From IMG/VR virus record IMGVR_UViG_3300037805_000644, positions 158,940 through 222,939 of that record: a DNA stretch of 64,000 bases, one strand, 5' to 3'. Below the pieces are notes generated by a model. That model had not been told where the DNA came from. It saw only the letters and a list, made by a program, of their open reading frames with translations, and did no database searches. Positions 1 through 64,000 of this stretch are shown here, piece after piece; position 1 is the stretch's first letter, and the number at the start of each line of letters is the position of its first letter. The translations under genes and the position numbers were made by a program.

Positions 1-887
1 GCTCGGGCGAACGCCACGGCCAGATCGTGGGCCGCCTCCTGCTCAATGCAGTCGAAAGCCTGCTTGTCGATCTCGTACAGCCGGTACGTCGTGGCCCAGC
101 CGGCACCCAAGCCCCGGACGTTGATCGTCTCACTCGACCCAAGCACCTTCCGCCCACCGAGGCTCACAAACAGGACGTAGTCGGCATCGCCGATGCCCAC
201 CTCAACCGTAGGGCTCAGATCCCCAGCAAGGAGCTTCTGGGTGTCATAGAACGCCTGGTAGACCTGCTTGATGTTCTTGGCCTGGATGCAGGTGCCCGAG
301 AGCTGGTTGGCGATCCCGGCCAGGAGGTTGAAGTCCGCCCAGTCCCGGTAGGCAACCGTGTTGACGAACACGTTGGGGTGTGCCTTGAGGGTGTCCACCG
401 CTTCCTGGATGGCCCGGTTCTCTCGGCTCGGGGAGCGGTCGTTGGCGTACCCGTCCGAGTGCAGCGAGATGCAGGTGATCTCACTGTCGTCGATCATCGT
501 CTCAGCCTTGGCCAATCCCTGGCTGATGCAGGTGAGACCTCGTGTGCGGAGGTTACGGATCTCCTGAACCTGGGGAGAACCCACGCCCATGACCTGCTCA
601 ATGGGGGCACGCTCGAAGTGGACCTTGACATCCCCCATCGAACTGTACGTGACGAGGCTGACCACCAAGCCGGGGTTGTTGAACTCATCGAGGGTCAGCA
701 CCTTCTCGACGGTCGCCTTGAGGTCCTTGAGGTCGTAGTACATTGACCCCGACACGTCAAAGACGAAAATGTGGTGTGCCGGGGCTGAGACGGGGGTGCT
801 CCCTGCCTCGAACTTCTCGGACTCGACACGATAAAACTTGACCGGCTGGCCATTGAAATTGCGAAGTGCGAAACGGGTCTGGCTCAT
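1..887 (-). CDS. von Willebrand factor A (vWA) domain protein, 3' end outside window
   Basis: Absent from the ORF track because it has no stop in the window. ATG at 887 with SD AGGGG translates as MSQTRFALRNFNG...HHIFVFDVSGSMYYDL (MIDAS DxSxS)...GLTCISQGL...ISLHSDGYAND. Confidence 0.85.
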   Translation of the reverse strand, partial: MSQTRFALRNFNGQPVKFYRVESEKFEAGSTPVSAPAHHIFVFDVSGSMYYDLKDLKATVEKVLTLDEFNNPGLVVSLVTYSSMGDVKVHFERAPIEQVMGVGSPQVQEIRNLRTRGLTCISQGLAKAETMIDDSEITCISLHSDGYANDRSPSRENRAIQEAVDTLKAHPNVFVNTVAYRDWADFNLLAGIANQLSGTCIQAKNIKQVYQAFYDTQKLLAGDLSPTVEVGIGDADYVLFVSLGGRKVLGSSETINVRGLGAGWATTYRLYEIDKQAFDCIEQEAAHDLAVAFAR

Positions 888-1013
888 CTGGTTTTCCCCT
901 CATGGATGCCCTTCTTTTACTCTGCTGAGGGTTGAGGAAACCCCTCAAGGCTCAGAAAAAGGGTAACTCTGAGCCCTTTCCTAGTAGATAAAACGAACAG
1001 CTTCGGAGACGAC

Positions 1014-2189
1014 ATGGGAAACCTCGAAAACCTGACCCTCATGCGGATGCTTGCCCAGGTCACCTCCGACCTTGGAGTCAGTGAGCACACCTATGTTGTG
1101 GGGGGTGCTGTCCGGGACTTTGCCCTGGAGCGCCCCATCAAAGACATCGACGTGGTCACAGACACCGTCAGCGGCGGAATGAGCAGTGAGCAACTGGCCA
1201 AGGCTCTGGCCTCCCTTTCCCCGGGATCCGGTCTGGTCACCAACAACTATGGGGTGGCCATCCTCACCCTGGGCCGTCGTGACTGGGAGGGGGTATCCCT
1301 CAAAGGGATGGTGGTCGAGATCGCCAACGCTCGCAAGGAGAGTTACGGGGGTCATGGGGGGAAAGGATACAAACCCCACATGGTGGAACCTGCCACCATC
1401 CTGGAGGATGTGGTCCGGCGTGAGTTCCGGTTCAACACCCTCCTGCTGCGAATGTCCGATCTCCGTGAGGGCCCCCAGAGGGCAAAGGTTCTTGACCTGA
1501 CCGGAGAGGGCCTGGGGGATCTGGCACGCGGAGAGATGATCTGCCCTGCGAACCCAAACAAGGTGTTCACCGATGATCCGACTCGGATGCTTCGGGCCAT
1601 CAAGTTCGGGATGCGCTTTGGGTTCACCCTTGGTGACCAGGAGTGCCGGGCCATCCGGGCCCATGCACACGCCCTGGCCAAGGTGCCTCAGAACGCAGTC
1701 GCCACGATCCTGATCGAGAACATCTTCAAGGTGGACACGAGCCGGGGTCTGGATTGGCTGTACCAGCTTGGTCTGGTGCCCGTCATCCAGGACATGCTGG
1801 AGGATGAGCCCAACTTCAAGACAACCCTGACCAACTGGGCACGGACCAATGTCGAGGACATGCTCTGCCTGGCCATTTACGGGGGGTTTCAGGTCACGGG
1901 GGGCTTACGACACCTCCTGGGGGGAGATCCCGTCGGCAAGTCCTCGGAGGGGCTGTACCGCCTCGAAAAAGCCCTTGCAATCTTTGAGGGGGATGCTGAG
2001 AAGGCCCTGGCCCTCGTCGAAGCCATCAAGCAGCCGGGGCGGGTGATGGACACCCGAGCCCTTGCCGCCCAGCGGGGGCTCAAGGGGGCGGGGATGCGGA
2101 TTCTGATGGTGGAGGCTCGGGAGCTTCTACTGGAGAACCCGAGCCTGGTGTTCGGCGGCCTCAATGAGGCAATGGGTCTCCAGGGGTAA
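1014..2189 (+). CDS. CCA-adding enzyme / poly(A) polymerase family (class II) nucleotidyltransferase
   Basis: YVVGGAVRD..KDIDVV (motif A), EDVVRREFRFN (RRD-like motif B), FTDDPTRMLRAIKF (motif D). No HD domain. Confidence 0.88.
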   Translation: MGNLENLTLMRMLAQVTSDLGVSEHTYVVGGAVRDFALERPIKDIDVVTDTVSGGMSSEQLAKALASLSPGSGLVTNNYGVAILTLGRRDWEGVSLKGMVVEIANARKESYGGHGGKGYKPHMVEPATILEDVVRREFRFNTLLLRMSDLREGPQRAKVLDLTGEGLGDLARGEMICPANPNKVFTDDPTRMLRAIKFGMRFGFTLGDQECRAIRAHAHALAKVPQNAVATILIENIFKVDTSRGLDWLYQLGLVPVIQDMLEDEPNFKTTLTNWARTNVEDMLCLAIYGGFQVTGGLRHLLGGDPVGKSSEGLYRLEKALAIFEGDAEKALALVEAIKQPGRVMDTRALAAQRGLKGAGMRILMVEARELLLENPSLVFGGLNEAMGLQG

Positions 2190-2334
2190 CCTCCCGGGGT
2201 TGGTCTGCACGTAAGGTGGTGATCTCGGCTTCCAGCCGAGCCGTCCTGATGCGGAGCCCTGAGATGGTCCCGTACTGTGCCTGGATCTTCTCCAATTGAG
2301 CGATCCGGCCCTTCATTTCTTTTTCAGTCATCAT
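2161..2334 (-). CDS. small hypothetical coiled-coil protein
   Basis: MMTEKEMKGRIAQLEK... start overlaps the end of the upstream gene. The track start at 2466 looks over-extended. Confidence 0.45.
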   Translation of the reverse strand: MMTEKEMKGRIAQLEKIQAQYGTISGLRIRTARLEAEITTLRADQPREVTPGDPLPH

Positions 2335-2563
2335 CACCAGCACTCCCCGGAAGGTCTCCACTGAAAGCAGTGCAGTGGGGGTTCTCGCCCTTGCTGCCCT
2401 GCACCCACTCCCGGGGGTACTCGGGCTCGTGGATCTCATGAAGCATGGCACGCAGCATGATGCCACACCCCTCCTCCGGGTCGTCCTTGGCGCAACGGTC
2501 GCACCATCTCCCCTCGAAAATCATCCCCTCAGATCCATTGCTCGGTCGGTATGGCTTGGTCAT
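2324..2563 (-). CDS. small Cys-rich phage protein
   Basis: YRPSNGSEGMIFEGRWCDRC...CGI...HCTAF; ATGA overlap with the deaminase stop. Confidence 0.7.
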   Translation of the reverse strand: MTKPYRPSNGSEGMIFEGRWCDRCAKDDPEEGCGIMLRAMLHEIHEPEYPREWVQGSKGENPHCTAFSGDLPGSAGDDD

Positions 2564-3252
2564 GCTTTAATCCTTGGATCCTTGGGGCCGTCCACACGCA
2601 GGACCTCCACCCCGTTTTTCTCTAGGTACTCGATGCCGTTCTCTCCGGCATAGCCACCCTCGATGATGTAAACTCGCTGGATGCCCGAGTGGTGGATGAG
2701 CTTACTGCACATCCGGCAGGGCTCCCCAGTGCAGATGAGCCACGCCCCTTCGGTGGCCACCCCACCAGCCGCTGCGTTGCAGACCACGTTCATCTCAGCA
2801 TGGTGGCAGCCCACCTCCATACAGGTCCCCGACTTGACCCCGGGATATTTCACCAAAAGGGCAGCGGCATACTGATGGGCCTCAGCCTTTCCATCCGGCC
2901 GGGGGACTTCCTTACCCCCTGAGTGCAAGGTCGGGTAAACTTTTGGGAACGTCTTCTCGACCTCCCCCTTGACCCGGACCAGGTAACTGTCCTCCCGGCG
3001 AACAGGGATGCGGAGGGGAGGCAAACCCTCGGTGATCTCGATGTCCTCTCGCTTGAGCCCGTCCCGCTCACAGAAAGATCCGCCGCAAAGGGTGCCCTCT
3101 GCTCCCCGGGGGCCTCCGTTGTACCCGTCCATCAGGACGACGTTCCGCTTGGGGTCCAGGAGCATGGCCCCGAACTTGCGGCGGGGGCAGTTGCTGGCAT
3201 TCGAGAGGGACAGGCACTGTTCGATGCGGATGGCAAGGTGCTTAGGCTTCAC
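2560..3252 (-). CDS. dCMP deaminase (ComEB/CDA family) with internal insertion
   Basis: CPRRKFGA, GYNG, HAE(MN) and PCRMC zinc-deaminase motifs. Confidence 0.9.
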   Translation of the reverse strand: MKPKHLAIRIEQCLSLSNASNCPRRKFGAMLLDPKRNVVLMDGYNGGPRGAEGTLCGGSFCERDGLKREDIEITEGLPPLRIPVRREDSYLVRVKGEVEKTFPKVYPTLHSGGKEVPRPDGKAEAHQYAAALLVKYPGVKSGTCMEVGCHHAEMNVVCNAAAGGVATEGAWLICTGEPCRMCSKLIHHSGIQRVYIIEGGYAGENGIEYLEKNGVEVLRVDGPKDPRIKA

Positions 3253-3608
3253 GAGAATAGCTCCTCAAGGGGGTTGGGCTCAGGGGGAGGGGCAGGGTTC
3301 AGCTCACCCGCCAAACGCTCCAGGATGGAGGCGTGGCAGGGTTTAGGGGCACAGAAGCACACCAGGTTCTTGCCGTGCAGCTCAGAAACCTTCTGGCGGT
3401 ACTCGGGGTCCTCCTCTAGCCTTTGCCGGGCCCAAACCTCAAAGCAGGCAAGGGTAGTCCCCTTGCCCAAGTGGACTTCACCGCAGATCTGGCAGGTCTG
3501 GCTCCGCCGCACGGGGTTCCCGAAGTATCCGTCCACACCCCGCCCTGGGCGTCCGACATACACGTCATCGGGCCGGAGCCCCCTGCGGTGTAGGTTGAAC
3601 ACAGGCAT
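3249..3608 (-). CDS. DUF4326-like protein
   Basis: VYVGRPG..YFGNP...LHGKNLVCFCAPKPCHASIL. Start MPVF at 3608 via a TGATG overlap. Confidence 0.8.
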   Translation of the reverse strand: MPVFNLHRRGLRPDDVYVGRPGRGVDGYFGNPVRRSQTCQICGEVHLGKGTTLACFEVWARQRLEEDPEYRQKVSELHGKNLVCFCAPKPCHASILERLAGELNPAPPPEPNPLEELFS

Positions 3609-4330
3609 CAGTGCTCCTTGCGCACAAGGCCGGTGCAGGAGACCCTTTCGGACTCCGCCCACTCACGACAGGTTCGGGTGCGCTGCACATAATGGGGGGA
3701 TCCCGGTCCAGGAGCGGATAGCTCACTCAGAGCCACACAGGTCAGTGTCAGCTTGTCCTCAGGGGTAACCTCACTCCGATCATGGAGGAGCCCCACATTG
3801 CAGTAATAACCGGGCCGGGAGTCACAGTGCAGAAGGGGCACGAGATCTCCACCGTGGTGGATGAACCGGTCCACCGTTTCGCCCCGAAGCAATGCCGCCC
3901 TGTTGGGTTCTAGCCACCTTGAGGAGAGGCCCCCCAAGATGTTTTTCAGCTCGGCCTCACAAACACGGGGGCCTTCAAGGCCCTCAAACAGGGTCCCGCA
4001 ATCCCCACACACATACCGATCCACTTGTGCCTCCCCCTTGAAGGGGAAGCCCTCAAGGGAGGGCTGGGTCAGGAGGGCATCGCACTTCTTGTTGATGTGG
4101 TCGAAAACCTCGGCGAGATCGATATCGTGAGCACGGAGCATGGAGAGCAGGACGAAGAGAACGTCCCCCGCTTCGGATGCGGGGGACTCATCCCCCTTGC
4201 CCCGCAAAGCCTCGATGAACTCCGAGACCTCAAGGTGCAGGTAACAGCCGCCATTGTTCCAGGTCCGCTCCCACTCATGGAGGCGGCAGACCGCAATGGA
4301 CTTGTCAGCGAGATCGTTGATGTTGGGCAT
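3608..4330 (-). CDS. MazG-like NTP pyrophosphohydrolase fused to a Cys-containing C-terminal domain
   Basis: LHLEVSEFIEAL...SEAGDVLF (ExxE...ExxD), followed by a YVCGDCG-containing region. Confidence 0.75.
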   Translation of the reverse strand: MPNINDLADKSIAVCRLHEWERTWNNGGCYLHLEVSEFIEALRGKGDESPASEAGDVLFVLLSMLRAHDIDLAEVFDHINKKCDALLTQPSLEGFPFKGEAQVDRYVCGDCGTLFEGLEGPRVCEAELKNILGGLSSRWLEPNRAALLRGETVDRFIHHGGDLVPLLHCDSRPGYYCNVGLLHDRSEVTPEDKLTLTCVALSELSAPGPGSPHYVQRTRTCREWAESERVSCTGLVRKEH

Positions 4331-4380
4331 GAAGCTCCCCCTTTGAGGGGATTACCCGGGCCGCTGAGACAGCGACCCCC

Positions 4381-4704
4381 TCAAGCCCTAGGGAAGCCCA
4401 AGGCTTCCCGCATCGAGATAACCTCCCGACCCACCAGCTCGGACATTGAGAGAACCCGGGTCGATTTGGAGGCCCCCTTGCTCAGGAGGGCGTGAACTAC
4501 CCCCGTGTTGATCTCCTCAACCTCGGTTCGGCTCAGGCGAGGGGTCCCGTCGGGGGTGGGCCAGGGCATCACCTCACGGAGGGTAGCATACAGGTCCCGG
4601 GACCGGTGGGCGGCTTCCTGGCGGGAAGCGACTTTGGCCCGGTAGCCTGCAACAGTGCCGACCAGGTAACTGTTCACCTGGGGGGTGGGTGTGGAGTTCT
4701 GCAT
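4381..4704 (-). CDS. hypothetical protein
   Basis: Start MQNSTP at 4704 with SD GAGGAG; late motif upstream. Confidence 0.6.
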   Translation of the reverse strand: MQNSTPTPQVNSYLVGTVAGYRAKVASRQEAAHRSRDLYATLREVMPWPTPDGTPRLSRTEVEEINTGVVHALLSKGASKSTRVLSMSELVGREVISMREALGFPRA

Positions 4705-4740
4705 TGGGGTCTCTCCTCTAGGGTCTACCCGAGGAAAGAT

Positions 4741-4754
4741 ATAGGCCGAATACC
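4741..4754 (-). promoter_or_regulatory. putative late promoter motif
   Basis: Minus strand GGT-attcg-GCCTAT, about 37 nt upstream of the 4704 start. Confidence 0.6.
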
Positions 4755-4783
4755 GGGGGGAGTTTCGATTGCCACCACCCTCC

Positions 4784-5680
4784 TTACAGGAACCCTCGGG
4801 GGGAGAGCACACCCCGGCCTACATGAGGGCCGAAAGCGGATCGAATGCCCATACCAAACTTAGGCTGCTGGAGACCCCGGATGAACTTGGTGGTCCGCAC
4901 CTTGGCTTCGGCCGCTTTGTCGAGCTGACCCTCAGCGTTCTGTTTCAGGCTCTCATACTTGCTCGATTTCTCGATGGAGAGGCTAACCCCTCCGATGGAG
5001 TAATCAAATTCGTCAGCCACCCAGTTGGCTGCCACCGCAAACATGGCGTGGACGATGGCCCCCCACAGAACTGCTGTCCTCCACGAGGGCTTCTGGTTTA
5101 CCAGGCGATCAATGGAGCAGAGGCTTTCTGTGCTTGGCGGAAGGCTGTTCCAGTAATCCAGAGCCGTCTCCAGATAGCACAACAACTCTGCATCCTCCCA
5201 GATCTGCCCAAACACCCTGTCGTAATTACCCACCCGCCCGGAGTGCTCCGGGGGTCGGAAATGGTAAAACTTGTCGGGGTTCTGATCTCGGAGGAGCACC
5301 CGCAACTTGCTGATCATCGCCCGTTCCGCCGAGCTGTACTGGATCTGAGTTGCCTCCTCATCCGCAGCCACCGTGAACTCCTGGGTGACCGTCTGCTGAG
5401 GGCTGTTGGCATACTGACGGAAAGTCCAACGGATGCGGTAGGTGCCACCTGTTGCCGCCGGCGGCACCATGAGGGCGGCCCAATACTCACCCATGCTTGG
5501 GTTCACCGGCATTCGGTTGGGGTCCCCGATCAGAACCTCCATCTCCGGCGGTCCGGCATCCACAAAATAGATGGCGTAAGTGATCTCGTAAGCGTTGACG
5601 GGACTCTCATTCGAGTCCACAAGGAACATGTTGAGATCCTTGCGGGCTGTGGTGTACCCGGGGAAAAACTGGGTGGCCAT
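4784..5680 (-). CDS. putative neck / head-tail adaptor protein
   Basis: Ig-like N-terminus, LRVLLRD...WEDAELLCYL helical region and DYSIGGVSLSIEKS beta-hairpin, as seen in neck/adaptor proteins. Inference. Confidence 0.6.
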   Translation of the reverse strand: MATQFFPGYTTARKDLNMFLVDSNESPVNAYEITYAIYFVDAGPPEMEVLIGDPNRMPVNPSMGEYWAALMVPPAATGGTYRIRWTFRQYANSPQQTVTQEFTVAADEEATQIQYSSAERAMISKLRVLLRDQNPDKFYHFRPPEHSGRVGNYDRVFGQIWEDAELLCYLETALDYWNSLPPSTESLCSIDRLVNQKPSWRTAVLWGAIVHAMFAVAANWVADEFDYSIGGVSLSIEKSSKYESLKQNAEGQLDKAAEAKVRTTKFIRGLQQPKFGMGIRSAFGPHVGRGVLSPRGFL

Positions 5681-5683
5681 CGG

Positions 5684-5899
5684 TCAGACTCCTACGGTGG
5701 TGCAGCGGTCGATAAGGGAAGGGACAAACCCTCGGGCAACCCGGATACGGGCCTGGACTTGTGCCTGGGCACCGGCCACCTCCACAAAATCAAGCAAGAA
5801 ATCTGGGCCGTCAGGGAGCACACGGAAAGCGTTGGCCTCGACTGTCTGAACAGCCACACCCTCAACCACCTCCACCTCTACATCAACTCGTCCCGGCAT
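5684..5899 (-). CDS. DUF3467-like small protein (paralog of 14889..15173)
   Basis: ANAFRVL..DFLLDF...ARIRV. Confidence 0.55.
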   Translation of the reverse strand: MPGRVDVEVEVVEGVAVQTVEANAFRVLPDGPDFLLDFVEVAGAQAQVQARIRVARGFVPSLIDRCTTVGV

Positions 5900-5907
5900 A
5901 GCCTGCC

Positions 5908-6174
5908 TTACATGTGGGTCATGGCCTTGAGCATCTGGATTTCCTGGGAGTACGCCAGGGGGGAGATCTTGACCTGCTCCCGACGGAACCAGACGTTTTT
6001 CAACTCTTTGACAGTTTCGGTGTACTCAAACAGGAATTCCTTGCGGTGCCTTTCACCCTCTTTGGGGACGCAATCCACAAAGGGCACATCCGCTACCTTG
6101 AGGAAAGCGGCAAAGTACAAGTCCGTTGTTCGGTAGCACTTGCTGTGATCAATCTCAGGCATTGTTCTCTCCAT
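5908..6174 (-). CDS. DUF5659-like small protein
   Basis: YRTTDLYFAAFLK...EFLF...V.ISPLAY. Confidence 0.6.
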   Translation of the reverse strand: MERTMPEIDHSKCYRTTDLYFAAFLKVADVPFVDCVPKEGERHRKEFLFEYTETVKELKNVWFRREQVKISPLAYSQEIQMLKAMTHM

Positions 6175-6214
6175 CTGCTCCAGCCCTTGAGGGCGGTCTA
6201 CTACAGGCGAGCCT

Positions 6215-6228
6215 ATAGCCAGTCCACC
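6215..6228 (-). promoter_or_regulatory. putative late promoter motif (variant)
   Basis: Minus strand GGT-ggact-GGCTAT, directly after the terminator and about 41 nt upstream of 6174. Confidence 0.45.
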
Positions 6229-6237
6229 ATACCAACG

Positions 6238-6276
6238 AAAAAGCCCTACCGGCCGAGAGGGGCTGATAGGGCTTTT
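6238..6276 (-). terminator. intrinsic terminator (probably bidirectional)
   Basis: AAAAGCCCTA...TAGGGCTTTT stem flanked by A/T tracts, downstream of the three paralogous structural genes. Confidence 0.8.
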
Positions 6277-6297
6277 CAGAGGGTTGAGGGCTGGGGG

Positions 6298-7257
6298 TCA
6301 GTCGATGCGGATGCCCGCCTGGTCAAAGACCGTGCAGAGGGGGGCGATCCCGTTTGCCGGGATGACCACGTTGTCAAACGGGTTCTGAGCAAAGGGCCGG
6401 GCGGCGGTCGGCGTCATGCCCACACGAGAGAAGTTCGGGTTGAGCACCGCAACGCCTGTGGGGGCTGCGAACGCCGCCAGGACGCCTGCCTTGGCAGAGA
6501 GCCTAAGCGCCCCATTCGGCACCAGGCCAGGAACGGCACGGAAACCGACCTCAGCGGTGGCCAGGAAGCCACCCTGAGCATACACAGGGAACGCCAATTG
6601 GTTGCCCGTGACTCGGGTGTTGCGGTCCGTCAGACTCAGGAACGCGCCTGCCTGGTCTGCGACACAGGTGTTCTCTCGGGTTCGGTAAACCTCACCAGAG
6701 AGAATGCGGATGATGTCCTCGACCGAGCCGAACGAGTCGGAGGTCGCCCCCGCACCATCAAGGTCAGTCCCTGCACCCGCATGGGCAACCAAGAACCCGT
6801 TGATGTCGGCGAGGGCAAGGTTGTTGCTGCCGCCGGGGATGAGGTTTTGGGGATCAGCTCGGGCCGCGATGGAGTTGAACATCAGGTTCAGCTCCGCCTG
6901 GTTGAGGGTGTCATCATTGACGCCGGGGTTAACGTGTACCCGCTCTCGCAGGTACGCCTTGAGCCCGAAATCGGTGGCCTGGGTCAGCAGGGTCTCGTTG
7001 CCGCCGGGGGCGATAACGTCCGCCGCTGCGGTTGCAGCGATGGTGATCCTGTTGGGTGAGCCGCTGACCAGACCCTCAGCAGCATTCACCACCTGGTCAT
7101 CGGCCTGAGCATTGAACGAGTGGTGGAGGTAATGGGACTGACCCACACCGTCCAGGACACTGCTCTTCTGCGACCCGTTGGGCTTGAGGTCATAGACGTA
7201 CAAGCCCATCCCCGCCAAGTCGTCACGCAGAGGAACCATGTAAGCTCGATTGGCCAT
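6298..7257 (-). CDS. putative virion structural protein, paralog 1 of 3
   Basis: Shares R.D(L/I)..(L/Y)DL.PN.S...GQ..Y, GL.AYL, GSVE..RIL.GE and C-terminal TV(F/Y)...G motifs with its neighbours. Rich in Ala/Gly/Asn/Thr. Confidence 0.7.
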   Translation of the reverse strand: MANRAYMVPLRDDLAGMGLYVYDLKPNGSQKSSVLDGVGQSHYLHHSFNAQADDQVVNAAEGLVSGSPNRITIAATAAADVIAPGGNETLLTQATDFGLKAYLRERVHVNPGVNDDTLNQAELNLMFNSIAARADPQNLIPGGSNNLALADINGFLVAHAGAGTDLDGAGATSDSFGSVEDIIRILSGEVYRTRENTCVADQAGAFLSLTDRNTRVTGNQLAFPVYAQGGFLATAEVGFRAVPGLVPNGALRLSAKAGVLAAFAAPTGVAVLNPNFSRVGMTPTAARPFAQNPFDNVVIPANGIAPLCTVFDQAGIRID

Positions 7258-7269
7258 TGACCTCTCCTA

Positions 7270-8169
7270 TCAGGCGATGACGGTGCCGTCGGCGGCGTAA
7301 ACCGTCACGGCTCGATGAGCACCCGTTGCCGGGATGGCCACGCCGTCCAGGTCCGTCGCGGTACCGCCCGCACCATAGGTGAAGGCGGGGTTGAGGAACG
7401 TGAACGCGGGGGCGACCAGCTCGGACAGAACCCCGCTCAGGGCACTGAGCTGGAGGGCTCCCGTGTTCACGATGGGCAGCACCTGGTTGTGGTTGCCGTC
7501 CTGCGTTCCGGTGTTGACCACCGCAGTGGTGGGGACAACCCGGCCCGAGAAGGGGTTACGGCCACGGATGCCTGCGCCGTTGAGGGCACGAACCGATTCG
7601 GGCTGCTCGATGTTGGCGGCAGTGGTGAAGAAACCACGGACGGCGGCATCGAAAGTGCCACCGACAACCTGCACCTGGGAGTTGTCCGGGAGCTTCCAAC
7701 GCTCGCCTGCGAGGATGCGGAGGACTTCCTCCACACTCCCGGTCGAGGCGCCGAGGATGCCATCGAGGTCCGAACCACCTACACCAGCGGGGGTGTTGAT
7801 GTGGATGTTGATGGCCGCCAAGGTGAGGGCGACACCATTCGAGGCATCCTGCTCAATGAGAGCCGAAATCTGACCAGCTTCCACAGCCGTCAACGCCTGT
7901 GTGCCCAGGGTGTCCTCAACATTGTCGATGAGGTAAGCGGACAGCCCGTAGGTGTCGCCGTCCGAATCGAGAGAGGCACCGCCAGCCAGGCCCGCCTGCG
8001 TCGCGACGGCGGCATTCACCGCGTCGAGCAAGAAATGGGTCTGGTAGTGGGTCTGGCCAGCGCCGGCATAGACCGAGTTGCGCTGGGACTTGTTGGGGCT
8101 GAGATCGAGGACCTGGAGGAGGTTGTCGTCCAGGTCGTTGCGAGCCAGCACGATGTATGCACGAGCCAT
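7270..8169 (-). CDS. putative virion structural protein, paralog 2 of 3
   Basis: LARNDLDDNLLQVLDLSPNKS, GLSAYLID, TGSVEEVLRILAGE, VTVYAADG. Confidence 0.7.
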   Translation of the reverse strand: MARAYIVLARNDLDDNLLQVLDLSPNKSQRNSVYAGAGQTHYQTHFLLDAVNAAVATQAGLAGGASLDSDGDTYGLSAYLIDNVEDTLGTQALTAVEAGQISALIEQDASNGVALTLAAINIHINTPAGVGGSDLDGILGASTGSVEEVLRILAGERWKLPDNSQVQVVGGTFDAAVRGFFTTAANIEQPESVRALNGAGIRGRNPFSGRVVPTTAVVNTGTQDGNHNQVLPIVNTGALQLSALSGVLSELVAPAFTFLNPAFTYGAGGTATDLDGVAIPATGAHRAVTVYAADGTVIA

Positions 8170-8181
8170 GATGATTCTCCT

Positions 8182-9456
8182 TTAAGCCAGCGTGCCGTCG
8201 TCGTTGTAGACGGTCACGATCCGAGCCGGGGTAACGGCGGCGTTGTTGGGGCCGGGCTGGTAGTGGGTTGCCTGGAAGGGCACCAGGTCACTGTCTGGGA
8301 AAAGGGTGACGGAACCGTCCTGCATCTTGCTCAGGTAGCCGCCCAGGAGAGATTGCTGGAAGCTGCCGTCATCGACGGTGTCCCGAATCCCCTTGTGCTC
8401 AGTCTGCTCGATGTCGCCACCGTTCGTGACGGCGAGACCCTTGTGGCGGATCCAGGGGTTCACGGGACCGATCACACCGCCGACCATCTGGGTGTCAAAC
8501 ACCGTGTTGGCCCGGGTGAAAGAACCGAGCTGGGTCGAGTCCCAGACGGTGAGCGGGAGGGCCGCAGCCACCAGCTTCACGCTCCCGGAGGGAAGCTGGT
8601 AACCTCGACCGGCCATCAGCTCCAGGATGTCCAGGGCTACCCCAGTGGAGGCTGATCCACCAGCGGAGGTCAGCTCGGTCCCCGCAGCGGCTGCTGCAAG
8701 CACCGTGTTGATGTTGCCGAGGGCGAGCACCTGTCCCGCATCCACCCGAGCAAGCAAGGCTGCTGCTGCCGCTGCCACGGTGGCTGCCGTCCAGCTCTGC
8801 ACTGCCCGAGTCATCGTGGCGCCGCCAAGGGTGATTTCAACTGCACCCGAGTCCTCAGCCACAGTCGTCTGGAGGTAGTTGGTACCCGGACGCACATCGG
8901 CGACGATGGTCACCGTGTCCACGGTGCCGGCGGTGTTGTCTGCGGAGATGGTCTCCCCAGAGGCCACCCCTCCGATGCTCGTTTCCAAGAGAGCCTGAGA
9001 GGCCGCATCATTGATGGCGCCCACCAGGCTGGTGGCCGTGTTGATGGCCGAGCCCGAGTTGGCTACGTCGTTGAACTCTTGGTTCGCTGCGACGGCACCA
9101 CCGGCTACTGCCGTGAAATCCACCTGGATGCCGGAGGGGCCATCGATGGTGATGATGGTCCCTGCGGCGAGGCCGGCGAGAATCTGGATGGTCTGTGACT
9201 CCGCAGTCAGCCCACCTGCCTCAACTCGGTCCGCCAGGTAGGCAGCCAGCCCCCGAGCGGCGCTTGCGGGCTCATCGGTGCGAGTCACCTGACCCGTGGC
9301 CGCATCGAACGACAGGGCGTCGATCTGGGCACGGTTGAGGTAACGGGTTTGGCCTGGCGGGTCCAGATCGCTCCGAAGACTCGTGTTGGGCACGAGGTCG
9401 AGAACCTGGAGCACGCCGTCGGGAATGTCGGTCCGTGCAAGGCAGATGTACGGCAT
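8182..9456 (-). CDS. putative virion structural protein, paralog 3 of 3, with inserted domain
   Basis: LARTDIPDGVLQVLDLVPNTS, GLAAYLAD, TGVALDILELMAG, VTVYNDDG. Confidence 0.7.
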   Translation of the reverse strand: MPYICLARTDIPDGVLQVLDLVPNTSLRSDLDPPGQTRYLNRAQIDALSFDAATGQVTRTDEPASAARGLAAYLADRVEAGGLTAESQTIQILAGLAAGTIITIDGPSGIQVDFTAVAGGAVAANQEFNDVANSGSAINTATSLVGAINDAASQALLETSIGGVASGETISADNTAGTVDTVTIVADVRPGTNYLQTTVAEDSGAVEITLGGATMTRAVQSWTAATVAAAAAALLARVDAGQVLALGNINTVLAAAAAGTELTSAGGSASTGVALDILELMAGRGYQLPSGSVKLVAAALPLTVWDSTQLGSFTRANTVFDTQMVGGVIGPVNPWIRHKGLAVTNGGDIEQTEHKGIRDTVDDGSFQQSLLGGYLSKMQDGSVTLFPDSDLVPFQATHYQPGPNNAAVTPARIVTVYNDDGTLA

Positions 9457-9509
9457 GTCTTCGGTCTCCTATCTTCGGCAAGTCTGTACTCGCCTATCTG
9501 GGCCAGGCT

Positions 9510-9523
9510 ATAGGCTCTCTATC
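9510..9523 (-). promoter_or_regulatory. putative late promoter motif
   Basis: Minus strand GAT-agaga-GCCTAT, about 54 nt upstream of 9456. Confidence 0.6.
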
Positions 9524-10361
9524 AGACCCCGCCTGAGGCACCCTGGTCCAAGTTGGCGATGATAACGAACGTGGGGTTGCTCCCCGGGGTTACACTGGAC
9601 AGGTAAATCTCTTTCACGGACCCGAAAGTCGTGATCTCAAAGTCACCACCACCGAGGGCCCCCAGGGCCAGGTAAGGCTGGTTCCAGCCGAAACTCACGG
9701 CGAGGCCGTTGGCGGCGTCCTTGTTACGCACCGTCACCGAGGTGGTTGGCCAGGGGAGGACAACACCTGTGGGAGGACCGTTACCGGCGCCCCCGTTGTC
9801 AAGAGTCTGATCGAAACCCGAGGGGGCGTCCCCTTCGGAGACGCCGAGATCGGTGACTCCCCCGGTGATGACCACGGTGCCTTCACGGAGGCTCAATACC
9901 TCCGGGGGCGGGAGGGCCAGGATCGGACCGGTGATGTCAAACCCTGCGTTTGCCCCTGCAAGGGCCTGGGCGGGGCCCGCAGCGCGGATCTGCTGAACAG
10001 CCAAGTACACCTGGGCGTTGTTCGACAGATTCAGGGCAGGGAAATCCTGCAAGGTGAAGATGGCCCTGGTGGCCTTGCCCAGCTTTTCATCACAGGCACC
10101 CCACCCGTTGCGGCGGATGGTCGGGCTGCGGAACATGCGACCCGCCAGTACGGTGAACAGGTTCTGCCGCACGGCGGGGGCTACAACCCCCGACCCGATG
10201 GGAGCACCATACAGGCTATCCACGCTGGACGACGCCCACACCCGGTACCCGGAGGCGTCCGGGGAGTGTGGGATCTGGATGGAGATGCGGTCAGATGTCC
10301 GCAAGACGATGCCCGGGAACTGACCCCAAGGGCCCATATCAAAGTTGTGTGGCACGCTCAT
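9522..10361 (-). CDS. putative virion structural protein (beta-rich)
   Basis: Rich in Gly/Pro/Thr with beta-like patterning; located in the late block. Confidence 0.5.
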   Translation of the reverse strand: MSVPHNFDMGPWGQFPGIVLRTSDRISIQIPHSPDASGYRVWASSSVDSLYGAPIGSGVVAPAVRQNLFTVLAGRMFRSPTIRRNGWGACDEKLGKATRAIFTLQDFPALNLSNNAQVYLAVQQIRAAGPAQALAGANAGFDITGPILALPPPEVLSLREGTVVITGGVTDLGVSEGDAPSGFDQTLDNGGAGNGPPTGVVLPWPTTSVTVRNKDAANGLAVSFGWNQPYLALGALGGGDFEITTFGSVKEIYLSSVTPGSNPTFVIIANLDQGASGGV

Positions 10362-10732
10362 GCGTTCTTCTCCTCGCGGATCTTCGCATCATAGGCGGCG
10401 GTGTCTCGACCCTTTGAGGTCGCCAACTTCTTGGCGTCTGACCAAGAGTCCACACGTTCCCCGCCTACATTGGGGGCCAGGGTCAAAGCAGGAGCATCTT
10501 TCAACTTCACCTTGCCCTTGGCGGTCAGCCGGCGGTTCTTTTCCCGCATCTGCTGCTTGATCTTCATGTTCTTACCAACCCAGTCGTCTCCTCGTTGGAG
10601 GAACGACACTTGTCCGACCACCCGCTTAGCAGGCTCGCCGCAGTCGCAGGGTTGGGGCTGGGTGCATTCGGACCGATCAACGCTCTTCTCGAACGTCTCG
10701 CCGCAAGGACACTTATAGCTGTAGAGGGGCAT
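10358..10732 (-). CDS. FmdB-family zinc-ribbon protein
   Basis: MPLYSYKCPCGETFE...PCDCG..AKRV. Confidence 0.8.
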   Translation of the reverse strand: MPLYSYKCPCGETFEKSVDRSECTQPQPCDCGEPAKRVVGQVSFLQRGDDWVGKNMKIKQQMREKNRRLTAKGKVKLKDAPALTLAPNVGGERVDSWSDAKKLATSKGRDTAAYDAKIREEKNA

Positions 10733-12413
10733 GGGTACTCCTTCCTTTCAGCTCAAGATACCGAGCTGCGAGGGTCCGAATCTCGACAGACGGGATGGTG
10801 TGTACAGTCCACACCTCACCGTTGATGAGCATATCGGAGAGATACCGAGGGTCAGGCGCCTCAGACCCACGCTTGTGGCGGGGTCGGGGGATGTCCCAAT
10901 CCAGGCCGAGAGCATGATCGAGCACTGCAAGGACATGCTTGCAAACCCCATGCTCATGCACAGGATCCTTGATCACGGGGAAGCTGGCCGTGCCCCGAGG
11001 CTTCCCATACAGGTAGCCGTTCTGCTTGGCCCAGTGCTCGGGCCCCTGCCAACGCCAGTAAGGGCAGTCGCAGGAAAGAAACACGTCAGCCTTGGACAGC
11101 CGTCGGGCATTGCCCTTGGTCTTGCCCTGAACCCGGACCCTGTAAGTACCGGAATTGCCGTTCACGTCGAAAAGCCACATCCCGTTGCGCTGGTCTACCT
11201 TCTTGAGCTTCCAGGTCAGGCCGGTCACCTTCTCCCGGATGCTGTCGTCCACACCCGACATGATGTCGGAGATGCGGAAAGCGAACCTCCGACCCTCTTT
11301 ATTTTGGAAATCGTGCCCCTCGGGGATGACCTTAGCGGACCCGGGGTTGTTCGTAACCTCACCGAAATCGTTGAAGGTTTTCATCCCGGGGTTCCGCTTC
11401 TTTTTGCGCACCCGCTCTTTGCGGTCCGTGGCCCGGTCGTATGCCTGCCCTGGGGGGTCTTTGCGGTCCACCCGCTCATACAGCATCTCTGCGGTGTGCA
11501 TCGCCTCTTGGTACCCTAGGGCCTTGTCCAGGTACCCGAAAAAGTAATCATCATCGATGACGGCCTCGTCGAAAAACTCCACCAAAGGCCGGCTCTGGTA
11601 CATGCCCCCCACCTGGAAAGTCACCCACCCTGTGAGCTGGGAGACGCCCATCACCACACCCCAAGCCTGAGTGGGGAGATGGTAAAACCCAACGGGGCGG
11701 AACAGCGCCTCAGCCTTCTTCTCGCCGGGCTTGTCTTTCCGGTTCTTCAACTTCTCGCGGTACTCGGTCCCCCGCTGCTTGAGAGTGCTGGCCCCCCCAG
11801 GCTTGCGCTCGAACCTCTCAGGCTTCTCCTTTCGCCTCTCCTGGTCCCGCTGGTAGGTCCCCTTGTTCTTGGCCCGGGCATACCACCGCTCCATGCGGCT
11901 GCGTACCTTGCCCCGGTTTTTCTGGTACCACTTCTGGAAGTACCGCTTGGCCTGGCCACGCTGTTCTTTCTGTCGGTCGGACCCTGGGTAAGGCTTGCCC
12001 TGGGCCGCGCCCATGCGTTGAAGTACCGACAGGATCTCCTCCTGGGTGGGCATGATGGGATCATAAAGCTGGGACTCCTCCTCGCTCTCCCCATACACGC
12101 CAGGTCGACGGGTGTTCATCCCTGGACCCGACTGGGCTGGAGAGCCCTTAGAGCCAGGGTGTTCACCCCCGGGCTCGCTTTGGGTGCGAGCCTTGTCCTT
12201 GTGGATGGACTTGTTGCCCTCACCTGTGCCGCTCGGGCCCGGGGTGTTGAAGTTGTGGGGGCCGCTCTTGGTCGTGTTGGTCCACTGAGGGCTAGGGAGC
12301 GCAGAAGGCTTCCTCTCATCCCTCCCCGGCACCGTGGGCTTGGTTCCCGGTGACGGATTCTTGACGACGGTACGGACCCCACTCAGGTCCTGGGAGCGGC
12401 TTGATGTCTTCAT
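10713..12413 (-). CDS. SWIM zinc-finger protein with a basic, low-complexity N-terminal region
   Basis: YRVRV...LSCDCPYW...VCKHVLAVL (CxC...CxH); C-terminal RTLAARY tag. Confidence 0.75.
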   Translation of the reverse strand: MKTSSRSQDLSGVRTVVKNPSPGTKPTVPGRDERKPSALPSPQWTNTTKSGPHNFNTPGPSGTGEGNKSIHKDKARTQSEPGGEHPGSKGSPAQSGPGMNTRRPGVYGESEEESQLYDPIMPTQEEILSVLQRMGAAQGKPYPGSDRQKEQRGQAKRYFQKWYQKNRGKVRSRMERWYARAKNKGTYQRDQERRKEKPERFERKPGGASTLKQRGTEYREKLKNRKDKPGEKKAEALFRPVGFYHLPTQAWGVVMGVSQLTGWVTFQVGGMYQSRPLVEFFDEAVIDDDYFFGYLDKALGYQEAMHTAEMLYERVDRKDPPGQAYDRATDRKERVRKKKRNPGMKTFNDFGEVTNNPGSAKVIPEGHDFQNKEGRRFAFRISDIMSGVDDSIREKVTGLTWKLKKVDQRNGMWLFDVNGNSGTYRVRVQGKTKGNARRLSKADVFLSCDCPYWRWQGPEHWAKQNGYLYGKPRGTASFPVIKDPVHEHGVCKHVLAVLDHALGLDWDIPRPRHKRGSEAPDPRYLSDMLINGEVWTVHTIPSVEIRTLAARYLELKGRSTHAPLQL

Positions 12414-12416
12414 CCG

Positions 12417-13367
12417 TTACTTTCCCAGGTGTTTCTTCACGATATTCTGGATGCCGTGATTGTGGCTGTGAGGCAACACGCAGATGCCAGGGGCCTTCGG
12501 GTCAGGCATCCCTTTCCAGTACACGGTGATGATCCGGGCCGTCCTCTTGGACGGGACAGCGAACACCAGGAAGAGGTTCCATTTCTTGAAAAGGAACTCA
12601 ATGGGCTCTCCCCGGCGGATGGTCATCATGGCGTGTTCGTACTCGTAACTCTTCTGACTTTTCCAGTCATTGAGGCTCTGGCCGAACTGTTTGAGGCCGA
12701 CGCGGATATCCGGGATGCTGATCCCCCGCAGGTCCATGCGGTACTGGGCGTGGCTTGTCAGCTCGATCTGCTTGAACAACCCAGCACCTTGCTCCTTGAG
12801 CGGCTTGTAAACCACTCGGGCCTCCGGGTTGCTCAGGGACTTGCCTTCCTCTACCTTCTCTTGGAGGACATCACGCACCCGGGGTGAGCGAACCTTATCC
12901 TCGATACGGTTGACGACATAGCAGGGACCCGCCTCGGTGGGCAGACCCAAGGCGGGCATGAGGTCCGCCTGCTTGCCCACCCAAGCCGAGGATACCCTCT
13001 GAGAGGCGCTTTCCGACTCGGAGTTCCGATCCATCCCCCCGCCGAAAGCGGGGGATAGGGTCTCCTCGACGAGCTGCTTTTCGGAGAGAGGGAGACGGGC
13101 CCCCAGATAGCTCTCACCCATCTTGACGAGAGCCAGGGCAGTGCGATCCAACACCTGCTCCAGGGCATCCATGCGCTCAGGGGCGGCGATGATAATGTCG
13201 CCAGCCACCTCGAACAGGTGCTCTTTCTGATCCGAAGAGGAGATTAGCTTGCCTGCCCTGTTTACCAGGTGGCGGAGTCGGTGGGTGTCCAAACGAGCCT
13301 GGGTCACACCCTCAGTGATGAGGGCCCAGGCTGCTTGGGAACTGGCGGTTTTGTCGGTCTTGCTCAC
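12417..13367 (-). CDS. protein with a C-terminal DUF4258/BECR-fold RNase-like domain
   Basis: GTG start at 13367 with SD GGAG; LTSHAQYRMDLRGI...LFLVF...IITVYW; internal tag RVSSAWVGKQA. Confidence 0.65.
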   Translation of the reverse strand: MSKTDKTASSQAAWALITEGVTQARLDTHRLRHLVNRAGKLISSSDQKEHLFEVAGDIIIAAPERMDALEQVLDRTALALVKMGESYLGARLPLSEKQLVEETLSPAFGGGMDRNSESESASQRVSSAWVGKQADLMPALGLPTEAGPCYVVNRIEDKVRSPRVRDVLQEKVEEGKSLSNPEARVVYKPLKEQGAGLFKQIELTSHAQYRMDLRGISIPDIRVGLKQFGQSLNDWKSQKSYEYEHAMMTIRRGEPIEFLFKKWNLFLVFAVPSKRTARIITVYWKGMPDPKAPGICVLPHSHNHGIQNIVKKHLGK

Positions 13368-13412
13368 AACGGTCTCCGATGCAGACACAGAAGTCCTCAC
13401 CCAGAGTCGCTG

Positions 13413-13426
13413 ATAGGCGGGCAACC
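13413..13426 (-). promoter_or_regulatory. putative late promoter motif
   Basis: Minus strand GGT-tgccc-GCCTAT, about 46 nt upstream of 13367. Confidence 0.6.
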
Positions 13427-13429
13427 GAA

Positions 13430-14821
13430 TCAGCCGTTGAGGTTGGCGATTGCGGAGCGGATGCGCTTCACGATACCCGGACCCTCGATGGCGCAGATGG
13501 CGTCGATGATCGCAGGGGAGTCCGGGTAGCACTCCACTGCCTCAGAGACCCGGGCACGCCAGTGCTGGCTCTTGTCCCAGGTGGCCACGATCTCTTTGAT
13601 CGAGTCCTCAGGGCTCTTCCGCTGCGGGCCCGTGTGCTTGAGTCCCTGAGTCAACTCCTGAACTGCCTCCTCGGGGGGTCGTGCGGCGGCGGCGAAAAGG
13701 GAGTCACCCGGTGTTGGTGTGGAGACCGCACCCGCCCCCATGGCGTCCCCAATGGAGCGATCAATGGTCACGATCAGGTCATCGTGCTGGACGACCGGCA
13801 TCGAGGCTCGCCGCATGTGCGCGGGGTCTACCCCGTCGTCAATGGCGGCGACCTGAGGGGCCGACCCCACGGTCACAGTGGGGTTCTGCCACTGAGGGGT
13901 CCCCCCCACCTGGGCCTGTAGGTTGCGGATGGCGCCCTGATCCCGAATCAAGGTGCCCGCAGACTCACTGTTCAGGACGGCTCCCGACTGGGAGTCCACC
14001 ATGACTCCCCGGGTGTTGGTGTATTCCTTGAGCTTGGGATCACCCTCATAGCTCGCAGGGGCCGAGATGGAGCTGGTCTTGACCTGCCCGATGGAGGTGC
14101 CCTGCTGGCTATCCATCGCCTGCACGGTGAACTGCCCCTTGGCGCCGACACGGCGGCCACTGGACCCATCCGCCGAGTTGTGTCGCTCCCCCCCCATGCT
14201 GACCGGCTTCTGGATGGGCTGACCGTACGCGATCTGGTTGATCACAGCGCCATTGTACTCGTCAGTGGCAAGGCTGAACTCAGCCTCCGACTTGTACTCT
14301 TTGCGGACAGGCCAGGGCGGGATGACCCCCTCATCAAACCATGCAGGGACGACCTGCCCGTTGGGGAGCTGCTTACGGCCAGGCACGTACTGCACCTGGG
14401 CCTGACGCCCCGCAGCCTGCTGTTGGGCAGTCTGCGGCTGCTGTGGGGCAGTCTGCGGCTGCTGTGCTGCCTGCACGGAGCGAGGGGCGTGGACCTGGCC
14501 GACGACCTGCTCCTCCTCGGTGATCACTGCCGTCCGCATGGCGACCCGGTCACCCTTGGTGGTGTCCGCCTGATGAAGCTGCACGCCCGCAGGCTGCGCC
14601 CGGTAGGTCGAGGAGGTGTCCGAAACGGGCACCAACCAGCCCCCCAGGACGGCGCCCTTGAGGGTGGGCATGGGGTGGCTCTCACCGCCCATCTTGAGGG
14701 TAATGCCGTCGAACTCAACCTCCTGGTCTTTAACCAGGTCCGTTTGGATGGGGCCGAGGTGGAAGGTGGTTGTGGCACGAAGCTTATGAAAGGTGCCGTG
14801 CTTGAATTGAATCTGACTCAT
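13430..14821 (-). CDS. hypothetical protein with a Gln-rich linker
   Basis: 463-aa ORF with good SD (AAGGA); QQPQTA duplication. Confidence 0.7.
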   Translation of the reverse strand: MSQIQFKHGTFHKLRATTTFHLGPIQTDLVKDQEVEFDGITLKMGGESHPMPTLKGAVLGGWLVPVSDTSSTYRAQPAGVQLHQADTTKGDRVAMRTAVITEEEQVVGQVHAPRSVQAAQQPQTAPQQPQTAQQQAAGRQAQVQYVPGRKQLPNGQVVPAWFDEGVIPPWPVRKEYKSEAEFSLATDEYNGAVINQIAYGQPIQKPVSMGGERHNSADGSSGRRVGAKGQFTVQAMDSQQGTSIGQVKTSSISAPASYEGDPKLKEYTNTRGVMVDSQSGAVLNSESAGTLIRDQGAIRNLQAQVGGTPQWQNPTVTVGSAPQVAAIDDGVDPAHMRRASMPVVQHDDLIVTIDRSIGDAMGAGAVSTPTPGDSLFAAAARPPEEAVQELTQGLKHTGPQRKSPEDSIKEIVATWDKSQHWRARVSEAVECYPDSPAIIDAICAIEGPGIVKRIRSAIANLNG

Positions 14822-14888
14822 GTGCCTGTCCTTTAGGGTAATGGGAACCCGCGACTCGCCACAATACCCTGCGGATCTCGGGATCAGT

Positions 14889-15173
14889 TCAGTGGGCTGC
14901 GCTGGGTGTCATCTCGACCAGGGCCAGGGTCCCTCGGAGCTGGTTGATCATGACGGGCAAGAGTTTCGGGGAGACCCGCACCCGGGCTACCACCAGGGCT
15001 CGGTGCAGGGTGGGGCTGTACAGCAAGAATTCCAAGAACACCCGGGAGGGGAGATCTCCGTCGAGTACCCGAAAAGCATTGGCATAGACCCCGAGTTCCA
15101 GGGGGGGCTCGATGCTGATAGCGAGGTCCACCGTGTGGCTGTCCGTCATCCGGTGCCTTTGGAAGGGGTTCAA
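14889..15173 (-). CDS. DUF3467-like small protein
   Basis: GVYANAFRVL...FLEF...ARVRVSP. The start may be MTDSH at 15149. Confidence 0.55.
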   Translation of the reverse strand: MNPFQRHRMTDSHTVDLAISIEPPLELGVYANAFRVLDGDLPSRVFLEFLLYSPTLHRALVVARVRVSPKLLPVMINQLRGTLALVEMTPSAAH

Positions 15174-15218
15174 GGTTAAACCTTACCGGGTAAGATGGTC
15201 AGATTGATGGAGGTAACT

Positions 15219-15650
15219 ATGCAAGAATATGTCGCCGGGTTCATGTTCAACCCTTCCATGACCCAGGTCGCCCTGATCAGGAAAAACAGGCCCCCTTGGC
15301 AGGCAGGCAAGCTCAATGCTGTAGGCGGGAAAGTTGAGCCTGGGGAGGACCCTTTGAGGGCGATGGTTCGGGAGTTTGAGGAGGAGACCGGAGTTCACCA
15401 TGAGAACTGGGAACCCACGGTCATCCTGTCTAAGGATGGGGCGTTCCGGGTCCATTTCTTCCGAACTTTCTCAGAGAAAGCTTATCAGGTAAAGACCGCC
15501 ACGGATGAACCCATCGATCTCTATATGCTGGACGATCTGAATGATCTGAATGCAGGACCCTCTTCGACGACGGTCCCTAACTTGGCCTGGCTGGTTCCAA
15601 TCCAACTGGATCTCCACCTGGCTTTCCCGGTGGTGCTCGTAGAGAAGTAG
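15219..15650 (+). CDS. Nudix hydrolase
   Basis: GGKVEPGEDPLRAMVREFEEETG Nudix box; SD GGAGGT before ATG 15219. Confidence 0.92.
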   Translation: MQEYVAGFMFNPSMTQVALIRKNRPPWQAGKLNAVGGKVEPGEDPLRAMVREFEEETGVHHENWEPTVILSKDGAFRVHFFRTFSEKAYQVKTATDEPIDLYMLDDLNDLNAGPSSTTVPNLAWLVPIQLDLHLAFPVVLVEK

Positions 15651-15656
15651 TTGGGA

Positions 15657-15694
15657 AAAGAAAAACCCTCGACACACAAGGTGTCGAGGGTTTT
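15657..15694. terminator. bidirectional intrinsic terminator
   Basis: AAAACCCTCGACAC-loop-GTGTCGAGGGTTTT, a perfect stem. Confidence 0.85.
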
Positions 15695-15841
15695 AGAGGA
15701 TCCGAAATGCTGCGGACTGCACGAAAGCTTCCAGACAGCAGTGGGTATTCACGAAGGCAACGGCACCTTCCTCCCCACTCGGGAGGCTTGACGTGTCTGT
15801 CAAGCCCAACCACCTTAGATGGTTCCGTCTTTAAGGGGACT
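15657..15841 (-). ncRNA. candidate ~180-nt multi-hairpin small RNA
   Basis: Lies between a TTGACT-N17-TAGATT promoter and the terminator; carries consecutive hairpins and no convincing ORF. Confidence 0.55.
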
Positions 15842-15844
15842 GGG

Positions 15845-15873
15845 AATCTACACTGTGGTGCCCCGCCAGTCAA
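15845..15873 (-). promoter_or_regulatory. sigma70-type promoter
   Basis: -35 TTGACT (15873-15868), 17-nt spacer, -10 TAGATT (15850-15845). Confidence 0.65.
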
Positions 15874-15877
15874 GTAA

Positions 15878-17257
15878 CTAGCGGTACTTATCCGCAGTGT
15901 AAGAGATTTCGGGAACCTCCACCGAACTCTTGGGGGTGACCCCCGCCTCTGCCTCGATCCGTGCCGTCAGGTTACGCTGGGACTTGTCCGCCAAGGCGGT
16001 TCGCCGCTCATGGGCAGCCTGCACCTGCACCAACTCCAGGTGCAGCTCCTTGATGCGAATCGACTCCTGCCGCAAAATCTCCAGGCTTGCGTCCAGGTCG
16101 ATCTGCTCCTGCACATGTCGCAGACGTGCCCGCTCCAGAGCGGCCTCCTCTCGGGCTTCCTGGTCGGCGGCCAGCTTGGGCAACCATTCCTGGTTGAGGT
16201 AATAAGAGAGCGCCGCAGCATGACCCCCACTCAGCTTGAGGTGCCGGGCCTCTGCCTCCAGGACTACCTCGTACTGCGTCTCGATGTGGAACATGCTTGG
16301 GGCCTCCTCGGGCAGCAAGTCCTCGGGGATCTCCTCGGGATCCAAGCCCTCGGGGGTCAGGCTCGGAGGCTCAGGCGACGCGGAGAGGGGCCCCCACAGG
16401 GTGGGAGACGCGGAGGCCAAGGTCACCAGGGCGGGACGGGGGACCGGCTTCGGCGCGAGGCGTGCCCGCATCGGACAGGCTCCTTCAAGCAGGGCGTCAA
16501 AATCGACATCCTCATCGCCCCCACCCGTCTCTGGCTCCGAGAGGGCCTTGGTGGTGTCCGAGATCACCCTGGAGACCACCTCCTCAGTGATATCCCGCTC
16601 AGGAGCCTTGGTGGTGAGCGCATTCGCAGCCACACCCTCTGCCAGCGCAGTATCCCTCGCGATCACGGGTGTGGCCTGCCAGGCCCCTCCGATGCGCTCG
16701 ACGGCACCCGCCCAGGCCCAGGCGGCACCCGGGGGGGCGTCAGGCACCTCAAGGCCGTTGCGGAGTGCCCGGAGTGCCCGGAGTGCCTGATTCGGAGTCA
16801 GGGCACTACGCTGGGCCACCTGGAGAGGAGTCAGCAAACCATCTGCCTGCTGGAGGATGGCCATCACCAAAAGGCTGGCGGCATGATCCTTCGAGCGGGG
16901 GCTCAGCAGGAAAGATGCCCAGTCCGCAGCCTCCAGGCGGGCCCAGACCAGGGACCCATAGTGGGTGATCTTGAACAGGGGGTCCCCAACGCCGGAACCA
17001 GTCCCTTGGTAGAAGACAAGGTTGGAGCCCTCAGCCAGAAGGGCAAGGTGTGCGAACACCCGGTTGTAGCTCCCGGACGACCGGAAAGTCTTCCCCGTGT
17101 GGAGGGACACATGGCCGCCAATGGTGGCCATGTCCAGGCGTCGGCCCTGCTTAGCAAGCTGAGCAGCAGCTCCGAAAGTCAGGAGGGTGGCCCAAGAGGG
17201 CGTGTTGACCCTGCGATGGATACCGTGAATGTCGAAAATGTTGGTCGTATCGGCCAC
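15878..17257 (-). CDS. hypothetical protein (possible winged-helix region, Pro/Glu linker, coiled coil)
   Basis: AILQQADGLLTPLQVAQRSALTPNQALRALRAL is HTH-like; C-terminal heptads. Confidence 0.55.
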   Translation of the reverse strand: MADTTNIFDIHGIHRRVNTPSWATLLTFGAAAQLAKQGRRLDMATIGGHVSLHTGKTFRSSGSYNRVFAHLALLAEGSNLVFYQGTGSGVGDPLFKITHYGSLVWARLEAADWASFLLSPRSKDHAASLLVMAILQQADGLLTPLQVAQRSALTPNQALRALRALRNGLEVPDAPPGAAWAWAGAVERIGGAWQATPVIARDTALAEGVAANALTTKAPERDITEEVVSRVISDTTKALSEPETGGGDEDVDFDALLEGACPMRARLAPKPVPRPALVTLASASPTLWGPLSASPEPPSLTPEGLDPEEIPEDLLPEEAPSMFHIETQYEVVLEAEARHLKLSGGHAAALSYYLNQEWLPKLAADQEAREEAALERARLRHVQEQIDLDASLEILRQESIRIKELHLELVQVQAAHERRTALADKSQRNLTARIEAEAGVTPKSSVEVPEISYTADKYR

Positions 17258-17433
17258 AGGTTTTTTACTCCTTGTCCTGTCGAGAGAACTACCCTTTATG
17301 AGGTAGATCGTTACCCCCTATCTCCACCAGCCCGGTACTGCGGCTATCCTCAACGGGTAAAGAGTCGGTGGCGACCTGCCTCTCGGTGGTTTCTGGGCTC
17401 GCTGTTTTACCTCGACGACTCAAAGGAGTTGCC

Positions 17434-18933
17434 ATGAATCATTGGTGGGAAGAATACGCCGACCTATACTCGGACCGTATTGTCAAAGGAAGGCGATCAG
17501 CGAGCCGCATCGCCAGCATGACGGGACTCACTCTGACACATGCCTCCGCCCTGGCCGCTTTCTGTCGCCGAGGTATCACACCTTGCCCCGATCTGGACGA
17601 CCCCCGCGCCACCAGCACACCCCCGGACGCGGTGCCCCCTGTAGAAGAGGGTGATGGCGAGGTCACTGAGAAAGAGGCCAGCCAGTTTTTCCTCGACTCC
17701 GACTACTTCTACAACAAAGCTGACGACAGCTACGTCACCTGGATCCCGGGCCTCCCCAAGCCCCTGAACCTCCCCGGCGAGGTCCACCGAGAGATCGTAC
17801 GGGCCTACAGCAACTACGATGATCAGCCTGCCAGCATCAACCAGATCGCCAGGACCGTGGGCTTCCCTCGATCCTGGTTGGTCAAGTACCTGCGAGTTCA
17901 CGGTATCACCCACGACCGGGAGCCCTTCACACCCGAGGAGCTGATGGGCCGCACGGATGATGACCTCATCCAGGATGCTCTCCAGCTTCGACGCATGGCG
18001 GTCTACAAGAAACTGGAGAAAGCCAAGTGGGCAGATATCCGCAATGATGCCATGAAGTGGCGGGACCTGGAGACCCATTTTGTGCTCCCGCTCCTGTCGG
18101 CATTGGCCGACCGGGAGCCAGCGGTGGTGCGGCCCATCCCCATGAAAACTGCCCAGACCCCCTTTGCAGGGGTGGTCGGCCTCACTGACTTCCACTGGGG
18201 CAAGTACAGCGACCCGGCTGAGAACTTTGAGGCGTTTGACAAGAACATGGCGCGGGAGCGTCTGTTCGGGGCCACCGAGGACATTGCCTCCAGGCTCCAG
18301 CATCTCGGTCGGCCTGAGAAGCTGTATGTGCCCATCGGCTCGGACTTCCTGCATGTGGACACCGAGCAGGGCACCACCACCAGCGGGACTCAGCAAGATA
18401 TGGACGGGACACCTGCTGAGATGCTGGTTTCTGGTTGCCAGCTCATGGAGGAGTGGATCCTCACACTCACCCAGATCGCACCTGTTGAGCTGGTCCTCAT
18501 GAGTGGGAACCACGACCGTCTGACGGGCTTGGCTATTCTGCTGTACCTGGAGGGGGTCTTCCGCACCAATGACAAGGTGACCGTGCGGCTGGACCGGACC
18601 CCGAGGGTGTACCGGGCCTACGGGAAAAACCTGATCGGGTTCATCCACGGCGATGGTGTCAAGAAAACTACGGACATGGCAGGCCACATGAGCCGGGAGG
18701 CTTCCCGACACTGGCACGCCTGCCCGCACAAGACCGTCTACACGGGACACCTCCACCACGAGAAAACCGAGACCGACGTGGCTTTCGGGGTGACTCGCCG
18801 CCAGCTCCCCTCCCTGGCGGGCTCAGATCGTTGGCACGCCCTTAATGGGTACGTTGGGGCACCTAAGGCTCTCCCACTCTACCTGCATGATCGGGAGCGG
18901 GGCCTCCTGACGGTTCTCTACAGCCCCGCCTAA
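17434..18933 (+). CDS. calcineurin-like metallophosphoesterase with an N-terminal HTH region
   Basis: DFHWG, GSDFLH, GNHD, HGD, GHLH motifs; SINQIARTVG HTH-like; SD AAGGAG. Confidence 0.85.
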   Translation: MNHWWEEYADLYSDRIVKGRRSASRIASMTGLTLTHASALAAFCRRGITPCPDLDDPRATSTPPDAVPPVEEGDGEVTEKEASQFFLDSDYFYNKADDSYVTWIPGLPKPLNLPGEVHREIVRAYSNYDDQPASINQIARTVGFPRSWLVKYLRVHGITHDREPFTPEELMGRTDDDLIQDALQLRRMAVYKKLEKAKWADIRNDAMKWRDLETHFVLPLLSALADREPAVVRPIPMKTAQTPFAGVVGLTDFHWGKYSDPAENFEAFDKNMARERLFGATEDIASRLQHLGRPEKLYVPIGSDFLHVDTEQGTTTSGTQQDMDGTPAEMLVSGCQLMEEWILTLTQIAPVELVLMSGNHDRLTGLAILLYLEGVFRTNDKVTVRLDRTPRVYRAYGKNLIGFIHGDGVKKTTDMAGHMSREASRHWHACPHKTVYTGHLHHEKTETDVAFGVTRRQLPSLAGSDRWHALNGYVGAPKALPLYLHDRERGLLTVLYSPA

Positions 18934-19199
18934 TCGGCATCGTGGTAAGCCTCCTCCCGGGTGAGCACATTGAAGCACCGGGGGGCAGTCCCGTCGGCCA
19001 ACATCGCCTCCCGCACCTTCTGAGGGACGTAGCTGTTCATGAGCTGCATGTCGGCCCGAGAAAGCAACACACCCCCTTCGATGTCGATGACCTCAGGCAC
19101 CGTGCCCTTGAGGCGCATCTCCTGCCGGGCCTCTTCCGAGAGGAGGCCCAGCAGGAGGTTGATGTCGTTGGTGCTCATGTAAACGGTAGCGGTGCTCAC
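18930..19199 (-). CDS. hypothetical protein
   Basis: GTG start with SD AAGGGG; contains an internal two-fold repeat (MS.ND..LL / LS.ADM.LM). Confidence 0.6.
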   Translation of the reverse strand: MSTATVYMSTNDINLLLGLLSEEARQEMRLKGTVPEVIDIEGGVLLSRADMQLMNSYVPQKVREAMLADGTAPRCFNVLTREEAYHDAD

Positions 19200-19273
19200 A
19201 GTGTCCCCTTTGTCCCTGTTTTCTCTCTCACCTCACCTACTACCGAGGCGCCGAGAGTTACCTTTTTCCGGGG

Positions 19274-20464
19274 TTACCGCAGGAACTTCTTGATGCGGAT
19301 CACCGCCTCAGGGGGGATTCGGTACTCCTTCTCCCCGGGATGGTAACTGATGCTGGGGTGGGTCATGTCCACCTCCACCGCCAGCACCCCGATATCCCCG
19401 GGGCGCTTCGCCAGATACTCCGCCGTCCTACGGATGTGTAGGAAAAAGGGGTTGAAGCGGCTTGTCGTTGTGCTGAGGTATGCCTTGTACAGCTTGACCC
19501 TGTCCCTGGGCGTGGAGAACACCTTATCGGGGTCACGGTATCGACGGGTCCGCTCCACAGGGTCTGGCTCAAACAGGTGCCACTTGCCGCCTTCAAAGCT
19601 GAAAATGAGTGCGTAGTCACGCCACTCTGTGTCAAGGAAGCTGAGGAACCCTTTTGGATTCCCCTCCCGCCGGACCCAATCAAGGATCTGAGCAGGCTTC
19701 ACCCCGCCTTTGTACACCAGTGCCAGCTCCTTATACACCCGAGCAATGCCGAAAGCAGCCTTTTGGTCATAGGTCATGGAGATGGCACGGCCCCCCGATT
19801 TGTCCTCCTGAGATCCCCCCAACCCCATCCCCAAAGCCTCATCGGGGACCGAGCTAGAGAACCCTGTGGAGTACAGCTTCCGAGCATTCGCTGAGGCGTG
19901 GTAAAGGGTCTCAACAGCCCCAGGCTTCACATCCTTGGTGCGTGTTGCCTCATACCGGGCTAGATGTACTGCCAGTGCCTTATGCAGCCCTGAGAGAGCA
20001 TCCTTGAGCCGTGCGGGGCCCGCCAGGACCTGGGGCGGCACACCCTCTTTCCACTCGGCATCCCACAGGTACCCCTCCTCCTCCGCAGCTCCTTCAAGAG
20101 CCCTGAGTGTGACCTTGCGGAAGGAAGGGACGTGCTTGGACAGGGTGTCCTGAATGCTCTGAACATCCCCAGCGTAGTCCTGCAACCAAGTGTCGTAAGG
20201 GCCGGTGCCCATGTACTCCAGGTGGCTGAGCCTGTACTGGATTTTCCGGTAAACCTCACCCTGGGGGTTGAGTTCAAACCAGAGCTGGGCCTCACCTGTC
20301 AGAGCTTCGAGGAGGTTCCTCAGCTCATAGTCAAAATCGCCAGCACCCTCGTACGCCTGTGCCCACTCTTGCAAGGCTTTGGACACTGCGGCTTGGGTCT
20401 TCTTAACGAACAGGCGTTCGCTGCGGATGGGCTGGGTAAGGGCAACCCGGTCTTGGTTCTGCAT
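19274..20464 (-). CDS. ADP-ribosyltransferase-fold protein (standalone)
   Basis: LYHAS...GF, AISMT, GEKEYRI (ExE) in ART strand order; N-terminal DRVA. Confidence 0.65.
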   Translation of the reverse strand: MQNQDRVALTQPIRSERLFVKKTQAAVSKALQEWAQAYEGAGDFDYELRNLLEALTGEAQLWFELNPQGEVYRKIQYRLSHLEYMGTGPYDTWLQDYAGDVQSIQDTLSKHVPSFRKVTLRALEGAAEEEGYLWDAEWKEGVPPQVLAGPARLKDALSGLHKALAVHLARYEATRTKDVKPGAVETLYHASANARKLYSTGFSSSVPDEALGMGLGGSQEDKSGGRAISMTYDQKAAFGIARVYKELALVYKGGVKPAQILDWVRREGNPKGFLSFLDTEWRDYALIFSFEGGKWHLFEPDPVERTRRYRDPDKVFSTPRDRVKLYKAYLSTTTSRFNPFFLHIRRTAEYLAKRPGDIGVLAVEVDMTHPSISYHPGEKEYRIPPEAVIRIKKFLR

Positions 20465-20488
20465 GTTTCACCTCACCAGGTGAGGGGT

Positions 20489-20502
20489 ATAAACAAAAAA
20501 CC
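20489..20502 (-). promoter_or_regulatory. putative late promoter motif (variant, overlapping the terminator tail)
   Basis: Minus strand GGT-ttttt-GTTTAT, 25 nt upstream of 20464. Confidence 0.45.
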
Positions 20503-20529
20503 CTGGCAGGTTGCCCTGCCAGGGGTTTT
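20495..20529 (-). terminator. intrinsic terminator after the major capsid gene
   Basis: CCCTGGCAGG-loop-CCTGCCAGGG with a T6 tail on the minus strand. Confidence 0.85.
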
Positions 20530-20573
20530 AATGGGTGTGCTCATCAGAGCCGCTGTCTAGCCTCTAAGGGCTA

Positions 20574-21446
20574 TTAGCGGGTGACGGTGAGGCGGGCCAA
20601 CCCACGGGGGTTGTAGGCGCCGATACCCAGGTTCTCGAAGACCGAGAAACCGATGGTACGTGCCTTGGGGTCGTCGGCGCTGAGCACGGTCAGCTCGGTG
20701 CGGACCGGGATCCGACCGAAGTGCTCGGGCTCGCAGCACAGGTAGACCGTGCCGACGGGAACCAGGCGGCTCACGACGATCTGGGCACCGTAGATGACGC
20801 CCATGAGACCAGTCTTGAGCAGGGTGCCCTGGGACTCGATGTCCAAGATGTCACGACCGAACTTACGGATGTCCGCGTAGTCACGGGCGTTCATGTAGAC
20901 ACGAGCAACGCGGAGGTCCCAACGCTCGATGAGAGCGAAGGCATCAGCCAGGACCGCACCCGAGATGGGGGCGATGACCGGGATGTCCGGGTTGAGCTGA
21001 CCAGGCAGCGAGTCGAAGCCCGCAGTGGCGATGGAGTCGAGCACGGCAAAGACGCGCTCATCCTCGGCAGCCTGCACCTGGGCACGGGCCAGGTCCTGAG
21101 CACGCTCAATCAGATCGAAGCGGCGCTCCTTGATCTGGGTGAGCGGGATCTCCGGGTTCGAGGCAATCTCGAACAGGGGGAAGATCACACGACGAGGCTT
21201 GGTGATGGCCAGGATGTTCTGACCTTCCTCACCAATCACGAATGCGGTCACATCCGGGTCTTTGTCGTAGATCGGCAGGGCCCCGTCAGGAAGCTGCTCG
21301 ACCAGGAAGGTCTTGCGGCCGACTGCGGCGTAGTCACGCCGGGTACGGAGGGGCTGCGTCATACTGGCAGCGAGCTTGGCCCGTCCCTGGGGGGACTGGA
21401 TCAGCTCGCCGATGAGGCGTTGCTTGACGGCGTTTGTAACGGCCAT
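20574..21446 (-). CDS. major capsid protein (HK97 fold)
   Basis: GRAKLAASMTQPL, FEIASNPEI, AEDERVF, VPVGTVYL..EPE.FG, NPRGL. From memory this resembles Bxz1/E3-type myovirus MCPs. It follows the protease, scaffold and decoration genes and ends in a strong terminator. Confidence 0.9.
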   Translation of the reverse strand: MAVTNAVKQRLIGELIQSPQGRAKLAASMTQPLRTRRDYAAVGRKTFLVEQLPDGALPIYDKDPDVTAFVIGEEGQNILAITKPRRVIFPLFEIASNPEIPLTQIKERRFDLIERAQDLARAQVQAAEDERVFAVLDSIATAGFDSLPGQLNPDIPVIAPISGAVLADAFALIERWDLRVARVYMNARDYADIRKFGRDILDIESQGTLLKTGLMGVIYGAQIVVSRLVPVGTVYLCCEPEHFGRIPVRTELTVLSADDPKARTIGFSVFENLGIGAYNPRGLARLTVTR

Positions 21447-21474
21447 GATTTTATCTCCTTGAACCCGTCAGGGA

Positions 21475-22182
21475 TCAGACGCGCTGGTCGTAGACCAGCT
21501 CGTTCTGGGTTGCGTCAGGTGCCATCTTGAGCACCGCGAGGGTGGTCACGGCGGCGGCACCGAGGCCACCTGCGTGGACGAAGCCTTCGGCACTCTCGGC
21601 GGCAACGGCATCCAACGCCTGGAGGGCGGCGGCGCCATCGACGATGCGACGGGGCTGGAGGTAACCATTGCGGCTGGCCATGAGGCGCATACCGGCGATG
21701 TACGTCAGGGCAGCACCCTGGGCATCCGCACCGATGGCGTTCTGGAGCTGCGTCTCAAACAGGCCGTTGGCATGGGTGCCCTGGCTGCTGAGGTAGGTGT
21801 TCTTACCGCTGGCGGTACCAGGGGTGTTCTCGAAGGCATTGCCGTTCACCGAGTTGATGAACACACCCAGAGCGCGGTAGCCGATCTCCTGGGCGTTGGC
21901 TGCCGCGATGGCGGTCTGCGTGGCCGCATCACCCGGGCCGCCGATCATGTTCTCGCCAGCATCGGGGCGCACAAAGGCGACCGAGCCAGAGAGGACACCG
22001 ACGAGGGTGCTGTCGACCTGCTGAGAGGTGGTGGTCCCAGCGACGGGATCCACAACGGGGTTGGCCTGGATGAACGAGTCGGCTGTCATGACGCCGGTTG
22101 CGTTCCGTACACCAATGTGCAACGGGCGCAGCGCCGAAGACGACTCGGTCCAACCACCACTGGCCTGTCCGAGAAGGGGCAT
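21475..22182 (-). CDS. putative head decoration protein
   Basis: Located between scaffold and MCP; Ala/Gly-rich; start MPLLG with SD GGAGG. Confidence 0.65.
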   Translation of the reverse strand: MPLLGQASGGWTESSSALRPLHIGVRNATGVMTADSFIQANPVVDPVAGTTTSQQVDSTLVGVLSGSVAFVRPDAGENMIGGPGDAATQTAIAAANAQEIGYRALGVFINSVNGNAFENTPGTASGKNTYLSSQGTHANGLFETQLQNAIGADAQGAALTYIAGMRLMASRNGYLQPRRIVDGAAALQALDAVAAESAEGFVHAGGLGAAAVTTLAVLKMAPDATQNELVYDQRV

Positions 22183-22302
22183 AGTGTCCTCCATTCTCCT
22201 GTTTACAGGAGGGTGAGTCTCAAAGGGCTACCCCCCAACAAGGAGGACAGCGGCAAGCTGGAAGGGCTCCCAGACCGGGGCCTTCACTGAATAGGGGGAG
22301 GG

Positions 22303-22316
22303 ATAGACGCTCTATT
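22303..22316 (-). promoter_or_regulatory. putative late promoter motif (decoration-MCP unit)
   Basis: Minus strand AAT-agagc-GTCTAT, directly after a terminator. Confidence 0.6.
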
Positions 22317-22330
22317 GAGAACCCCCCCCT

Positions 22331-22368
22331 AAAAAAGTAAAGCCCACCCGATTTCTCGGATGGGCTTT
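22331..22368 (-). terminator. intrinsic terminator after the scaffold gene
   Basis: AAAGCCCA.CCGA-GAAA-TCGG.TGGGCTTT followed by a T tract. Confidence 0.75.
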
Positions 22369-22404
22369 AGAGGCCGAAACGGGGTTAGAACCCCCGGCTG
22401 GGGG

Positions 22405-23889
22405 TCAGACGCCGAACACCTTGCTCACGTCGGGGGCGGACTTCCAGAGCTTTTCCAGCATATCCACCGAACCCGGGGCCGCCGAGGCGACGCGAGTCTG
22501 GTTCCCAAGGGCGGTGACGCCGTTGCTGGCCTGGCGGGGCTGAGGGGACAGCTCCAGCTCTTCACCGGCCGTGTGGCCAGGGAGACCGGCGGAGAAAATC
22601 TCCTCCAGCAGCTCTTCGTCGGCAGCGGAGAGGGACATGCTGCTGCCCCCACTCAGGCCCATGGGGTCATGGCCAGCCGTGTCGAACAGGTTGGCAGCCT
22701 TGTCGGCACCATCCTCGTCGTCGTCCTCGTCGCCGTCGTCAGTGGCCTTCTTGCCAGCTTCGACCGCGTCGTCGTCCTCATCCTCGTCGTCGCCTGCCTT
22801 CTTCTTCTTGAGGAAGTCGGGGAACTTGTCGTCCTTCTTGTCGTCCTTCTTGTCGTCCTTCTTGTCGTCCTTCTTGTCGCCCTTGTCCCACTGCTTCTTG
22901 AAAGCTTCGGGGACCTCACCGGCCAGGACCATCTCGCCACAGGCGCTCATCATCCCGACTTCATCGTCCATGAAGTCGTCAGCCATGCCCATCATCTCAT
23001 CCGAGGGGTCGAACATGGCGGTGATCAGCTCACCCGAGGTGACCACACCGTCAGAGTCGGTGTCCACGGCGGCGAAGAGCGCCTTCGATCCGGTCCAATC
23101 GTCGGCCAGGGCAAACCCGTCCTCACCACCACCATGGGTGGCGAAGTAGCTGGCAACTCGCCCCTGGAGGCTGGCGAAACGGGCCGAACCCTTCTTCTCG
23201 CCCTTGGCGGTGGAAGACGCCTCAGCACGCTCCTGCTCCTTCGGATCGTTCTGGCTGGCGGTGATCTGAGCCTTGAGGCCACGGATCTCGGAGGCCATGT
23301 GCTGCATCATGGACATCATGTCGTCGCCGGGGGCGCCAACATCGAGATCGTCATCCATGCCGAACATGTCGTCATCCATGCCGAACATCTCGTCGCCCAT
23401 GTCGTCCATGTCGTCGCCGAGGAACATGTCATCATCCATGGCCAGGAAGCCGCCACCGACGCGCTTGAGGCTGGCCGCAAGGTACGAGTTGGGCAGATCC
23501 ATCATGTCGAGGGCCTGCGACTCAACCAGATCCTGCGTCGCATTCTTGCCGAGCTGATGCTTGGCGAGAACGAGGCACTTGGCGGCCTTGCGCTGGATCC
23601 CAGCAGACAGCTTGGCATCCTTCTGAACCCGGGGGTTCCGCTTGTGCGCCGGGTGGTCACCATCCTCGGTGTCGTAGCCGGGAACTGCCGGGGGGTTACC
23701 CTCGGGGTACGGGCCCTGGTGGACATCCTCGGCCCAAGCCGAGGTGTCGCCCTTTTGGTACTTCTCGTAGGCAGGATCGGCCTGGTGGGCCGGGTGGCCC
23801 TGGTCTTCCTTGCCGTAACCGGGAACTGCGGGTGCGGCAGACGCCTTACGGTCCGTCTTGCTCCACGTCGTGCGAGTGCGATTGCTCAT
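22405..23889 (-). CDS. putative capsid scaffolding protein
   Basis: Start MSNRTR (SD GAGGAG); highly acidic and low-complexity; between protease and MCP; many K/R-x-A sites. Confidence 0.7.
   Translation of the reverse strand: MSNRTRTTWSKTDRKASAAPAVPGYGKEDQGHPAHQADPAYEKYQKGDTSAWAEDVHQGPYPEGNPPAVPGYDTEDGDHPAHKRNPRVQKDAKLSAGIQRKAAKCLVLAKHQLGKNATQDLVESQALDMMDLPNSYLAASLKRVGGGFLAMDDDMFLGDDMDDMGDEMFGMDDDMFGMDDDLDVGAPGDDMMSMMQHMASEIRGLKAQITASQNDPKEQERAEASSTAKGEKKGSARFASLQGRVASYFATHGGGEDGFALADDWTGSKALFAAVDTDSDGVVTSGELITAMFDPSDEMMGMADDFMDDEVGMMSACGEMVLAGEVPEAFKKQWDKGDKKDDKKDDKKDDKKDDKFPDFLKKKKAGDDEDEDDDAVEAGKKATDDGDEDDDEDGADKAANLFDTAGHDPMGLSGGSSMSLSAADEELLEEIFSAGLPGHTAGEELELSPQPRQASNGVTALGNQTRVASAAPGSVDMLEKLWKSAPDVSKVFGV
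22826..22879 (-). repeat. 12-bp tandem repeat (about 4.5 copies, DKKD)
   Basis: ttgtcgtccttc x4 plus a partial copy, in frame within the scaffold gene. Confidence 0.9.
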
Positions 23890-23920
23890 CGTGGTTCTCC
23901 TCTGGCGCTCTGCCAGGTCT

Positions 23921-25378
23921 TTACTGTTGTCCCCGAAGGGCCTGGCCCCTTCGGGACATGATAGAGCCGAGCCGCAGGAACTTCCTGGCCTCAACTGGAT
24001 TGGGCTGACGCCCAAAGGCGGAGGCGCAAGCCCCCAGAAAATCTCTGCCGGTACTGTACCGACTGGTCGGGCCTGCACTCAGTGCTGCCCGGTATAGGTC
24101 TCGATCAACACTAATGCCGGCTGCCTTATCCAGAGCCGCCACGCCCTCAACGAGGGCGATATCGGTGCTGGCAATGCGAGTGAGGACACCTACGGCGGCC
24201 TCACGCTGGATGGTGTCATTCGGGGCGGTCGAGTCGCCAACGGACTTGGACAGGTCTCGGCCCCGCATCTCATCTTTGATGCGCTTTTTCACACGCTGCT
24301 GCATGTGCTCGGTCAACTCATCCTCGGTCTCATCGAGCGGGGATTTCTTCTCCGCAGGGGGGGCTTCACCACCCTCCTCAGCAGCGGGGGCATCCCCTTC
24401 TTCATCATCCCAGCCGGCGAGGAAAGCATCACCGCCCAGGGAGGCGCCTGTGTGCGTCGCACGAGCAGCACGCTGCATCTGGTCCGCATTCCACTCCGGC
24501 GGTGGGGTGTTCAGCACCTTGGCAGCCTTGTCGAGCATGGCCTGAGTCGGCTCCAACACATTCCGCAGGACTGCTCCCGTGAACGCGGGAGTCTCTACCC
24601 AGCTCGCCTCGATGAACCGGACACCGCCCGTGGGGTCGATGCTCTCATGGCCACACAGCTCTGCAATCCGATGCTGGCGACCCAGCTCATCGAAAAATGC
24701 GGTGCCTTTGGCGTACTTGATGTGAGAACACATCTCGGTTTCGTCAGCGGCCCAGTGCCCGCAACGGGTGCAGACCGTGCCGTCCACGGTGCAACCCATG
24801 GACATCGTGGCCATCTTGCCGGACGTGATGGCCTTAACCAACTCGGTGTGCTTGCGGTCCGTGGCCACCAGAATGTCGATGTAGATCGAATCCCCGATGT
24901 CCCGAGCCACTGCATCAATGATGCGGCCCTTGGACTGCTCCTCAATCTGTACGTGCTCGACGAAATTGTGCCCACCCACAAACGTCTCAAATGCCTTGAG
25001 CAGGACGGGCCGGCTCCAGGCATCGAGGTTGTTGTTGATGAATTTGTCGCAGCTCTGGCGGATACGGTACTCGGCGTAACGGCGGTTGACCCGGAAGCCC
25101 CCCTCCATGACATGACCGAGCCTCACCCCTTGCGGAGACTCCACATCCACCGAGGCCACGATAGTGGCATGGGTGAGCAGGAAGTTCTCAGGGTTGAAGG
25201 GCTTGCCCAAGATTTGGGTAGCCCGCTCCACCAGGTTGGAGGACATCGCCACCTTGGTCGGGCGAAAGGATGAGGCAACCTTCCCGTGCTGCTTAGCGGC
25301 GGCTCGGACATTGCCCCATTGCTCTTTCCTGATGGAAGGGGTGGCAACACTGGCGTATGCATACTTCATCAAAGGCAT
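23921..25378 (-). CDS. prohead (capsid maturation) protease
   Basis: NNNLDAW, FVEH (His), KGRIIDA, MSMGC (Ser), CTRCG...CSH zinc insert, FIEASWVETPAF; upstream of scaffold and MCP. Confidence 0.8.
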   Translation of the reverse strand: MPLMKYAYASVATPSIRKEQWGNVRAAAKQHGKVASSFRPTKVAMSSNLVERATQILGKPFNPENFLLTHATIVASVDVESPQGVRLGHVMEGGFRVNRRYAEYRIRQSCDKFINNNLDAWSRPVLLKAFETFVGGHNFVEHVQIEEQSKGRIIDAVARDIGDSIYIDILVATDRKHTELVKAITSGKMATMSMGCTVDGTVCTRCGHWAADETEMCSHIKYAKGTAFFDELGRQHRIAELCGHESIDPTGGVRFIEASWVETPAFTGAVLRNVLEPTQAMLDKAAKVLNTPPPEWNADQMQRAARATHTGASLGGDAFLAGWDDEEGDAPAAEEGGEAPPAEKKSPLDETEDELTEHMQQRVKKRIKDEMRGRDLSKSVGDSTAPNDTIQREAAVGVLTRIASTDIALVEGVAALDKAAGISVDRDLYRAALSAGPTSRYSTGRDFLGACASAFGRQPNPVEARKFLRLGSIMSRRGQALRGQQ

Positions 25379-25380
25379 GA

Positions 25381-26001
25381 TTACATCCCCCCCATCATGC
25401 GCTGGCGGGCCAGCCGGATGCCGGAGAACGGCTGAGGGGCAGGCCCCGCAGCATCCGCATCGAAGTAATCAGGGTGACCCATGATATCGCACTTCTTCAC
25501 CAGGAACATGCACTCAGGGCACCCGAGTAGCTTCTCCCGGGCTCCATCACGCATCTTGTAAGCAGCAGGGCGGAGACACCCCATCTTGCATTTGGGGCAG
25601 GTGTAACTGCCCGTATCAAGCTCTGCTTTTGTAGCCCTGTAATTGCGGTTCTTGGCCGCCCAATACAGAGACTTTTTGACAAAAGCCTGGGCAACTCGAA
25701 GAGAGCTGGCTGCCTTCGGCCCACCGGGGACAGACACGGTTCCGGCCCCACCGGGGACGTTGTCGTGCTCTGCCTTTGGCGGGATAAGATCTTTGGGTTC
25801 GTAACGCCCCAGCTCTTCAACTGGGTAACGCTCACTCCCGTGAGGCCACTCAACATCGACCATGCCGATAGCAGGGTAAACCGCCACGACACGACCGCTG
25901 TTTTCGTAGTTGCCGCTCATGAAAGGATACACCAGGTCACCGACCCCAAACTCTGAGGCCCGCTGCTGAAAATCCACGTATGCCGAGCGGTCTTTACTCA
26001 C
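25381..26001 (-). CDS. SH3-like plus zinc-ribbon head-associated protein
   Basis: VGDLV...GRVVAV...VDVEW; tag RVAQAFVKKS; CPKC...CPEC. Confidence 0.6.
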   Translation of the reverse strand: MSKDRSAYVDFQQRASEFGVGDLVYPFMSGNYENSGRVVAVYPAIGMVDVEWPHGSERYPVEELGRYEPKDLIPPKAEHDNVPGGAGTVSVPGGPKAASSLRVAQAFVKKSLYWAAKNRNYRATKAELDTGSYTCPKCKMGCLRPAAYKMRDGAREKLLGCPECMFLVKKCDIMGHPDYFDADAAGPAPQPFSGIRLARQRMMGGM

Positions 26002-26015
26002 GTCAGTTCTCCGAA

Positions 26016-26594
26016 TCAGGCGTACAGGTTGAAGCCGTGGGCCTTCTTGCCGGACTCTTTCTCGTCGCCCTCATCCTCATCCTCATCATCCTCAGCAGAC
26101 TTGACGATCTGGGAGGCAAGGCGTAGAGCTTTGGCAACCCGGGCCTCCTCGGCGAAGCTGAGGTTGGTGCTCTGGAGAGCAGCCACGAGGCTCAGGAAGC
26201 TGGCTTGGACGCCGGCCCGTGCGGGCTGCTCCGCCATGCTCGGAGCAGCAAGGTTGCCACCCTCCACTTCCTCGCGAAGCTCCCGGTTCTCCTGCTGGGA
26301 GAACTGGCCGCCCATGTAACCGGACTCGTCGCCGTCACCCTCAAGAGGACCGCCATCCTCCCGGCCGATCTCCGAGGGATCGAAGTCAGCGTTCTTGACC
26401 TCACCCCCCTCGTCACGCTCAAGGCCAGCGGTGACCTCAATGCGGTCCGAGAGGAGGTCGCAGCGGTGGGCGAAGTCAGCAGCGATTTTCTCGGGGATCC
26501 CGAGTGCTGCGTGCTCTGCCTGAATGAGGGTGGCAACGCGATCCAAAGCGGTAGAAGCCTGGAAAGCGCCCTTCTTGGTGATACGGTTGGGCAT
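26016..26594 (-). CDS. putative internal head / core protein
   Basis: Acidic; DRVATL, KNA, RVAKALRLA, KSA and KKA sites; own late motif upstream. Confidence 0.55.
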   Translation of the reverse strand: MPNRITKKGAFQASTALDRVATLIQAEHAALGIPEKIAADFAHRCDLLSDRIEVTAGLERDEGGEVKNADFDPSEIGREDGGPLEGDGDESGYMGGQFSQQENRELREEVEGGNLAAPSMAEQPARAGVQASFLSLVAALQSTNLSFAEEARVAKALRLASQIVKSAEDDEDEDEGDEKESGKKAHGFNLYA

Positions 26595-26675
26595 GTCTTC
26601 GTTCTCCTGTTCCGTCAGGGCCTCAGCGGGATGACAGCTCGGGCGTTGAATGCCCTTCGCTGATATGGGCTGGGT

Positions 26676-26689
26676 ATAGACGAACGATT
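26676..26689 (-). promoter_or_regulatory. putative late promoter motif
   Basis: Minus strand AAT-cgttc-GTCTAT, about 82 nt upstream of 26594. Confidence 0.6.
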
Positions 26690-26732
26690 GAAAATCGGTG
26701 GTTGTAACCCGGTTTACCAGGTCGGTTAAAGT

Positions 26733-29700
26733 TCACGACTTCTTACCTTTACCCTTACCGCCCGGCCCCACCTTTCTGCCGTCGTTGTGGGCCTCAACCT
26801 TCTGGTCAAGGACATCCACCTCGCCTGTCTCACAGACGTGGCGCACACGGGCGACCTGGGGGTTCAGCTTGTCCGGCGCCTTACCTGTCACCTTCTCGGC
26901 GGCGGCGTATGTAGCGCACATGTCCGTCACCTGGAGAGAGTCTGCACCGCCCTTGCATTTCTCCAGCTCTGCCTGAGTGGTTGCCTTGGCAATGCAGCCT
27001 GCCAGCTTGTCGACCGCGTCCTTGAGGGTGCGGTCATTGCCTTTCTCGGCACGTACACGCTCCGCCAAATCCTCAGGCTTTGTGGTGGGGGCTCCCTTTT
27101 CGGGCTCGTCTCCACCACCGCCAAGAGAGTTGAGGAAACCTTGCATGGTGGTCATGTCGTTGACTGCCAGCATCTTGAGCAGATCTCGGGCGAAAGCTCT
27201 CTGCTCTCCGCCCATCAGGTTGTCCTCCCCCTCATCCAGGAGGGCGGCCCCGATGGGCCCATATGCGGTGTCCTTGCTGGCGACCACCTCTACCAGATCG
27301 GCGTCCGGTAGCGAGTCCAGCGCCTCACGCACCCTAGAGCGTCCCTCAGGCCCGTAAATCTCAGACCCACCCCGGAGTAGCAGACTATGGTCCCCCTGGG
27401 CTGCTAGGGCCTGTGAGAGCACCTGGAAGCTCTTGGAGACCTCATCGGCACCGGGGAGTTGGCGACCTTGCACTGAGGCAGCTAGAACCATCCCAGACTT
27501 GATGGCGTCCAGCTCAATGAACTCGTCGGACTCTGGGTCCAGGTTGCTCAACTGATCTTCAAGCTTCCGGGCAGCGACATCCATCAGCTCTGTGCCAGCC
27601 TTGAGGAACTGCCGGAAAGCATCCTCAGCGCGAGATTGGAGCTGATCAGCGGACTTGGTGCTGTCGTTGATTGGCACCCCACCCACCAAAGAGGGATCGG
27701 ACACCACCTGCCGGGCGAACACGTACTCGGCCAGCATCTCTGCCTGAGCCTCTAGGCTCCTGTCCCCTAGGCCCTTGAGATCCTGCTTGAGTGCCTTGTT
27801 GGCGGCCTTGAACGCCTCGGCCCGGAGCCCGTCAGCAGTGAACCGACCTTCCCGAAGCTGGCTCATATGGGCAGTGTATGCCTCCGCCAGAGCAGCGGCT
27901 CCCTTCTCATCCAAATCTCGAATCAGTCGATCTGCGTCCCGAGGGAGATCCTTGGTGACCTTGCTGAAATCGTCGAGCTGACGCTCATGTTTGGCCCGCT
28001 GTTTCTCCCGAGCCTTGCCTCGGTCAGCTTTTTCCTGCTCGGCAGCGGCCTCAGGGTCGGGCTCCTCTTCCTCAGACTTGCGGTTGCCCTCGGCCATCCG
28101 CTTGGCGGCGGGCTCATCCGTGGCAGAGGTGGGCTGCTTGGCGCCCGGAGGCCAGACCCCCCACCCGTTTCGGGTTTGCCAGTAATCGCCCTCTTTCTTG
28201 TCAGCGTCTGGGGCGACCCGAGCTGCGATCCTGGTGGCCGTGGCACTGCCCCACCCGCCGACCCGCACGGCTGCGTCCTGGGCCTTCAAGTGCGTGTGGA
28301 CCCCCTTGAGGATGATCTGCTTGTTCCTCGGGGTCAGGTACGGCTCGATGTCTGGCCACTTGGAGTCCTTCAACGCCTCCCTGACGGCCATATTGAAACC
28401 CATGCCGTAACCCATGAACTCTTGAACGGAGTCCCCCACCTGGGTCACCACATCGCGCATCAGCGCCCGGACCTCTGCGGGGTGGTTGTGGTGGTGCCGC
28501 TTCAAATCTTCCATTGACCCGGAGAGATCACCCGCCGAACCCTTGCCAGACCAAACGTCTGCCGCGTGGGTCAACTCATGGGCGAGGAGACGGTACAGCT
28601 CATCCTCGATGATCCGAGTGGGACGTTGCTCGAACGACCGAAGGTAAGGGTTGACGAACACCCTCATCAGCGGACCCTCCCCACGGCGCTTGAGGAAGCC
28701 CCCGTGAAGCAATTCGTTGTTGAACGGGTCAGGGTGCCTGCGTGGGGATCCCGTCAACAGGATCTCCACATCAATCTCATTGCCCAGGACGTTGGTGATG
28801 TACAGATACTCCTGAGCAACCACCTGACCTGGCCTGGGGAGCCCCCGCTGGCGGAGTTGTAGGGCCAGCTTCTTGGAGAGGGCCTTGATCTCCCGAGTGG
28901 GCAACCGGATGGGACGGGCCGCCTGTTTGGTGGAGGCGAGATCTCGGCCCTTGGGGGCGTCGTCAGGGTTGACCACACGCACGACTTCAAGGGCACGAGG
29001 GTCGTAGGTCTGGTTGCCCACTGTGGACTGCCAACCCTCCATCCAGAAACCCACAGCGCCCTTGGCCTGCACCTCACCAGCCCAGCGGTCCACCGCCTGC
29101 ACCAACGACTCGCCCCGCTTCATCTTGCGGGGCGACCTTTTCAGATACTTGAAGCCCGGCTTAACCCGAAGCTCCAGCAACGCCCCGTGCGGGAAATAGA
29201 TCGAGGCGTCTTCTGGCTTGTCCGCCGTGGAGATCGACGGCACGCCGTGCATGAACGTGGACACATCTCCAGAGCCTCGGGGGAGCTGGAGCCCTTTCCG
29301 CAGGATCGAAGGCACCCTGTCCCACGGCGTCGCGTGGTACTGCACCCTCGGCATCTTGGCCTGTTTGGCAGCGGCCGTGCGCTCGTTGGGCAGGCAGGCA
29401 CCCACCAAAGACATCAGGAGGCTGTCTCCGGCAGCCTCGATAGCAGCGACCTTCTTGAAGTTCAGGCTGAGGTCTGAATCCTGGTCGACCCCACCACCCG
29501 CCATATCGGGGTCATCCACCTTCATCTTGTTCCGGCGGAGGTCCTGACGAGGAGGCTTCTTGGAAGGCTTCTTGCGGTTCATCCGCTCAACCTCTTCCTT
29601 CTCTTTCTCGCCCTTGTCCTTGGTGGCGGTGACCTGCTTACCCAAGCGGGCCGCCATATCCGCATACTTGAGGGGTGCCCTCTGCTTGAGGCGCCGGGGC

Positions 29701-32700
29701 TCCTCTACGAATGCCCTGAAACACTCGGCGAAATCCTCGCTGGCGTTGGTCTCCGCGTAAGCCGACACGTAAGGTTCGATGCCGTAAACCTTGAAATAAG
29801 CGTCAACACCCCGGGTCTTCTCGTCAAAAGCATGACCCAGCTCGTGGGTGAGGTACGACCGGAGAATAGGGATTGAGGTCTTACGACCTGTGCCCACCAC
29901 CAGGGCCATCACCCCCCGGGACTCCCAGGAGGCGTCCTCCGACCCTCGGCCGACACCAAACCGCACCTTCCTGACCTCTGAGGCCCACAGCTTAGCTGAG
30001 TGGCCCTTGAGAGAACCTGCGGCCCTTGTCCAGGCGTGGATATCGAGGCTCCCCTCGGAGCTGTCCAGATCCAAACCTCGGGTTTGCCAACCCTTGCCGG
30101 TGGCACTTTCAAATGCAGCCAGGGCCTCATAGTGGGTCCGCAGCTTGCGCTCCTGCTTGCGGGGCGTCCTGGGGGTTTTCACCCCCTGGATGAGGCCCAA
30201 CTCCTCAGCCGGCACCTCTGCCCTGCCCAGCCACCCCACCAACTCGACTGTGGTCATCGGCTCCTCACCCATGACCGGGTCACTCATGCGGCGGATCTTC
30301 CGCTGGAGGAGACGCACGGTCGGGCTCGAAGAACCCCACCCTGTCGGGTCGGCCAAGATGGCTTTGATGATAGCCTTGAGGTAAGGCACCGTGACCGGAG
30401 ACCCGATCCCGGCCTGCTTTGTCAGGTCCTTCAACCCGGAACAGTAAGTGGGCACCGCATAAAGGATCTGGTCGTTGTCCTGGAGCTTCACAGGAGCCCT
30501 AGACAACAGGCGCACACCTTTTGCGAAGCTGACCACCTGGGGGTTGCGGAGCACCACATCTTGCTTCCAGACAATTTCCTCGGCGTACCCATACTGGGGC
30601 AGGGTCGCTGTCTGGAACACGATCCCCACCAGCTCATCCCCGGCATCCCACCTCGTGTGGTTGGTCTGGACTCGGGGGCGGTGCTGCCCCCAAACCAGAG
30701 AGACACCACTTACGGCGTCGATCCCCATTTTCTTGTAGGGGGGCCTCATCAGGAGCTTGCCTCCTTGGATGATCTGAACGGCCCTGCTGCGGAGGGTGAA
30801 ATGGATGAACCTGTCTTTCTTGATGTCCATCAAGAAAAACCTATCCCCATACTGCTCTGCCTCCCCACACTCCAACTGCCTCAGGGGGTTGCCTTGATCC
30901 GCGTACTTCTTAGCAGGGGTTGCCTCAAACACCTCCCCATAAGGGGTGAGGATCGAACCTCTCCGCCCTCGGCGAGGGTACACGAGGCCCAGCACAGCCA
31001 GCATCCTATGGCCCTCACCTAGGTGGACAGGGTTCGGGTGTGCCGCTTGCAGCTCCAGCAACAGATTATGCATGTGCCGGGTCAGGCGCGGGGCCACCCT
31101 GGCGGTGAGCAATCCCGCCTGGGGCCCCTTAGGGTTTACCGAAGCCACACGATCACCAATCATCTTGAGGCCCTGAGGGTCGGGGCTGCTGCCGATTTTC
31201 CCCAACCACCGAGAGGCCACCCGGTGGGCCGCACCTTTCACGGGGCCATTGTCGTACACGAGCCCTAGGTGCTTCGGCTGGGCCGAAAGGCGTAGGATGA
31301 CCTCACTCTCGTGTCCGAAAGCACGGCTGTTCAGGGGGGTGTCCGGCACGCCAGGGTGTAGGAACACGTCTCCTCGCTTGACCTCGAAAGCATGTACCTG
31401 TCCCATCATCGGGTGTTCCGTGGTCAGGGAGGCCCCGCCCATCTTGGCGGCCGACTGACCGGGCTTCATGCGGCGGTACATCACCGCAGAGGGCCCGTGA
31501 GCCTTGGTGAAAGCAGCGGACACCGCCTGGTCGAAAGCTCGTTTCAGCGTGGGGTCCATCCCTGCATAGCGGCGGAAAGCCTCGGCCTTCCCCTTAGGGT
31601 CATTATAAAACACCCAGTCGGACAAGCCAGGCCACAGCTCTTCAAGGGCATCGTCCTGGGCACCGCTGGCAGCTTTGGGCACGGGGCCACCCCACACGGC
31701 ATCACCCACCGAGAAAAAGCGACGCTTCAAGGACACCCACACACCATCGGCAGCCATAGGGCTGGTCATGCCCCTGTGCCAGCAATGCTCAGGGACAAGG
31801 GCGCACCCTTGGCTGGCGGCTTTCTGCACCGCCTGGTCATAGAGCGCCTTACCCCAACCCTCACCACGGTGGTCCTCATCCACGTAAGAGCTGGTGACCA
31901 TGTACAGGCCCTTGAGGGAGGGCACCCGGGCACGCAGGTCCTCGACATCCGCTGAGCAATGCTTGGCCCTCTCGAAGGGCAGGCGCTCCATCTTCACCCC
32001 ACCAAGGATGCCTCGCTCATTCACCTCTTCCCCGTAGTCGCTGTACTCCACCACGCGCCCACGGATGAGGAAAAGAAACCCGCCGGCAGAGGACTTCACC
32101 TCGATCTTGGGCATCGCGGCCTTCTTGCTCTGGCTCAGGCTGTCGGACACCTCACCCTTGGAAAGGTACTTGTCTGCCAGACCAGGCACCAGGTACTGAC
32201 TCTTGAGGGTCGCAGGCTCATGGCCTACTGCCGCTGCGGACTCCTTGAGGGCCTGCTCAAACTCTTTCTTGAGCTTTTCCCCACGCTCTTTCTTGTCTGA
32301 GGGCAGCTTCCCGCCCTTGCTGCGGATCGCCTTGAGGCGGCTCTGCATCTCTGAGTTGGCGTGGAAGCCCCGCATGTCCTTGGCGGTGATGCCGAAAGGC
32401 TTGAGGTACGTGTTCACGTCAGAGGCGCCCACGGAACCGGTGAGGCTGTCGTTTGCACCCTTGCCCTCCTTAGCCGCCTTGAGGGCAGAGACCAGGCCCG
32501 CGTCCGTCACGACCTTGTCGTGGGACACGCCTGACTTGCCGACGTACTTGAGGGTCGCCTTGCCTCCTGAGAGGGTCAGGTGCTTGACCTTCCACCCGGT
32601 GACCCCGAAATGCCCGTCCTTGGCAGAGGAGTCGTTACCGATCCGCTCATAGGTCTCATCCATCAGCCCGACCACCAGGGCCTTGAGCCGGGTGCCTTCG

Positions 32701-33773
32701 TCCTTGGACTTGAGATCCTTCTTGACCTGGCTGCGGAGCTTGCCGATGGAGCCACGTAGTTTCTCGACCCGCTTGGCTTTCTCCCGGTTCCTGTGCTGGA
32801 CCTGACCCTCGGTGTACTCGTAAACGGTCGTGGTCCCCTTGCCGTCGGCCTTAGGGACTTCTTTTTTCTTCTGGAACTTGGCAGCGATTCGTGAAATGGC
32901 GCTCATGCTTGCTTCCTTGGCGTCTGCCTTACGGACGAAATTGATGGGGCAGGCTGGGGCCTCTGACGCGTTAGGCTCGTAGTAACCAGCGGCGGCCCCG
33001 AGGATCTTACCCCGATGACCAGCCTGCCGGAACCGGGCGGCCACTGCCTTGATCGTGGTGCCCGTCGTCACGATGTCGTCGATGATGAGCACGTCCTCGT
33101 TGGGGTCGATCCCTGCCACCGCAATAGACTGAATATGATCGTCCAGGGTGACTCCGGGGAGACCCCTCTGCCGGCGCATCCGGGAGGATTCCACGGGGGC
33201 GACTCGGGATGCCGCCGTTTCGGCGCGGGTCCCCACACCTTGGGCCACCAGGGCCTCTGCAAACCTCATCAGAGGGGGGCTTGTGCCCTTGGAGCGAGGG
33301 GCAGGTACCACCACCCCCCGAAACCCCCGCAATGCAGGGTGACTGCTCAGATGGGCTGCACACTTCCGGGCTGCTTTCGGGTCCCCATCCTTGAGTTTCT
33401 GGATCAGGTCTTGAACGCCATCGCAGTCCGGGCTGATGCCTCGGTGGTGCGTGCGGGACAGATACACAAAAGCAGCATACACCGGGACTGACCCCGCCCC
33501 TCGGGTGCGCATCTGAGATGAGACCGTCTGTACCGCTGCGGCTTTCTCAACCTGCTCCAGCTTGTCATAGTAATGAGGGTCCTCCGTCAGGTGGTCCACG
33601 GCCACCTCCCGGGCAATATCCTTGTTGTCCGTGTGCTCCATCTCGACCTTGATCCCTTTCGCCAACTGAGGAGGGTCGAAATCAGAAGGCACGCGATCAT
33701 CGCCGATCCCACCGGGCATCTGGTCCCGGTACCTGGCGGCCACCCTATCCTCTGGGCTCTTAGGACCTTTCAT
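26733..33773 (-). CDS. 2346-aa polyvalent protein: DUF5661, PRTase, topoisomerase IB, GNAT, ART (R-S-E), ART (H-type), zincin, ART (H-type), zincin, helical C-terminal region
   Basis: GIKVEMEHT..DHLTEDPHYY; VLIIDDIVTTGTT; ERIGN/GKSG/KDMR/GHEP..KSQY; VDEDHRGEGWGKALY; MYRR/ASLTT/HESEVIL; FIHFT..IIQGGKL..EEIVW; HELGH..EDFAE; YHAT..SILRKGL; HELTH..EVRA. Confidence 0.85.
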   Translation of the reverse strand: MKGPKSPEDRVAARYRDQMPGGIGDDRVPSDFDPPQLAKGIKVEMEHTDNKDIAREVAVDHLTEDPHYYDKLEQVEKAAAVQTVSSQMRTRGAGSVPVYAAFVYLSRTHHRGISPDCDGVQDLIQKLKDGDPKAARKCAAHLSSHPALRGFRGVVVPAPRSKGTSPPLMRFAEALVAQGVGTRAETAASRVAPVESSRMRRQRGLPGVTLDDHIQSIAVAGIDPNEDVLIIDDIVTTGTTIKAVAARFRQAGHRGKILGAAAGYYEPNASEAPACPINFVRKADAKEASMSAISRIAAKFQKKKEVPKADGKGTTTVYEYTEGQVQHRNREKAKRVEKLRGSIGKLRSQVKKDLKSKDEGTRLKALVVGLMDETYERIGNDSSAKDGHFGVTGWKVKHLTLSGGKATLKYVGKSGVSHDKVVTDAGLVSALKAAKEGKGANDSLTGSVGASDVNTYLKPFGITAKDMRGFHANSEMQSRLKAIRSKGGKLPSDKKERGEKLKKEFEQALKESAAAVGHEPATLKSQYLVPGLADKYLSKGEVSDSLSQSKKAAMPKIEVKSSAGGFLFLIRGRVVEYSDYGEEVNERGILGGVKMERLPFERAKHCSADVEDLRARVPSLKGLYMVTSSYVDEDHRGEGWGKALYDQAVQKAASQGCALVPEHCWHRGMTSPMAADGVWVSLKRRFFSVGDAVWGGPVPKAASGAQDDALEELWPGLSDWVFYNDPKGKAEAFRRYAGMDPTLKRAFDQAVSAAFTKAHGPSAVMYRRMKPGQSAAKMGGASLTTEHPMMGQVHAFEVKRGDVFLHPGVPDTPLNSRAFGHESEVILRLSAQPKHLGLVYDNGPVKGAAHRVASRWLGKIGSSPDPQGLKMIGDRVASVNPKGPQAGLLTARVAPRLTRHMHNLLLELQAAHPNPVHLGEGHRMLAVLGLVYPRRGRRGSILTPYGEVFEATPAKKYADQGNPLRQLECGEAEQYGDRFFLMDIKKDRFIHFTLRSRAVQIIQGGKLLMRPPYKKMGIDAVSGVSLVWGQHRPRVQTNHTRWDAGDELVGIVFQTATLPQYGYAEEIVWKQDVVLRNPQVVSFAKGVRLLSRAPVKLQDNDQILYAVPTYCSGLKDLTKQAGIGSPVTVPYLKAIIKAILADPTGWGSSSPTVRLLQRKIRRMSDPVMGEEPMTTVELVGWLGRAEVPAEELGLIQGVKTPRTPRKQERKLRTHYEALAAFESATGKGWQTRGLDLDSSEGSLDIHAWTRAAGSLKGHSAKLWASEVRKVRFGVGRGSEDASWESRGVMALVVGTGRKTSIPILRSYLTHELGHAFDEKTRGVDAYFKVYGIEPYVSAYAETNASEDFAECFRAFVEEPRRLKQRAPLKYADMAARLGKQVTATKDKGEKEKEEVERMNRKKPSKKPPRQDLRRNKMKVDDPDMAGGGVDQDSDLSLNFKKVAAIEAAGDSLLMSLVGACLPNERTAAAKQAKMPRVQYHATPWDRVPSILRKGLQLPRGSGDVSTFMHGVPSISTADKPEDASIYFPHGALLELRVKPGFKYLKRSPRKMKRGESLVQAVDRWAGEVQAKGAVGFWMEGWQSTVGNQTYDPRALEVVRVVNPDDAPKGRDLASTKQAARPIRLPTREIKALSKKLALQLRQRGLPRPGQVVAQEYLYITNVLGNEIDVEILLTGSPRRHPDPFNNELLHGGFLKRRGEGPLMRVFVNPYLRSFEQRPTRIIEDELYRLLAHELTHAADVWSGKGSAGDLSGSMEDLKRHHHNHPAEVRALMRDVVTQVGDSVQEFMGYGMGFNMAVREALKDSKWPDIEPYLTPRNKQIILKGVHTHLKAQDAAVRVGGWGSATATRIAARVAPDADKKEGDYWQTRNGWGVWPPGAKQPTSATDEPAAKRMAEGNRKSEEEEPDPEAAAEQEKADRGKAREKQRAKHERQLDDFSKVTKDLPRDADRLIRDLDEKGAAALAEAYTAHMSQLREGRFTADGLRAEAFKAANKALKQDLKGLGDRSLEAQAEMLAEYVFARQVVSDPSLVGGVPINDSTKSADQLQSRAEDAFRQFLKAGTELMDVAARKLEDQLSNLDPESDEFIELDAIKSGMVLAASVQGRQLPGADEVSKSFQVLSQALAAQGDHSLLLRGGSEIYGPEGRSRVREALDSLPDADLVEVVASKDTAYGPIGAALLDEGEDNLMGGEQRAFARDLLKMLAVNDMTTMQGFLNSLGGGGDEPEKGAPTTKPEDLAERVRAEKGNDRTLKDAVDKLAGCIAKATTQAELEKCKGGADSLQVTDMCATYAAAEKVTGKAPDKLNPQVARVRHVCETGEVDVLDQKVEAHNDGRKVGPGGKGKGKKS

Positions 33774-36700
33774 ACTGGCTCCACCTTGAGGATCTTGACT
33801 TTGCGGGGATCGAACAGAGCCACCTCAGGGACACCGTCGACAAGGCCAGAGCCGTGGAAAACCACGCAATCATAGCCGTTCTTCCGGGCCTTGCGGGCCT
33901 GCTCTTTGCGGGCGGTGACCAAGACGTTCTGTGCCTTCACCATTACGGTGTACACCTTGGGTCGGTATTTCGCAGAGTCGAGGCCCAAGGTGTCCAGGGA
34001 GTCATAAACGTACTCGGGCAACCCAGTGCCCTGGCTGAACAGGGAGCCCCCAGCGGGGGGCGGCTCAACCTTACTGCCCAGAATGTATCCTGCAATGTCG
34101 TTCAGATCGTTGGGGTCCATGTCGCCCATGAGAGCGTCGATGTCCTCTCCGGTCGTGAGGTTGTTGGTGGCCATCCAGTGGTCCCACCCTTTCCCGTGCC
34201 CCAAGTCGAACATGCTTTGGAGTAGGCTCCCCCCGCCCTTGTTCAGCCTCGCCAGCTCAGCAATGATCGAGACGGGGAACCCAATGTTCCTGTTTGCATC
34301 GGCATACCGGACAGCGACCCGCTTTGAGGGGGTCAGGAAAATGCCCTTGCCGTAAAACTTGGACACCAGGTCATCCCGGGATTGCGCCATGTCGAAGGCC
34401 CGGAACGACCGGGTGGTGCCGTGGTAAAGGATCGTGCCCGCCCCCGACACAAGCCCTTCCAAGCCTTCCTGTTTGAGATCGATATTGGCAACACGGGTCA
34501 GGTACTGACTCGCCACACGGGCGGCGGCCTTTTTCCTGGCGCGGCCCTCGTCAAAGCGAAGCTTGAACAGCCTCACATCTTTCTTCTTGGTCTTGCCGTC
34601 CTTGTCAGGCTCGGTCTCGACCACCACCATCGGGTCACCCTTGGGTCCCTTCTTGAAATCGACGATGTAACCCTTGCTGTTGAGATATTTCCCGGTAAGA
34701 ACGGGGTCACCGAGGTTCAACGTGAACGACTTGGCTACCCGGGCTGCCGCCACTTTCTCATCACGGGACAGCCTCATGAGGGGCTTCCCATAAAGACCCG
34801 ACAGGCTCAGGGCTCGCTGCATCCGAAACTTCCCCATTTCGGACAGGCGTCCGGGAGCTGCCATGAAGGCAACGAAAGACTCCGCGAAATCCTCCCTCTC
34901 GTTGGTCTTGGCATACTCAGTCGGAACCTGGAGGGCTTCGAGAGCCTGGGCCACGGCACTATCATCTTGGGCGTAAGCAGCCACCTGCTCCTTGGTGAGT
35001 GTGGGGTGGGTGAAAGACTCCACCCCTGTTGCACCCAATGTGCTCTTCACCTGGCGAAACACTCGGTCCATTCTTCTCTGATAATCACTTTCCCCCGGGG
35101 AAGTCCCATAATCTTCGGACAGGAGTCTCACAGGATCGGATAGGAGTCGGTGCATGCGCACCCCACGATCTCGGTTCCAGCGGAGTTGTTTCGGCGTAAC
35201 AAAAGGGCCTCCTGCTAGAGGCTCATGCAGCCAGGCGTGGAACTTCATCCTGTCGAGCCCCCGAAGGCGGATACCCCGCAGGTTACCCTCGGATTCCTCC
35301 AACAGGCCCCAGAACCTCATACGTTCCGGGAGGGAGACCCCTCGGATGTCCTTTTCGGTCTGTGCATCGACCTTCTCTGCCTCCTGGACAGGAATCCACC
35401 CGGAGTCCCACTCCTTGCGGGCTTCGGGGTGCATGAGGGTCAGGTGAAAGTGATGACCCACCTCATGGAGAAAGATCTCGTGGATCCACTCCCGGAGCAT
35501 CCGCCCATCCACCCTTCCCGCAGCCGCAGTGAGGAGCTGGATACGCCCCCGGTCGCCATACCACCCGTGAGCAGTCTCTCCCTCAGAGCTGTGTCGGATG
35601 ATGATGGTGTGTACCGTCTCGTGGAGCAGAGGGGTTACACCCCTCTGCTTGAACAGGCCCACCACATAATCCACACCGGATAGGAACTTTCGGATCGTGG
35701 GTTCGGGAAGGCGGTCGGGGTTCTGAACGGAAAAACCCTGGTATTTGAAACGCCGCACTCCCGCCTGCCTGGCAAAGCTATTGAGCTGATCAGCATAAGA
35801 ATCAAGGGCAGTGAGGAGCACCTGAACCCGGTAAGTCAGGGTCACCCCCTCTCCCACCACAAGGCTGGTGTGGAATTTGACAGACTTGAAAAGGTCTCCT
35901 GCCGCATCCCGAACACGCCTACGGATGCTGTAATCGATGGCATCCCGTCCAAGGGATCGAAGAACCCAGCCGCCAAAAGGCCGCCCAAAATGCAGGGGGT
36001 GTGCTCCAGGCTGGCTGAGGGCGTGGGGGAACCCATCCTCTTGCAGTTTCTCCCGCAGCTTTCCCTCAGGGACGCGGCTCAGGCCCTTGAACCGTGCGTG
36101 AATCTTACTGAAAGCAACCAGCTCTTTGGAGATCTCTTTCCAATCAGCATCCGCCTGTGCCGGACCTTTCCAGACATAGCGAAGAGCCTCCCGTGCCACC
36201 TTTGCCGATCCAGCCTTGAGCTTGTGGGTCTTGGGCATCCCCCAGATCTCGATCTCGTCGAAAGTCCAGCTCCCCGTGGGGGTGACGCCACCGAACTCAG
36301 CCTCCAGGCCATCCAGGTAATCCAGGGTGGTGTGGGGGCGGTAAACCGTATAGCTGTCCCCTACCTCAATGCCCAAGTCTTGTACGGCGCTCTTGAGGCG
36401 GTCCCGCAGCTCTGCCATCCGGTGGCTGAACCGGATAGGCAGGATGGCCACACGACGCTCTTCGGCCGGGTGGGTGAAGTAATCGAGACCTTCAAGGTTC
36501 GCAGTGACCGGCTCACGCAGCTCCTCCGACACCACCCGCTGACAGGTGGAGACGAACTCAGCCTCCCTGCCCTTGACGTTCCCGACATAGAGCAGCGTGA
36601 TGTGGGGCGGCGACTTATCGTTGCCGGATTGCTTCTTGGGAAACTGATCGGCCAGGTGGCGGGGGAGAGGGATGAACAGACCTGTCCACTCGGTGGAGTC

Positions 36701-36808
36701 ACCGGTGGTCTTGCCGTCACTGGGTCCGGCGGACCTGTCCGCCCAGGCCGCAGCTACCTGCTTGACCGCCAAACGCCTTACCTGTGCTCGAAGGATGGGG
36801 TGATCCAC
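33770..36808 (-). CDS. 1012-aa polyvalent protein: 2H phosphoesterase, zincin, SH3-like barrel, ART-PolyVal-like
   Basis: PHITLLY and YRPHTTLDY; HEVGH...YAKTNEREDFAE; GDPVLTGKY..KGYI; LYHGT..F..F, GKGIFLT, GYDCV, EVALFDP. ATGA overlap with the 2346-aa gene. Confidence 0.85.
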   Translation of the reverse strand: MDHPILRAQVRRLAVKQVAAAWADRSAGPSDGKTTGDSTEWTGLFIPLPRHLADQFPKKQSGNDKSPPHITLLYVGNVKGREAEFVSTCQRVVSEELREPVTANLEGLDYFTHPAEERRVAILPIRFSHRMAELRDRLKSAVQDLGIEVGDSYTVYRPHTTLDYLDGLEAEFGGVTPTGSWTFDEIEIWGMPKTHKLKAGSAKVAREALRYVWKGPAQADADWKEISKELVAFSKIHARFKGLSRVPEGKLREKLQEDGFPHALSQPGAHPLHFGRPFGGWVLRSLGRDAIDYSIRRRVRDAAGDLFKSVKFHTSLVVGEGVTLTYRVQVLLTALDSYADQLNSFARQAGVRRFKYQGFSVQNPDRLPEPTIRKFLSGVDYVVGLFKQRGVTPLLHETVHTIIIRHSSEGETAHGWYGDRGRIQLLTAAAGRVDGRMLREWIHEIFLHEVGHHFHLTLMHPEARKEWDSGWIPVQEAEKVDAQTEKDIRGVSLPERMRFWGLLEESEGNLRGIRLRGLDRMKFHAWLHEPLAGGPFVTPKQLRWNRDRGVRMHRLLSDPVRLLSEDYGTSPGESDYQRRMDRVFRQVKSTLGATGVESFTHPTLTKEQVAAYAQDDSAVAQALEALQVPTEYAKTNEREDFAESFVAFMAAPGRLSEMGKFRMQRALSLSGLYGKPLMRLSRDEKVAAARVAKSFTLNLGDPVLTGKYLNSKGYIVDFKKGPKGDPMVVVETEPDKDGKTKKKDVRLFKLRFDEGRARKKAAARVASQYLTRVANIDLKQEGLEGLVSGAGTILYHGTTRSFRAFDMAQSRDDLVSKFYGKGIFLTPSKRVAVRYADANRNIGFPVSIIAELARLNKGGGSLLQSMFDLGHGKGWDHWMATNNLTTGEDIDALMGDMDPNDLNDIAGYILGSKVEPPPAGGSLFSQGTGLPEYVYDSLDTLGLDSAKYRPKVYTVMVKAQNVLVTARKEQARKARKNGYDCVVFHGSGLVDGVPEVALFDPRKVKILKVEPV

Positions 36809-36845
36809 CGGGTGTGCTCCTACAGCCTATACCCTCAACGGGGGT

Positions 36846-36859
36846 ATAGGCTGATCACA
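36846..36859 (-). promoter_or_regulatory. putative late promoter motif within an inverted repeat
   Basis: Minus strand TGT-gatca-GCCTAT, about 38 nt upstream of 36808; part of the CAGCCTATACCC/GGGTATAGGCTG inverted repeat (36823-36853). Confidence 0.55.
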
Positions 36860-38810
36860 GCACTGCGGGCTTGAAACCCTTGAGCCGGGCCTCCAGGCTC
36901 GCAAGCCTGGAGGACATCTCTTGCCACTCATCCCGCAGCTTACCCTCAGTGCTTGCCAGGGCAGCCTTCTTGTGGGGGATGTCGGACTCAAGCTTGGACT
37001 GGAGGTCTCGGTCGAGGTACCCGTCGGAGGACAGAGCCTCGGAGGCTGTCTCTCGAATGGCCTCCTTGAGGAGGACCTTGAAGTTCTCCTGCACCTCCGG
37101 CGTGATGCCCTTGGAGGCGAAGCGGGACATGCCCTCTTCTTTCGGCTTGGCGTAGTTGAGCCCCAAGACCTCAGCAGCCCTCTGGGTGGCGTCCGTGGAC
37201 TCTGCCAGGGCATCTCCCACGCGGCTGTAAACCGAGCGCAGCACCTCATTGAAGGTGGCGTCCTGGAGGGTGAACGTGTCCCGCTCCAGCTTCTCCCGGA
37301 CCGTGTCTGCGTCCAGGTTGAGCAGGTCCAGGATGGTCTCGATATCCAACGAGCCCTTCTGGTACAGGTTGAACAGGGCGTCAAAGGTCTCCTGGTTGTC
37401 CCGCAAGGCAAGGCGGGTGAACGACAGGCGGGGATGCACCACAACCTCAAGGCCGTCTTCGTCAACCTCCATGAAGCCCATACGGCGACACATCGGCTCC
37501 AGAAGCTGCTTGTCCACGAAATCCTGGAGGAGTTCCCGCAAGAGCATGTACCGGACGTTGATCACCTCCAGGTGGATGCGGTCGCCGCTGTAGCTCGACT
37601 CACCGGAGAGCAAAGACTCTGTCACACCGAGGCCCGCATAGAGCTGGCGGTCTGTGAGATCGTACTCACCCGACAGGTCCAGGAGGCGGTTGTCTGCACC
37701 CATCTCCTCCCAGTTGACCTGGAAGTTGGTGATGACGCTGTGGTCAGGATCCTGGAGGGCCAGGTCTACCTGGTCCCGTAGCTCCTCGGTGTCGTTGGCG
37801 TCCATATCCTCAGCCCAGATGAGCCGGTAAGGGGTCATGTGGCGAGAGGCGATGGAGGTCTGGGCCTGCCGGAGCTTGTCTCGGTACACCAGGGTGCGGA
37901 GGCACCGCTGGAGGATCGACTTGCCCCGAGGCTCGTACTGGCTTTTCTTACGGGCCATGAAATGACAAAAGCTGCCGGCATTCGGGTTCGTGTTGAGAGG
38001 GATCTCCTCGCCTCGGAGAACGTAATCAACGACCTCAACAGGCATCGTCTCCACAACCTCGCGGGCCCTCATGTCGCCCTGAGCGGCGCGGTCGATAACG
38101 TCCTTGGTCAGGGAGTCTGGGATGAGGCTTAGGAGCACCTGATCTGTGAAAGGGAAAGCCTCCATCACGACCTGCTCAGGAGGAAGCACCCGAAGGGCTG
38201 TCCAGCCCTGGTAGTTCTCCTTGACCCACTGAACCATGCGTTTCTGTGCGTCGGGGTACTCCCGCTCTTCTTCCTTCAAAGAGCCGTCGGCTGCGATTTC
38301 GCGGTACGTCTCGTGCGTCACGCTCCGAGGCATGTCAGGGCTTGTGTCCTCGGCGAAAATGTTCACCTCACCGATGAGGAAATACTCGTGGACAATCTCC
38401 AATAGGCGGTGAAGCAAGCCCACCTCCCGAGCCCACCGCTCAACGAACCGCATGGCGGCATCCGCCATTTTCTTGTTCTTGGTCCGGGGCTTGCGGAATC
38501 GAAGCTTGCTCAGTGGCAGCTCGCCATGGAGATCGATGGCCTGGCCTACGAAAGGATCATTGTCGTAGAAAAAGCGGAAATAGTTCCGCATCTCGGCAGT
38601 GGACTGGGGCAGCTCCAGGAAGTCCGGGCTCAGCTCAGGGCTGTAAAAGTTACCGCCCGAGCCCGTCATCGTCCCCCCCGCCTGGGGGAACGCCATCTTC
38701 ATCATCTTTGAGGTGCCTGTGACCGTGCGGCGAGGCTTACCCGTCTTGACGTTAGCCCTCTCGGGGAGAGTCGCCACTCGTACGGTGTGTTTGGGATTGT
38801 TCTTCTTCAT
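36855..38810 (-). CDS. portal protein
   Basis: FFYDNDPFVGQAIDLH, EYFLIGEV, RGKSILQRC..LVYRDKLRQAQ; downstream of the terminase. Confidence 0.85.
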   Translation of the reverse strand: MKKNNPKHTVRVATLPERANVKTGKPRRTVTGTSKMMKMAFPQAGGTMTGSGGNFYSPELSPDFLELPQSTAEMRNYFRFFYDNDPFVGQAIDLHGELPLSKLRFRKPRTKNKKMADAAMRFVERWAREVGLLHRLLEIVHEYFLIGEVNIFAEDTSPDMPRSVTHETYREIAADGSLKEEEREYPDAQKRMVQWVKENYQGWTALRVLPPEQVVMEAFPFTDQVLLSLIPDSLTKDVIDRAAQGDMRAREVVETMPVEVVDYVLRGEEIPLNTNPNAGSFCHFMARKKSQYEPRGKSILQRCLRTLVYRDKLRQAQTSIASRHMTPYRLIWAEDMDANDTEELRDQVDLALQDPDHSVITNFQVNWEEMGADNRLLDLSGEYDLTDRQLYAGLGVTESLLSGESSYSGDRIHLEVINVRYMLLRELLQDFVDKQLLEPMCRRMGFMEVDEDGLEVVVHPRLSFTRLALRDNQETFDALFNLYQKGSLDIETILDLLNLDADTVREKLERDTFTLQDATFNEVLRSVYSRVGDALAESTDATQRAAEVLGLNYAKPKEEGMSRFASKGITPEVQENFKVLLKEAIRETASEALSSDGYLDRDLQSKLESDIPHKKAALASTEGKLRDEWQEMSSRLASLEARLKGFKPAVL

Positions 38811-39187
38811 TGCTTCCACCCCAACTGTGTCAGGAGTCGTTGATCCGCCCTCTTGCCTGCCCTCTTGGCGGCTCTGGCGTCCTCACGAGCCTTCTCCCGA
38901 GCGGCACGAGCTGCCGGGACTTTGGTGTTCTCGGGAGCCAGGTCGGGATCTGAGCCCTTTCCGGGATTCAGGTACCCCAGTGAGTTAACCTCACCGAGCA
39001 TCTTCCTGAGCACCCTCTCCTGGGCCTTAGCGGCACCCTTGGTTGAGGTACTAGCCTTGCGGTCACGGGACACTCGGCGGCACACGTCGAGTGCTCGATC
39101 CAAGCCCCGCCGGACATCTGCCAGATGCCCGTGAAGGTCTCGATCAGCCTCGCTCTCTGCAAGAGCAGCCTTGGTCCGGCTCGCCAT
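38807..39187 (-). CDS. hypothetical basic protein
   Basis: Overlaps both flanking genes (translational coupling). Confidence 0.6.
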   Translation of the reverse strand: MASRTKAALAESEADRDLHGHLADVRRGLDRALDVCRRVSRDRKASTSTKGAAKAQERVLRKMLGEVNSLGYLNPGKGSDPDLAPENTKVPAARAAREKAREDARAAKRAGKRADQRLLTQLGWKQ

Positions 39188-39441
39188 CAGTTCCACTTCT
39201 CTTTCTTGGTCAGGAATCCGTGTTTGGCGGCGGCCTTGATGATCCGCTTAACCAAACCCACGTCCTCCGGGGACCCCCGGAACAAACGCTCCCAGGATCC
39301 ACCCATATGAGAGAATACCCGGGAAATCCGGTCGAGTTCCGACGGCAGCACCTCAACCTTGCCCCCGACAGTCACGTCGAGCAGCTTCATGAGAAATCGG
39401 TGGTTGGCTTTCAAAGGCGTATCGGGTGTTGGGTTTGCCAC
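39187..39441 (-). CDS. hypothetical protein
   Basis: 84 aa, between terminase and portal. Confidence 0.6.
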   Translation of the reverse strand: MANPTPDTPLKANHRFLMKLLDVTVGGKVEVLPSELDRISRVFSHMGGSWERLFRGSPEDVGLVKRIIKAAAKHGFLTKKEKWN

Positions 39442-39444
39442 TGG

Positions 39445-41397
39445 TCATCTCCCTCGGATCCTTCCACGCATAACGCTGGAAGGCTGTCGATCTGGGCTTG
39501 AGCCGCCTGGGCGCTTGGACCGTAGCCGGGCCTTGCGGACCTGCTTTGCGGTCGCTGCCCTGGTGTTGTTCCCAGGGTGGTGAGACCTCCGGCGGCCTGC
39601 GATATGCTTGGGCTTGACCAAGTGCTGGCTGGCTGCCCACACCATACGGACCAGTGCATCCGACATGTCGTCGTGCTTGCCCTTGAGGTTGGGTGCTTCC
39701 ACCGTCACCAGATACTTGCTGTGGTACTCAGCCTGGAGTTCCAGCAGCTCAGTGATGTAGTTGCAGTGGGAACCCTCGGACTCTGTGCCGCTGGGCACAG
39801 GCCAGTCGTACAGCCTCAACTTCTTGTCCCACATCATGTCCTTGAAGTTGCGGAACATTTGGGAGGTGAGCTGCCGGGTGAAGTGCTCGGACTTGAGCAT
39901 CTTGAGGCCCCGCTTATGCAGTGCCTGCTCAAACACGATCCCGGCCCACTGGTCGAAGACGCCCTCGGCAAACAGGTACTTCTTACTCAGCCGGTACACC
40001 CAGTCAGCAACCTCATCGAACTCCAGCCGCTCCAGGTGCTCATACTCCCCCACCCCTGCCCGGATCTCCTCATGGTAATCCAGCTCTATCTCACCGTCTG
40101 CATTCAGATGACCGATGGCAATGGCGCTACCATCCCCCACGAGCGCAAAGTCGAGCCCGACATAATGGGAGGTCCGCACCAGGCCACGCATCTTGGGCCG
40201 GAGGCCCGGGATCACGCAGGCCATGAGGTCGTCCTCGTCCTCGATCCAGCCTCGGGTACGGTCCGTGAAATGGCCCCCATACTCGGTGAAAAACACCACG
40301 GGGTCGGCCCGGTATGCCTGCTCCAGCTCATCACCCTCAACCGAGGGGTTCACCTCCCAGGTGGGGGCTTGGATGGCCAGCATGTTGGGGGCGCCACTCA
40401 TGGCGAGCTGGAATTGCTTGTAAAACTCACCCTGCCGGCCAAGGGGGCTGGAGATGCCGATCATGCGGCCTTCCACAGGCCCGATAGCTTCGGTGTTATC
40501 GATGGGGTTCTTCTGAGAGAACGCCGACATCGAGGGCTTTACGGCCGTCCAGACCTCCGAGGCAGAGGACTGGCCTGCATCTGTAAAGTGAGCCATCTCA
40601 TCAAGGATGATGACGATGTTACCAGCGCCTCGGAGACCCTTGGCTCGACAAGGTCGGAAGGTCACCCGGATGGTGGCGTTCGCCTTGTCATCATCGGCAT
40701 ACCGGCCATAACGCTCAATGTCTTTGGGCGTTTGGAACCGGGCATAGGACATCGTGTTGTTCGCCGTATACGGGGCGAAAAATCCACAGTCCTTGTAATA
40801 GCCGGCCACCTTTGAGTACAGGATGCCGGCCTGGACCTGGTCGGTGGCCACAGAGATGAGCTGGATAGGCTCGCCTGAGGGCAGCCCATAGTAGGACTGG
40901 GGGTCTCCCTTGAGGATGAGCTTGTAAGTCTCATAGGCACTGATGATGGACGCCATCTGGGTCTTGCCCGAGCGGCGCCCAACGGACAGCAGCATCACCC
41001 GCAGCTCCTCCCCGGGAGCCTCACGGATGTTGGCCTGTCCTTTGTCGTACAGGTACCGGAGGTAATCCGCCTCCGACATGTACTCCCACTCTGTCCGCTT
41101 CCAGTTGGAAATGGGCACCACGTATTTGTAGTAGCCCTTCCACTGTCCAGTGGGCAGTGAGATCTCGTCGTACTTGGGGTGTGTCTCAGGGACAGGCTGG
41201 GAGAGGTCGAGCCCGTAAGGGTTGTCGTCTAGCTTCAACCCATAGTGCAGTTTGAGGATGACTCGCTGTACGGGGTACAGCTTCATCCCCAGGCCCCACT
41301 TGGCCTCCGCGAACGTGATGATGTCCGCAGCGGCATTTACCTGGCTCGGGTCCTTCTGGGCGGAACCGATATCCAGTGCCATGTTGGCAAGGCTCAT
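39445..41397 (-). CDS. terL: terminase large subunit
   Basis: LYPVQ Q-motif, GRRSGKT Walker A, IILDEMAH Walker B, ISSP, VGLDFAL..GD and HDDMSDAL RNase-H-like nuclease motifs. Confidence 0.93.
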   Translation of the reverse strand: MSLANMALDIGSAQKDPSQVNAAADIITFAEAKWGLGMKLYPVQRVILKLHYGLKLDDNPYGLDLSQPVPETHPKYDEISLPTGQWKGYYKYVVPISNWKRTEWEYMSEADYLRYLYDKGQANIREAPGEELRVMLLSVGRRSGKTQMASIISAYETYKLILKGDPQSYYGLPSGEPIQLISVATDQVQAGILYSKVAGYYKDCGFFAPYTANNTMSYARFQTPKDIERYGRYADDDKANATIRVTFRPCRAKGLRGAGNIVIILDEMAHFTDAGQSSASEVWTAVKPSMSAFSQKNPIDNTEAIGPVEGRMIGISSPLGRQGEFYKQFQLAMSGAPNMLAIQAPTWEVNPSVEGDELEQAYRADPVVFFTEYGGHFTDRTRGWIEDEDDLMACVIPGLRPKMRGLVRTSHYVGLDFALVGDGSAIAIGHLNADGEIELDYHEEIRAGVGEYEHLERLEFDEVADWVYRLSKKYLFAEGVFDQWAGIVFEQALHKRGLKMLKSEHFTRQLTSQMFRNFKDMMWDKKLRLYDWPVPSGTESEGSHCNYITELLELQAEYHSKYLVTVEAPNLKGKHDDMSDALVRMVWAASQHLVKPKHIAGRRRSHHPGNNTRAATAKQVRKARLRSKRPGGSSPDRQPSSVMRGRIRGR

Positions 41398-41405
41398 AAG
41401 ATCTC

Positions 41406-42077
41406 CTAAACGGCGCTACGGATCCGAGCCCTGGCCTCTGCCTCCCACGCAGGATCGCTCGACATTGCCGCGAACTTGGAAAACACAGTCTCGATCATCT
41501 CGGGTCGGGATCCCACGGCCGCCATCGCCTCTTTGAAAGTGCCCATGACGTGTGAGAAATAGGCACGGAAGGCAGGGCTGTCCGTGTTGAGGGAACGCTC
41601 CCTATTGCGGTCCATCTTCTTCTGGAGGGTGTCTGCCATGGTCTTGAGACCCTGGACCCGACGTGTGGAGATGCTGGCCGTATCTGCCAGCTTCCCGCTC
41701 CGCTCCAGCTCCTGGCGGACATAGGCGAGGGACGCCTGCTCCTCACCCAAGGCGAGGATGATGGCACCCATCAACTCCTCCTCGGTGTCGTTTCGAGCAG
41801 CAGTCAGCACCCCGTCTGAGGACAGGGCGGCCTCCCGCTTCTTGAGGATGGCGGCCACCTTGTCGTTAGCCGGCTCAACCGCGATTTTCTTTTTGCGGCC
41901 AGGCTTGCCCCTCATCGTGATGGGCGTGTTGTCCGACTTGAGCTGGATCTCATCTGTGTCGGCCAGCTCACCGATGGCCTTGTACTTCAAATCACCCAGC
42001 TCGTTGCGGACAAGCGCCCGACGGGCTCCCGCAGGAGCCTTAGCCAGGATGGCCTCACGATCTTGCGGGGTGCCCAT
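41406..42077 (-). CDS. candidate terminase small subunit
   Basis: Directly upstream of terL; helical; GKPGRK basic motif. Positional inference. Confidence 0.45.
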   Translation of the reverse strand: MGTPQDREAILAKAPAGARRALVRNELGDLKYKAIGELADTDEIQLKSDNTPITMRGKPGRKKKIAVEPANDKVAAILKKREAALSSDGVLTAARNDTEEELMGAIILALGEEQASLAYVRQELERSGKLADTASISTRRVQGLKTMADTLQKKMDRNRERSLNTDSPAFRAYFSHVMGTFKEAMAAVGSRPEMIETVFSKFAAMSSDPAWEAEARARIRSAV

Positions 42078-42916
42078 CAGGACACCACCGGAGCCTGGAA
42101 GCTGGGGGAACCCGCCGCCATGAACCCATTCGCAGGAGAGGCTGCCGTAAGTGCCGTCAGAAACGCGGTGGCAGTTGAGGCGGTGAGGTCGTTAACCGAT
42201 GCGGTCAGGGTCTCGGCCAGGTCGAGCGTCAAGACGCCTGCGGCAACCCCCGCAGCACCGATGACGAAACTCCCATCATTGGCAGGGTTGGTTGCATTGG
42301 CGACGGTGATCACCATCCCTGGGGTGTACCCCTCAGCGACGAAATCACCACCGTCATTTCGGGTAATGGTGTCCGGGTTGGCATCGGCGAAAGAGAGGTC
42401 CGTTCCTGCGGGGAGGGTCAACACCGGCAGGGCCTGGTTGGTCAGGCTGAATCGAACATCCTGCATCGAGCCGCTGTTGGTGATAGTCACCACAGGACCC
42501 AACCGGGAAGCGGACCAGGACCCGCCCAAGGCGATCACCGCATCAACAATAGCCTGTGCGGTGTCTCCGGCAGTTGCCCCCGGGGCCCAGTCCACATGAA
42601 GCTGGAGACGGTGGTCCCCCAGCAAGATCTGCCAGTTGGATCCAGTGAACAGGTTGGAGCTGACCGTCAGTGTAGCACTCAGGCCCGTGACCGTGTTGGC
42701 AGGGTCCTGCCGAACCTGGAGACCAGCAGAAAGCGGCATCGAGCCGTTCAGGGAGTCCTGACGGGAATGCGTCCGGGCGCCCCGGTTGGTGGGAGGCCCC
42801 CCGACAACCGCAGGATCCTCACCGTGCGTGATGCGGCCCACCAGGGTGGTGAATGAGGGTCCGACGGTCCTCTTGTGGGTTACCCCCGCTTGAGGTCGGA
42901 ACGTGGGCTTAGCCAT
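42077..42916 (-). CDS. putative virion structural protein
   Basis: Thr/Gly/Ala-rich beta modules (DTITRNDGGDF.AEGY.PG..ITV). Confidence 0.55.
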   Translation of the reverse strand: MAKPTFRPQAGVTHKRTVGPSFTTLVGRITHGEDPAVVGGPPTNRGARTHSRQDSLNGSMPLSAGLQVRQDPANTVTGLSATLTVSSNLFTGSNWQILLGDHRLQLHVDWAPGATAGDTAQAIVDAVIALGGSWSASRLGPVVTITNSGSMQDVRFSLTNQALPVLTLPAGTDLSFADANPDTITRNDGGDFVAEGYTPGMVITVANATNPANDGSFVIGAAGVAAGVLTLDLAETLTASVNDLTASTATAFLTALTAASPANGFMAAGSPSFQAPVVS

Positions 42917-44865
42917 CAGCCATCCTCCCGGGTGTTCACGTAAAGGCCATCAAACAGCAGCTCACCCAGCTTCTCCACAGTGGGCGTGTCGTTGAGAGAC
43001 ACGTCCATACTCGCCTGGAGCCCGAACTCGGACACGAGACTCGTGTGGCGGCTTGTGAACAGCGAGCCGGTGATCTCAGCATCTGATGCGTTGGACAGCT
43101 TGATGGCCTCATCCTGGATGACCTTGAGGCGGTCGGGGCCCAGGTCGGATGCCTTGATCAGAGGCTTGTTGTACACCGAGCAGTGGCCGGTGCCGTCAAG
43201 CATGGCCTGGCGGTGGACACAAGAACCACAACGGCTCATCGCCAGGACACGCCGCACCTGGTTGGTGCGGTGCGTTGCAGACGCTGCCTTGCAGCCCTGG
43301 GTGCCTGTTGTGGAGGCGTAAGCGGCAGCGTCGACATAGACGTTGCCTGCCAGCCCCTCATGCCTTGCACGCAGCTCTCGCAGCTCAGGGGCGGCTTCCC
43401 GAAGCACCTCACTGCTCCAGCGGGCGTTGAGGAGCTGATCGAGGTCTCCCCCCATCCAGCCTTCATTCATGGCCTTGCGGGTCCAGCTCGCCAACCGCTG
43501 GAACTCAGCGGTTTTGGTGAGGACCCCCTGGCTGGCCTGACGCTCCATCTGAGCGTTCAGGGTGTGGCTCACACCAGCACCCTCGTAAGTGCCTTCCTTG
43601 GGGGCGTTGACCATCTCACCGGCCCGGATGAGCATGTCATCCGTCTGGAGCTTCCGCAGATCGAACACCTGCTCGGCGCTCAGCGACCCTGCGGACATCC
43701 ACTTGGCCAGCTTCCCTAGTGCCTTGGCCCTGCGAGCCTGGGAACCGTCTCGGCTGGGCAGCGTGGGCAGAGCCTTGGGAGCCGCTGCATGGAACTGTGC
43801 AAGGGCCTCCTTGGCGGTGATGGTGTCCGCAGGTCGGACCTCCACCGGCTTCGGTCGCTGGAGGGGGACCTCCGCAGCGGCAGGGCCTGTTTGGAAAGCA
43901 GCACGCAGTGCAGCACGAGGATCCCCGGCCATGTCCACGGAGTACCCGGCGGCACGAAGCCTCGGAGCATAGTGGTTGCGGGCCCCTTTCCAGGGAACCT
44001 CGGAGACAGCGATCATGCCAAGCTTGGTGCCTACGGTCGGGTCATCCGTGATGACGTACCGGGCCCCTCGGGCTTTCCGCTTGATGTCCTGAACCCACTT
44101 CCCGTTCTTGATTCCGGGGAAAGCACTGGCACGGACAAACACGTTGCCCACCAACCCGGCATCCTGCTTGAGGTGCGAGACCACCCCTCGGGTGTGAGCG
44201 GCCTTATCCCCCAGAGAGGCAACCAGATCCCGCTTGATCTCAGCCACGGACTTCCCAAAGTGGGCGTCCCGGACAGCCTTCTGGGCAGCCCGGCGGACGG
44301 CGCTCATGTCCTCTGCCGCCAGCTTGGGTCCAGGGGTTGCGGGCTGAGGGCTCTTGTTCATCCGCTGATGATAACGCTCGGCAGCCAGGTCCTTGGTGGG
44401 TACCCGGTTAACCCCGTCAGTGCGGCGACCGAAGCCCCAGGCACCTTCCAGCTCCTCAAGCCCCTTGTCGTCAGGGCCCACAGGCAAGCGGTCAGGGTCC
44501 TGGCCTTGAGTGGGGTCAAGCCAAGACAGATCCACGGCGGCGGCATCCCTCTCGAAAAACTCGCCGAGCTGGAGGCCCGAGGAGAAATCGTTCATCAGGG
44601 CAGCCTCGTCGAGAGGGGCCTGTACAGAGGCCATCAGGCCCCCTGGGAGGCTCTGCATCCCGTTGGATCCGGCACTGCTCCCCGGAGGGGGTCCCGGGGT
44701 TGCCCCGGGCTGAGCCGGGCGGTCTTTCCCCTGGGTCTGCTCGAAATGGTGACCATCGAGCCCATAGTTGGAGCCCTGGCCCCACTGAAAATCATCCCCG
44801 TCTGGGGTGCCGGAGTCGGCCAGGATCTCTGCGGCCCAATCGAGGGCCTTCTTCTTGTCGCTCAT
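42916..44865 (-). CDS. hypothetical head-associated protein with a Cys cluster
   Basis: 649 aa; CGSCVH...CSVYNK; K/R-x-A sites (KLAAE, KTAE). Confidence 0.6.
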   Translation of the reverse strand: MSDKKKALDWAAEILADSGTPDGDDFQWGQGSNYGLDGHHFEQTQGKDRPAQPGATPGPPPGSSAGSNGMQSLPGGLMASVQAPLDEAALMNDFSSGLQLGEFFERDAAAVDLSWLDPTQGQDPDRLPVGPDDKGLEELEGAWGFGRRTDGVNRVPTKDLAAERYHQRMNKSPQPATPGPKLAAEDMSAVRRAAQKAVRDAHFGKSVAEIKRDLVASLGDKAAHTRGVVSHLKQDAGLVGNVFVRASAFPGIKNGKWVQDIKRKARGARYVITDDPTVGTKLGMIAVSEVPWKGARNHYAPRLRAAGYSVDMAGDPRAALRAAFQTGPAAAEVPLQRPKPVEVRPADTITAKEALAQFHAAAPKALPTLPSRDGSQARRAKALGKLAKWMSAGSLSAEQVFDLRKLQTDDMLIRAGEMVNAPKEGTYEGAGVSHTLNAQMERQASQGVLTKTAEFQRLASWTRKAMNEGWMGGDLDQLLNARWSSEVLREAAPELRELRARHEGLAGNVYVDAAAYASTTGTQGCKAASATHRTNQVRRVLAMSRCGSCVHRQAMLDGTGHCSVYNKPLIKASDLGPDRLKVIQDEAIKLSNASDAEITGSLFTSRHTSLVSEFGLQASMDVSLNDTPTVEKLGELLFDGLYVNTREDG

Positions 44866-45560
44866 GCCGTTCTCCCTGAGTAGCGTGCCGCCAGGCGTGC
44901 CGCCTGGTCCCGAATGGTTCGGGCAGCCAGCTTGGGCATACCGCTGTCGCCGTCGCCCTTCATGCCATTGCCCCCGCCGGAGTCCCCGGACTCTTCCTCA
45001 CCCTCGGCCCACTCCTCGGGGTCCTCTCGGATCTCTTCCACATCGTCCATGATCTCCTTGACCTCCTCACGGGACCGAGGGTCGCCGCCGGAGTCAGTGA
45101 CATCAGGGTGCCAGTGGACTGCGTTGATCTCGTCGTAGACGGTGTCTGTGATCGCAGACAGGGCCTCACAGCAGTTCATGAGCATTTTCCTCATGTCCTT
45201 GATGGGCATGATGTAGCCCTTACCGCCGAGGTTCCCGTCCGGGCTGACCCTCTGAGACTTGATCTTGGTGAAGGTGGCGTAAGCACTCTGGGAGTGGCCC
45301 AAGGCCATGAGGGATGCCCTCAGGACCTTGGCCAGAGGCTCCAGGTTCTTGGCGTTGAACTCGTAGTCGGGGTCGATCTCTCGGGCGGAGGCACCAGGGG
45401 GGTTCCAGGCCCACTCGTTGTGGTCCCCTCCCCTGTCCTTAATGAAGCGAACCTCACCGGCCATCTTCGAGGTAGGCGCACCCGCCCCCTGACGCTTCTG
45501 GAACGCCTGAGCCACCCGCTCGGTGGCCTGGGGGTCTTTCTGTGTGGTCCTCTTGGACAT
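44862..45560 (-). CDS. tagged late protein
   Basis: N-terminal RVAQAFQKRQG and C-terminal RLAARYSGRTA* tags. Confidence 0.7.
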   Translation of the reverse strand: MSKRTTQKDPQATERVAQAFQKRQGAGAPTSKMAGEVRFIKDRGGDHNEWAWNPPGASAREIDPDYEFNAKNLEPLAKVLRASLMALGHSQSAYATFTKIKSQRVSPDGNLGGKGYIMPIKDMRKMLMNCCEALSAITDTVYDEINAVHWHPDVTDSGGDPRSREEVKEIMDDVEEIREDPEEWAEGEEESGDSGGGNGMKGDGDSGMPKLAARTIRDQAARLAARYSGRTA

Positions 45561-45595
45561 GCTGCGGTTACCTCCGGTCCTATTGGACAGGGCTT

Positions 45596-45609
45596 ATAGA
45601 CCAAGTACC
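45596..45609 (-). promoter_or_regulatory. putative late promoter motif
   Basis: Minus strand GGT-acttg-GTCTAT, about 36 nt upstream of 45560. Confidence 0.6.
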
Positions 45610-45649
45610 CGTGTCACCTGGTCGGAGACACGAACTTCATGGTTGGCCC

Positions 45650-46243
45650 CTACTTCTCCTTGAGGGGATCACCTGCGGTATCAAACAGGCGTTCGATAAC
45701 GAAACCACCGGAATCCTGCCGGAAAGACCACAGGTCTTTCGTGGCCATATGCACCAGCTCATCCTCGGTGTTGACTGAGGCTGCTTGGGTGAAAAACCCT
45801 GCAAGGCTGCTCAGCTCTGCGGTGCGCAGCACCACACTGTTGGCCATCCGCTTGCTGCCCTTGGCGGGCTCCAGGTGCGAGGCCAGTACCGGGCGGAAGG
45901 CCCCATCATCCCACTTCACGAAAACGAGGCCGTCCTCAGAGGCGGTGACCTTACCCTCAGCCGACTTCACCTTGACAACCACGCCCTCCACGCCTTCGGC
46001 GGGGATGTCATCGTAAGTGAGTACGGAGCCGGTGTTGTACCGGAAAGACACCCGAGTACCCGCCTCCACAGGAAGGCCCAATCCGGCGGCGAAACGCCCT
46101 CGGTCGGTCAAGCCAATCATGATGGACTGCTCGGGGCCTTCCATGTTCTTGGCCTGGAGGATGCGGTCAATAGCAGAAGGCACCTCAGGGTTGGCGTTGA
46201 GGTGGCCGTTGCTGCTGCCCCACTTGTCCCAGAAATCATTCAT
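45650..46243 (-). CDS. SH3-like hypothetical late protein
   Basis: Start MNDFW via ATGA overlap; GTRV...GVVV...VFVKWDDG; ATKDLWSF...IERLFD. Confidence 0.65.
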   Translation of the reverse strand: MNDFWDKWGSSNGHLNANPEVPSAIDRILQAKNMEGPEQSIMIGLTDRGRFAAGLGLPVEAGTRVSFRYNTGSVLTYDDIPAEGVEGVVVKVKSAEGKVTASEDGLVFVKWDDGAFRPVLASHLEPAKGSKRMANSVVLRTAELSSLAGFFTQAASVNTEDELVHMATKDLWSFRQDSGGFVIERLFDTAGDPLKEK

Positions 46244-47487
46244 CGACGGATCCTCCAGCGTGCATTTAGGGTTTGGGCGCTGTTGAACTCGATGTCGAAC
46301 GAGGCAGCCCCCTTGTTGGTCACCCAAGCGGTCTCATCACTTGCAGGGCGATCATCCAGCTCCAGGTTCACCTGGTACTCCGCATCCGGCTGGGGGATGT
46401 CAAAGGTGACCGTCTCGGTGAGAGAGGCTGCAAAGGCTGTGGTCCCGCTTTGGGTGTCCACCTTGAAGACAGCTCCGGCGTTGGGGGCCAGGATGCTCTC
46501 CACGTAAGTGTTCTCAGCATTGACTGTGGGGGTTTCCAAGATGGAAACCTCCCCGAGGCGGCAGTGGGAGGCCCTGTGGTTGAGCCCACCTGAGAACTGA
46601 ATGCGTGTTCCTGGGGCCATGGTGCAAGACCACAACTCGGCCGCACCGGCACCATCACAGTCGATGGCCACACTCGGGCTCAAAGCAGTGCCTGCCCCGA
46701 TGCTCCCGCAGGACTCCATCGTGAGATAACCGCTGCCACCGGCAGGCTCGGGCTGCCCGACCTCGTACCGGAAATCGAAAGCATTGGCGATGTCACATCG
46801 GAAAAACTTCGCCCAATCCATCTCCCGCACCAGGAGCAAGCACTGGTTGTTGCCCCCAAAGGTGCAATCATGGAAAGTCATTTGACCACAGGCTTCTGCC
46901 CACAGTGTGCGGTTACCTCCGCCGGCGTTGCCCTCCAGCTTGAGGTTGCGGGCAAAGAGCCCTTGGCTGTTGCCCAGCACGGTAGAGGCAGCGCCGCCCG
47001 TGAGTCGAAGGGCGGCCTTGTTGTTGTGCTCGTTGGTGATGCGGAGGTTCTGGAGCACCACCAACTGGGGGATGGTCCCGAGCTGAGCCGACACAACCAC
47101 CGTGTGGTCATCATTGGCGACACCCTCCTGGATGACGGGCTCGCCGATCCCGATAAGCATCACGCCATCACGGACGATGTTGAGGGTTTCCTCGTACACA
47201 CCGGGCATCACCAGGATGCAATAAGGGTTGGTTGGGCTCGCCGTCGCAGGGACAGCATCGAGAGCAGACTGGATGGTGGTGTACTCAGCACCTACCCCAG
47301 ACTTGCCGACAACGAACACGTTGCCGATGGCCTGGAGACCTGCGAGCTGGTTGAGGAAGATCCCACCACCTACGACATTGTCCGTGAACTTGAGCGCACC
47401 TGTCCCAGCGTCCCGCTCAATGAGCAGGGTCTGGCCGGATCCAGGTTCAAACTGGAGAGCGTCTACCTTGAGGGGGGGCTGTGCCAT
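46240..47487 (-). CDS. pectin-lyase-like beta-helix virion protein
   Basis: YTTIQSALDA...ILVMPGVYEE cap motif, beta-helix repeats, and a C-terminal module shared with 47490..48173. Confidence 0.7.
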   Translation of the reverse strand: MAQPPLKVDALQFEPGSGQTLLIERDAGTGALKFTDNVVGGGIFLNQLAGLQAIGNVFVVGKSGVGAEYTTIQSALDAVPATASPTNPYCILVMPGVYEETLNIVRDGVMLIGIGEPVIQEGVANDDHTVVVSAQLGTIPQLVVLQNLRITNEHNNKAALRLTGGAASTVLGNSQGLFARNLKLEGNAGGGNRTLWAEACGQMTFHDCTFGGNNQCLLLVREMDWAKFFRCDIANAFDFRYEVGQPEPAGGSGYLTMESCGSIGAGTALSPSVAIDCDGAGAAELWSCTMAPGTRIQFSGGLNHRASHCRLGEVSILETPTVNAENTYVESILAPNAGAVFKVDTQSGTTAFAASLTETVTFDIPQPDAEYQVNLELDDRPASDETAWVTNKGAASFDIEFNSAQTLNARWRIRR

Positions 47488-47489
47488 GT

Positions 47490-48173
47490 CTACACCACCA
47501 CGTCGTATCCGACATCAGCGGTCTCAGCGACCTGCAACTCGATGCCGAGGGCTACGGTGAACCCTGTCTTGGTCTTGTTGAGGACCCGGACAGGGAAAAA
47601 GTCTTCGGGCTCCAGCAGGACCCTGTAATTGGCCGTGGGCAGTGCATCTGCGAAGACCACTGCTTTTTGACTGGCGTCGGCCTGGGAGAACGTCAGAGTC
47701 CCGCCCATGGCGCTCGCGGTTGCGGTCGAGGCGTAAACCACCCAGTCCACCCCCCGCACATCACCTGCGCCGCCGTAAGCTGAGGCCACCACCAGGTCAA
47801 ACCCCGTGGTGGTCTTGTTCTCCACCCGGACGGGTGTCCCGTCCGGGCTCGTGACCTGGACACGGTAGCTGATGTTGTTCAACAACCCCCCGGCGAGAGC
47901 CACGGCTCGGGTGGTCTGGCCGGAGAAATTCTCGGTGCCGTTGGCAACTGAGGACTCACTGACCAGCAAGGCGGCCTGGTCCATCGCATCGTTGATGTCC
48001 TGAACCACTTCCTCGGAGAGTCCGGTGATCGAGTCGGTGATCAAACCCCTCGGCCCACGGATGTTGCGGACCGAGGTGGAAGACTGCTCATCAATGACGA
48101 TGTCGAACAGGTACGCTTGCCCGCCACGGGCGGACTTGTACGTGAACACCGTCTGGACTCGGGAGAGGGCCAC
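47490..48173 (-). CDS. virion protein with two repeated beta-sandwich modules
   Basis: YRV...VRV.NKT.TGF occurs twice. Confidence 0.65.
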   Translation of the reverse strand: MALSRVQTVFTYKSARGGQAYLFDIVIDEQSSTSVRNIRGPRGLITDSITGLSEEVVQDINDAMDQAALLVSESSVANGTENFSGQTTRAVALAGGLLNNISYRVQVTSPDGTPVRVENKTTTGFDLVVASAYGGAGDVRGVDWVVYASTATASAMGGTLTFSQADASQKAVVFADALPTANYRVLLEPEDFFPVRVLNKTKTGFTVALGIELQVAETADVGYDVVV

Positions 48174-48183
48174 GGTTTACCCC

Positions 48184-49002
48184 TTAACGCCAGACTGAGG
48201 ACTGGTACTTGGTGCGGATCTTGCCCCGCTTGAGGGCTTCCTCCAGAGCGCCACTCTTCATCTTCTTAACGGCTTCCTCGTTGGCTTTGAGCCACTTGAA
48301 AAACTTCCGTGCGCCCGCAGGGGCCGTGGATACCAGCTTGGTGTAGTAAGAATCACCGCTGTGCCCATAACCCCTCAACTGCTCATCGGTGTACCCGTTG
48401 TTCAGGGTAATGGAGAACCCCGTCCACTTGGCGTCGATGAAAAACTCATCCTTGACCGCGATCTCGATGGGGGCGTAGTCCACGGGCTCCACGTTCAGGT
48501 AAAACACCTCGTCCACCCGAGGCATCTGCCGCTCATCAAAGCTATGCCGGAACCAGTCAGGGATGATGTCCCCCTTACCTGCCGCGATGTCTTTCTCCCA
48601 GTCCTTGAAAGCCTTGTCGATGGCCTTTCGGAGAGCTTGGGAAGCTTTCTCCGGGGTCATTGAAGCCGTGGGCTTCCAATCCCTCTTCAAGTTCTCCAGC
48701 ATCAGGTGATTGGAGTGGATCGGGTTCAGCTTCGAGCCGATATCAAAAGTGTACCTCTTGAGCCTCTTCCTGCCCTTCTGGGGCAGCTCCTCGATCACAG
48801 CGTAAGATTGGGGGTGCCCTTTCCAACGGATGCGGACCTTGTCCCCGACCAGGATCTCATCCCAGCCAGACCGGGAATCGATCCCACCCACACCGGCGGC
48901 CTTACCTGGAGCGTGCTTCTTGAGGAGAGGCACCAGGTGCTTGCGGGTGCTGGGCACCTCAGTGGCGAGCTTTTGGAGCTTGCTGTACAGGTTGGTGGGC
49001 AT
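48184..49002 (-). CDS. hypothetical late protein with an N-terminal leader helix
   Basis: Start MPTNL (SD AAGGAGG); LYSKLQKLA..PSTRKHLVPLLKKHA..KAA. Confidence 0.65.
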   Translation of the reverse strand: MPTNLYSKLQKLATEVPSTRKHLVPLLKKHAPGKAAGVGGIDSRSGWDEILVGDKVRIRWKGHPQSYAVIEELPQKGRKRLKRYTFDIGSKLNPIHSNHLMLENLKRDWKPTASMTPEKASQALRKAIDKAFKDWEKDIAAGKGDIIPDWFRHSFDERQMPRVDEVFYLNVEPVDYAPIEIAVKDEFFIDAKWTGFSITLNNGYTDEQLRGYGHSGDSYYTKLVSTAPAGARKFFKWLKANEEAVKKMKSGALEEALKRGKIRTKYQSSVWR

Positions 49003-49039
49003 GGGCCCCTCCTTTGTCTCTCTTGGGTTGAGGCTCATA

Positions 49040-49348
49040 TCACCAAACCCCGGTGGTCTCGTAACCACGTTTTTCAAACCAGTCCTTGAGGGCGACCATC
49101 GCCTCTCGATTGGCGGACCACAGGGTCACACTGTCGAAATTTTCCCGGATACCGAGATCAGGGATGGTGGGCACGCTCTCCATGGCCACCCTGCCGTCCC
49201 GTTGGCTGCGGAGCAGCCCTGGGACATAACGGTGATCACGGACGCCGTACAGGACTGAGAAACGGTGCTCTGCGTGCGCCAGCCGGCGAACCCACTTACG
49301 AGCCACCCTTCTGGCCATCACCACACGTCTCTCATTCTGGTCGGACAT
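49040..49348 (-). CDS. small tagged late protein
   Basis: RRVARKWVRRLA tag near the N-terminus. Confidence 0.7.
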   Translation of the reverse strand: MSDQNERRVVMARRVARKWVRRLAHAEHRFSVLYGVRDHRYVPGLLRSQRDGRVAMESVPTIPDLGIRENFDSVTLWSANREAMVALKDWFEKRGYETTGVW

Positions 49349-49393
49349 GCTTACTCCACCAAAGCCGTATCCACGCTCTACCGGGGCGAGGGG

Positions 49394-49407
49394 ATAGGCG
49401 ATCTACC
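49394..49407 (-). promoter_or_regulatory. putative late promoter motif (first of the late block)
   Basis: Minus strand GGT-agatc-GCCTAT, about 46 nt upstream of 49348. Confidence 0.6.
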
Positions 49408-49414
49408 GGAGGCT

Positions 49415-50044
49415 CTAATCCAGGATCGAGATGGAGGGTGAGACCTCTGGGGTGGGAGTCCGCTTGACTTCCCGGAGGATGTTCAGGTTGGAGGAGATGA
49501 ACTCAAACAGGCGGATGTACAGCCCATAAGGCTCAACCTGAGGACCACCTAGCTCAACGGCCTCCCGGAGCTTTTTGATGGTGCGCAGGAACCGGTGGCG
49601 TACAAGACCCTGGCTGACCCCCAGACCCTTGGCGACCTCCGACTGACAGGTGGACTTCCACATGCCGATCATGATCTTCACGTCAAGGGGGTCAGGCAGG
49701 AATTCTGTGAGGTCTGTCAGGAGGGAATCCCCCTCTACCTGAGGTAGTTGGAGGAGGAACTGAATTCGGGCGGTCGCCCTCTGGAGCCGGTAATGGACTG
49801 TGGGTTGGGACACCGAGAACAGACCGGCAATCTCTGTCTGCTTGAGCTTCTTGAAGAAATAGAGGTCCACAAAGTCCGCCTCCAAGGCGGGCAGAAACTC
49901 CATGTACTCCTTAACCACCTCAATCTGAACCCGCATCTCTTTGGTAGGTTCCGTGAAAATGGAGTCCAGAAATCCGATACCATCCTCAATGGCGAACCGG
50001 GTCTCAATTTCATTTGGATCGATCATATGTCCAGACCATGCCAT
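49415..50044 (-). CDS. sigma70 region-4-like double-HTH transcription factor
   Basis: LPALEADFVDLYF..KQTEIAGLFSVSQPTVHYRLQRA and QSEVAKGLGVSQGLVRHR. Confidence 0.75.
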   Translation of the reverse strand: MAWSGHMIDPNEIETRFAIEDGIGFLDSIFTEPTKEMRVQIEVVKEYMEFLPALEADFVDLYFFKKLKQTEIAGLFSVSQPTVHYRLQRATARIQFLLQLPQVEGDSLLTDLTEFLPDPLDVKIMIGMWKSTCQSEVAKGLGVSQGLVRHRFLRTIKKLREAVELGGPQVEPYGLYIRLFEFISSNLNILREVKRTPTPEVSPSISILD

Positions 50045-50138
50045 GCGTCACGTCCCCAGGCGGCGCCCCTTTCGGGGCGGTTTGCACAGCTCAAGCCAAT
50101 TCAACACCCCACACTACCCATCTCAGGGTCTCAGGCCG

Positions 50139-50684
50139 TTAAGCGGGGGCGGGCTCTAGCTGTTCCAGGAAAACGCGAGGGACAGAGGCGATCCGACGCC
50201 AGGAACGAAGATCGAACCGGATGAATGCGTTATCCCCATCCAGGCCAATGACACGCCCATCCATGCGGCGGAATTTCCCCTCAGTCACGGTGACGGTGGA
50301 TCCTACCTCTACCTCGGCGGCGAGCATTTCCTGGAGCTGGGTGCGGAGAGCTTCAATCTCAACCTCGGGCAGGACTGCCAAGGTTCTCATCCGGTGGGGG
50401 CCGGACTGGGTGGACATCACGGAGCTGACATAGGCCAGCCTCTCCAGGGCAAAGTAACTGCCCTCAGGCAATCCTGAGGCGACAAATACATACCCCTCCA
50501 TCAGGTGGATGGTGATGATCCTGGTGTGCTTGCGGTAAATCGCGGTTGGGACGAAGACGGGGAACGCGTCGCCCACCTTGAGATCGGATCGCAAGGTGGA
50601 GGTGATCGTCCCCTCCTCCACCTTCTGCTCGCCGAGCCTGCTCAGCTCAACCGCGATCCATGTGGTTTCGTCCCGTGTGTCCAC
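50139..50684 (-). CDS. NusG/RfaH-like transcription factor (NGN + KOW)
   Basis: VFVP...LMEGYVFV; VGSTVTVTEGKFRRMDGRV. Confidence 0.8.
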   Translation of the reverse strand: MDTRDETTWIAVELSRLGEQKVEEGTITSTLRSDLKVGDAFPVFVPTAIYRKHTRIITIHLMEGYVFVASGLPEGSYFALERLAYVSSVMSTQSGPHRMRTLAVLPEVEIEALRTQLQEMLAAEVEVGSTVTVTEGKFRRMDGRVIGLDGDNAFIRFDLRSWRRIASVPRVFLEQLEPAPA

Positions 50685-50699
50685 CCGTGACCACTCCGT

Positions 50700-52109
50700 C
50701 TATCCATCTAGCTCGGTAATCCGAAGCACAAGAAGTCGAGCGAACAGGGCGGCGTCGAAAGAAACTTTGCTTGTTTGCAAAGTTTGGGCCTGGGGCCCCT
50801 TACTTTTTGCCACTGCACGGTGATCAATGTGAACACCGTTCCCTGTCAACTCAGATGACCGAGAAAGTTTACCACTCGACCCTGAACTTTTAGCAGGTTT
50901 CGGCGGAGTTTGGGAAGTTTCTGTGGTCGAAGTGGGTGTATGAGCTGAAACAGAGGCTCCCGTCGGGTGCCCAGAGGCCACTTGCTGGACGATCACCGTG
51001 GTTGCCCCAGCAGCAGTTACCCCATGATGCAGGGCTGCGATGTCGCACTTGAGCATCGCCCCTGTGGGCCGCCCCGGCTTAGCTGAGAAACGGCTGGCAT
51101 AACCCAAGAGGACATCCCCCCGCTCTGCCAACTCCTTGATTTTCTCAGGTTGCCAGTACACCACCGCCTTGGCGGCCCCCAGGTACACCTGATAGGCCAC
51201 CATACTGGCCTCGGCCAACCTCTGGTACACAGAGGTAGGGCTGACTTTCTCCAGGAGGAGATCGGCTGCCTGGTACGCCATGGCCAACCCCCAGTTAGGG
51301 CTGGCCTCCCCCTCCGGGTTGAGCTTGATACCCAGACTCTTGAGGATCGTCAGGTAGAGCCCTATCTGGTCAAGCTGGAGATACTGGGCGACATTTGCCT
51401 GGGTGACTCCGCCCAGCATCGAGACCCCCTCGACTGCCTTGAGGGCATCCCGGATGTGGCACTCAGTCACCGTGGCGATGGTCTGGAGGGCGCCCTCTTC
51501 GGTCTCGATGCCCTCTTGCTCACAGATGTAAGCGAGGCGCTCCGCGATGACCTCTGGCGGAAGGGTGTCAATGGTGAATGCGGGCGCACACCGGGACAAC
51601 ACGGTATCCCGCATCTTCTCCGGCTCAGTGGTGCAGAAAATGCACACCAGCTTCTTATCACTGGACCCCCGGATATTGTCCTCAAGGGGCTTGAGAAGGG
51701 CGTCTAGGGCATCCTTGCTAAGCTGGTGGGCCTCGTCGAAAAGGTAAATGCGACGCTTCCCTGAGAAGGTGTCGTAGTCGATATCCCCCGTCAGCCTCTT
51801 AATCTCAGACTTCCCACTGTTCGTAGCGGCGTCCACCTCAGTGAAACAATCGGAGGATCCACTTTCAAGGATGGAGGCGCATGAGGAGCACTCATTGCAG
51901 GGGGCCCCTTCTTGCGGGTTGTCGCAGAGAAGAGCCCGGACCAGGATGCGGCCCAAGGTGGTTTTCCCTGACCCCCACTGCCCGGCAAGCAGATACGACT
52001 GCTGGAAGCCCTTACCGCTGGACACATACCGGCGCAGGATGGTCTTGGTTGCCTCTTGACCCAAGACTTCGTCATAGGTCGTTGGGCGGTACTTGATGTC
52101 GAGGCTCAC
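50700..52109 (-). CDS. dnaX: DNA polymerase III gamma/tau-like clamp loader
   Basis: KYRP, GQWGSGKTT, CDN...PCNECSSC, DEAH, SRC. Confidence 0.92.
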   Translation of the reverse strand: MSLDIKYRPTTYDEVLGQEATKTILRRYVSSGKGFQQSYLLAGQWGSGKTTLGRILVRALLCDNPQEGAPCNECSSCASILESGSSDCFTEVDAATNSGKSEIKRLTGDIDYDTFSGKRRIYLFDEAHQLSKDALDALLKPLEDNIRGSSDKKLVCIFCTTEPEKMRDTVLSRCAPAFTIDTLPPEVIAERLAYICEQEGIETEEGALQTIATVTECHIRDALKAVEGVSMLGGVTQANVAQYLQLDQIGLYLTILKSLGIKLNPEGEASPNWGLAMAYQAADLLLEKVSPTSVYQRLAEASMVAYQVYLGAAKAVVYWQPEKIKELAERGDVLLGYASRFSAKPGRPTGAMLKCDIAALHHGVTAAGATTVIVQQVASGHPTGASVSAHTPTSTTETSQTPPKPAKSSGSSGKLSRSSELTGNGVHIDHRAVAKSKGPQAQTLQTSKVSFDAALFARLLVLRITELDG

Positions 52110-52116
52110 GAGTTCC

Positions 52117-52404
52117 CTACGCCTTCTCGGCCCAGAGAGGGCTCCAACAGATCAGGGTTCCTTCTGACTGGGCAGCCAGGAGGGGCCCGTGGGCCTGGAA
52201 CAGGTCCTTGAGGGTCATGTGATCCCACTCGGCAACTGTCGCCAGCCGGGAGCGGTGCCGGTCGTGCCTCTCCGGGCTGTGGGCAAGCCCCGGTACGGGC
52301 CTCTCCAGGTCCGCCTCCACCTGATAAAGGATCGGGTAGGAGGAGGCGTGGTGACGCACTCCTCCCCGGGCATTCATGCTCTTGAGGGTTTCAAGGGGCC
52401 ACAT
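52117..52404 (-). CDS. hypothetical protein
   Basis: ORF in an operon-like array with SD GGAG. Confidence 0.45.
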   Translation of the reverse strand: MWPLETLKSMNARGGVRHHASSYPILYQVEADLERPVPGLAHSPERHDRHRSRLATVAEWDHMTLKDLFQAHGPLLAAQSEGTLICWSPLWAEKA

Positions 52405-52418
52405 GGTCGTCTCCGGGC

Positions 52419-52628
52419 TCAGGGAGTAACGGGGTCACAGCGGACGCCCAGTACCCCTTGTTCGGTGGTGAAAGGGTCCTCAAGGGCGACGCAGAGGCCC
52501 CCGTCATCGACAGGGGTCCCATCCGCCTCGAACAGGCGGAACTGGTCACCCTTTCGGAGGTTCTGGAAAGGGCCTCGATCTGCCCGGCCCACAATCTCAA
52601 CCAGGCGGGTGTTCTCCACGACCACCAC
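52419..52628 (-). CDS. hypothetical protein
   Basis: FQNLRKGDQFRLFEADG; coupled to the upstream stop. Confidence 0.5.
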   Translation of the reverse strand: MVVVENTRLVEIVGRADRGPFQNLRKGDQFRLFEADGTPVDDGGLCVALEDPFTTEQGVLGVRCDPVTP

Positions 52629-53110
52629 TACTCGGTCTCCGGCTCATCCTCACCGAAGAGGTCCGCGATGATGTCATCAGCAGGCTGCTCACCCGAGGTG
52701 CGCCAGAAGCCGTGCCGCTCAACTTCCTCCCGGAAAAAGGACACGTCCGGGGGGCTGATGTAGAACCGGCAGTCACCACCGGGCTCTTTCTCCTCCGCCC
52801 GGCACCAGCAGAGCTGGTGATCCAGGAAAGCGATCTGCTTCTTGTTGGTGCCCAGGTCTTCCCAGGCGTCGTGGCCGATGGTGATGATGAACTTGTAATC
52901 CACATCGCCCAGGATGCCCAGGAGCTTGTTGGCCTTGGAGGTCCGACCCGGGATGAGGGTGTCCCCGCTCTTGCTGGCCTTCTCCTTGAAGATCACGGCA
53001 ATCTCGTCCACGCAGAGGGCGAGATTGGGGTGGAAGTTCGCGACGAGCTGACGGACGGTGTCGTAAACCTCGGGAGGGGCATTCCAGGTGGTTGCTGTTT
53101 CTTCGGACAT
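52628..53110 (-). CDS. phage metallopeptidase-like protein with a degenerate HExxH (HQLCW)
   Basis: KFIITI..DAWEDL..KQIAFLDHQLCWC...PPDVSFF.EEV.RHG.W. Confidence 0.7.
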   Translation of the reverse strand: MSEETATTWNAPPEVYDTVRQLVANFHPNLALCVDEIAVIFKEKASKSGDTLIPGRTSKANKLLGILGDVDYKFIITIGHDAWEDLGTNKKQIAFLDHQLCWCRAEEKEPGGDCRFYISPPDVSFFREEVERHGFWRTSGEQPADDIIADLFGEDEPETE

Positions 53111-53121
53111 GATGATCTCCT

Positions 53122-53865
53122 TTAGATGGTCTTGAAAGTGGCCCTCATCCCCGAGGGTCCGTGTTTATCCCAAATCTCGCCGGGGTCTTTCACCCCGGCA
53201 TATGGGACGTGTCGGTTATCAATACCCGCCTTGCTGAGCTTTCTGAGCGCCCCCCAACGCTCCTTTCCCGTCTTTTCATCCACATACCCGTGGGTGGCCT
53301 TCCGACCGGTCTCGTCATTGTCGTACGCCATGTGGACTTTCGGGTACAGGGTGTTCTTCGCCAAGAACCGGCAAAGGAACTGCAAATGCTTGTCCCCCAA
53401 GCGGGCTCGGGCGGTCGCCATGGAGACATCCCCCTCGGGGATGGCCCACTCCAGGGGGAACGCGTCGAAGTAACCTTCTGAGACCCAGATGGCCCCACCA
53501 TCCCAAATCTTCTGCATGACCGAAGGGCGCATCCCCAGCCAGATGGGGTTCCAAGATGCCTCGGGCAGATAGAAGTGGCTGGCCTTCAACCCCTTGTCTG
53601 GGTTCGGGTTACGGCCCTCGAACCCGAGAAGGCGGCCTCGGGGGCTGTAGATGGGGAGGATGGCCCACCCCTTGATCCACTCACCGCGACCATCGGGGCC
53701 GTAACGCTCTCTCCAGAGCTTGTCATCATGTGGGGTGGGGAGAGGAGTCCAGGTCTTGATACCCAGCTCCTCGATGGTTTCCTCCTTGGCCCCCCGGCCC
53801 AGGAGATAACCCTCGGTATCAGGCGCCAGCGCCATGTTGGCTAGGGCTGTCTCCAGGAACGACAT
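53122..53865 (-). CDS. DnaG-like primase catalytic/TOPRIM domain (no zinc-binding domain)
   Basis: YLLGRG, ILPI...LLGFEGR, VSEGYFDA, AYDNDETG, KDPGE. Confidence 0.85.
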   Translation of the reverse strand: MSFLETALANMALAPDTEGYLLGRGAKEETIEELGIKTWTPLPTPHDDKLWRERYGPDGRGEWIKGWAILPIYSPRGRLLGFEGRNPNPDKGLKASHFYLPEASWNPIWLGMRPSVMQKIWDGGAIWVSEGYFDAFPLEWAIPEGDVSMATARARLGDKHLQFLCRFLAKNTLYPKVHMAYDNDETGRKATHGYVDEKTGKERWGALRKLSKAGIDNRHVPYAGVKDPGEIWDKHGPSGMRATFKTI

Positions 53866-54403
53866 CAGGACCTCCGGCGATAGCCATCGTGCGTGCGGCG
53901 TTTTGGACAACCGCCACGACTGTCCGACGGGATACCCTTCCCCACACCCCGAGGTACCGCCTCTCCGTGGGGATAATCACCACGGTTTTCTCGGGGAGCC
54001 AGCTCACAGAGACCACAGGGGTGCCGTCGCTGAGGGTGATATTGAGATCTTTAGAGGTGAGCGCGGTCACCTCTTCCTCAGGCACGTAAGACCTGACATG
54101 GGCGATGGCGGCCCGGATGCCCTCACCGTTGAGCGGGTGGGTGTTACCCCAACTGTAACTCCGCCCTGCGTTGAGTACCGAAAGCACCACCTCCTGGAAC
54201 AGGTGGGGTGGGGTGGTTTCCGTGCGGAAGGCAGCGTTCACTGTCCCATCCGCACCCGACTTGGTCACCCAGGTAAGCCCCCGGCTGGAGGTGACCAAAT
54301 AAGGATCTGCCTCCGGCTGAACATCAAAGCTCAGCAGGCCCACTCGGCCTTCGGGCGGGAGAGTACCTTTGGGGAACTTGAGGCGTTGCAGCAAATCAAT
54401 CAT
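53819..54403 (-). CDS. hypothetical protein
   Basis: Likely start MIDLLQ at 54403; the track start at 54799 overlaps another gene. Confidence 0.6.
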   Translation of the reverse strand: MIDLLQRLKFPKGTLPPEGRVGLLSFDVQPEADPYLVTSSRGLTWVTKSGADGTVNAAFRTETTPPHLFQEVVLSVLNAGRSYSWGNTHPLNGEGIRAAIAHVRSYVPEEEVTALTSKDLNITLSDGTPVVSVSWLPEKTVVIIPTERRYLGVWGRVSRRTVVAVVQNAARTMAIAGGPDVVPGDSPSQHGAGA

Positions 54404-54935
54404 TGAACCAATTCCAGGGCCAGGCGGGATGATCCCAGAGGGATCTCTCCCTGAGTTCGCGGGGTGGGTCGCTTTCCTCATCATCCCCATCATCTTCCTC
54501 GGGGGTCTCACCCTCCTCGGAAGTTGGGGTCTCTGGGAGTTCGGGTCCCGGGGTCTCTCCCCCGAGAACCCACATGAGAGTGGAAGCAACAGGGAATGCA
54601 GGATCCTTGTGGCCCAATTTCGCCCTGACCGCCATCTCGCGGTACCCTGCGGCGAACTCCTCTCTAACCGCGTCACTGCTCCTGAGGGGGGCCCACAGGG
54701 GGCACCCCTTGGCTTGCTCAACACCCCCGTGCCGCTCATCGCAGACCTGACCACCCTGCTTGGCGTGGATGCACACTGCGGGGCAAGGCGCACGGCCATC
54801 CTTGTTGATGTGGTAAGGGCGACGGTTATGGGTGCAGGTGTCGGGTTTCTGCTTGAAGTTAGCCTTCAACCTCTTCTGGAGGTTTCGATGCAGGGCCTGC
54901 TTGAGCCGCTGCCGGATCTGCCCTTCGGTCCTCAT
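54396..54935 (-). CDS. Cys-rich hypothetical protein
   Basis: CTHN...CPAVC...VCD...CPLW. Confidence 0.65.
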   Translation of the reverse strand: MRTEGQIRQRLKQALHRNLQKRLKANFKQKPDTCTHNRRPYHINKDGRAPCPAVCIHAKQGGQVCDERHGGVEQAKGCPLWAPLRSSDAVREEFAAGYREMAVRAKLGHKDPAFPVASTLMWVLGGETPGPELPETPTSEEGETPEEDDGDDEESDPPRELRERSLWDHPAWPWNWFND

Positions 54936-55288
54936 GTGCTCTCGACCTCCGTGTCGGCCCGCAGAATCTTGGGGGTCTTGTGGATCTTGGGGTGCTTAGG
55001 GACCAGCCAGAGGTCCCTCTCCTGAGGCTCCCCTGTCCCGACCCCCCAGAAAATCCCCAAGGGGGTCGTGACCCGGAGGAGGAAATGATCGGCTGCCCTG
55101 TCCTGAGCCCACTGTAGGAGATTAGGCTGATCCTCATCCCCGTCAGCGACGAACGGGTGTATCCAGTCGAACCCCACGGGGGCCTCGTCTTGGGTGTGGA
55201 CTAGGCCCGCCCCCGGCTTGGAGTACACCGCCATAGTGTGGAACGGGATATCGATGTTGATCTGGGTCAGGGTGTTGATCTGGGCCAT
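54932..55288 (-). CDS. hypothetical protein
   Basis: ATGA coupling to the next gene. Confidence 0.55.
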   Translation of the reverse strand: MAQINTLTQINIDIPFHTMAVYSKPGAGLVHTQDEAPVGFDWIHPFVADGDEDQPNLLQWAQDRAADHFLLRVTTPLGIFWGVGTGEPQERDLWLVPKHPKIHKTPKILRADTEVEST

Positions 55289-55309
55289 AAATCCTCCGGG
55301 CTTTCTTCC

Positions 55310-55948
55310 TCACCGTACCCGGTCAAACGTGGCTTCACCACCGCGCTGGACAATCCGGTAAGAGCGGTCAGCAGACTCGAACAGGACGGGGTTGTGTGTG
55401 ACCATCAGGATATCGATGCCCAACCGCTTGCACAGCTCCGACAGGAATGCCCCCATGTTGGAGATGTAGTTGGAGTCGAAAGCGGGCAAAGTCTCATCCA
55501 GGAGGATGAACCGCCTGAGGTCTCGGCGCATCATGACGATAATGCGGAGCAGGATGCTCTGCACCGTCAGCACGGAGCCCCCAAAAGCGTCTACAGGGCT
55601 GCCCTCAGTGATGCTCCCATCCTCGTGCTTCTGCACCGTCAGGAGGTCCACAGAAACCTTGCCGCGCTGGATGTCGACGTTGGCCTTAACCGAGAGGTCC
55701 TGGTCGTCAAACACGGCCCGGAGACCTTCGGTCTGGAGGGCTTCAACCGCCTTAACCCCGGCCTCCACCTCCCTGTCGATGAGAGTGCGCAGCAAGGATC
55801 CTGTCAGCTCCAGCAGTTCCTCCTCATCCTCCAGGGCCTGGATGCGCACCTGGAGGCTGAGACGGGCTCGAATGAGCCCATCCCGAAGGCCCTTGACCTC
55901 GGCGGCCTTGGTTCGGAGGTGGTCGATCTCGGGGAGGTCTGCCAGCAT
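55310..55948 (-). CDS. SbcC/Rad50 C-terminal ABC-ATPase half
   Basis: Coiled coil, then FGGSV signature variant, FILLDETL Walker B and MVTHN H-loop; no Walker A. Confidence 0.8.
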   Translation of the reverse strand: MLADLPEIDHLRTKAAEVKGLRDGLIRARLSLQVRIQALEDEEELLELTGSLLRTLIDREVEAGVKAVEALQTEGLRAVFDDQDLSVKANVDIQRGKVSVDLLTVQKHEDGSITEGSPVDAFGGSVLTVQSILLRIIVMMRRDLRRFILLDETLPAFDSNYISNMGAFLSELCKRLGIDILMVTHNPVLFESADRSYRIVQRGGEATFDRVR

Positions 55949-57150
55949 CAGTTCCGCAGCCAGGCCATCACCGTGAGGAACTGATCACCCTCACGATCTT
56001 CACGGAACCGGACAAACCCACTCCCCTTGCGCTGGCTGACACCAAATCGGATGGCGTCCCTGTTCGAGCTGCTGATGACTTTTTGGAGGCAGGTCACCGA
56101 GAGCTGGAACTCTGGCGTGGCCTCGCTCGCTTCGATCTCACTCTCGGCGTCCTCAGGATCCGGGATCAGATGCTGACCCGAGTCAAGGGGCTTGATCTCC
56201 AAGGTCTTGAGCTTGCCCGTCATGGAGACCATGCCCAGGATTACAGGCCCCTTGTTGTCGGGCCTGGAGAAATAAAGACGGTTGTCCTCCCGGCTTGCGC
56301 CCGCCAGCAGGAACGGGATGGCCGTCCTGAGTTCGTCTTTGGGGAGACCCCACCACCACTGGTCATCCAGCTCCATCGGGAGCCGCATGGCCGGGAAAGC
56401 CGCCATGTACTTGGTCTCCCCGAACACGGCACCATCAGCACGGCGGAAAAGGAAGCCCTTAGAGTGCTCCAGGATCTCCACCATGGAGTCCGAGGGCAAG
56501 GTCCCGAGGAACTTGAGGATGCCCCCCATGTCCCCTGTGAACACCCGGATCCCGCATTTCTCCAGCCCTGCAACAAGGGCCATGCTCCCCGCCCGCTTGT
56601 CATTGGACAAGAAAGCGCCGCCCCGCACCTCAGTCACACAGAACTGAGGCCCGGTGCTCTCCATCTTGGTGTCTGCCATGAAAAGCCGGGCAAACTCCAG
56701 GGCCTGGGTCAGCCGTCCCGCCTCCAGGGATGCCGTGATCTCAACCTCATCAAGCAGGTCGTCCCAGTATGGGAACGCTTTCGGGTCCAGGGACTTGAAC
56801 TCCTGGGATCCCTTGGGGGCGACAGCCGTGACGACTTTGGTGTCGGGGTCGGAGTGGAACTCCAGGGGGGCATCGGACACCGAACGGAGCCACTGCTTGA
56901 GCCGAGCACCCTCCACGGTGAACGCCTGATCGGGGTCACCCTCCAAGCCCTCCACGGTGGCCTGGAAAGGGCACGAGCTGAACAGGCGTCCCGCAAAAGT
57001 CAGGACTTCTGCCTTATCCGTGGATCCCGCCAGGGGACGAAACACGAACTGAGAAGACAACTCCAAGTCCGTCCCCGACATGGAGTTGGAGACCACCTGG
57101 AGGGCCGCGTATAGGTCCCGTTTATTGACACTGATCTTCATATTATCCAT
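55948..57150 (-). CDS. DNA polymerase III beta-clamp-like protein
   Basis: MKISVNKRDLYAAL start, three-domain clamp pattern (~400 aa), AFP motifs; near dnaX. Confidence 0.7.
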   Translation of the reverse strand: MDNMKISVNKRDLYAALQVVSNSMSGTDLELSSQFVFRPLAGSTDKAEVLTFAGRLFSSCPFQATVEGLEGDPDQAFTVEGARLKQWLRSVSDAPLEFHSDPDTKVVTAVAPKGSQEFKSLDPKAFPYWDDLLDEVEITASLEAGRLTQALEFARLFMADTKMESTGPQFCVTEVRGGAFLSNDKRAGSMALVAGLEKCGIRVFTGDMGGILKFLGTLPSDSMVEILEHSKGFLFRRADGAVFGETKYMAAFPAMRLPMELDDQWWWGLPKDELRTAIPFLLAGASREDNRLYFSRPDNKGPVILGMVSMTGKLKTLEIKPLDSGQHLIPDPEDAESEIEASEATPEFQLSVTCLQKVISSSNRDAIRFGVSQRKGSGFVRFREDREGDQFLTVMAWLRN

Positions 57151-57427
57151 CCTCCCGGAGGAACGGCGCCAGGTCTTGCTCGGCCTGGTTTACTTGAGAC
57201 TCGAATTCTGAGATAGCGGACTCGTACCGCTCTTGTAGCTTCGCGATGCTAGATTCCAGCTTGTCGGGGTCAAGCCCCTTGGCCCGGCACTCGCCCTCGA
57301 TGCGGGCTACTTCTTCTTTGGCAGCCTCATACCGCCCCTGGAGCCGCTGGGCATCCTTCTGGGCGGCATCCCGGCGGGCGATGGCCTGCCCCAAGCGGTT
57401 GCGTTGATCTGTCACAGTAATCCCCAT
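57143..57427 (-). CDS. small coiled-coil protein
   Basis: Heptads around CRAKGLDPDKL. Confidence 0.65.
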   Translation of the reverse strand: MGITVTDQRNRLGQAIARRDAAQKDAQRLQGRYEAAKEEVARIEGECRAKGLDPDKLESSIAKLQERYESAISEFESQVNQAEQDLAPFLREDG

Positions 57428-57441
57428 GGTGGTCTGAGGGA

Positions 57442-58542
57442 CTACCCTTTGACAGCCACTGCACGACCCCCCTTGCCGAGGGTGAACAGCTTACGGCCGT
57501 TCTTGCTCGGGAGGGCGGCAAGAACCCCCGGGGCCTTCTTGTTCCGGTTCTCTTCTTTCTGAGCCTGGCGGGCTGGGCACACCGACTCATAGTCGCAAAG
57601 GCCGCAGTTGCTCGGGGCGGGGCGGGCGGCAAACTCCTCCCGATCCATACCTTGCCGGGCACTCTTGGCCCGGTGAGCCAAGCCCTTGAGGTCTTCCATG
57701 GTGAAAGGGACCCAGGTCACACCCGAGGCAGGGGCCTTAGCCTCATAGTGGGCCAGGGCCTTCCGCTTGATCGCCCGGGTCTCCTCCTGGACCCCCATGT
57801 CCTCCGCCTCTTCCCCGTACTTCTTGACCTCCTCGGACCAGTCGTACCCCTCGGGGTACCTGAAATACACGAAGCCCAGCTTGTCCGGCATCACCTTGTG
57901 GAAAAGGAAGAAACAGAGGGCGTACCACCGAAGCTGGTCAGGGTTCGTGTACCTCTTGGGGTGGTTCCGGTCCCAATACTCCCGACCGTTCTTCCCATCC
58001 AGGATCATGATCCCCTTGCCAGGATCCGTGTCCCGGCGGATCACAAAGTCAAGGCGACCCCCAACAGGGATCTGATAGGGGTTGCCCGCCTTGCTGCGGG
58101 TCTTGAGGACACCCTTGTAATTGACCTCGGATTGGGCGTAAGGGCCGATCAGCTTGTGCTTCTTGAACGTGCGCAGGTATCCACGCACCCCGTTGCTGAC
58201 GATGCGGTACATGTCCTCGCGAGACATATCGGAGACGCGCCAATCCACGTACCTTTGGGAGAGAGCCAGCTTGAATTGTTTTTCGGTCTCAGCCTCCAAC
58301 CAAGATCGCAGCTCGCGGGGGAACTTCCAGCGGTACTCGTTGTAAAACAACTCCAGCACGCCCTGGATAGCATCACCCATGAGGGCATGATGCTCTGACT
58401 TCTTAACGGGAAGGGGCTTCTTACGTCCGGGGCCCCCACCCACATCGAGGTTCCCCCACCCTCGGGACCAGAGGAACTTCTGAGGGCACTTCTCGTACGC
58501 GTCGAGACTGCTCCAGTAAAGCGTAAACGGTCGTCGAGCCAT
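57442..58542 (-). CDS. PD-(D/E)XK nuclease (RecB/AddB/Cas4-like) with Fe-S cysteines
   Basis: SSLDAYEKCP, GRLD, ILDGK, QLRWYA, CGLCDYESVC. Confidence 0.85.
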   Translation of the reverse strand: MARRPFTLYWSSLDAYEKCPQKFLWSRGWGNLDVGGGPGRKKPLPVKKSEHHALMGDAIQGVLELFYNEYRWKFPRELRSWLEAETEKQFKLALSQRYVDWRVSDMSREDMYRIVSNGVRGYLRTFKKHKLIGPYAQSEVNYKGVLKTRSKAGNPYQIPVGGRLDFVIRRDTDPGKGIMILDGKNGREYWDRNHPKRYTNPDQLRWYALCFFLFHKVMPDKLGFVYFRYPEGYDWSEEVKKYGEEAEDMGVQEETRAIKRKALAHYEAKAPASGVTWVPFTMEDLKGLAHRAKSARQGMDREEFAARPAPSNCGLCDYESVCPARQAQKEENRNKKAPGVLAALPSKNGRKLFTLGKGGRAVAVKG

Positions 58543-58543
58543 C

Positions 58544-59371
58544 TCAGCTCTCCTTGGAAACGTCGAGCAAGACGGGCCCACGGCCAGCCTTAGTGCCCTT
58601 GATGATGTGGTTCCCATCCCCGTCCCGGAAAGGGTTGTGGAGGGTGATATCTTTGGATTTCTTGGTCATCGCCATCAAGGTGTTCTGGTGTGGGACTGAG
58701 ATCGGGTACTTCCCGATCTCGGACACCACCTCATACTCAAGCTCTTGGGGGTCGATGTCACCCAGCCGGGTCACCTGGCGGAACTCCATACGCACCTGAA
58801 ATCCGCTGCCCATGAGGGGTTCCGCAGTCACTGGGAGGTGGCAGTACGTCATGAGGGTAACCCCAGAACCTGCCGCCGCTGCCTGGTTGTCTGAGAGGGT
58901 GCGGAACTCCACCAGGAGTGCTTCGGCCGCCTTCATGAATGCCTGCTCGGCGTCCGCTGTGGACTGACCCTCCCGCCACTCTGCCTGGCGCACCAAAGAC
59001 CTCGGGCGGGGAGGCGTCCCGCCTAGGATCAGGTGATCCTTGAACTCATCCTCATCAAAGGAGGGGCGAACCCGACCGATGATGATTGCGTCAGGGATGT
59101 TCATATCAGCAGGGAACGGGATCTCCCCATTTTCCATCTGCTTGACCATGCTCTCCCCGTACACCGCCCGGAGAGTCCTAAGACTTACGGACTGGGTGAG
59201 GTACGGGAGGAGGTCCGCAGGGATGTCTTTGATTTGAGGAGGTTTACCGGGGCGGTCCCACAGCGCCCGCAAGAGCTGCCGCAGTTCCCGTAGCTTTGTT
59301 ACGGGGTTGTGCTGGACCAGGGTCCAGAGGGCCACGATGTGAGGGTACGTCAGGGTCTGTTCTGTGGACAA
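58544..59371 (-). CDS. hypothetical protein
   Basis: TTG start at 59371 with SD GGAGG. Confidence 0.55.
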   Translation of the reverse strand: MSTEQTLTYPHIVALWTLVQHNPVTKLRELRQLLRALWDRPGKPPQIKDIPADLLPYLTQSVSLRTLRAVYGESMVKQMENGEIPFPADMNIPDAIIIGRVRPSFDEDEFKDHLILGGTPPRPRSLVRQAEWREGQSTADAEQAFMKAAEALLVEFRTLSDNQAAAAGSGVTLMTYCHLPVTAEPLMGSGFQVRMEFRQVTRLGDIDPQELEYEVVSEIGKYPISVPHQNTLMAMTKKSKDITLHNPFRDGDGNHIIKGTKAGRGPVLLDVSKES

Positions 59372-59417
59372 GAGGCAGCCTCCATTTCTGGAGTACCTAC
59401 CCTTTGGGGCCGAGGAA

Positions 59418-59657
59418 CTAGGCCCCCTTAGGGGGGAGGGTGCAGTATGTCTGATCGAAAACCGCAACTGCGGTGCCTGCACACGGCATAGGTTCACCGC
59501 ATGAGGTGCAGCGATCACGGAAGCCTCGGATGCAGTCGGGGCAGCTACGGGTGCGCTTCTTCGGATCCACCCCCGTCGCCTTGCAGGTCGAGCACGGGAG
59601 GTCTGCAACTACATCCATGCGACCCATCATCCGACCATCTCCGTGATCTCCTGGCAC
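59418..59657 (-). CDS. small CxxC-repeat zinc-finger protein
   Basis: CSTCKATG...CPDC..G...CTSC. Confidence 0.55.
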   Translation of the reverse strand: MPGDHGDGRMMGRMDVVADLPCSTCKATGVDPKKRTRSCPDCIRGFRDRCTSCGEPMPCAGTAVAVFDQTYCTLPPKGA

Positions 59658-60703
59658 AGCAGGTCCAGCTTCTTGCGGTTGGGGGCCCGAGGCAGCTCAG
59701 AAACCAGACCGATGGCCTTGAGATCGGCATCCTCCGCCACCGCCCACTCCATCAGCTTGTCGTAGCTCCAGTCACCATTGCGGATCGCCAACAGCTCCTC
59801 GGCATCCGGGCGGCGGACATGGACCACACCCTCCTCCAGGATCTCGCGGCACATCCGCATGAGGCGCACCAGATGCATCCCATGCTTGGTGTCGTAGCCG
59901 AACTCGGCCTCCAGCTTGGCCCGCTTCGCGTTCCTGTTGTTCTTCCAGTCCTGGTACGACTTGAAATGATCCATCGCGGACTTGTAACGGCGTTCACGGG
60001 CCAGCAGCTCGATGAAGTTCTCCTCCAAACCCGTCAGGCGGGCAGCGGCCATGAACCGCTCATCCTGCCCGATCACCAGCTCCGCAAGATACTGCTCAAT
60101 CTGCTCCCGGATGTGGAGTCGCTGGGCGTACCCCAGGTCCTCGAAATCGATGGACCAACCATCCATCTTCCGGTTGATCTCCGACATCGCCGCCGTGATC
60201 TGAGCAGTGGGTAGATCCGCCTTGGGGAGGAGATCATAGTCCTCCCGCACGGGCTTCTTTGCCGGGGGGTTTAGGAGCCAAGCCCGATGGCGCTGGATGC
60301 GCTTGAGCTGTTGCATGGCGTACCCACGGAACGTGTGCAGCGCCTTCTTCGACAGGAACTCCGTCCGGTGATCCCGGAGCAAGGCACCAGCCTCCGAGGT
60401 GACGCGCACCCCCGCCTCGTCGATGAACAACATCTCCAGCAGGGTGGGGTTGCAATCCGCCGCCAGCTTCATGAACTTGGGGAGGTTGTAGATCACGGCA
60501 TCCGCCGTGTCCTTGATCTCCGCCTGCTGGAACGTATTGATGAAACCCGTCCGGTAATGGACCGGGGCCACCGCCACACCCTTGTAATCGTAGTCGCTGT
60601 CCGGGCGGTGCGTCCCGTATGCACGAGACCCATGGTCCAGAAGAAGGATGGTCCGCTCAGGGAGCCAGGTGAGATTTCCGGTGTACTTGAAGGGCCAGGT
60701 CAT
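59627..60703 (-). CDS. Pol-beta superfamily nucleotidyltransferase (YcgL/RlaP-like)
   Basis: HGSRAYG..PDSDYDYKGV, CNPT.LE.LF, GYDTKHGMHLVRL, LLAIRNG. Confidence 0.85.
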   Translation of the reverse strand: MTWPFKYTGNLTWLPERTILLLDHGSRAYGTHRPDSDYDYKGVAVAPVHYRTGFINTFQQAEIKDTADAVIYNLPKFMKLAADCNPTLLEMLFIDEAGVRVTSEAGALLRDHRTEFLSKKALHTFRGYAMQQLKRIQRHRAWLLNPPAKKPVREDYDLLPKADLPTAQITAAMSEINRKMDGWSIDFEDLGYAQRLHIREQIEQYLAELVIGQDERFMAAARLTGLEENFIELLARERRYKSAMDHFKSYQDWKNNRNAKRAKLEAEFGYDTKHGMHLVRLMRMCREILEEGVVHVRRPDAEELLAIRNGDWSYDKLMEWAVAEDADLKAIGLVSELPRAPNRKKLDLLCQEITEMVG

Positions 60704-60860
60704 GGCGTCCTCTTTTCTCTGAAAGGGAAAACCCAACGCACCACCCGGGGGTGGTCCACCATGCCACCTCGAAAGTGAGGCTGCTGGATTTATTCCGCCG
60801 CCCCGGGTTGGCAACACCCGGGGTCCGTTTTGAGGGGCTTACTCGAAGGCAGGGTTTCGA

Positions 60861-61208
60861 CTACCCCCTGAGCGGGCGGTAATAGCAGAAGTCGGGCATA
60901 GCCGTGGGCACCCGGAGGTAACCCCGCCCCTCCCAAAATTCGCGAAACCTGGGGGTCATCACGTTCTCGATGAACGGAATACACCCAAACTTATCGGCGG
61001 CTTCCTCGAATGCGGGCAACCACTCGGTGAAAGCACCGGTGCCCGGTTTCGCCGCCTCCACACTGCCGATCTCTAGGGTGGAGACGAACTCTTTGCTGAG
61101 AAACCGCTGAGTCCGTCGGATGTAGACGGACAAACCTGGCGGGTACACCCACTGCCTGTGCCGGGGTTTGTCGAAGACCCCGAAACCCACCCAATCAACC
61201 GGGATCAT
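60861..61208 (-). CDS. GNAT-fold-like small protein
   Basis: LEIGSVE..KPGTGAF...FIENV.TPRF..FW..RGY. Start MIPVD at 61208. Confidence 0.55.
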
Positions 61209-61635
61209 AGGTGTTCCCCTTAGCCTCATTGCAGGGGGCACAGGCTGTCTGCATGTTCTCCAGGCTGTCAGGGCCTCCGAGGGACTTGGGGATCTTGTGA
61301 TCTTTCGTGAGCTGAACCTCATTGCCCTCGGCATCGAAACCGTACAGGTTGACGTGCCAGGGGTGTTCTGGGAGGTGCCGCTCTTTGGCGAAATGGGTGC
61401 CCTCAACCCCGCAAAAGCAGCACCGGGTGCCTTTCTCCTTGAAGCACAGGAGGCGGATGCTGTGTACCTTGACCAGATCACCCCTGATGTCTTCCTTAGG
61501 TCGCCGCTCTCCCGGGGTGGAGGGGCGGACATGAGGCAGGATCTCACCGAGGGGTAGCAAGGGGAGTTTCCGCCAGTTGCAGCTCCCCTCGGGGGTGGCG
61601 ACAATCACCGCCAGCTCACTTCCTGGCCGTGCCAC
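61195..61635 (-). CDS. HNH endonuclease
   Basis: CCFCG...[12 protein letters not shown]....[14 protein letters not shown]. Confidence 0.88.
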
Positions 61636-61847
61636 TCACAAGGGACAGGGGTGGCCACCTCCCTGTTGAAACGAACACAGGTCAGCGAGCAGAGAGGTTC
61701 CTCAGTCGGGACCGAAAACTCCACTACCCGGCAGATCCAGTCGTCGTCCTGGCCTTCTCCGGCCGAGCGGATTTTGTTTGGGTTCTGGTTGTCGGGGCCA
61801 CACGCCGCGAGGGCGAGCACCATCATCAGGGGAATAAGGTACTTCAT
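61605..61847 (-). CDS. small lipoprotein
   Basis: [16 protein letters not shown] lipobox. Confidence 0.65.
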
Positions 61848-61854
61848 ACCCCAA

Positions 61855-62283
61855 CTACCCCTGACCCCCCATGGCGTTACCCGGGATGTCGGGCACCCGA
61901 TGGAAAACATCACAGCCAGGGCAGTACCGGTTTCGGAAATGTTGGGGGTGGTAGGAGAGGGTGTCGCAGGCTCGGCAGATGATCACGGGGGCCCCGAACT
62001 TCGTGCCCAGGTCAAACCCGGTGGATGCCAGGGGGGCTGAGCGACCAGCTCGGGTCACCATCTCAGGGAGGGGTCCTGATTGCCACCCCTCGTCACCCCT
62101 GAACCAGGTGTCCGAAGAGTGCGCCGCGTCCAGCTCGCCCAAAACCTCTCGGGCTGCCATGACCGCCCCCCGGGCAATCACCTGGGCCATCACTGCGGGG
62201 TTGTTGAGGTCAGTCTCGGGGTACTGGTCGCGGAGGATTTCCTCCAAGTCCTTGGCTACCCTTTTTGTGGCCTCGTCACACAC
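61855..62283 (-). CDS. hypothetical protein with a C-terminal zinc finger
   Basis: ICRAC...RYCPGCDVFH. Confidence 0.6.
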   Translation of the reverse strand: MCDEATKRVAKDLEEILRDQYPETDLNNPAVMAQVIARGAVMAAREVLGELDAAHSSDTWFRGDEGWQSGPLPEMVTRAGRSAPLASTGFDLGTKFGAPVIICRACDTLSYHPQHFRNRYCPGCDVFHRVPDIPGNAMGGQG

Positions 62284-62337
62284 CTGCCTTGCTCCCGGTG
62301 GGGGTATTCACGGGGGCAGGGTACCACAAAAGAAAGG

Positions 62338-63336
62338 CTAGCTCGCGTCTTCAAGAAGGGAGATCGCTTTCTCTTTGACCTCGTCAGGAATCCCCGCCAT
62401 GTCCCGGACGATGTCGATGAGACCTTTCTGCTCTGTGCGGAGCAAGGCGTCCTCAATGTTCTTGACAAACGCCTCCATGGTGGACTCCCGGACCTCGCGG
62501 CGAACTCGCCCCTCGACGTTGAACACCGCCTTGGCGTCCTCCACCTCAAGGGGGATCTGACGGATCTGTAGGCCCTTGTGCCCAAACTCCATGAGAACCA
62601 CCTCAGGGATCCTCTCCATTTCATCTTGCGTCAAGGCACCCCGAGTGAGGCTCCCCACATTGACGACGTAACGCAGCCGCTCAACACCGCCTCGTTGGGT
62701 GGGGGGCAATGTGTGGACCCCTTGGTTCTTGTGCCAGTGCCCAAAACACCACACATCTACCTCGGAGAGAGAATCCAAGAACTCATACTTGATGATGTCC
62801 TCGGACCCGAACATCTCCCCACCATCCTTCGAGGCGAGGCAGTGTGCCACTACAACCAGGTAATCCTCATCTCCACGCGTGATGGCCTTGAACCGGTCCA
62901 GATCGTAGGTGGTCCCGTGGTAAGGGATGCCGACCACCCTGACCTTGAAACCGCCCTGCTCAAACACCGCTTCGTGTTCATCGTACAGGCGGCCGAACAC
63001 CCCTGACTCGTACAGAACCCCCAGAGGCTGCTCGGGGAGGTTTTCGATATCCCCGTATTTGCAGTCATGGTTCCCGATGTTGGCGTGGACGGACACCCCC
63101 TTATGCACCTCAGCCACCTGGCGGACCAGACGGTGGCTGTTGCGGGAGGGGGACTTTACGTGGAAAAAATCCCCCCCATCGATGATGTGAGCCGAATGCT
63201 TCTTGGCAATGTCCACGGTCTGCCGAAGCTTCCCCAGGACCGTTGCGGCCCAATCATCGGTGCGGCTCCGGGGGGCCTGGTCGGACAAATGCACATCCGA
63301 ACGCCAAAGCAAGCGGATGTCGTGTTCTGGGCTCAT
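62338..63336 (-). CDS. SbcD/Mre11-like metallophosphoesterase nuclease
   Basis: SDVH, GGDFFH, GNHD, AH, GHWH, NVGSL; adjacent to the Rad50-like half gene. Confidence 0.85.
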   Translation of the reverse strand: MSPEHDIRLLWRSDVHLSDQAPRSRTDDWAATVLGKLRQTVDIAKKHSAHIIDGGDFFHVKSPSRNSHRLVRQVAEVHKGVSVHANIGNHDCKYGDIENLPEQPLGVLYESGVFGRLYDEHEAVFEQGGFKVRVVGIPYHGTTYDLDRFKAITRGDEDYLVVVAHCLASKDGGEMFGSEDIIKYEFLDSLSEVDVWCFGHWHKNQGVHTLPPTQRGGVERLRYVVNVGSLTRGALTQDEMERIPEVVLMEFGHKGLQIRQIPLEVEDAKAVFNVEGRVRREVRESTMEAFVKNIEDALLRTEQKGLIDIVRDMAGIPDEVKEKAISLLEDAS

Positions 63337-64000
63337 GTGTGCTCCTTACCACAGGTGGGGCAGACCCCCAGCTCTTCAATGAGCCTCTGTACCTCAGAGG
63401 CGAGTGACTGAGCCTCCAGATCTGCCTCTGCCAGCTCCACAGCTACCACCTCCAGATCTGCCTCAGCCCGGCCTAGCTGCTCTGCCATCCCGGAGACCTT
63501 GACCACAGCACGACTCAACTTAGACGCGGTGATCTCGGAGGGGTTCCCCACCTCTCCGAGGGTGGAGAGGCGGGCCACCTGGACCCTCGCTGCGGTCAAG
63601 CGACCTTGGGTGGTCTCTGCCTCATCCAGGTCTCTCAGCAGTCGGGCTGCATCCGTCTGAGGGGTGGCAACCTGGGCGACACCCTCCAGGGCGGCTAGAG
63701 CGCCCTTAGCGGCACGGAGACGCCGATACAGGGCCTCTGCCATCCCCAGCTCGGACAAGGCCCCCTGGGCCTGCTGAGGGCCCGGGACGACCACCTCCTC
63801 CACGGGAGCCAGGAAAGTGGCAACCTTCCTGTGACCCACCAGTTGGTCCCGCATCCCGGTGAGCCGCTGGTGGGTTCGGGACACCCTCTGGATTTTGGCC
63901 CTCTTCTCTGCCAGAAGCTCTAGGCCCCCCAGGACACCGTCCAGGCCATCAAACAGGCTCAATCCGTCCTCTGCCTTGGTCATGTCTTTACAACAAATCC
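63333..64000 (-). CDS. SbcC/Rad50 N-terminal-half-like coiled coil ending in a zinc hook (5' end outside window)
   Basis: The frame stays open to the window edge; the coiled coil ends GVCPTCGKEHT*. Confidence 0.7.
   Translation of the reverse strand, partial: ICCKDMTKAEDGLSLFDGLDGVLGGLELLAEKRAKIQRVSRTHQRLTGMRDQLVGHRKVATFLAPVEEVVVPGPQQAQGALSELGMAEALYRRLRAAKGALAALEGVAQVATPQTDAARLLRDLDEAETTQGRLTAARVQVARLSTLGEVGNPSEITASKLSRAVVKVSGMAEQLGRAEADLEVVAVELAEADLEAQSLASEVQRLIEELGVCPTCGKEHT

What the first reader, a model, noticed from the sequence alone, without database searches (positions are those of the whole stretch)
4741..49407. Repeated 14-bp late-promoter-like motif RRT-N5-GYCTAT
Minus-strand copies occur at 4741, 6215, 9510, 13413, 20489, 22303, 26676, 36846, 45596 and 49394. 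All lie at gene boundaries, 25-120 nt upstream of a start codon, and three directly follow terminators. Spacing between the RRT and (C)TAT parts is fixed, and no -35 box is evident. A weaker copy lies at 24094 inside the protease gene, upstream of the scaffold. The first copy sits just downstream of the sigma-region-4-like and NusG-like genes. Inference: a phage-specific late promoter, possibly read with the help of these factors and analogous to the -10-only T4 late promoter.
Basis: partly seen in the sequence, partly recalled or inferred. Interest (0 to 1): 0.7.

Follow-up and report, generated by a model that had tools for sequence, protein, structure and literature searches.

The report
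Late-gene promoter motif of huge phages
The repeated 14-base motif is real and is the core of a phage-specific promoter class placed in front of the structural-gene operons of an uncultured clade of huge (400-600 kb) phages; it is probably read with a conserved phage protein made of two sigma-region-4 DNA-binding domains, but no transcript data exist to prove it.

Summary
Seven of the ten listed sites fit the stated pattern exactly (1.1 expected), and three miss it by one base. All ten are intergenic and in gene sense. The "weak copy" at 24094 is not a site.

- **Genome-wide test.** In the 223-kb record, all 12 exact matches lie in the 7.7% of DNA that is intergenic (p=5e-14).
- **Blind rediscovery.** Motif discovery on upstream regions finds the motif again in this genome and in a 402-kb relative that is 70% identical. 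PWM scans find it in a 536-kb relative and in 78 related contigs (73 sense hits, 1 antisense).
- **Full element.** The core is a 16-mer, C-G-R-T-a-g-N3-G-C-C-T-A-T-a. A C-rich stretch follows, then a purine-rich block 12-19 nt after CTAT.
- **Promoter behaviour.** It almost never shares an upstream region with a second, stronger, ECF-like promoter class (GGTAAC-N15-GTAG) found before non-structural genes. It stands alone in divergent gene gaps and sits directly after terminators.
- **Gene class.** It precedes the major-capsid operon and baseplate and tail-fibre genes.
- **Candidate reader.** A site directly follows the gene for a tandem sigma-4 protein in four genomes.

The T4 "-10-only" analogy fails, because the element has two or three parts. 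Whether CTAT or the purine block acts as the -10 is unresolved. No RNA data were available.

The parts
49393..49408 (-). Class B site (16-mer CGGTAGATCGCCTATC). It lies directly after the tandem sigma-4 gene and before the 102-aa gene 49040-49348.
   Evidence: 20.2 bits. The G001 ortholog has an identical 15-mer and an unrelated 11-nt spacer. The same position is occupied in G003 and G004.
45595..45610 (-). Class B site before gene 44862-45560.
   Evidence: 14.3 bits; orthologous site in G001.
36845..36860 (-). Class B site before the 1012-aa and 2346-aa genes. Its box 2 is part of an 11-bp inverted repeat.
   Evidence: 16.2 bits; ortholog in G001; sequence.
26675..26690 (-). Class B site before gene 26016-26594 and the three genes after it.
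   Evidence: 13.9 bits; ortholog in G001.
22302..22317 (-). Class B site before the 239-aa gene and major-capsid gene operon (21475-22194, 20574-21446). It follows terminator 22369-22338.
   Evidence: 14.8 bits. Terminator. Equivalent sites occur in many of 47 distinct relatives. Major capsid protein assigned by phrog_2522, 1.4e-50.
20488..20503 (-). Class B-like site (TTAT variant) overlapping the T-run of terminator 20524-20501, before gene 19274-20464.
   Evidence: 13.0 bits. Terminator. No ortholog in G001 and not conserved in the family, so this is the least secure of the ten sites.
13412..13427 (-). Class B site before gene 12417-13388.
   Evidence: 15.8 bits; ortholog in G001.
9509..9524 (-). 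Class B site before gene 8182-9456. It is nearly palindromic.
   Evidence: 18.9 bits; ortholog in G001.
6214..6229 (-). Class B site before gene 5908-6162.
   Evidence: 15.5 bits; ortholog in G001.
4740..4755 (-). Class B site before gene 4381-4704.
   Evidence: 19.2 bits. No B hit at the mapped place in G001.
17333..17348 (+). Class B site on the + strand, in sense orientation before + gene 17434-18933.
   Evidence: 14.6 bits. It lies back-to-back with class A site 17289-17315(-) in a 176-nt divergent gap.
49415..50044 (-). Tandem sigma-4 protein (209 aa), the candidate specificity factor.
   Evidence: Pfam Sigma70_r4 1.7e-9 with two matched stretches. 721 homologs. AF2 model pLDDT 82. Foldseek hits only sigma-4 domains.
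50139..50684 (-). NusG-like protein (181 aa).
   Evidence: Pfam NusG 1.2e-3, below its cut-off. phrog_6386 'transcription antiterminator' 5.6e-7. Syntenic in G001 and G003.
22338..22369 (-). Intrinsic terminator (14-bp stem plus T-run) 20 nt upstream of site 22303.
20501..20524 (-). Intrinsic terminator after the major-capsid gene. Its T-run overlaps site 20489.
   Evidence: A terminator after the capsid gene is present in nearly all relatives.

Best explanation
**What it is.** The 14-mer is the core of a phage-specific promoter class, here called class B. It heads the structural (late-type) operons of an uncultured clade of huge phages.

**Anatomy.**
- The full element is the 16-mer C-G-R-T-a-g-N3-G-C-C-T-A-T-a. 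Its two conserved blocks are 10 bp apart centre to centre.
- A C-rich stretch follows at +3..+10 after CTAT.
- A purine-rich, C-depleted block follows at +12..+19.

**Shown.** The motif exists, is strand- and position-specific, and is conserved. It is exclusive with a second promoter class. It is linked by gene order to the tandem sigma-4 gene.

**Inferred.**
- Host RNA polymerase is used, because no phage polymerase was found.
- A phage factor redirects the polymerase to these sites. The best candidate is the tandem sigma-4 protein, with one helix-turn-helix per block.
- C-T-A-T-a is the -10/-12-like element.
- Transcription starts about 8-12 nt after CTAT, at the change from C-rich to purine-rich sequence. 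Leaders can therefore be as short as 12-16 nt and begin with a Shine-Dalgarno-like run.
- The NusG-like neighbour may help these transcripts pass the terminators that lie between late operons.
For: **Real and non-random.** 7 exact matches against 1.1 expected. 12/12 exact matches are intergenic, p=4.6e-14.

**Blind rediscovery.** EM recovers the motif after class A is masked in G000, and independently in G001.

**Position.** 26/28 PWM hits in G000 and 41/44 in G001 are intergenic and in gene sense.

**Clade-wide.** 73 sense against 1 antisense hits in 922 kb from 78 relatives with 43-68% GC. 38/63 hits in G003 fall in its 17% intergenic DNA.

**Footprint.** For 18 orthologous G000/G001 pairs, identity is 0.83-1.0 at the conserved block positions and 0.61-0.78 in the spacer between them, across -15..+1. 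Flanks are mostly 0.2-0.5.

**Promoter rather than leader element.**
- Class A and class B share only 3 of the 44 divergent-gap upstream regions that carry either one.
- Class B stands alone in 14 divergent gaps, some only 81-155 nt long.
- Sites directly follow strong terminators.
- A and B lie back-to-back at 17289-17348.

**Gene class.** B precedes the capsid operon and baseplate and tail-fibre genes. A precedes thymidine kinase and a CCA/polyA-polymerase-like gene.

**CTAT as the -10-like block.**
- It is the most informative block, about 2 bits per position, against 0.5 or less for the downstream block.
- It is the AT-richest point.
- CTAT-to-start distances have a sharp lower bound at 22-25 nt with an SD in between.

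**Factor.** The tandem sigma-4 protein has invariant recognition helices across the 35 aligned representatives of its 721 homologs. There is one copy each in G000, G001 and G003. A B site follows its gene in G000, G001, G003 and G004.

**Polymerase.** No phage RNA polymerase was detected.
Against: - No transcript 5' ends exist. No RNA run was listed.
- Gene calls and start codons come from my own simple caller.
- The matrices were trained on intergenic DNA, so part of the intergenic enrichment is built in. The exact-pattern test is free of this.
- The downstream purine block resembles the -10-like GTAG of class A and sits at a fixed distance. It starts at +12/+13 in 33 of 94 sites, which fits the rival geometry.
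- Sigma-4 domains normally read -35 regions, not -10 regions.
- Leader-length comparison with class A is ambiguous.
- Binding of the tandem sigma-4 protein to the motif is untested. The complex job was not folded.
- 'Late' timing rests on gene content only.
- G000 is an incomplete record (42% by CheckV).
Confidence: 0.55

Rival explanations
1. **Same promoter class, different geometry.** The 16-mer lies at about -40..-25. There the tandem sigma-4 protein binds it in place of a -35 contact, working like a T4 MotA box. The purine block (rGT[A/G]RR, 12-13 nt after CTAT) is the true -10, read by the same sigma domain 2 that reads the GTAG of class A. Transcription then starts about 24-26 nt after CTAT, and the shortest-leader genes would be leaderless.
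For: - RGTRRR starts at +12/+13 in 33 of 94 sites and almost nowhere else.
- In G003 the block is (G/A)TAGG, mostly 13 nt after CTAT.
- It resembles the class A -10-like GTAG found in all three genomes.
- Sigma-4 domains are -35 readers.
- Start codons cluster at exactly 24 nt after CTAT, which would put them at the predicted start site.
Against: - The block carries 0.5 bit or less per position, whereas CTAT is nearly invariant.
- Conservation between orthologs is only 0.5-0.6 there.
- Several short-leader sites carry canonical AGGAGG at SD distance, not a GT box. That SD would then go untranscribed.
- Box 1 lies about 5 bp further from the block than the -35 of class A lies from its GTAG.
Confidence: 0.27
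2. [quoted passage not shown] Box 1 (CGGTAG) equals the central hexamer of the E. coli ops element GGCGGTAGCGTG. That sequence is recalled from memory, not tested.
For: - A NusG-like gene lies two genes upstream of the first site.
- The motif is strand-specific and lies before operons.
Against: - Sites sit directly after terminators and alone in short divergent gaps, with no other promoter upstream.
- A and B share only 3 of the 44 divergent-gap upstream regions that carry either one.
- Positions 4-5 vary (GG, GA, AA), and the rest of ops is absent.
- Twenty-eight or more copies per 223 kb is unlike the one-per-operon-leader use of ops.
Confidence: 0.04
3. **Operator for a repressor, or another DNA-level signal.** A dimeric helix-turn-helix protein would bind the partial palindrome ATAG-N5-CTAT, and the real promoters would lie elsewhere and go unseen.
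For: - Boxes 1 and 2 form a partial inverted repeat.
- Boxes 2 and 3 form perfect inverted repeats at 36846 and 9510.
Against: - No other conserved element exists in these gaps, and sigma-70-type matches are not above shuffles.
- The motif is directional (73 sense to 1 antisense), which a symmetric operator would not be.
- Positions 6-7 of the putative half-site are weakly conserved.
Confidence: 0.06
4. **RNA-level signal.** The motif would be a processing site or a hairpin in a polycistronic transcript.
For: - The motif is strand-specific and intercistronic.
Against: - The box 1/box 2 pairing is not maintained. A6 is 31/58 and G7 is 34/58, while their partners are 52-57/58, so there is no covariation.
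- Sites occur in divergent gaps where no upstream transcript exists.
Confidence: 0.03

Closest known systems
T4 late promoters (gp55/gp33/gp45 sliding clamp)
   Same: - A phage-specific element precedes the structural genes.
- There is no canonical -35.
- The host polymerase is redirected by small phage factors.
- The regulator genes sit next to replication genes; a clamp-loader gene is adjacent here.
   Different: - T4 uses a single 8-bp TATAAATA. Here the element is a bipartite 16-mer with an invariant upstream block plus a third block.
- The candidate factor is made of two sigma-4 domains. It is neither a sigma-2-like gp55 nor a non-DNA-binding gp33.
- Clamp dependence is unknown.
T4 middle promoters (MotA box plus AsiA, 'sigma appropriation')
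   Same: If the rival geometry holds, a phage DNA-binding protein reads a box that replaces the -35, while a -10 is kept.
   Different: - No AsiA match was found, but that search had no positive control. MotA was not searched.
- The box sequence and the fold of the protein differ.
- The geometry is unproven.
Sigma-54 -24/-12 promoters (TGGCAC-N5-TTGC)
   Same: - Two duplex blocks lie one helical turn apart.
- There is a GG in the upstream block.
- The total length is 16 bp.
- If transcription starts about 12 nt after CTAT, the blocks fall at -25/-24 and -15..-12.
   Different: - The downstream block is TAT, not the defining GC.
- No sigma-54 or enhancer-binding ATPase is encoded by five related phage genomes.
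- The candidate reader is a sigma-70-family domain.
ECF-type sigma promoters (AAC-N16-CGT)
   Same: The companion class A motif (GGTAAC-N15-GTAG; ACTTAC-N15-CGTAGAT in G003) has this architecture. G001 encodes a weak ECF-like sigma.
   Different: In class B the two conserved blocks are 4-5 nt apart rather than 16-17.
SPO1 late promoters (gp33/gp34; -35 CGTTAGA, -10 GATATT; recalled from memory)
   Same: Box 1 in some relatives reads CGTTAGA. Both are phage late-class promoters read by phage sigma-like factors.
   Different: The spacing to the second block is 4-5 nt here, against about 18 nt in SPO1. No homology was tested.

Membership tests
T4-type late promoter | A single -10 element TATAAATA is sufficient. 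| tested here: not met
   The consensus is CGRTag-N3-GCCTATa. The upstream T is 58/58 and 152/152. There is no TATAAATA.
T4-type late promoter | A gp55-like (sigma region 2-like) factor and a gp33 co-activator are encoded. | tested here: inconclusive
   There is no Sigma70_r2 hit in G000. The only hit in G001 is weak (0.004) and lies in a different 373-aa ORF. No gp55- or gp33-specific model was searched.
T4-type late promoter | Activation by the sliding clamp. | not testable with these tools
   Only adjacency of a clamp-loader gene (50700-52109; PF13177, 2.6e-25).
Sigma-70 / ECF -35/-10 promoter | Two blocks separated by a 16-18 nt spacer. | tested here: not met
   The class B blocks are 4-5 nt apart. 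Sigma-70 consensus matches are at or below shuffles. Class A does meet this feature.
Sigma-54 -24/-12 promoter | Two blocks about one helical turn apart, with GG in the upstream block. | tested here: met
   G is 87% and G/A is 67/26% at the two positions before the invariant T. Block centres are 10 bp apart.
Sigma-54 -24/-12 promoter | A GC dinucleotide in the downstream block. | tested here: not met
   The downstream block is C-T-A-T at 88-100%.
Sigma-54 -24/-12 promoter | Sigma-54 and an AAA+ enhancer-binding protein are available. | tested here: not met
   PF04552 has no hit. PF00158 has only sub-threshold P-loop hits in G000-G004. The host is unknown.
RfaH-type ops element | A 12-nt element in a transcribed leader downstream of a promoter. 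| tested here: not met
   Only CGGTAG is shared. Sites follow terminators and stand alone in divergent gaps.
MotA/AsiA sigma appropriation | An AsiA-like anti-sigma is encoded. | tested here: inconclusive
   PF09010 has no hit in five genomes, but the search had no positive control.
Sigma-70 family region 4 (protein 49415-50044) | A region 4.1/4.2 helix-turn-helix fold. | tested here: met
   Pfam Sigma70_r4 1.7e-9, above its cut-off, with two stretches. Foldseek matches sigma-4 domains at rmsd about 1 A over 55-60 residues.
Sigma-70 family sigma factor (protein 49415-50044) | Region 2 (core binding and -10 recognition). | tested here: not met
   No region 2 match. The model shows two sigma-4-like bundles plus short N- and C-terminal helices.
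NusG family (protein 50139-50684) | NGN domain plus KOW domain. | tested here: inconclusive
   Pfam NusG 1.2e-3 (19.8 bits, below the 22.2 cut-off) and KOW 9e-3. phrog_6386 'antiterminator' 5.6e-7.

The most novel reading that the evidence does not exclude
The tandem sigma-4 protein may be a new kind of promoter-specificity factor. It would read a duplex bipartite element with one helix-turn-helix per block, in a -24/-12-like geometry, without any sigma region 2. Late transcription in this huge-phage clade would then use a recognition mode that resembles sigma-54 in shape but is built from sigma-70 parts. Its conserved neighbours, the NusG-like protein and the clamp loader, might take part.
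Probability: 0.15. Interest if true: 0.85.

Novelty: new variant of a known kind. Interest (0 to 1): 0.55.

Why it matters
**Gap filled.** Huge phages (over 400 kb) are known almost only from metagenomes, and how they time their gene expression is essentially unstudied. This analysis gives a clade found in hundreds of contigs two explicit promoter classes. It also gives an operon map of the structural region and a concrete, testable candidate regulator.

**Practical use.**
- The motifs can improve gene-start and operon annotation in these genomes.
- They can mark late genes among the many proteins of unknown function.
- They supply parts for expression studies.

**If the protein reads the element.** A protein made of two sigma-4 domains that lacks region 2 would extend the known ways in which phages redirect host RNA polymerase.

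Tried and rejected
**Searches that led nowhere**
- RNA evidence: no RNA run was listed, only seawater DNA runs. Transcription start sites could not be checked and read laying was not used.
- Complex prediction on the protein plus the 38-bp site was not folded. It is no evidence either way.
- The strict pattern GGTA-N6-YTATA in four more distant relatives was not above its control, because it is too strict.
- Literature: the huge-phage survey PMC7162821 mentions phage sigma-70 and AsiA-like genes but no promoter motifs. The accession of the nearest GenBank relative appears in no paper. The tandem sigma-4 protein matches no cultured phage record; its only hit is that uncultured relative.

**Sites and readings rejected**
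- Site 24094 scores -1.1 bits.
- Site 20489 is not conserved in relatives and is kept only as a weak member.
- A box 1/box 2 RNA hairpin shows no covariation.
- Leaderless class A mRNAs in G003: the 'ATG' in the discovered motif is part of a conserved 5' leader. True starts lie about 35 nt further on.

**Components not found**
- Phage RNA polymerase: no T7-like, beta or beta' match. A conserved 1731-aa protein carrying DVDGD has no Pfam or PDB match, and its Atlas leads point to a baseplate hub.
- Sigma-54, enhancer-binding protein and AsiA: no matches.

**Left unresolved**
- Leader-length comparison between class A and class B, meant to decide which block is the -10, was ambiguous.

Full report
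**Context.** The window is bases 158,940-222,939 of a 222,939-bp linear viral record (61% GC, CheckV completeness 42%). Nearly all genes lie on the - strand. DNA runs that hold it are seawater metagenomes, and no RNA run was listed. Three related records were fetched whole or in part:
- G001: 402,383 bp with terminal repeats, syntenic with G000 at about 70% nucleotide identity.
- G003: 536,053 bp, 52% GC, rated complete.
- 78 further contigs found through the major capsid protein, with 43-68% GC.

**Observation.**
- The exact pattern has 7 matches in the window, all on the - strand, against 1.1 expected.
- Sites 6215, 20489 and 36846 each miss the pattern by one base.
- All ten listed sites score 13-20 bits with a 16-mer matrix. 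The copy at 24094 scores -1.1 bits and is rejected.
- Across the whole record all 12 exact matches are intergenic, although only 7.7% of the DNA is (p=4.6e-14). In G001 the count is 16 of 21 (p=3e-11).
- An extra site at 17333-17348 on the + strand lies before the only + strand gene nearby, in sense orientation.
- Strong terminators directly precede sites 20489 and 22303.
- Sigma-70-type matches are not above shuffles.

**Blind motif discovery.**
- Expectation-maximisation on 106 upstream regions of G000 first found a different and much stronger motif, class A: GGTAAC-N12-GGTAGTAGGTGAGGTGA. It has about 19 sites on both strands, always in gene sense, 13-40 nt before start codons.
Of 28 hits at 15 bits or more, 26 are intergenic and nearly all are in gene sense.
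- The same two classes came out independently from G001. Class A is GGTAAC-N15-GTAGG, with 89 hits of which 84 are intergenic. Class B has 44 hits of which 41 are intergenic.
- G003 has class A as ACTTACTTT-N11-GCGTAGAT, with 130 sites. Class B there has 38 of 63 hits in the 17% of the genome that is intergenic.
- In 922 kb from 78 relatives, the core matrix gives 73 sense hits and 1 antisense hit at 13 bits.

**Anatomy of class B.**
- In 58 sites the core is C-G-R-T-a-g-N3-G-C-C-T-A-T-a. The T of box 1 is invariant and C-T-A-T is 52-57/58.
- In 152 sites the core spans -14..+1 relative to the last T of CTAT.
- T-rich positions lie just upstream, a C-rich stretch at +3..+10, and a purine-rich, C-depleted block at +12..+19 that carries 0.5 bit or less per position.
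- The pattern RGTRRR starts at +12 or +13 in 33 of 94 sites and almost nowhere else.

**Conservation.** 18 of 28 G000 sites have a class B site at the orthologous place in G001.
- Anchored identity is 0.83-1.0 at the conserved block positions and 0.61-0.78 in the spacer, across -15..+1. Flanks are mostly 0.2-0.5.
- At site 49394 the 15-mer and the GGTAGAGC block are identical in both genomes, while the 11-nt spacer between them is unrelated.
- Before the gene upstream of the capsid gene, box 1, box 2 and a third block can be seen by eye in most of 47 distinct relatives, whatever their GC content.

**Why a promoter.**
- In divergent gaps each gene needs its own promoter. There, class A stands alone 27 times, class B alone 14 times, and both occur together only 3 times. 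Some of the B-alone gaps are only 81-155 nt long.
- At 17289-17348 a class A site and a class B site lie back-to-back, each facing its own gene.
- Sites sit directly after terminators.
- These facts argue against a leader element such as an ops-like site, and against an RNA processing signal. The strong directionality argues against a symmetric operator. Box 1 and box 2 show no pairing covariation.

**Gene classes.**
- Class B precedes the operon that holds the major capsid gene (phrog_2522, 1.4e-50), baseplate-like and tail-fibre-like genes, and many large proteins of unknown function.
- Class A precedes thymidine kinase, a CCA/polyA-polymerase-like gene and many small genes of unknown function.
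- No class B site lies in the replication module at 50,100-64,000.
- 'Late' timing is therefore inferred from gene content, not measured.

**Who reads it.**
- No T7-like, beta or beta' polymerase match was found. A conserved 1731-aa protein with a DVDGD motif looks like a baseplate protein. Host polymerase is therefore assumed.
- Protein 49415-50044 has a strong sigma region 4 match and a second, weaker one, but no region 2.
- It has 721 homologs of about 200 aa. The recognition helices are nearly invariant in the 35 sequences aligned.
- A confident model (pLDDT 82) shows two sigma-4-like bundles, and these match only sigma-4 domains in the PDB.
- G000, G001 and G003 each hold exactly one copy.
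- The gene order clamp loader, NusG-like, tandem sigma-4, class B site, 102-aa gene is kept in G000, G001 and G003. A class B site also follows the gene in G004.
- Two helix-turn-helix domains and two blocks 10 bp apart fit one another, but binding is untested (one search gave no result).
- G001 also encodes a weak ECF-like sigma. It is a candidate reader of the ECF-like class A.

**Which block is the -10.**
- For CTAT: it holds the highest information. It is the AT-richest point and is followed by a GC-rich stretch. CTAT-to-start distances have a sharp lower bound at 22-25 nt with canonical SD sequences in between. The purine block is weakly conserved between orthologs.
- For the purine block: its distance is fixed. 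It resembles the GTAG of class A. Sigma-4 domains normally read -35 regions.
- Leader-length comparison is ambiguous.
- I put 0.55 on a start about 8-12 nt after CTAT and 0.27 on the rival geometry.

**Comparison with known systems.**
- The element works like a phage late-promoter class, as in T4 or SPO1.
- It is not a T4-type late promoter: there is no TATAAATA, it is bipartite, and an invariant upstream block is needed.
- Its two-block geometry resembles sigma-54 promoters. However, the defining GC is absent, and no sigma-54 or enhancer-binding protein is encoded.
- No AsiA match was found, though that search had no positive control.
- I found no description of this motif. The huge-phage survey reports sigma and AsiA-like genes only.

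**Verdict.** The motif is real, clade-wide and very probably a promoter class for structural genes. It is a new variant of a known kind. The mechanism and the start site remain to be shown.

Noticed in passing
window 19228-19262(-), 962-996(+), 17289-17315(-), 61855-61881(-); about 19 sites in G000, 89 in G001, 130 in G003: A second, stronger promoter class (class A) with ECF-like architecture: GGTAAC-N12-15-GTAG(TAGGTGAGGTGA).
   Followed up: yes
window about 22208-22223 (-), just before the start of gene 21475-22194: A conserved leader hairpin (CCCTG-TAAA-CAGGG-AG in relatives, CTCCTG-TAAA-CAGGAG here) sequesters the Shine-Dalgarno sequence. It is present in most of 47 relatives, with compensatory stem changes (CTCTG/CAGAG, CACCT/AGGTG). 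It may be a translational operator for the gene before the capsid gene.
   Followed up: partly
G003, downstream of its class A sites: Class A promoters of the 536-kb relative are followed by a conserved 5' stem-loop (GGGCAC...GTGCCC). An AAGGAA ribosome-binding site follows, about 35 nt before the start codon.
   Followed up: partly
window 26733-33773 (-) and 33770-36808 (-): A 2346-aa protein carries a eukaryotic-type topoisomerase I catalytic core, plus GNAT and phosphoribosyltransferase-like pieces. A 1012-aa protein carries 2'-5' RNA ligase and ADP-ribosyltransferase (polyvalent) domains. Both lie behind class B site 36846.
   Followed up: no
L112:3444-5048 (-) (G000 3444-5048, outside the window): The thymidine kinase gene is interrupted by an intein (Hint plus LAGLIDADG domains).
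   Followed up: no
window 36820-36860 (-) and 9485-9524 (-): At these two sites box 2 and the downstream block form perfect inverted repeats (AGCCTATACCC...GGGTATAGGCT; GCCTAT...ATAGGC). This hints at an extra regulator or an RNA hairpin at the 5' end.
   Followed up: no
L117:8821-14016 (-) (G000 108821-114016): A 1731-aa protein has an FYQDVDGDFVFK motif that is identical in G001 and G003. It has no Pfam or PDB match, and its Atlas leads point to baseplate hub proteins.
   Followed up: partly
G001 85015-86136 (-) (L107:1165-2286): A 373-aa protein has weak ECF-sigma matches (regions 2 and 4). It sits in a region crowded with class A sites, in a part of the genome missing from the G000 fragment.
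   Followed up: partly
G000 88459-88536 (+) and G004 572506-572844 (+): Further sigma-4-like reading frames: a 94-aa open frame in G000 and a 222-aa paralog of the tandem sigma-4 protein in G004.
   Followed up: no
window 20574-21446 (-): The major capsid protein is unusually conserved, at 86-96% identity in the 80 contigs kept out of 532 matching stretches in IMG/VR. These include records of 536 and 619 kb with 43-68% GC.
   Followed up: partly

Follow-up and report, generated by a model that had tools for sequence, protein, structure and literature searches.

A portable short motif on unrelated proteins of uncultivated huge phages as a candidate head-targeting tag

The 64,000-nucleotide stretch of viral DNA analysed here (the window) encodes late proteins of very different kinds that carry a similar short peptide, which raises the question of what this peptide does on otherwise unrelated proteins. 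An earlier note on this DNA had read it as an amphipathic docking helix followed by a fixed protease cut site, and every instance that it listed was present in the sequence at the gene named.

Enrichment and conservation of the tag

The tag spans ~10-13 residues with the consensus R-[VIL]-A-[AS/x]-[RK]-[YWF]-[LVM]-x-[KR]. It is basic (mean net charge +1.9) and amphipathic, with positions 2, 3, 6, 7 and 10 forming a hydrophobic face and positions 1, 5 and 9 a basic stripe. The pattern had been defined after seeing the data, and the window proteome is rich in Ala and Arg.

Tag enrichment is real and far above chance. In the late proteins of the window (12,542 aa), the core R[VIL]A..[YWF] occurred 12 times against 1.18 expected, a count reached in 0 of 2000 shuffles, and the full 11-aa pattern 5 times against 0.04 expected from shuffles. 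The remaining window proteins (8,222 aa) held one core (0.71 expected from shuffles) and no full pattern. Six-frame translation gave 13 core matches in called coding frames versus 6 in all other frames combined, and all 5 full-pattern matches lay in coding frames. When a PSSM trained on relatives only was applied to the window at a threshold score of at least 10, it returned 12 matches against 0.96 expected, all within 12417-49348, and none in the 50-64 kb replication genes, where the top score was 8.8. These tests confirm the enrichment in late over other window proteins and the absence from the replication genes that the earlier note had described. The post hoc pattern and the Ala/Arg-rich proteome would favour chance, a compositional artefact or the remnant of one homologous domain, but such an origin is very improbable given that all three tests contradict it, that relatives with widely differing GC contents retain the tag, and that its flanks are unrelated and variable between proteins.

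Across relatives with GC contents of 0.32-0.64, R1, [VIL]2, A3 and the aromatic residue at position 6 are strictly conserved; the AT-rich subclade has few canonical tags. Scoring of relatives with the PSSM found 179 tags in 90,549 aa of six tagged families (~2 per 1000 aa), 5 in ~115,000 aa of replication and transcription families, which equals the shuffle false-positive rate, and 0 in ~82,600 aa of the capsid, upstream-of-capsid, protease, portal (31 orthologues), terminase and 84-aa families, counts across orthologues being non-independent events. Terminal tags occurred in 17 clusters without sequence relation to one another, and the claim that non-homologous proteins of a large clade share the tag, including two polyvalent proteins beside the portal, was thus upheld. 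The clade consists of uncultivated huge phages, with no cultured member found in the phage collection, and phage G and Tunturi_5, its closest cultured relatives, had no tag in the head-gene regions examined. Codons at synonymous sites vary from tag to tag in the window, in favour of peptide-level selection.

Tags at protein ends and module junctions

Tags were located at N-termini, C-termini or module junctions of unrelated proteins (Table 1). The 2346-aa and 1012-aa polyvalent proteins, encoded beside the portal gene, are multi-domain enzyme arrays (Topo IB, GNAT, PRTase-like, 2H, ART-PolyVal) whose homology blocks start or stop at tags. In the 2346-aa protein, blocks begin at the residue-295 tag, which lies 31 aa upstream of where Pfam Topoisom_I begins in all relatives tested and reads K-T or A-A instead of R-V in some of them. 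Blocks end at residues 1442-1444, at the degenerate residue-1441 tag, and in AT-rich relatives the preceding D-L-S-L-N-[YF]-K block forms the C-terminal end of small stand-alone proteins that stop in or just past a tag. The residue-1848 tag opens a C-terminal block of ~480 aa (borders at residues 1839-1862). In the 1012-aa protein, the N-terminal variant stands before a 2_5_RNA_ligase2 domain (residues 64-188) and is R-V-A-x-R-W in relatives, and the residue-764 tag precedes the ART-PolyVal module (residues 789-839).

Table 1. Tags, candidate cleavage-type sites and head genes, by position in the window
Feature	Position	Strand	Remarks
C-terminal tag variant T-L-A-A-R-Y…, 566-aa protein (gene 10713-12413)	10743..10775	-	PSSM only 6.1 in window
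Tag R-V-S-S-A-W…, gene 12417-13532	12966..12998	-	PSSM 12.6; junction of conserved N-domain and DUF4258
Major capsid protein, 290 aa, untagged, possible receptor	20574..21446	-	phrog_2522, E = 1.4e-50
R-V-A-S, scaffold-like protein, candidate maturation site	22483..22494	-	26 residues from C-terminus
Weak tag-like element, scaffold-like protein (ORF 22405-24078)	23128..23160	-	PSSM 9.1; at least 10 in only 5/36 orthologues
Head maturation protease candidate, 485 aa	23921..25378	-	phrog_18299, E = 4.6e-14
Tag-like K-V-A-S-S-F insert, protease N-terminal region	25250..25282	-	Only in window and closest relative, L095
R-A-A-A near protease N-terminus	25295..25306	-	Window version of conserved W-x-x-[IV]-R-[VT]-A-[SAG] site; 26/36 orthologues
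Internal tag, 206-aa protein (gene 25381-26001)	25666..25698	-	PSSM 20.0; border of N-terminal domain and Cys-rich module
Degenerate tag R-I-A-A-R-V…, residue 1848, 2346-aa protein	28200..28232	-	PSSM 10.9
Degenerate tag K-V-A-A…, residue 1441, 2346-aa protein	29421..29453	-	No aromatic; after conserved D-L-S-L-N-[YF]-K block
Tag, residue 851, 2346-aa protein	31191..31223	-	PSSM 23.7; in linker with additional R-V-A triplets, e.g. 31140-31151
Tag, residue 295, 2346-aa protein	32859..32891	-	PSSM 24.9; hybrid with conserved topoisomerase IB module leader
N-terminal tag (residue 10), 2346-aa protein	33714..33746	-	PSSM 10.3; directly precedes DUF5661 (residues 35-77)
Tag, residue 764, 1012-aa protein	34487..34519	-	PSSM 15.6; second R-V-A at +9
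Tag, residue 690, 1012-aa protein	34709..34741	-	K-V-A-A just before; block borders
N-terminal tag variant Q-V-A-A-A-W…, 1012-aa protein	36728..36760	-	PSSM 13.1; before 2H phosphoesterase module
Portal protein, untagged	36855..38819	-	phrog_16240; polyvalent genes come directly after
C-terminal tag, 232-aa protein (gene 44862-45560)	44865..44897	-	Abuts stop codon; AlphaFold helix 214-230
Candidate cleavage-type site K-L-A-A, 232-aa protein	44922..44933	-	12/22 orthologues: K-[TLR]-A-[SA]
Candidate cleavage-type site K-M-A-G, start of conserved core, 232-aa protein	45456..45467	-	21/22 orthologues: [KR][TVM]A-G-E-V-R-F
N-terminal tag, 232-aa protein (gene 44862-45560)	45486..45518	-	PSSM 15.6
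N-terminal tag, 102-aa protein (gene 49040-49348)	49277..49309	-	PSSM 18.7

Among the smaller proteins, N- and C-terminal positions swap between orthologues within one family: those of the 232-aa protein carry the tag at the N-end, the C-end, both or neither. Scores of at least 10 were reached in 12/17 orthologues of the 566-aa protein, mostly C-terminally, and in 15/27 of the 102-aa protein, and the tag is present in 23/29 orthologues of the 206-aa protein. Gene splits and fusions among relatives have boundaries that coincide with tags. The module of the 206-aa protein is fused into larger proteins of ~1,060-1,270 aa in four relatives, and the N-domain that precedes DUF4258 (residues 258-339) in gene 12417-13532 is in relatives a separate ~130-aa protein with a tag at its end; this ORF as listed starts too far upstream, as homologues begin near residue ~55. 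By sequence, then, the tag has the properties of a portable short linear motif that non-homologous proteins share.

AlphaFold modeled the tag as an isolated helix between linkers with pLDDT<50. The 232-aa protein was predicted to have an N-terminal helix at 10-23 followed by such a linker at 27-57, and an acidic one at 195-215 leading into the C-terminal helix. At residue 295 of the 2346-aa protein the model was a low-confidence helix continuing into the N-terminal sheet, and in the 102-aa alignment the tag continues directly into the conserved domain. In these two cases, where the tag runs straight into a folded domain, it could be partly structural.

The 2346-aa and 1012-aa proteins match the polyvalent proteins of phages and conjugative elements in Iyer et al. 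2017, which in the available passages (PMC5512222) are arrays of disparate enzymes encoded next to the portal. Those passages propose release by embedded metallopeptidases and mention no shared inter-module or terminal peptide, and the word 'linker' is absent from the text; here, by contrast with the systems described in these passages, the same peptide is also found on single-domain proteins. With this proposed autoprocessing and with HExxH motifs visible in both proteins, tags could be processing sites of zincin-like metallopeptidase modules, leaving the prohead protease uninvolved. We consider this improbable, since a Pfam search detected no peptidase domain in the polyvalent proteins, many small tagged proteins are encoded elsewhere without a peptidase module, and a related short motif is present in the scaffold and protease.

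A candidate cleavage motif in the scaffold and protease

A fixed [KR]-x-[AGS] cut site, as proposed for +9 to +11 of the tag, did not hold up. The triplet starts at +8/+9 in only 54 of 188 tags (~29%), position 11 carries nearly zero information in the tag alignment, and in 31 C-terminal tags the protein ends 3-12 residues past the aromatic residue; late proteins showed no significant excess of bare [KR]-x-[AGS] (z = 1.0). What survives of the suggested K/R-x-A specificity is a narrower motif, [RK][TV]A[SAG], which was found 65 times in the protease family (8.2 expected), 36 times in the scaffold family (5.4 expected) and 31 times in the 232-aa family (1.7 expected). It forms conserved columns at canonical maturation positions, 26 residues before the scaffold C-terminus and near protease residue ~25, and also flanks the 232-aa core on either side, where K-L-A-A separates core and acidic linker from the C-terminal tag. 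In 15/64 cases overall, versus 9% in control windows, a distinct cleavage-type site stood between the tag and the core, and such sites were common only in the 232-aa family (10/13).

The scaffold-like protein is very acidic (pI 4.4) and Met/Phe-rich; its ORF as listed starts too far upstream, with homologues beginning near residue ~64. Its R-V-A-S site is [RK][TV]A[SA] in 18/32 orthologues, with near-variants in most others, and is followed by a variable linker and a conserved C-terminal segment (22408-22458). The protease candidate is 30% identical to phage G gp19, has invariant His142 (24953-24955) and Ser193 (24800-24802), and had no sequence match in Pfam, NCBIfam or PDB. Its R-T-A-S-S-D at about residue 401 is embedded in a conserved block rather than in a linker.

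By analogy, the scaffold and protease sites resemble herpesvirus Ala↓Ser maturation sites, since both have P1 Ala and a P1' residue that is Ser or otherwise small. The assemblin M-site lies a few tens of residues from the scaffold C-terminus and its cleavage frees scaffold from capsid protein (PMC4498786), much as R-V-A-S here lies upstream of a conserved terminal segment. They differ in the Arg/Lys at P3 and Thr/Val at P2 of the candidate motif, and the candidate protease and the scaffold are unfused.

The tag opens with the same [RK]-[TV]-A triplet, which is conserved in the scaffold and protease; 46% of tags have A or S at position 4, and tags sit at module junctions, often with tandem R-V-A triplets. 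All three points would fit a motif that serves only as a longer protease site, [RK]-[TV]-A-[SA], separating modules and trimming termini with no docking. We find this unlikely: at the 31 C-terminal tags, cutting would release just a tiny peptide, the scaffold and protease sites have no aromatic and basic extension, and the spacing of basic (1-5-9) and hydrophobic (2-3-6-7) positions together with AlphaFold points to a helix, an unusual state for a substrate.

Head targeting as the favoured reading

The reading that we modestly favour, from sequence comparison and structure models, is a portable head-targeting tag whose role would be like that of the capsid targeting sequence (CTS) on T4 internal proteins, to which it has no sequence relation. 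The tag would be added to either protein end, or left at the junctions of fused modules, and would attach to a conserved partner within the prohead during assembly, the candidates being the acidic scaffold and the capsid protein. The latter is unusually conserved (83-96% identity in relatives) and matches PDB 6wkk (phage G gp27; E = 8e-62); its RVARVY at residue 179 belongs to a highly conserved segment of the fold and is not a tag. Bound proteins would be enclosed in the head and later ejected with the DNA, and cleavage by the prohead protease probably falls between the Ala of [RK]-[TV]-A and a following [SAG], which would free cargo and scaffold at maturation. The docking-helix part of the original proposal is supported indirectly, because the tag is portable at ends and junctions, shifts between ends, coincides with gene splits and fusions, is predicted as an isolated helix on low-confidence linkers and varies in synonymous codons. 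The opposite charges of acidic scaffold and basic tags are a further point in favour of head targeting, and the domains of tagged proteins (ART-PolyVal, 2H phosphoesterase, Topo IB, GNAT, DUF4258, HAD) are typical of injected effectors.

In T4, the CTS is a short peptide on internal proteins IPI-III and Alt that presumably docks onto the scaffold core and that gp21 removes at maturation, with Alt processed at both termini (PMC9026906). The likeness lies in a short peptide common to otherwise unrelated proteins, which are head-internal in T4 and candidates for the head here, and the two-end processing of Alt matches the two-ended architecture of the 232-aa family. The two differ in that the CTS occupies the N-terminus and finishes with the gp21 motif, where the cut follows Glu. 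The tag is basic, predicted to be helical and placed at N-termini, C-termini or internal junctions, and the candidate cut motif would put Ala at P1. Encapsulin cargo-loading peptides and the coat-binding C-terminal domains of P22 and 80alpha scaffolds also tether proteins inside an HK97-fold shell and function when transplanted; they too are short terminal peptides or helices, of different sequence. Since scaffolds in this clade end in a conserved segment of their own that differs from the tag, the tag may bind elsewhere.

Similar basic amphipathic helices at the extreme C-terminus target bacterial proteins to the membrane. The tag, with its interfacial aromatic and often extreme C-terminal position, could likewise act after injection or in the cytoplasm, recruiting modules to one shared host or phage hub, for example the membrane, DNA or some host protein, and some tagged genes in the relative LR745208 are far from head genes. 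This alternative is also doubtful, since strict conservation of R1, [VIL]2, A3 and aromatic 6 argues for a specific protein partner rather than lipid or DNA, the opening triplet is common to the tag and the scaffold/protease motif, and tags cluster at the head module. Taken by sequence, a tag on many unrelated huge-phage proteins most likely marks loading into the phage head. In LR745208, 4 of 9 strong tags fall at the head module, in 4% of the genome, and the 2H module, encoded 55 kb from the head genes, has retained two tags.

Counts and placement of the tag peptide

Late proteins of this phage had been proposed in an earlier note to share a short amphipathic tag, with the core R-[VIL]-A-x-x-[YWF], and all of the instances listed there were found in the sequence. 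The proposed enrichment in late proteins was also borne out, with 12 matches to the core R[VIL]A..[YWF] vs 1.18 expected and five to the 11-residue pattern vs 0.04 expected, while the remaining window proteins contained one core match vs 0.71 expected. Of the core matches in a six-frame translation, 13 fell in coding frames and the other frames together had 6; full matches were all coding. Because the tags differ in their codons at synonymous sites, selection acts on the peptide, and a DNA-level repeat was rejected on the same codon differences.

Relatives were gathered with portal, clamp-loader and capsid-protein queries, yielding 173 loci with GC of 0.32-0.64 on contigs of up to 618 kb, and the core was enriched in most of their portal loci. 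A scoring matrix (PSSM) built from the relatives' instances only recovered 12 window sites at a score of at least 10 (0.96 expected), all within 12417-49348. Relatives' proteins were assigned by best window homologue to families, which are named by the start coordinate of the window ORF. Tags were present in 38 of 50 polyvalent proteins (93 tags), 23 of 29 proteins of the 25381 family and 15 of 22 of the 44862 family, to which a 232-aa protein belongs, as well as in three families that were not among the PSSM training loci, namely 10713 (12/17), 12417 (14/23) and 49040 (15/27); orthologues in these counts are not independent. Together the six tagged families hold 179 tags in 90,549 aa, summed over relatives. 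Replication genes had been described as free of tags, and the relatives agree, since their replication and transcription families contained 5 in ~115,000 aa, which equals the shuffle false-positive rate. No tag was found in ~82,600 aa of the relatives' capsid protein, its upstream protein, protease, portal, terminase and 84-aa family. Three elements were set aside as doubtful or as not being tags: RVARVY in the capsid protein, K-I-A-x-D-F in a 192-aa family and R-V-A-V-R-Y in the ART module.

Four positions of the tag logo are set by the search pattern itself. Beyond these, A/S is preferred at -2, -1 and 4, R/K at 5, L/V/M/Q at 7 and K/R at 9 (42%), with almost no signal at position 11, and the tag has a helical periodicity of basic residues at 1-5-9 and hydrophobic residues at 2-3-6-7(-10). 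With 18 orthologues, AlphaFold modeled the two tags of the 232-aa protein as helices 10-23 and 214-230, parted from the helical core by low-confidence linkers (27-57 and 195-215). A Foldseek comparison of this model with the PDB and viral models returned no match at E<=0.001, and weak small-terminase matches (E 0.3-1.5) were judged not credible. Besides the polyvalent proteins, 17 mutually unrelated clusters have tags at a terminus; those at the C-terminus stop 3-12 residues (mode 5) past the aromatic residue, and members of the 44862 family have the tag at either end, at both ends or not at all. In the AT-rich relatives L005, L008 and L018, the genes after the portal contain few canonical tags, and some proteins of this subclade end within the tag, while in others Leu replaces the aromatic residue.

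By analogy, the tag is best read as a system like the capsid targeting sequence of T4, in which a docking helix would retain cargo inside the prohead until its release by a protease that has Ala at P1. As with T4-type sequences, a short peptide is common to non-homologous proteins (the 17 clusters), although a location inside the head is assumed here. The T4-type sequence is a propeptide at the N-terminus, 10-19 residues long and closed by a protease motif that is cut after Glu, whereas the tags are N-terminal, C-terminal or internal and their logo contains no x-x-E element. Encapsulin cargo-loading peptides are also terminal, on cargo encoded with a shell that has neither portal nor terminase; the shell here is formed by a phage capsid protein accompanied by portal, terminase and protease, and the likeness is functional only. 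Alternatively, the tag could be a post-injection targeting helix. Its amphipathic pattern resembles membrane-targeting helices of the MinD/FtsA type, but those are C-terminal and conserve amphipathicity with loose sequence, whereas the tags are also N-terminal or internal and were recovered out of sample by the PSSM, with four positions fixed by the pattern.

Polyvalent proteins and module borders

Pfam domains in the 1012-aa protein were 2_5_RNA_ligase2 (2H phosphoesterase) and ART-PolyVal, and those in the 2346-aa protein were DUF5661, PRTase-like, Topoisom_I (Topo IB) and GNAT; relatives' counterparts additionally contain PolyA_pol and HAD. Since these giant proteins carry arrays of disparate domains, they are polyvalent proteins in the sense of PMC5512222 (Iyer 2017), with several biochemically disparate domains per polypeptide in a phage context beside portal and terminase packaging genes. 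An embedded zincin-like metallopeptidase is common in that class, not obligatory. HExxH motifs lie near residue 448 of the 1012-aa protein and near residues 1310 and 1741 of the 2346-aa protein, and these motifs, which have no Pfam peptidase match, suggest embedded zincin-like peptidase modules.

Homology blocks of the 2346-aa protein start at ~295 and ~1848 and end at ~1443, each border falling at a tag or degenerate tag. The block ending at 1443 corresponds in AT-rich relatives to the C-terminus of separate small proteins, which stop within or just past the tag. The pre-Topo IB tag, where the polyvalent gene begins in three relatives, is a hybrid with a Topo-specific leader and was modeled by AlphaFold as a low-confidence helix continuing into the first strands. 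Most relatives encode the conserved N-domain of gene 12417 as a ~130-aa protein with a tag at its end, and in the window a DUF4258 domain is fused behind it. Such junctions are where the tag might serve as a metallopeptidase autoprocessing site (PMC5512222), a rival explanation that has the HExxH motifs on its side and has to account as well for tags on separate small proteins.

The 485-kb relative LR745208 was scanned whole, in eleven pieces, and contained 17 sites at a score of at least 10 (3.8 expected); nine of these score about 13 or higher, and four of the nine sit within 19 kb at head genes. Its portal-adjacent protein consists of HAD, tag, Topo IB and C-terminal tag in that order, and the 2H module is encoded apart from it, at a distance of 55 kb, as a 497-aa protein that has two tags. 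This distant yet tagged module indicates that the tag travels with the module, not the locus. The tagged 2H phosphoesterase protein L182:11195-12688 (LR745208 347195-348688) has a weak Pfam match to anti-CBASS Acb1 (E = 0.003), a hint that 2H modules of the clade may degrade cyclic-nucleotide defence signals. At the nucleotide level, 24 kb searched against phage records had no match, and the sole finds of protein searches were this unannotated relative, Tunturi_5 and phage G. The tag was not found in the head-gene regions examined of Tunturi_5 or phage G, and the published phage G proteomics is therefore not transferable.

A candidate release site in scaffold and protease

The earlier note had coupled the tag to a [KR]-x-A cut site. 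In late proteins bare [KR].[AGS] was not enriched (z = 1.0), while [KR].A was (z = 5.3). A [KR].[AGS] triplet begins at +8 or +9 after the core in 54 of 188 tags, compared to 5.5 expected per offset, making it a soft feature that is not required. A separate cut site after every tag was rejected as a general rule, as the tag-core site is common only in the 44862 family.

A shorter motif, [KR][VIL]A[SA], occurred 23 times in late proteins vs 5.2 expected, and 3 times elsewhere vs 2.6 expected. When [RK][TV]A[SAG] without the aromatic residue was counted in relatives, the protease family contained 65 (8.2 expected), the scaffold 36 (5.4 expected) and the 44862 family 31 (1.7 expected), and counts were at or below expectation in the capsid protein, portal, terminase and replication families. 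These high counts, in which orthologues are not independent of one another, are due to conserved alignment columns, located at protease residue ~25 (26/36), on either flank of the 44862 core (21/22 and 12/22) and, as [RK][TV]A[SA], 26 residues from the scaffold C-terminus (18 of 32 strictly, with near-variants in most others). The scaffold column is followed by a variable linker and then a conserved terminal segment, which is kept even in AT-rich relatives. Another protease motif site, at ~401, lies within a conserved block. The tag opens with the same triplet as [RK][TV]A[SAG], a feature that would also fit the rival explanation of the tag as purely a cleavage site; its helical periodicity extends past this triplet.

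The scaffold motif, with Ala at P1 and Ser or a small residue at P1' near the C-terminus, looks like an assemblin-type maturation site. The herpesvirus M-site is an Ala-Ser a few tens of residues before the scaffold C-terminus (PMC4498786), and the candidate scaffold site, proposed from sequence only, parallels it in position. The enzyme is a candidate head maturation protease on the basis of one PHROG label and the invariant His142 and Ser193, which are 51 residues apart; the family had no match in Pfam (E<=5, ten orthologues), NCBIfam or PDB sequences. Residues 193-242 contain an invariant Cys cluster (C196, C203, C206, C217, C242) right after the candidate catalytic Ser193, and the cluster is common to phage G gp19. 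The scaffold is strongly acidic (pI 4.4), the tags basic (mean +1.9). K-K-D-D repeats and M-D-D-D-M-F-G repeats (Asp/Met/Phe) are also present in the scaffold.

Returning to the docking helix, we consider it possible, with somewhat less than even confidence, that one position-independent peptide for cargo loading, together with an assemblin-like Ala-Ser site for release, serves an entire uncultivated clade of huge phages (140-618 kb genomes, phage G-like capsid). In that case the full set of head-packaged, injected effectors would be readable from the sequence by itself, and adding ~12 residues at either end could load any protein into the clade's heads. Injected proteins of huge phages are largely unknown because such phages are uncultivated, and a loading signal would permit their listing from sequence only; here the list would include ADP-ribosyltransferase, 2H phosphoesterase (weakly Acb1-like), topoisomerase IB, acetyltransferase, toxin-like and RNA-repair modules. 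A loading signal would also explain how modules can pass from giant polyvalent proteins to single genes, or the other way, with delivery kept, and would offer a small handle for protein loading into phage heads. If scaffold and protease both have a site of the Ala-Ser type, the known phage-herpesvirus maturation kinship would extend to substrate specificity. Phage-head targeting peptides are already known (PMC9026906). In the literature searched, outside subscription journals, no description was found of this motif and its sequence class, of its placement at both protein ends and at polyvalent-protein junctions, or of its clade.

Gene order and neighboring genes

The window, which forms the final 64 kb of IMGVR_UViG_3300037805_000644 (222,939 bp), has a GC content of ~61%, and nearly all of its genes are on the minus strand.

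Features of the window in minus-strand order (descending coordinates), with three further genes at the end
Feature	Position	Strand	Remarks
Replication/transcription genes	49.4-64 kb	-	sigma factor, NusG-like, clamp loader, primase-like, nucleases
Genes without known function	41-49 kb	-
Large terminase	39445-41397	-
84-aa and 129-aa ORFs	between terminase and portal
Portal	36855-38819	-
Giant protein, 1012 aa	33770-36808	-	downstream of portal
Giant protein, 2346 aa	26733-33773	-	after 1012-aa protein
Two small conserved proteins	between giant proteins and protease	-
Candidate head maturation protease	23921-25378	-	PHROG label
Very acidic scaffold-like protein	22405-24078	-	longest ORF; after protease
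Conserved 239-aa protein	between scaffold and major capsid protein	-
Major capsid protein	20574-21446	-
DNA repair exonuclease	17368-18933	+	phrog_704
Gene 12417	12417-13532	-	longest ORF
tRNA nucleotidyltransferase	1014-2189	+	stand-alone

The capsid protein, a match to gp27 of phage G (PDB 6wkk, E = 8e-62; 38% identity), is the clade's most conserved protein, at 83-96% identity, while portal, terminase and protease encoded on those contigs reach 46-65%, among relatives with GC of 0.32 to 0.64 and contigs up to 618 kb. It had 533 related stretches in the viral collection. Longest-ORF starts of gene 12417 and the scaffold overlap the genes upstream, and homologues place the true starts near residue ~55 and at Met, residue 64, respectively. 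The exonuclease gene lies on the plus strand amid the minus-strand late genes. The tRNA nucleotidyltransferase gene is likewise on the plus strand. In relatives L002, L004, L019 and L027, a PolyA_pol domain is found inside the tagged polyvalent protein, and the giant protein of L030 is the best homologue of the tRNA nucleotidyltransferase gene.

Follow-up and report, generated by a model that had tools for sequence, protein, structure and literature searches.

We have identified three genes in the head module of a huge phage, two that encode polyvalent proteins beside the portal and one beyond the major capsid gene, whose products likely carry unrelated NAD+-binding domains of the ADP-ribosyltransferase (ART) fold and would be packaged, cut and injected. 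A preliminary description of this DNA had counted five ART domains here. Three of them are supported, namely the C-terminus of a 1012-aa protein (P0003) and the segments marked by MYRR/SLTT/ESE (D1) and YHAT..ILRKGL (D3) in a 2346-aa protein (P0002); the domain of a stand-alone 396-aa protein (P0001) is a probable ART, and the HFT..EE segment of P0002 (D2) is a possible one. New are four ART-like families without a significant curated-family match and an RVA-type motif that is enriched at domain junctions.

The window, which is the whole stretch of 64,000 nucleotides that was analysed, forms the last part of a huge-phage record of 223 kb, and no DNA or protein match to GenBank phages was found. 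The order on the minus strand, where all features of the head module described here lie, is terminase, portal, 1012-aa protein, 2346-aa protein, protease, major capsid protein, terminator and 396-aa gene. The ORFs of P0003 (33770..36808, directly after the portal gene), P0002 (26733..33773) and P0001 (19274-20464) have exactly the sizes and positions first given for them, and the stop of P0003 overlaps the start of P0002 by 4 nt (ATGA). PHROGs profile matches around these genes to the large terminase, the portal protein (36855..38819; phrog_16240, E 1.4e-25), a head maturation protease of 485 aa (23921..25378; phrog_18299, E 4.6e-14) and the major head protein (20574..21446; phrog_2522, E 1.4e-50) bear out the location that the preliminary description had claimed, namely a head module, here that of a huge phage. 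The terminator said to precede the stand-alone gene was likewise found, as a hairpin at 20524-20501 with a 10-bp stem (8 GC) and a T tail. Because it lies between the major capsid gene and P0001, the latter is possibly regulated differently from the capsid operon. In two related contigs, a portal homologue stands immediately before a polyvalent ORF that is led by D1 or contains D2.

The motif strings claimed for the five domains are all present: MYRR (residue 765), SLTT (782), ESE (822), HFT (991), EE (1065-1066), YHAT (1479) and ILRKGL (1490) in the 2346-aa protein, YHGT (795) and GIFLT (822) in the 1012-aa protein, and YHAS (188), ISMT (228) and EKE (378) in the 396-aa protein. Key residues are invariant or nearly so in all five candidate domains when these are aligned with independent metagenomic relatives, so that chance alone does not account for the motif strings. 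Across the ORFs of the window (~17,750 aa), the strand-1 pattern [YFLIV]-H-[AGF]-[ST] is found six times, once as a YHGT inside a calcineurin-like phosphoesterase (62338-63336), so the strand-1 motif alone is not diagnostic; a sixth ART at this place was rejected, the ORF being a metallophosphoesterase. Pairwise BLASTP among the claimed domains returned no match, and hhalign between the five families returned nothing except a D3/ART-PolyVal alignment and a short motif common to D3 and D2. When the isolated domains and their relatives were scanned with Pfam, none of D1, D2, D3 and P0001 had a significant match; PHROGs searches of the candidate domains gave nothing useful, and PDB sequence searches gave chance matches only for D1, D2 and P0001. 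The PF03496 profile (ADPrib_exo_Tox, the Alt/VIP2 family) had no match in the whole record at E <= 1, and PF15633 had none in the record.

The clearest assignment concerns P0003, which consists of a 2H/LigT phosphoesterase (residues 64-188), a zincin (HEVGH at 448 and REDFAE at 638), a small conserved domain (686-761) and a C-terminal ART (785-1012; 33773..34456) matching ART-PolyVal, PF18760. This profile scores 40.4 bits against the isolated domain (gathering score 31.2, E 6e-10) and 35.8 bits against the whole protein; in a six-frame search of the record it scores 31.1 bits, or 31.9 bits with neighbouring stretches included, and P0003 is its sole match in the 223 kb. The family signature is a strand-1 His, a strand-2 Tyr and a strand-5 Asp (PMC5512222). 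Aligned with seven relatives, P0003 has H796 (in YHGT) and D1000 (in LFDP), while Phe (F824) replaces the strand-2 Tyr, as it does in several of the aligned relatives. Judged by profile score, the C-terminus of P0003 is a bona fide ART-PolyVal domain of the H-Y/F-D type.

P0002 is built from DUF5661, PRTase, topoisomerase IB, GNAT, D1, D2, a zincin (HELGH at 1310 and SEDFAE at 1345), a basic linker, D3, a second HExxH motif (HELTH at 1732) and a conserved C-terminal module (residues 1844-2331), in this order. Its domains reappear in shuffled order in other giant metagenomic proteins. P0002 and P0003 thus both fit the description of polyvalent proteins: disparate domains in one polypeptide, head and packaging genes as neighbours, and domains reused in other architectures.

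D1 (residues 699-850; 31224..31679) is a minimal domain of the R-S-ExE type, with R767/R768, S782 and E822/E824 as key residues. A fold search of the kind that the preliminary description had proposed was run with its predicted model (pLDDT 85), and the matches were mostly ART or ART-like (~39 of the 50 matches listed for VIA-wide and ~46 of 50 for pdb_via). In the model, R767/R768 lie on strand 64-70 and S782 on strand 84-86, and E822-x-E824 starts strand 126-129; the R, S and ExE residues thereby map to strands 1, 2 and 5, and they are invariant in eight sequences. An earlier reading of D1 as a barnase-like RNase, from its helix-then-sheet layout, was dropped when the fold search gave ARTs. 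A language-model search with a D1 relative gave no result, and PF03496 did not match D1 in hmmscan or in the record-wide profile search. D1 would function like the Alt/VIP2 family, yet in sequence it is no member of it. The predicted fold, together with the conserved R-S-ExE triad, supports its placement in the R-S-E clade of the ART superfamily; the preliminary description had listed the MYRR/SLTT/ESE segment as an ART.

D3 (residues 1467-1614; 28932..29375; key residues H1480, S1515-T1516, Y1526 and Q1588) is linked to ARTs by profile comparison. Against an ART-PolyVal alignment of eight sequences, hhalign gave P 5.8e-5 in local mode and P 7.8e-7 with 84.5% probability in global mode, and this family, rather than Tpt1, is the best profile match of D3. 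The D3 profile also reaches Tpt1 chains in the PDB at E 0.015, and a Tpt1-like bridging ORF matches D3 at E 1.6e-5 to 4e-3. PF01885 (Tpt1/KptA) is matched below threshold by 8 of the 24 D3 members (best E 0.056), the matches covering the C-lobe region only; in the record, this profile matches nothing at E <= 10. The N-terminal lobe that bears the catalytic Arg-His of Tpt1 is absent from D3. The position of the strand-5 acid is variable (D, N, E or Q across the 24 members, D1591 here), and Q1588 is invariant instead. Activity as a classical transferase is doubtful because there is no conserved catalytic acid, and since the Tpt1 N-terminal lobe is missing as well, D3 is possibly inactive or has a different chemistry. 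These comparisons support, with moderate strength, a D3 within the ART superfamily that is related to ART-PolyVal and to the NAD lobe of Tpt1/KptA. The YHAT and HFT segments had been named as the weakest of the five calls. For YHAT this did not hold, as its profile and bridging support exceeds that of the stand-alone gene.

D2 (residues 959-1119; 30417..30899), with invariant H991, T993, S1025, E1066, W1069 and D1072, belongs to a large family without annotation, whose members are either parts of longer proteins or proteins of their own and make up more than 90 of the 150 best HMMER matches. Tox-ART-HYD1 is matched below threshold by 5 of 62 family members (best E 0.011) and is also the top family in the Pfam scan of D2 members. 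D2 and D3 have a strand-1/helix-1 motif in common (H-x-T plus helix; hhalign P 8.5e-4 over 18 columns). Nothing was found for D2 in the PDB sequence search, in PHROGs or by hhalign against ART-PolyVal. D2 may be an H-type ART.

P0001 has an N-terminal helical bundle (residues 1-177; 19934..20464), delimited from AF2 secondary structure and bearing an RVA motif at residues 6-8, and a C-terminal domain (178-396; 19277..19933). In the latter, H189, S229, T231, R336, E378 and E380 are invariant in nine sequences, and in the AF2 model they occupy strands 1 and 2 and the beginning of a late strand. The mixture of an H-type first strand with an S..ExE core, which the preliminary description had noticed, was thus confirmed, His, S-x-T and E-x-E all being invariant; the combination fits neither classical ART triad. 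With the full-length protein, Foldseek gave no ART match at E < 0.06. The helical bundle, whose own matches are generic helical bundles only, dominated these searches (PDB, a wide PDB set and BFVD), which are therefore uninformative on the C-terminal domain. An Atlas fold search gave a weak match to a PARP-bearing cluster, covering residues 180-396 (TM by match 0.41, with an rmsd of 3.6 A for 101 aa), and the only named language-model neighbour of P0001 is the ART Arr-ms (0.89). Neither Pfam nor the PDB sequence search gave a convincing match to the C-terminal domain. This domain is probably ART-like.

How many of these domains are ARTs, and active ones, can be read in several ways. It is unlikely that every one of the five segments is a catalytically active ART with a target of its own. 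This would agree with the ART-like spacing of conserved strand-1, strand-2 and late-strand residues in all five, with the support for the fold in three, and with the many ARTs of related huge phages; against it stand the below-threshold hints for D2, the weakness of the fold and language-model leads for P0001, and the Gln and variable Asp/Asn of D3 where the catalytic acid is expected. Our rough estimates for the single domains run from near certainty through two high values and a fairly good one to an even chance, and their product, which concerns the fold alone, is already low; that for activity is lower still. The chance that D2, the C-terminal domain of P0001 or both are not ART folds, and that their motif likeness is coincidence, is only a little short of even. 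D2, for example, could be a small hydrolase using H991, S1025 and D1072/E1066; neither domain has a significant ART link by Pfam, PDB sequence or hhalign, and YHGT does occur in an unrelated phosphoesterase. Yet the D2 members that match an ART family do so to a single one, which also ranks first in the scan, D2 has its H-x-T and helix in common with D3, and the only sensible named match of P0001 in shape and language-model searches is an ART family. The missing hhalign signal says little here, because D1, which is ART-like by fold, shows none either.

It is rather unlikely that only some of the domains are host-modifying ARTs and that D3, with or without others, belongs to a toolkit for RNA-end repair or NAD handling, or is a non-catalytic binder of NAD or ADPr. 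The nearest named relatives of D3 are Tpt1/KptA, a 2H domain is present in the neighbouring P0003, and the window also holds an RlaP nucleotidyltransferase (59627-60817) and the Metallophos ORF at 62338-63336; 2H, KptA and RlaP have been grouped as phage RNA-repair parts (PMC9503650, PMC7824862). The lack of the Tpt1 N-terminal lobe, the sub-threshold Pfam scores, the record without a PF01885 match and the closer profile match to ART-PolyVal nevertheless speak against such a role. We also hold it improbable that the capsid carries a kit of five or more NAD+-consuming domains with distinct mechanisms, freed at RVA-S/A-R-aromatic junctions and including two unrecognised ART clades. These could be a minimal R-S-ExE clade without inter-strand helices and a His, S-x-T and E-x-E hybrid that is possibly intermediate between H-Y-E and R-S-E.

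Evidence on processing comes from the junction motif. R[VI]A was found 23 times in the ten genes at 19274-38819, where 4.9 occurrences are expected (Poisson p 3e-9), and its positions are N-termini and domain junctions. In 150 metagenomic relatives, its density is 1.63 per 1000 aa overall and 0.24 within D1-D3. It is also present in the N-terminus of the portal protein and in small head-module proteins. Gene position, synteny with relatives and this motif suggest that the polyvalent proteins are packaged and cleaved, and the head maturation protease is a candidate for the enzyme that cuts at the junctions. Polyvalent proteins have been predicted to be packaged and injected, with their zincins proposed as processing enzymes (PMC5512222), and head-packaging contexts account for ~44% of phage ARTs (PMC9503650). 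It is unlikely that the proteins are left unpackaged, as late cytoplasmic enzymes that are encoded within the head cluster by location only. The place of P0001 behind a terminator would suit this, as would the fact that no MuF, N4-RNAP or other known head-anchor domain was detected, but two or more related contigs keep the position just after the portal, the domain make-up is what one expects of a polyvalent protein, and the portal and the small head-module proteins have the same junction motif.

If the proteins are indeed packaged, they would be synthesized late, along with the head proteins, and enter the capsid; either the head maturation protease or their own zincins would cut them at the RVA-type junctions, and the resulting single domains would be injected with the DNA. 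The ART domains would then draw on host NAD+ to modify various molecules of the host or the phage, while the 2H phosphoesterase, topoisomerase IB, GNAT and PRTase, delivered at the same time, act beside them. Proteins would be the most likely targets of the R-S-ExE and ART-PolyVal domains; the Tpt1-like D3 may act on RNA or DNA phosphate ends, or may merely bind NAD+. Several targets are plausible, since the domains appear to fall in different ART clades.

Head-packaged ARTs are thought to be a general means for large phages to take over the host at injection, and to our knowledge T4 Alt is the only one that has received close study. The domains that this locus adds are compact and separable and represent four families without a significant match to a curated model; one of these families has hundreds of metagenomic members, and the possible targets of each domain include protein, RNA or DNA ends, and NAD+ itself. 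Should the junction motif mark sites of cleavage or direct packaging, sequence alone would suffice to predict which proteins this phage group packages.

T4 Alt is a packaged, protease-processed ART of the R-S-E type, and a comparison with it seems reasonable: D1 is also head-associated and of the R-S-E type, with likely cleavage at maturation and predicted modification of host proteins at injection. D1 differs in having no sequence match to Alt and in being a domain of ~150 aa embedded in a 2346-aa protein. The cleavage site of T4 gp21, Leu/Ile-x-Glu, is unlike the candidate RVA-type motif. The best structural neighbours of the predicted D1 model are the R-S-E ART toxins C3, VIP2, iota and ExoS, with which it has a layout in common (N-terminal helices, then strand-1 Arg, strand-2 Ser-x-Thr, a loop and strand-5 Glu-x-Glu). 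D3 resembles the NAD lobe of Tpt1/KptA in its H-x-T strand, I-L-x-x-G-L helix and subsequent Ser-containing strand, and differs from these enzymes in lacking the N-terminal lobe, in scoring under the Pfam threshold and in being nearer to ART-PolyVal by profile.

The wider setting is that of polyvalent proteins, giant multi-enzyme polypeptides encoded beside packaging and head genes, in which ART, GNAT, zincin (MPTase-like) and nucleotide-metabolism domains are reused in shuffled order and which include ART-PolyVal / Tox-ART-HYD2 domains (Iyer et al. 2017, PMC5512222). Here, four of the five ART-like segments have no significant curated-family match, the MuF or N4-RNAP anchor was not detected, and a topoisomerase IB is present. 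In polyvalent proteins, ARTs have been described as the most frequent of the protein-modifying domains, a single protein having up to 12, and jumbo phages are reported to have up to 10 or more (PMC5512222, PMC9503650); Bacillus phage G has at least 10 (PMC9503650). A related 543-kb record likewise has four ART-PolyVal matches above threshold in addition to Tpt1 and Tpt1-like ORFs. Multiple head-associated ARTs are thus already published for both polyvalent proteins and jumbo phages, which makes the finding less new than the preliminary description implied, and the gain lies in new families and a testable processing signal, not in a new concept. The phage described here resembles the multi-ART jumbo phages in having several unrelated ARTs per genome, many of which lie in head-gene contexts (PMC9503650), and differs from them in that its ARTs in this window are concentrated in three adjacent head-module genes.

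The record from which the window is drawn is 222,939 bp long, with the window forming its final 64 kb. With a CheckV completeness of 42%, the record covers only part of the genome of a very large phage. The GC content is ~61%. The genes of the head module lie on the minus strand, with the large terminase (39445-41397) first in order, followed by the portal (36855-38819), a 1012-aa ORF (P0003; 33770-36808), a 2346-aa ORF (P0002; 26733-33773), a pair of small ORFs, the head maturation protease (485 aa; 23921-25378), another two ORFs and the major head protein (20574-21446). Between the latter and a stand-alone 396-aa ORF on the same strand (P0001; 19274-20464) lies a strong terminator-like hairpin (20524-20501). 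The start of P0002 overlaps the stop of P0003 by ATGA at 33770-33773, suggesting coupled translation of the two. A 557-aa gene (22405-24078) shares 158 nt with the protease when the longest ORF call is taken for each, and the true start of the 557-aa gene probably lies further downstream.

P0002 and P0003 have the makeup of polyvalent proteins, i.e., giant multi-enzyme polypeptides. In P0003, Pfam identified a 2H/LigT phosphoesterase, an HExxH zincin and an ART-PolyVal (ADP-ribosyltransferase) domain. Clear Pfam matches in P0002 were DUF5661 and topoisomerase IB (E 5.5e-26), accompanied by weak, sub-threshold matches to phosphoribosyltransferase, GNAT and, around HELGH at residue 1310, zincin families; a second HExxH was read from the sequence itself at residue 1732. 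By BLAST against the few long relatives, segments of both proteins occur in changed order in other metagenomic proteins of 1300-2600 aa, and such reordering of domains among giant proteins is how polyvalent proteins were defined (PMC5512222). The type IB topoisomerase catalytic core (32199-32798; P0002 residues 326-525) is 68% identical in two other giant metagenomic proteins, and a DNA-relaxing enzyme may enter the host with the genome. A Lys/Arg-rich linker (29382-29642; residues 1378-1464) and a C-terminal module of ~490 aa (26781-28244; residues 1844-2331) are conserved, at 22-60% identity, across the otherwise shuffled polyvalent proteins P0008, P0009, P0011 and P0014. Neither matched any family, and together they may serve as the capsid anchor of the protein.

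The preliminary description had claimed five ART domains in the head module: the P0003 C-terminus, P0001, and three within P0002, whose limits were set by BLAST against long relatives at residues 699-850 (D1), 959-1119 (D2) and 1467-1614 (D3). All of the motif strings it quoted were found in place in P0001-P0003, which confirms that observation. The P0003 C-terminus exceeds the gathering score of ART-PolyVal (40.4 bits vs 31.2) and, in an alignment with seven relatives, has the strand-1 His (H796) and strand-5 Asp (D1000), with Phe replacing the strand-2 Tyr as in several of those relatives. By sequence, it belongs to an established ART family.

No sequence method linked D1 to any family. Its AlphaFold2 model, built from an eight-sequence alignment (pLDDT 85.3, pTM 0.79), has three helices at the N-terminus and then six strands. 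Foldseek on predicted structures had been proposed as a check, and for this model it returned an ART-like fold, with ExoS, ExoT, a Listeria ART-ARH toxin, C2-I, C3larvin and Tre1 as best matches (E 0.05-1.7). Independent structural alignment against 48,161 representative chains placed ART or ART-like structures at ~39 of the best 50, including ExoS, CPILE-a, C2-I, VIP2, C3, Scabin, Certhrax, Tne2, diphtheria and pertussis toxins, PARP10 and ParT; re-inspection of Foldseek's candidates gave ~46 of 50. In the model, R767/R768 are at the end of strand 1, S782 is within strand 2 and, past a long loop, E822-x-E824 forms the beginning of strand 5; each of these residues is invariant across the family. 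We read D1 as a predicted, stripped-down R-S-ExE ART.

A profile of 24 D3 sequences matched Tpt1 structures (E 0.015). Sub-threshold matches to the Tpt1/KptA Pfam model were obtained for eight of the 24 members, and a match to ART-PolyVal for one. The hhalign comparison with an alignment of ART-PolyVal sequences from related huge phages gave a local P of 5.8e-5 and, globally, 84.5% probability (P 7.8e-7). Matches between D3 members and L029, a Tpt1-like ORF of a 543-kb relative, had E values from 1.6e-5 to 4e-3 in a 111-sequence set. These Tpt1, ART-PolyVal and L029 matches assign D3 to the ART superfamily. It lacks the N-terminal lobe of Tpt1, and its strand-5 acid is not conserved (D/N/E/Q), Q1588 being invariant instead. 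An RNA-repair theme is seen in RlaP nucleotidyltransferase (59627-60817; E 9.5e-24), a calcineurin-like phosphoesterase (62338-63336; E 1.7e-10) and the 2H/LigT domain at the P0003 N-terminus (36245-36619), which could act jointly with the Tpt1-like D3.

The full-length P0001 model (pLDDT 73.8) has an N-terminal helical bundle, which filled every match list in PDB and BFVD fold searches, and a C-domain with blocks mostly at ~75-92. Residues 180-396 gave one low-rmsd Atlas shape match (TM 0.41 by match, 3.6 A over 101 residues), to a cluster with the PARP family in 18% of members. The only family named by a language-model search was the rifampin ART Arr-ms, at 0.89, under the tool's 0.9 line. 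Nine sequences share H189, S229, T231, R336, E378 and E380 without exception, and in the model these residues fall on strand 1, strand 2 and the start of a late strand. The C-domain is a probable ART-like domain. For D2, links to ARTs were confined to sub-threshold matches of 5 of 62 members to Tox-ART-HYD1 (the top family), an 18-column alignment of its H-x-T strand and helix with those of D3 (P 8.5e-4), and the ART-like spacing of invariant H991, S1025 and E1066; it may be an ART. As a control, the strand-1 motif is also present in the phosphoesterase at 62338-63336. The claim of five ARTs is supported for the P0003 C-terminus (curated match), D1 (fold) and D3 (profiles), is probable for the P0001 C-domain and is no more than possible for D2, with its sub-threshold matches and short motif shared with D3. 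It is very likely that at least three ART folds occur in polyvalent-type head-module proteins, and rather unlikely that all five segments are ART folds.

New evidence for possible processing comes from a short motif, R-[VI]-A, after which S/A/Q/K/P usually stands, in many cases with R and an aromatic residue next. The ten genes of 19274-38819 hold 23 copies vs 4.9 expected (p 3e-9); elsewhere in the window it is rare. In the portal, P0001, P0002 and small head proteins the motif lies close to the N-terminus, and within P0002 (residues 295, 851/875/892 and 1848/1852) and P0003 (690, 764 and 772) it is found at domain junctions. Among 150 metagenomic relatives it is 2.5-fold above expectation overall and depleted within D1-D3, and RVASRY/F/W directly precedes D2 in unrelated proteins. 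The longer form, R-[VI]-A-[SAQKP], is enriched ~five-fold in head-module proteins (19274-38819 and 44862-45560) and is also found in relatives P0034, P0052, P0067, P0090, P0005, P0006, L001, L002 and L018. The motif may serve as a signal for maturation cleavage or capsid targeting. Packaging in the capsid is suggested by the position between portal and capsid protein, by synteny conserved in contigs L012 and L011, where a D1-led or D2-containing polyvalent ORF comes directly after the portal, and by how polyvalent proteins, and likewise T4 Alt, have been described to behave (PMC5512222, PMC9503650). R-[VI]-A could be cut by the head protease or by the zincins that the polyvalent proteins contain; MPTase domains have been proposed as processing enzymes of polyvalent proteins (PMC5512222). 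The full account, including packaging and cleavage, appears likely.

With P0002 residues 695-1625 as query, a full HMMER search across 1.84 billion representative proteins returned 592 matches at E <= 0.001. Among the best 150 of these plus earlier finds, D2 has >90 members, many of them stand-alone proteins of 145-230 aa, vs ~48 for the P0002 zincin, ~27 for D3 and ~6 for D1. For P0001 there are just eight relatives, of which several are encoded on viral contigs of 407 kb and 543 kb. These proteins carried no name in any source and had no match among GenBank phages. In the 543-kb record, four ART-PolyVal matches are above threshold, and it also encodes a true Tpt1 besides ORFs of Tpt1-like and HYD1-like type; the ART content of the relatives agrees with the published multi-ART pattern of jumbo phages. 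This relative (G002) is complete, and its ORFs of these kinds, with at least four ART-PolyVal ORFs among them, are listed under L026 (8094-8282), L029 (116129-116401), L016, L019, L022 and L023. Its Tpt1-like ORF comprises the lobe only, and its HYD1-like ORF shares the P0001 layout of a helical N-terminus and small C-terminal ART. A 297-kb relative (G003) combines D2 and ART-PolyVal domains within one ORF of >1150 aa (L006/L018; 231496-234207), with an SRVAAR motif after the ART domain.

ARTs are the commonest protein-modifying domains in polyvalent proteins, at times in many copies; they are encoded by >40% of jumbo phages, one with at least ten, and ~44% of phage ARTs occur in head-packaging contexts (PMC5512222, PMC9503650, PMC7824862). 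The general idea is thus already published, and what is new are four ART-like families without a significant curated match, the candidate junction motif and the presence of a predicted R-S-E type domain in a polyvalent protein. The Alt/VIP2 family was said in 2017 to be absent from polyvalent proteins (PMC5512222), whereas here one domain of the R-S-E type, as modeled, lies inside such a protein.
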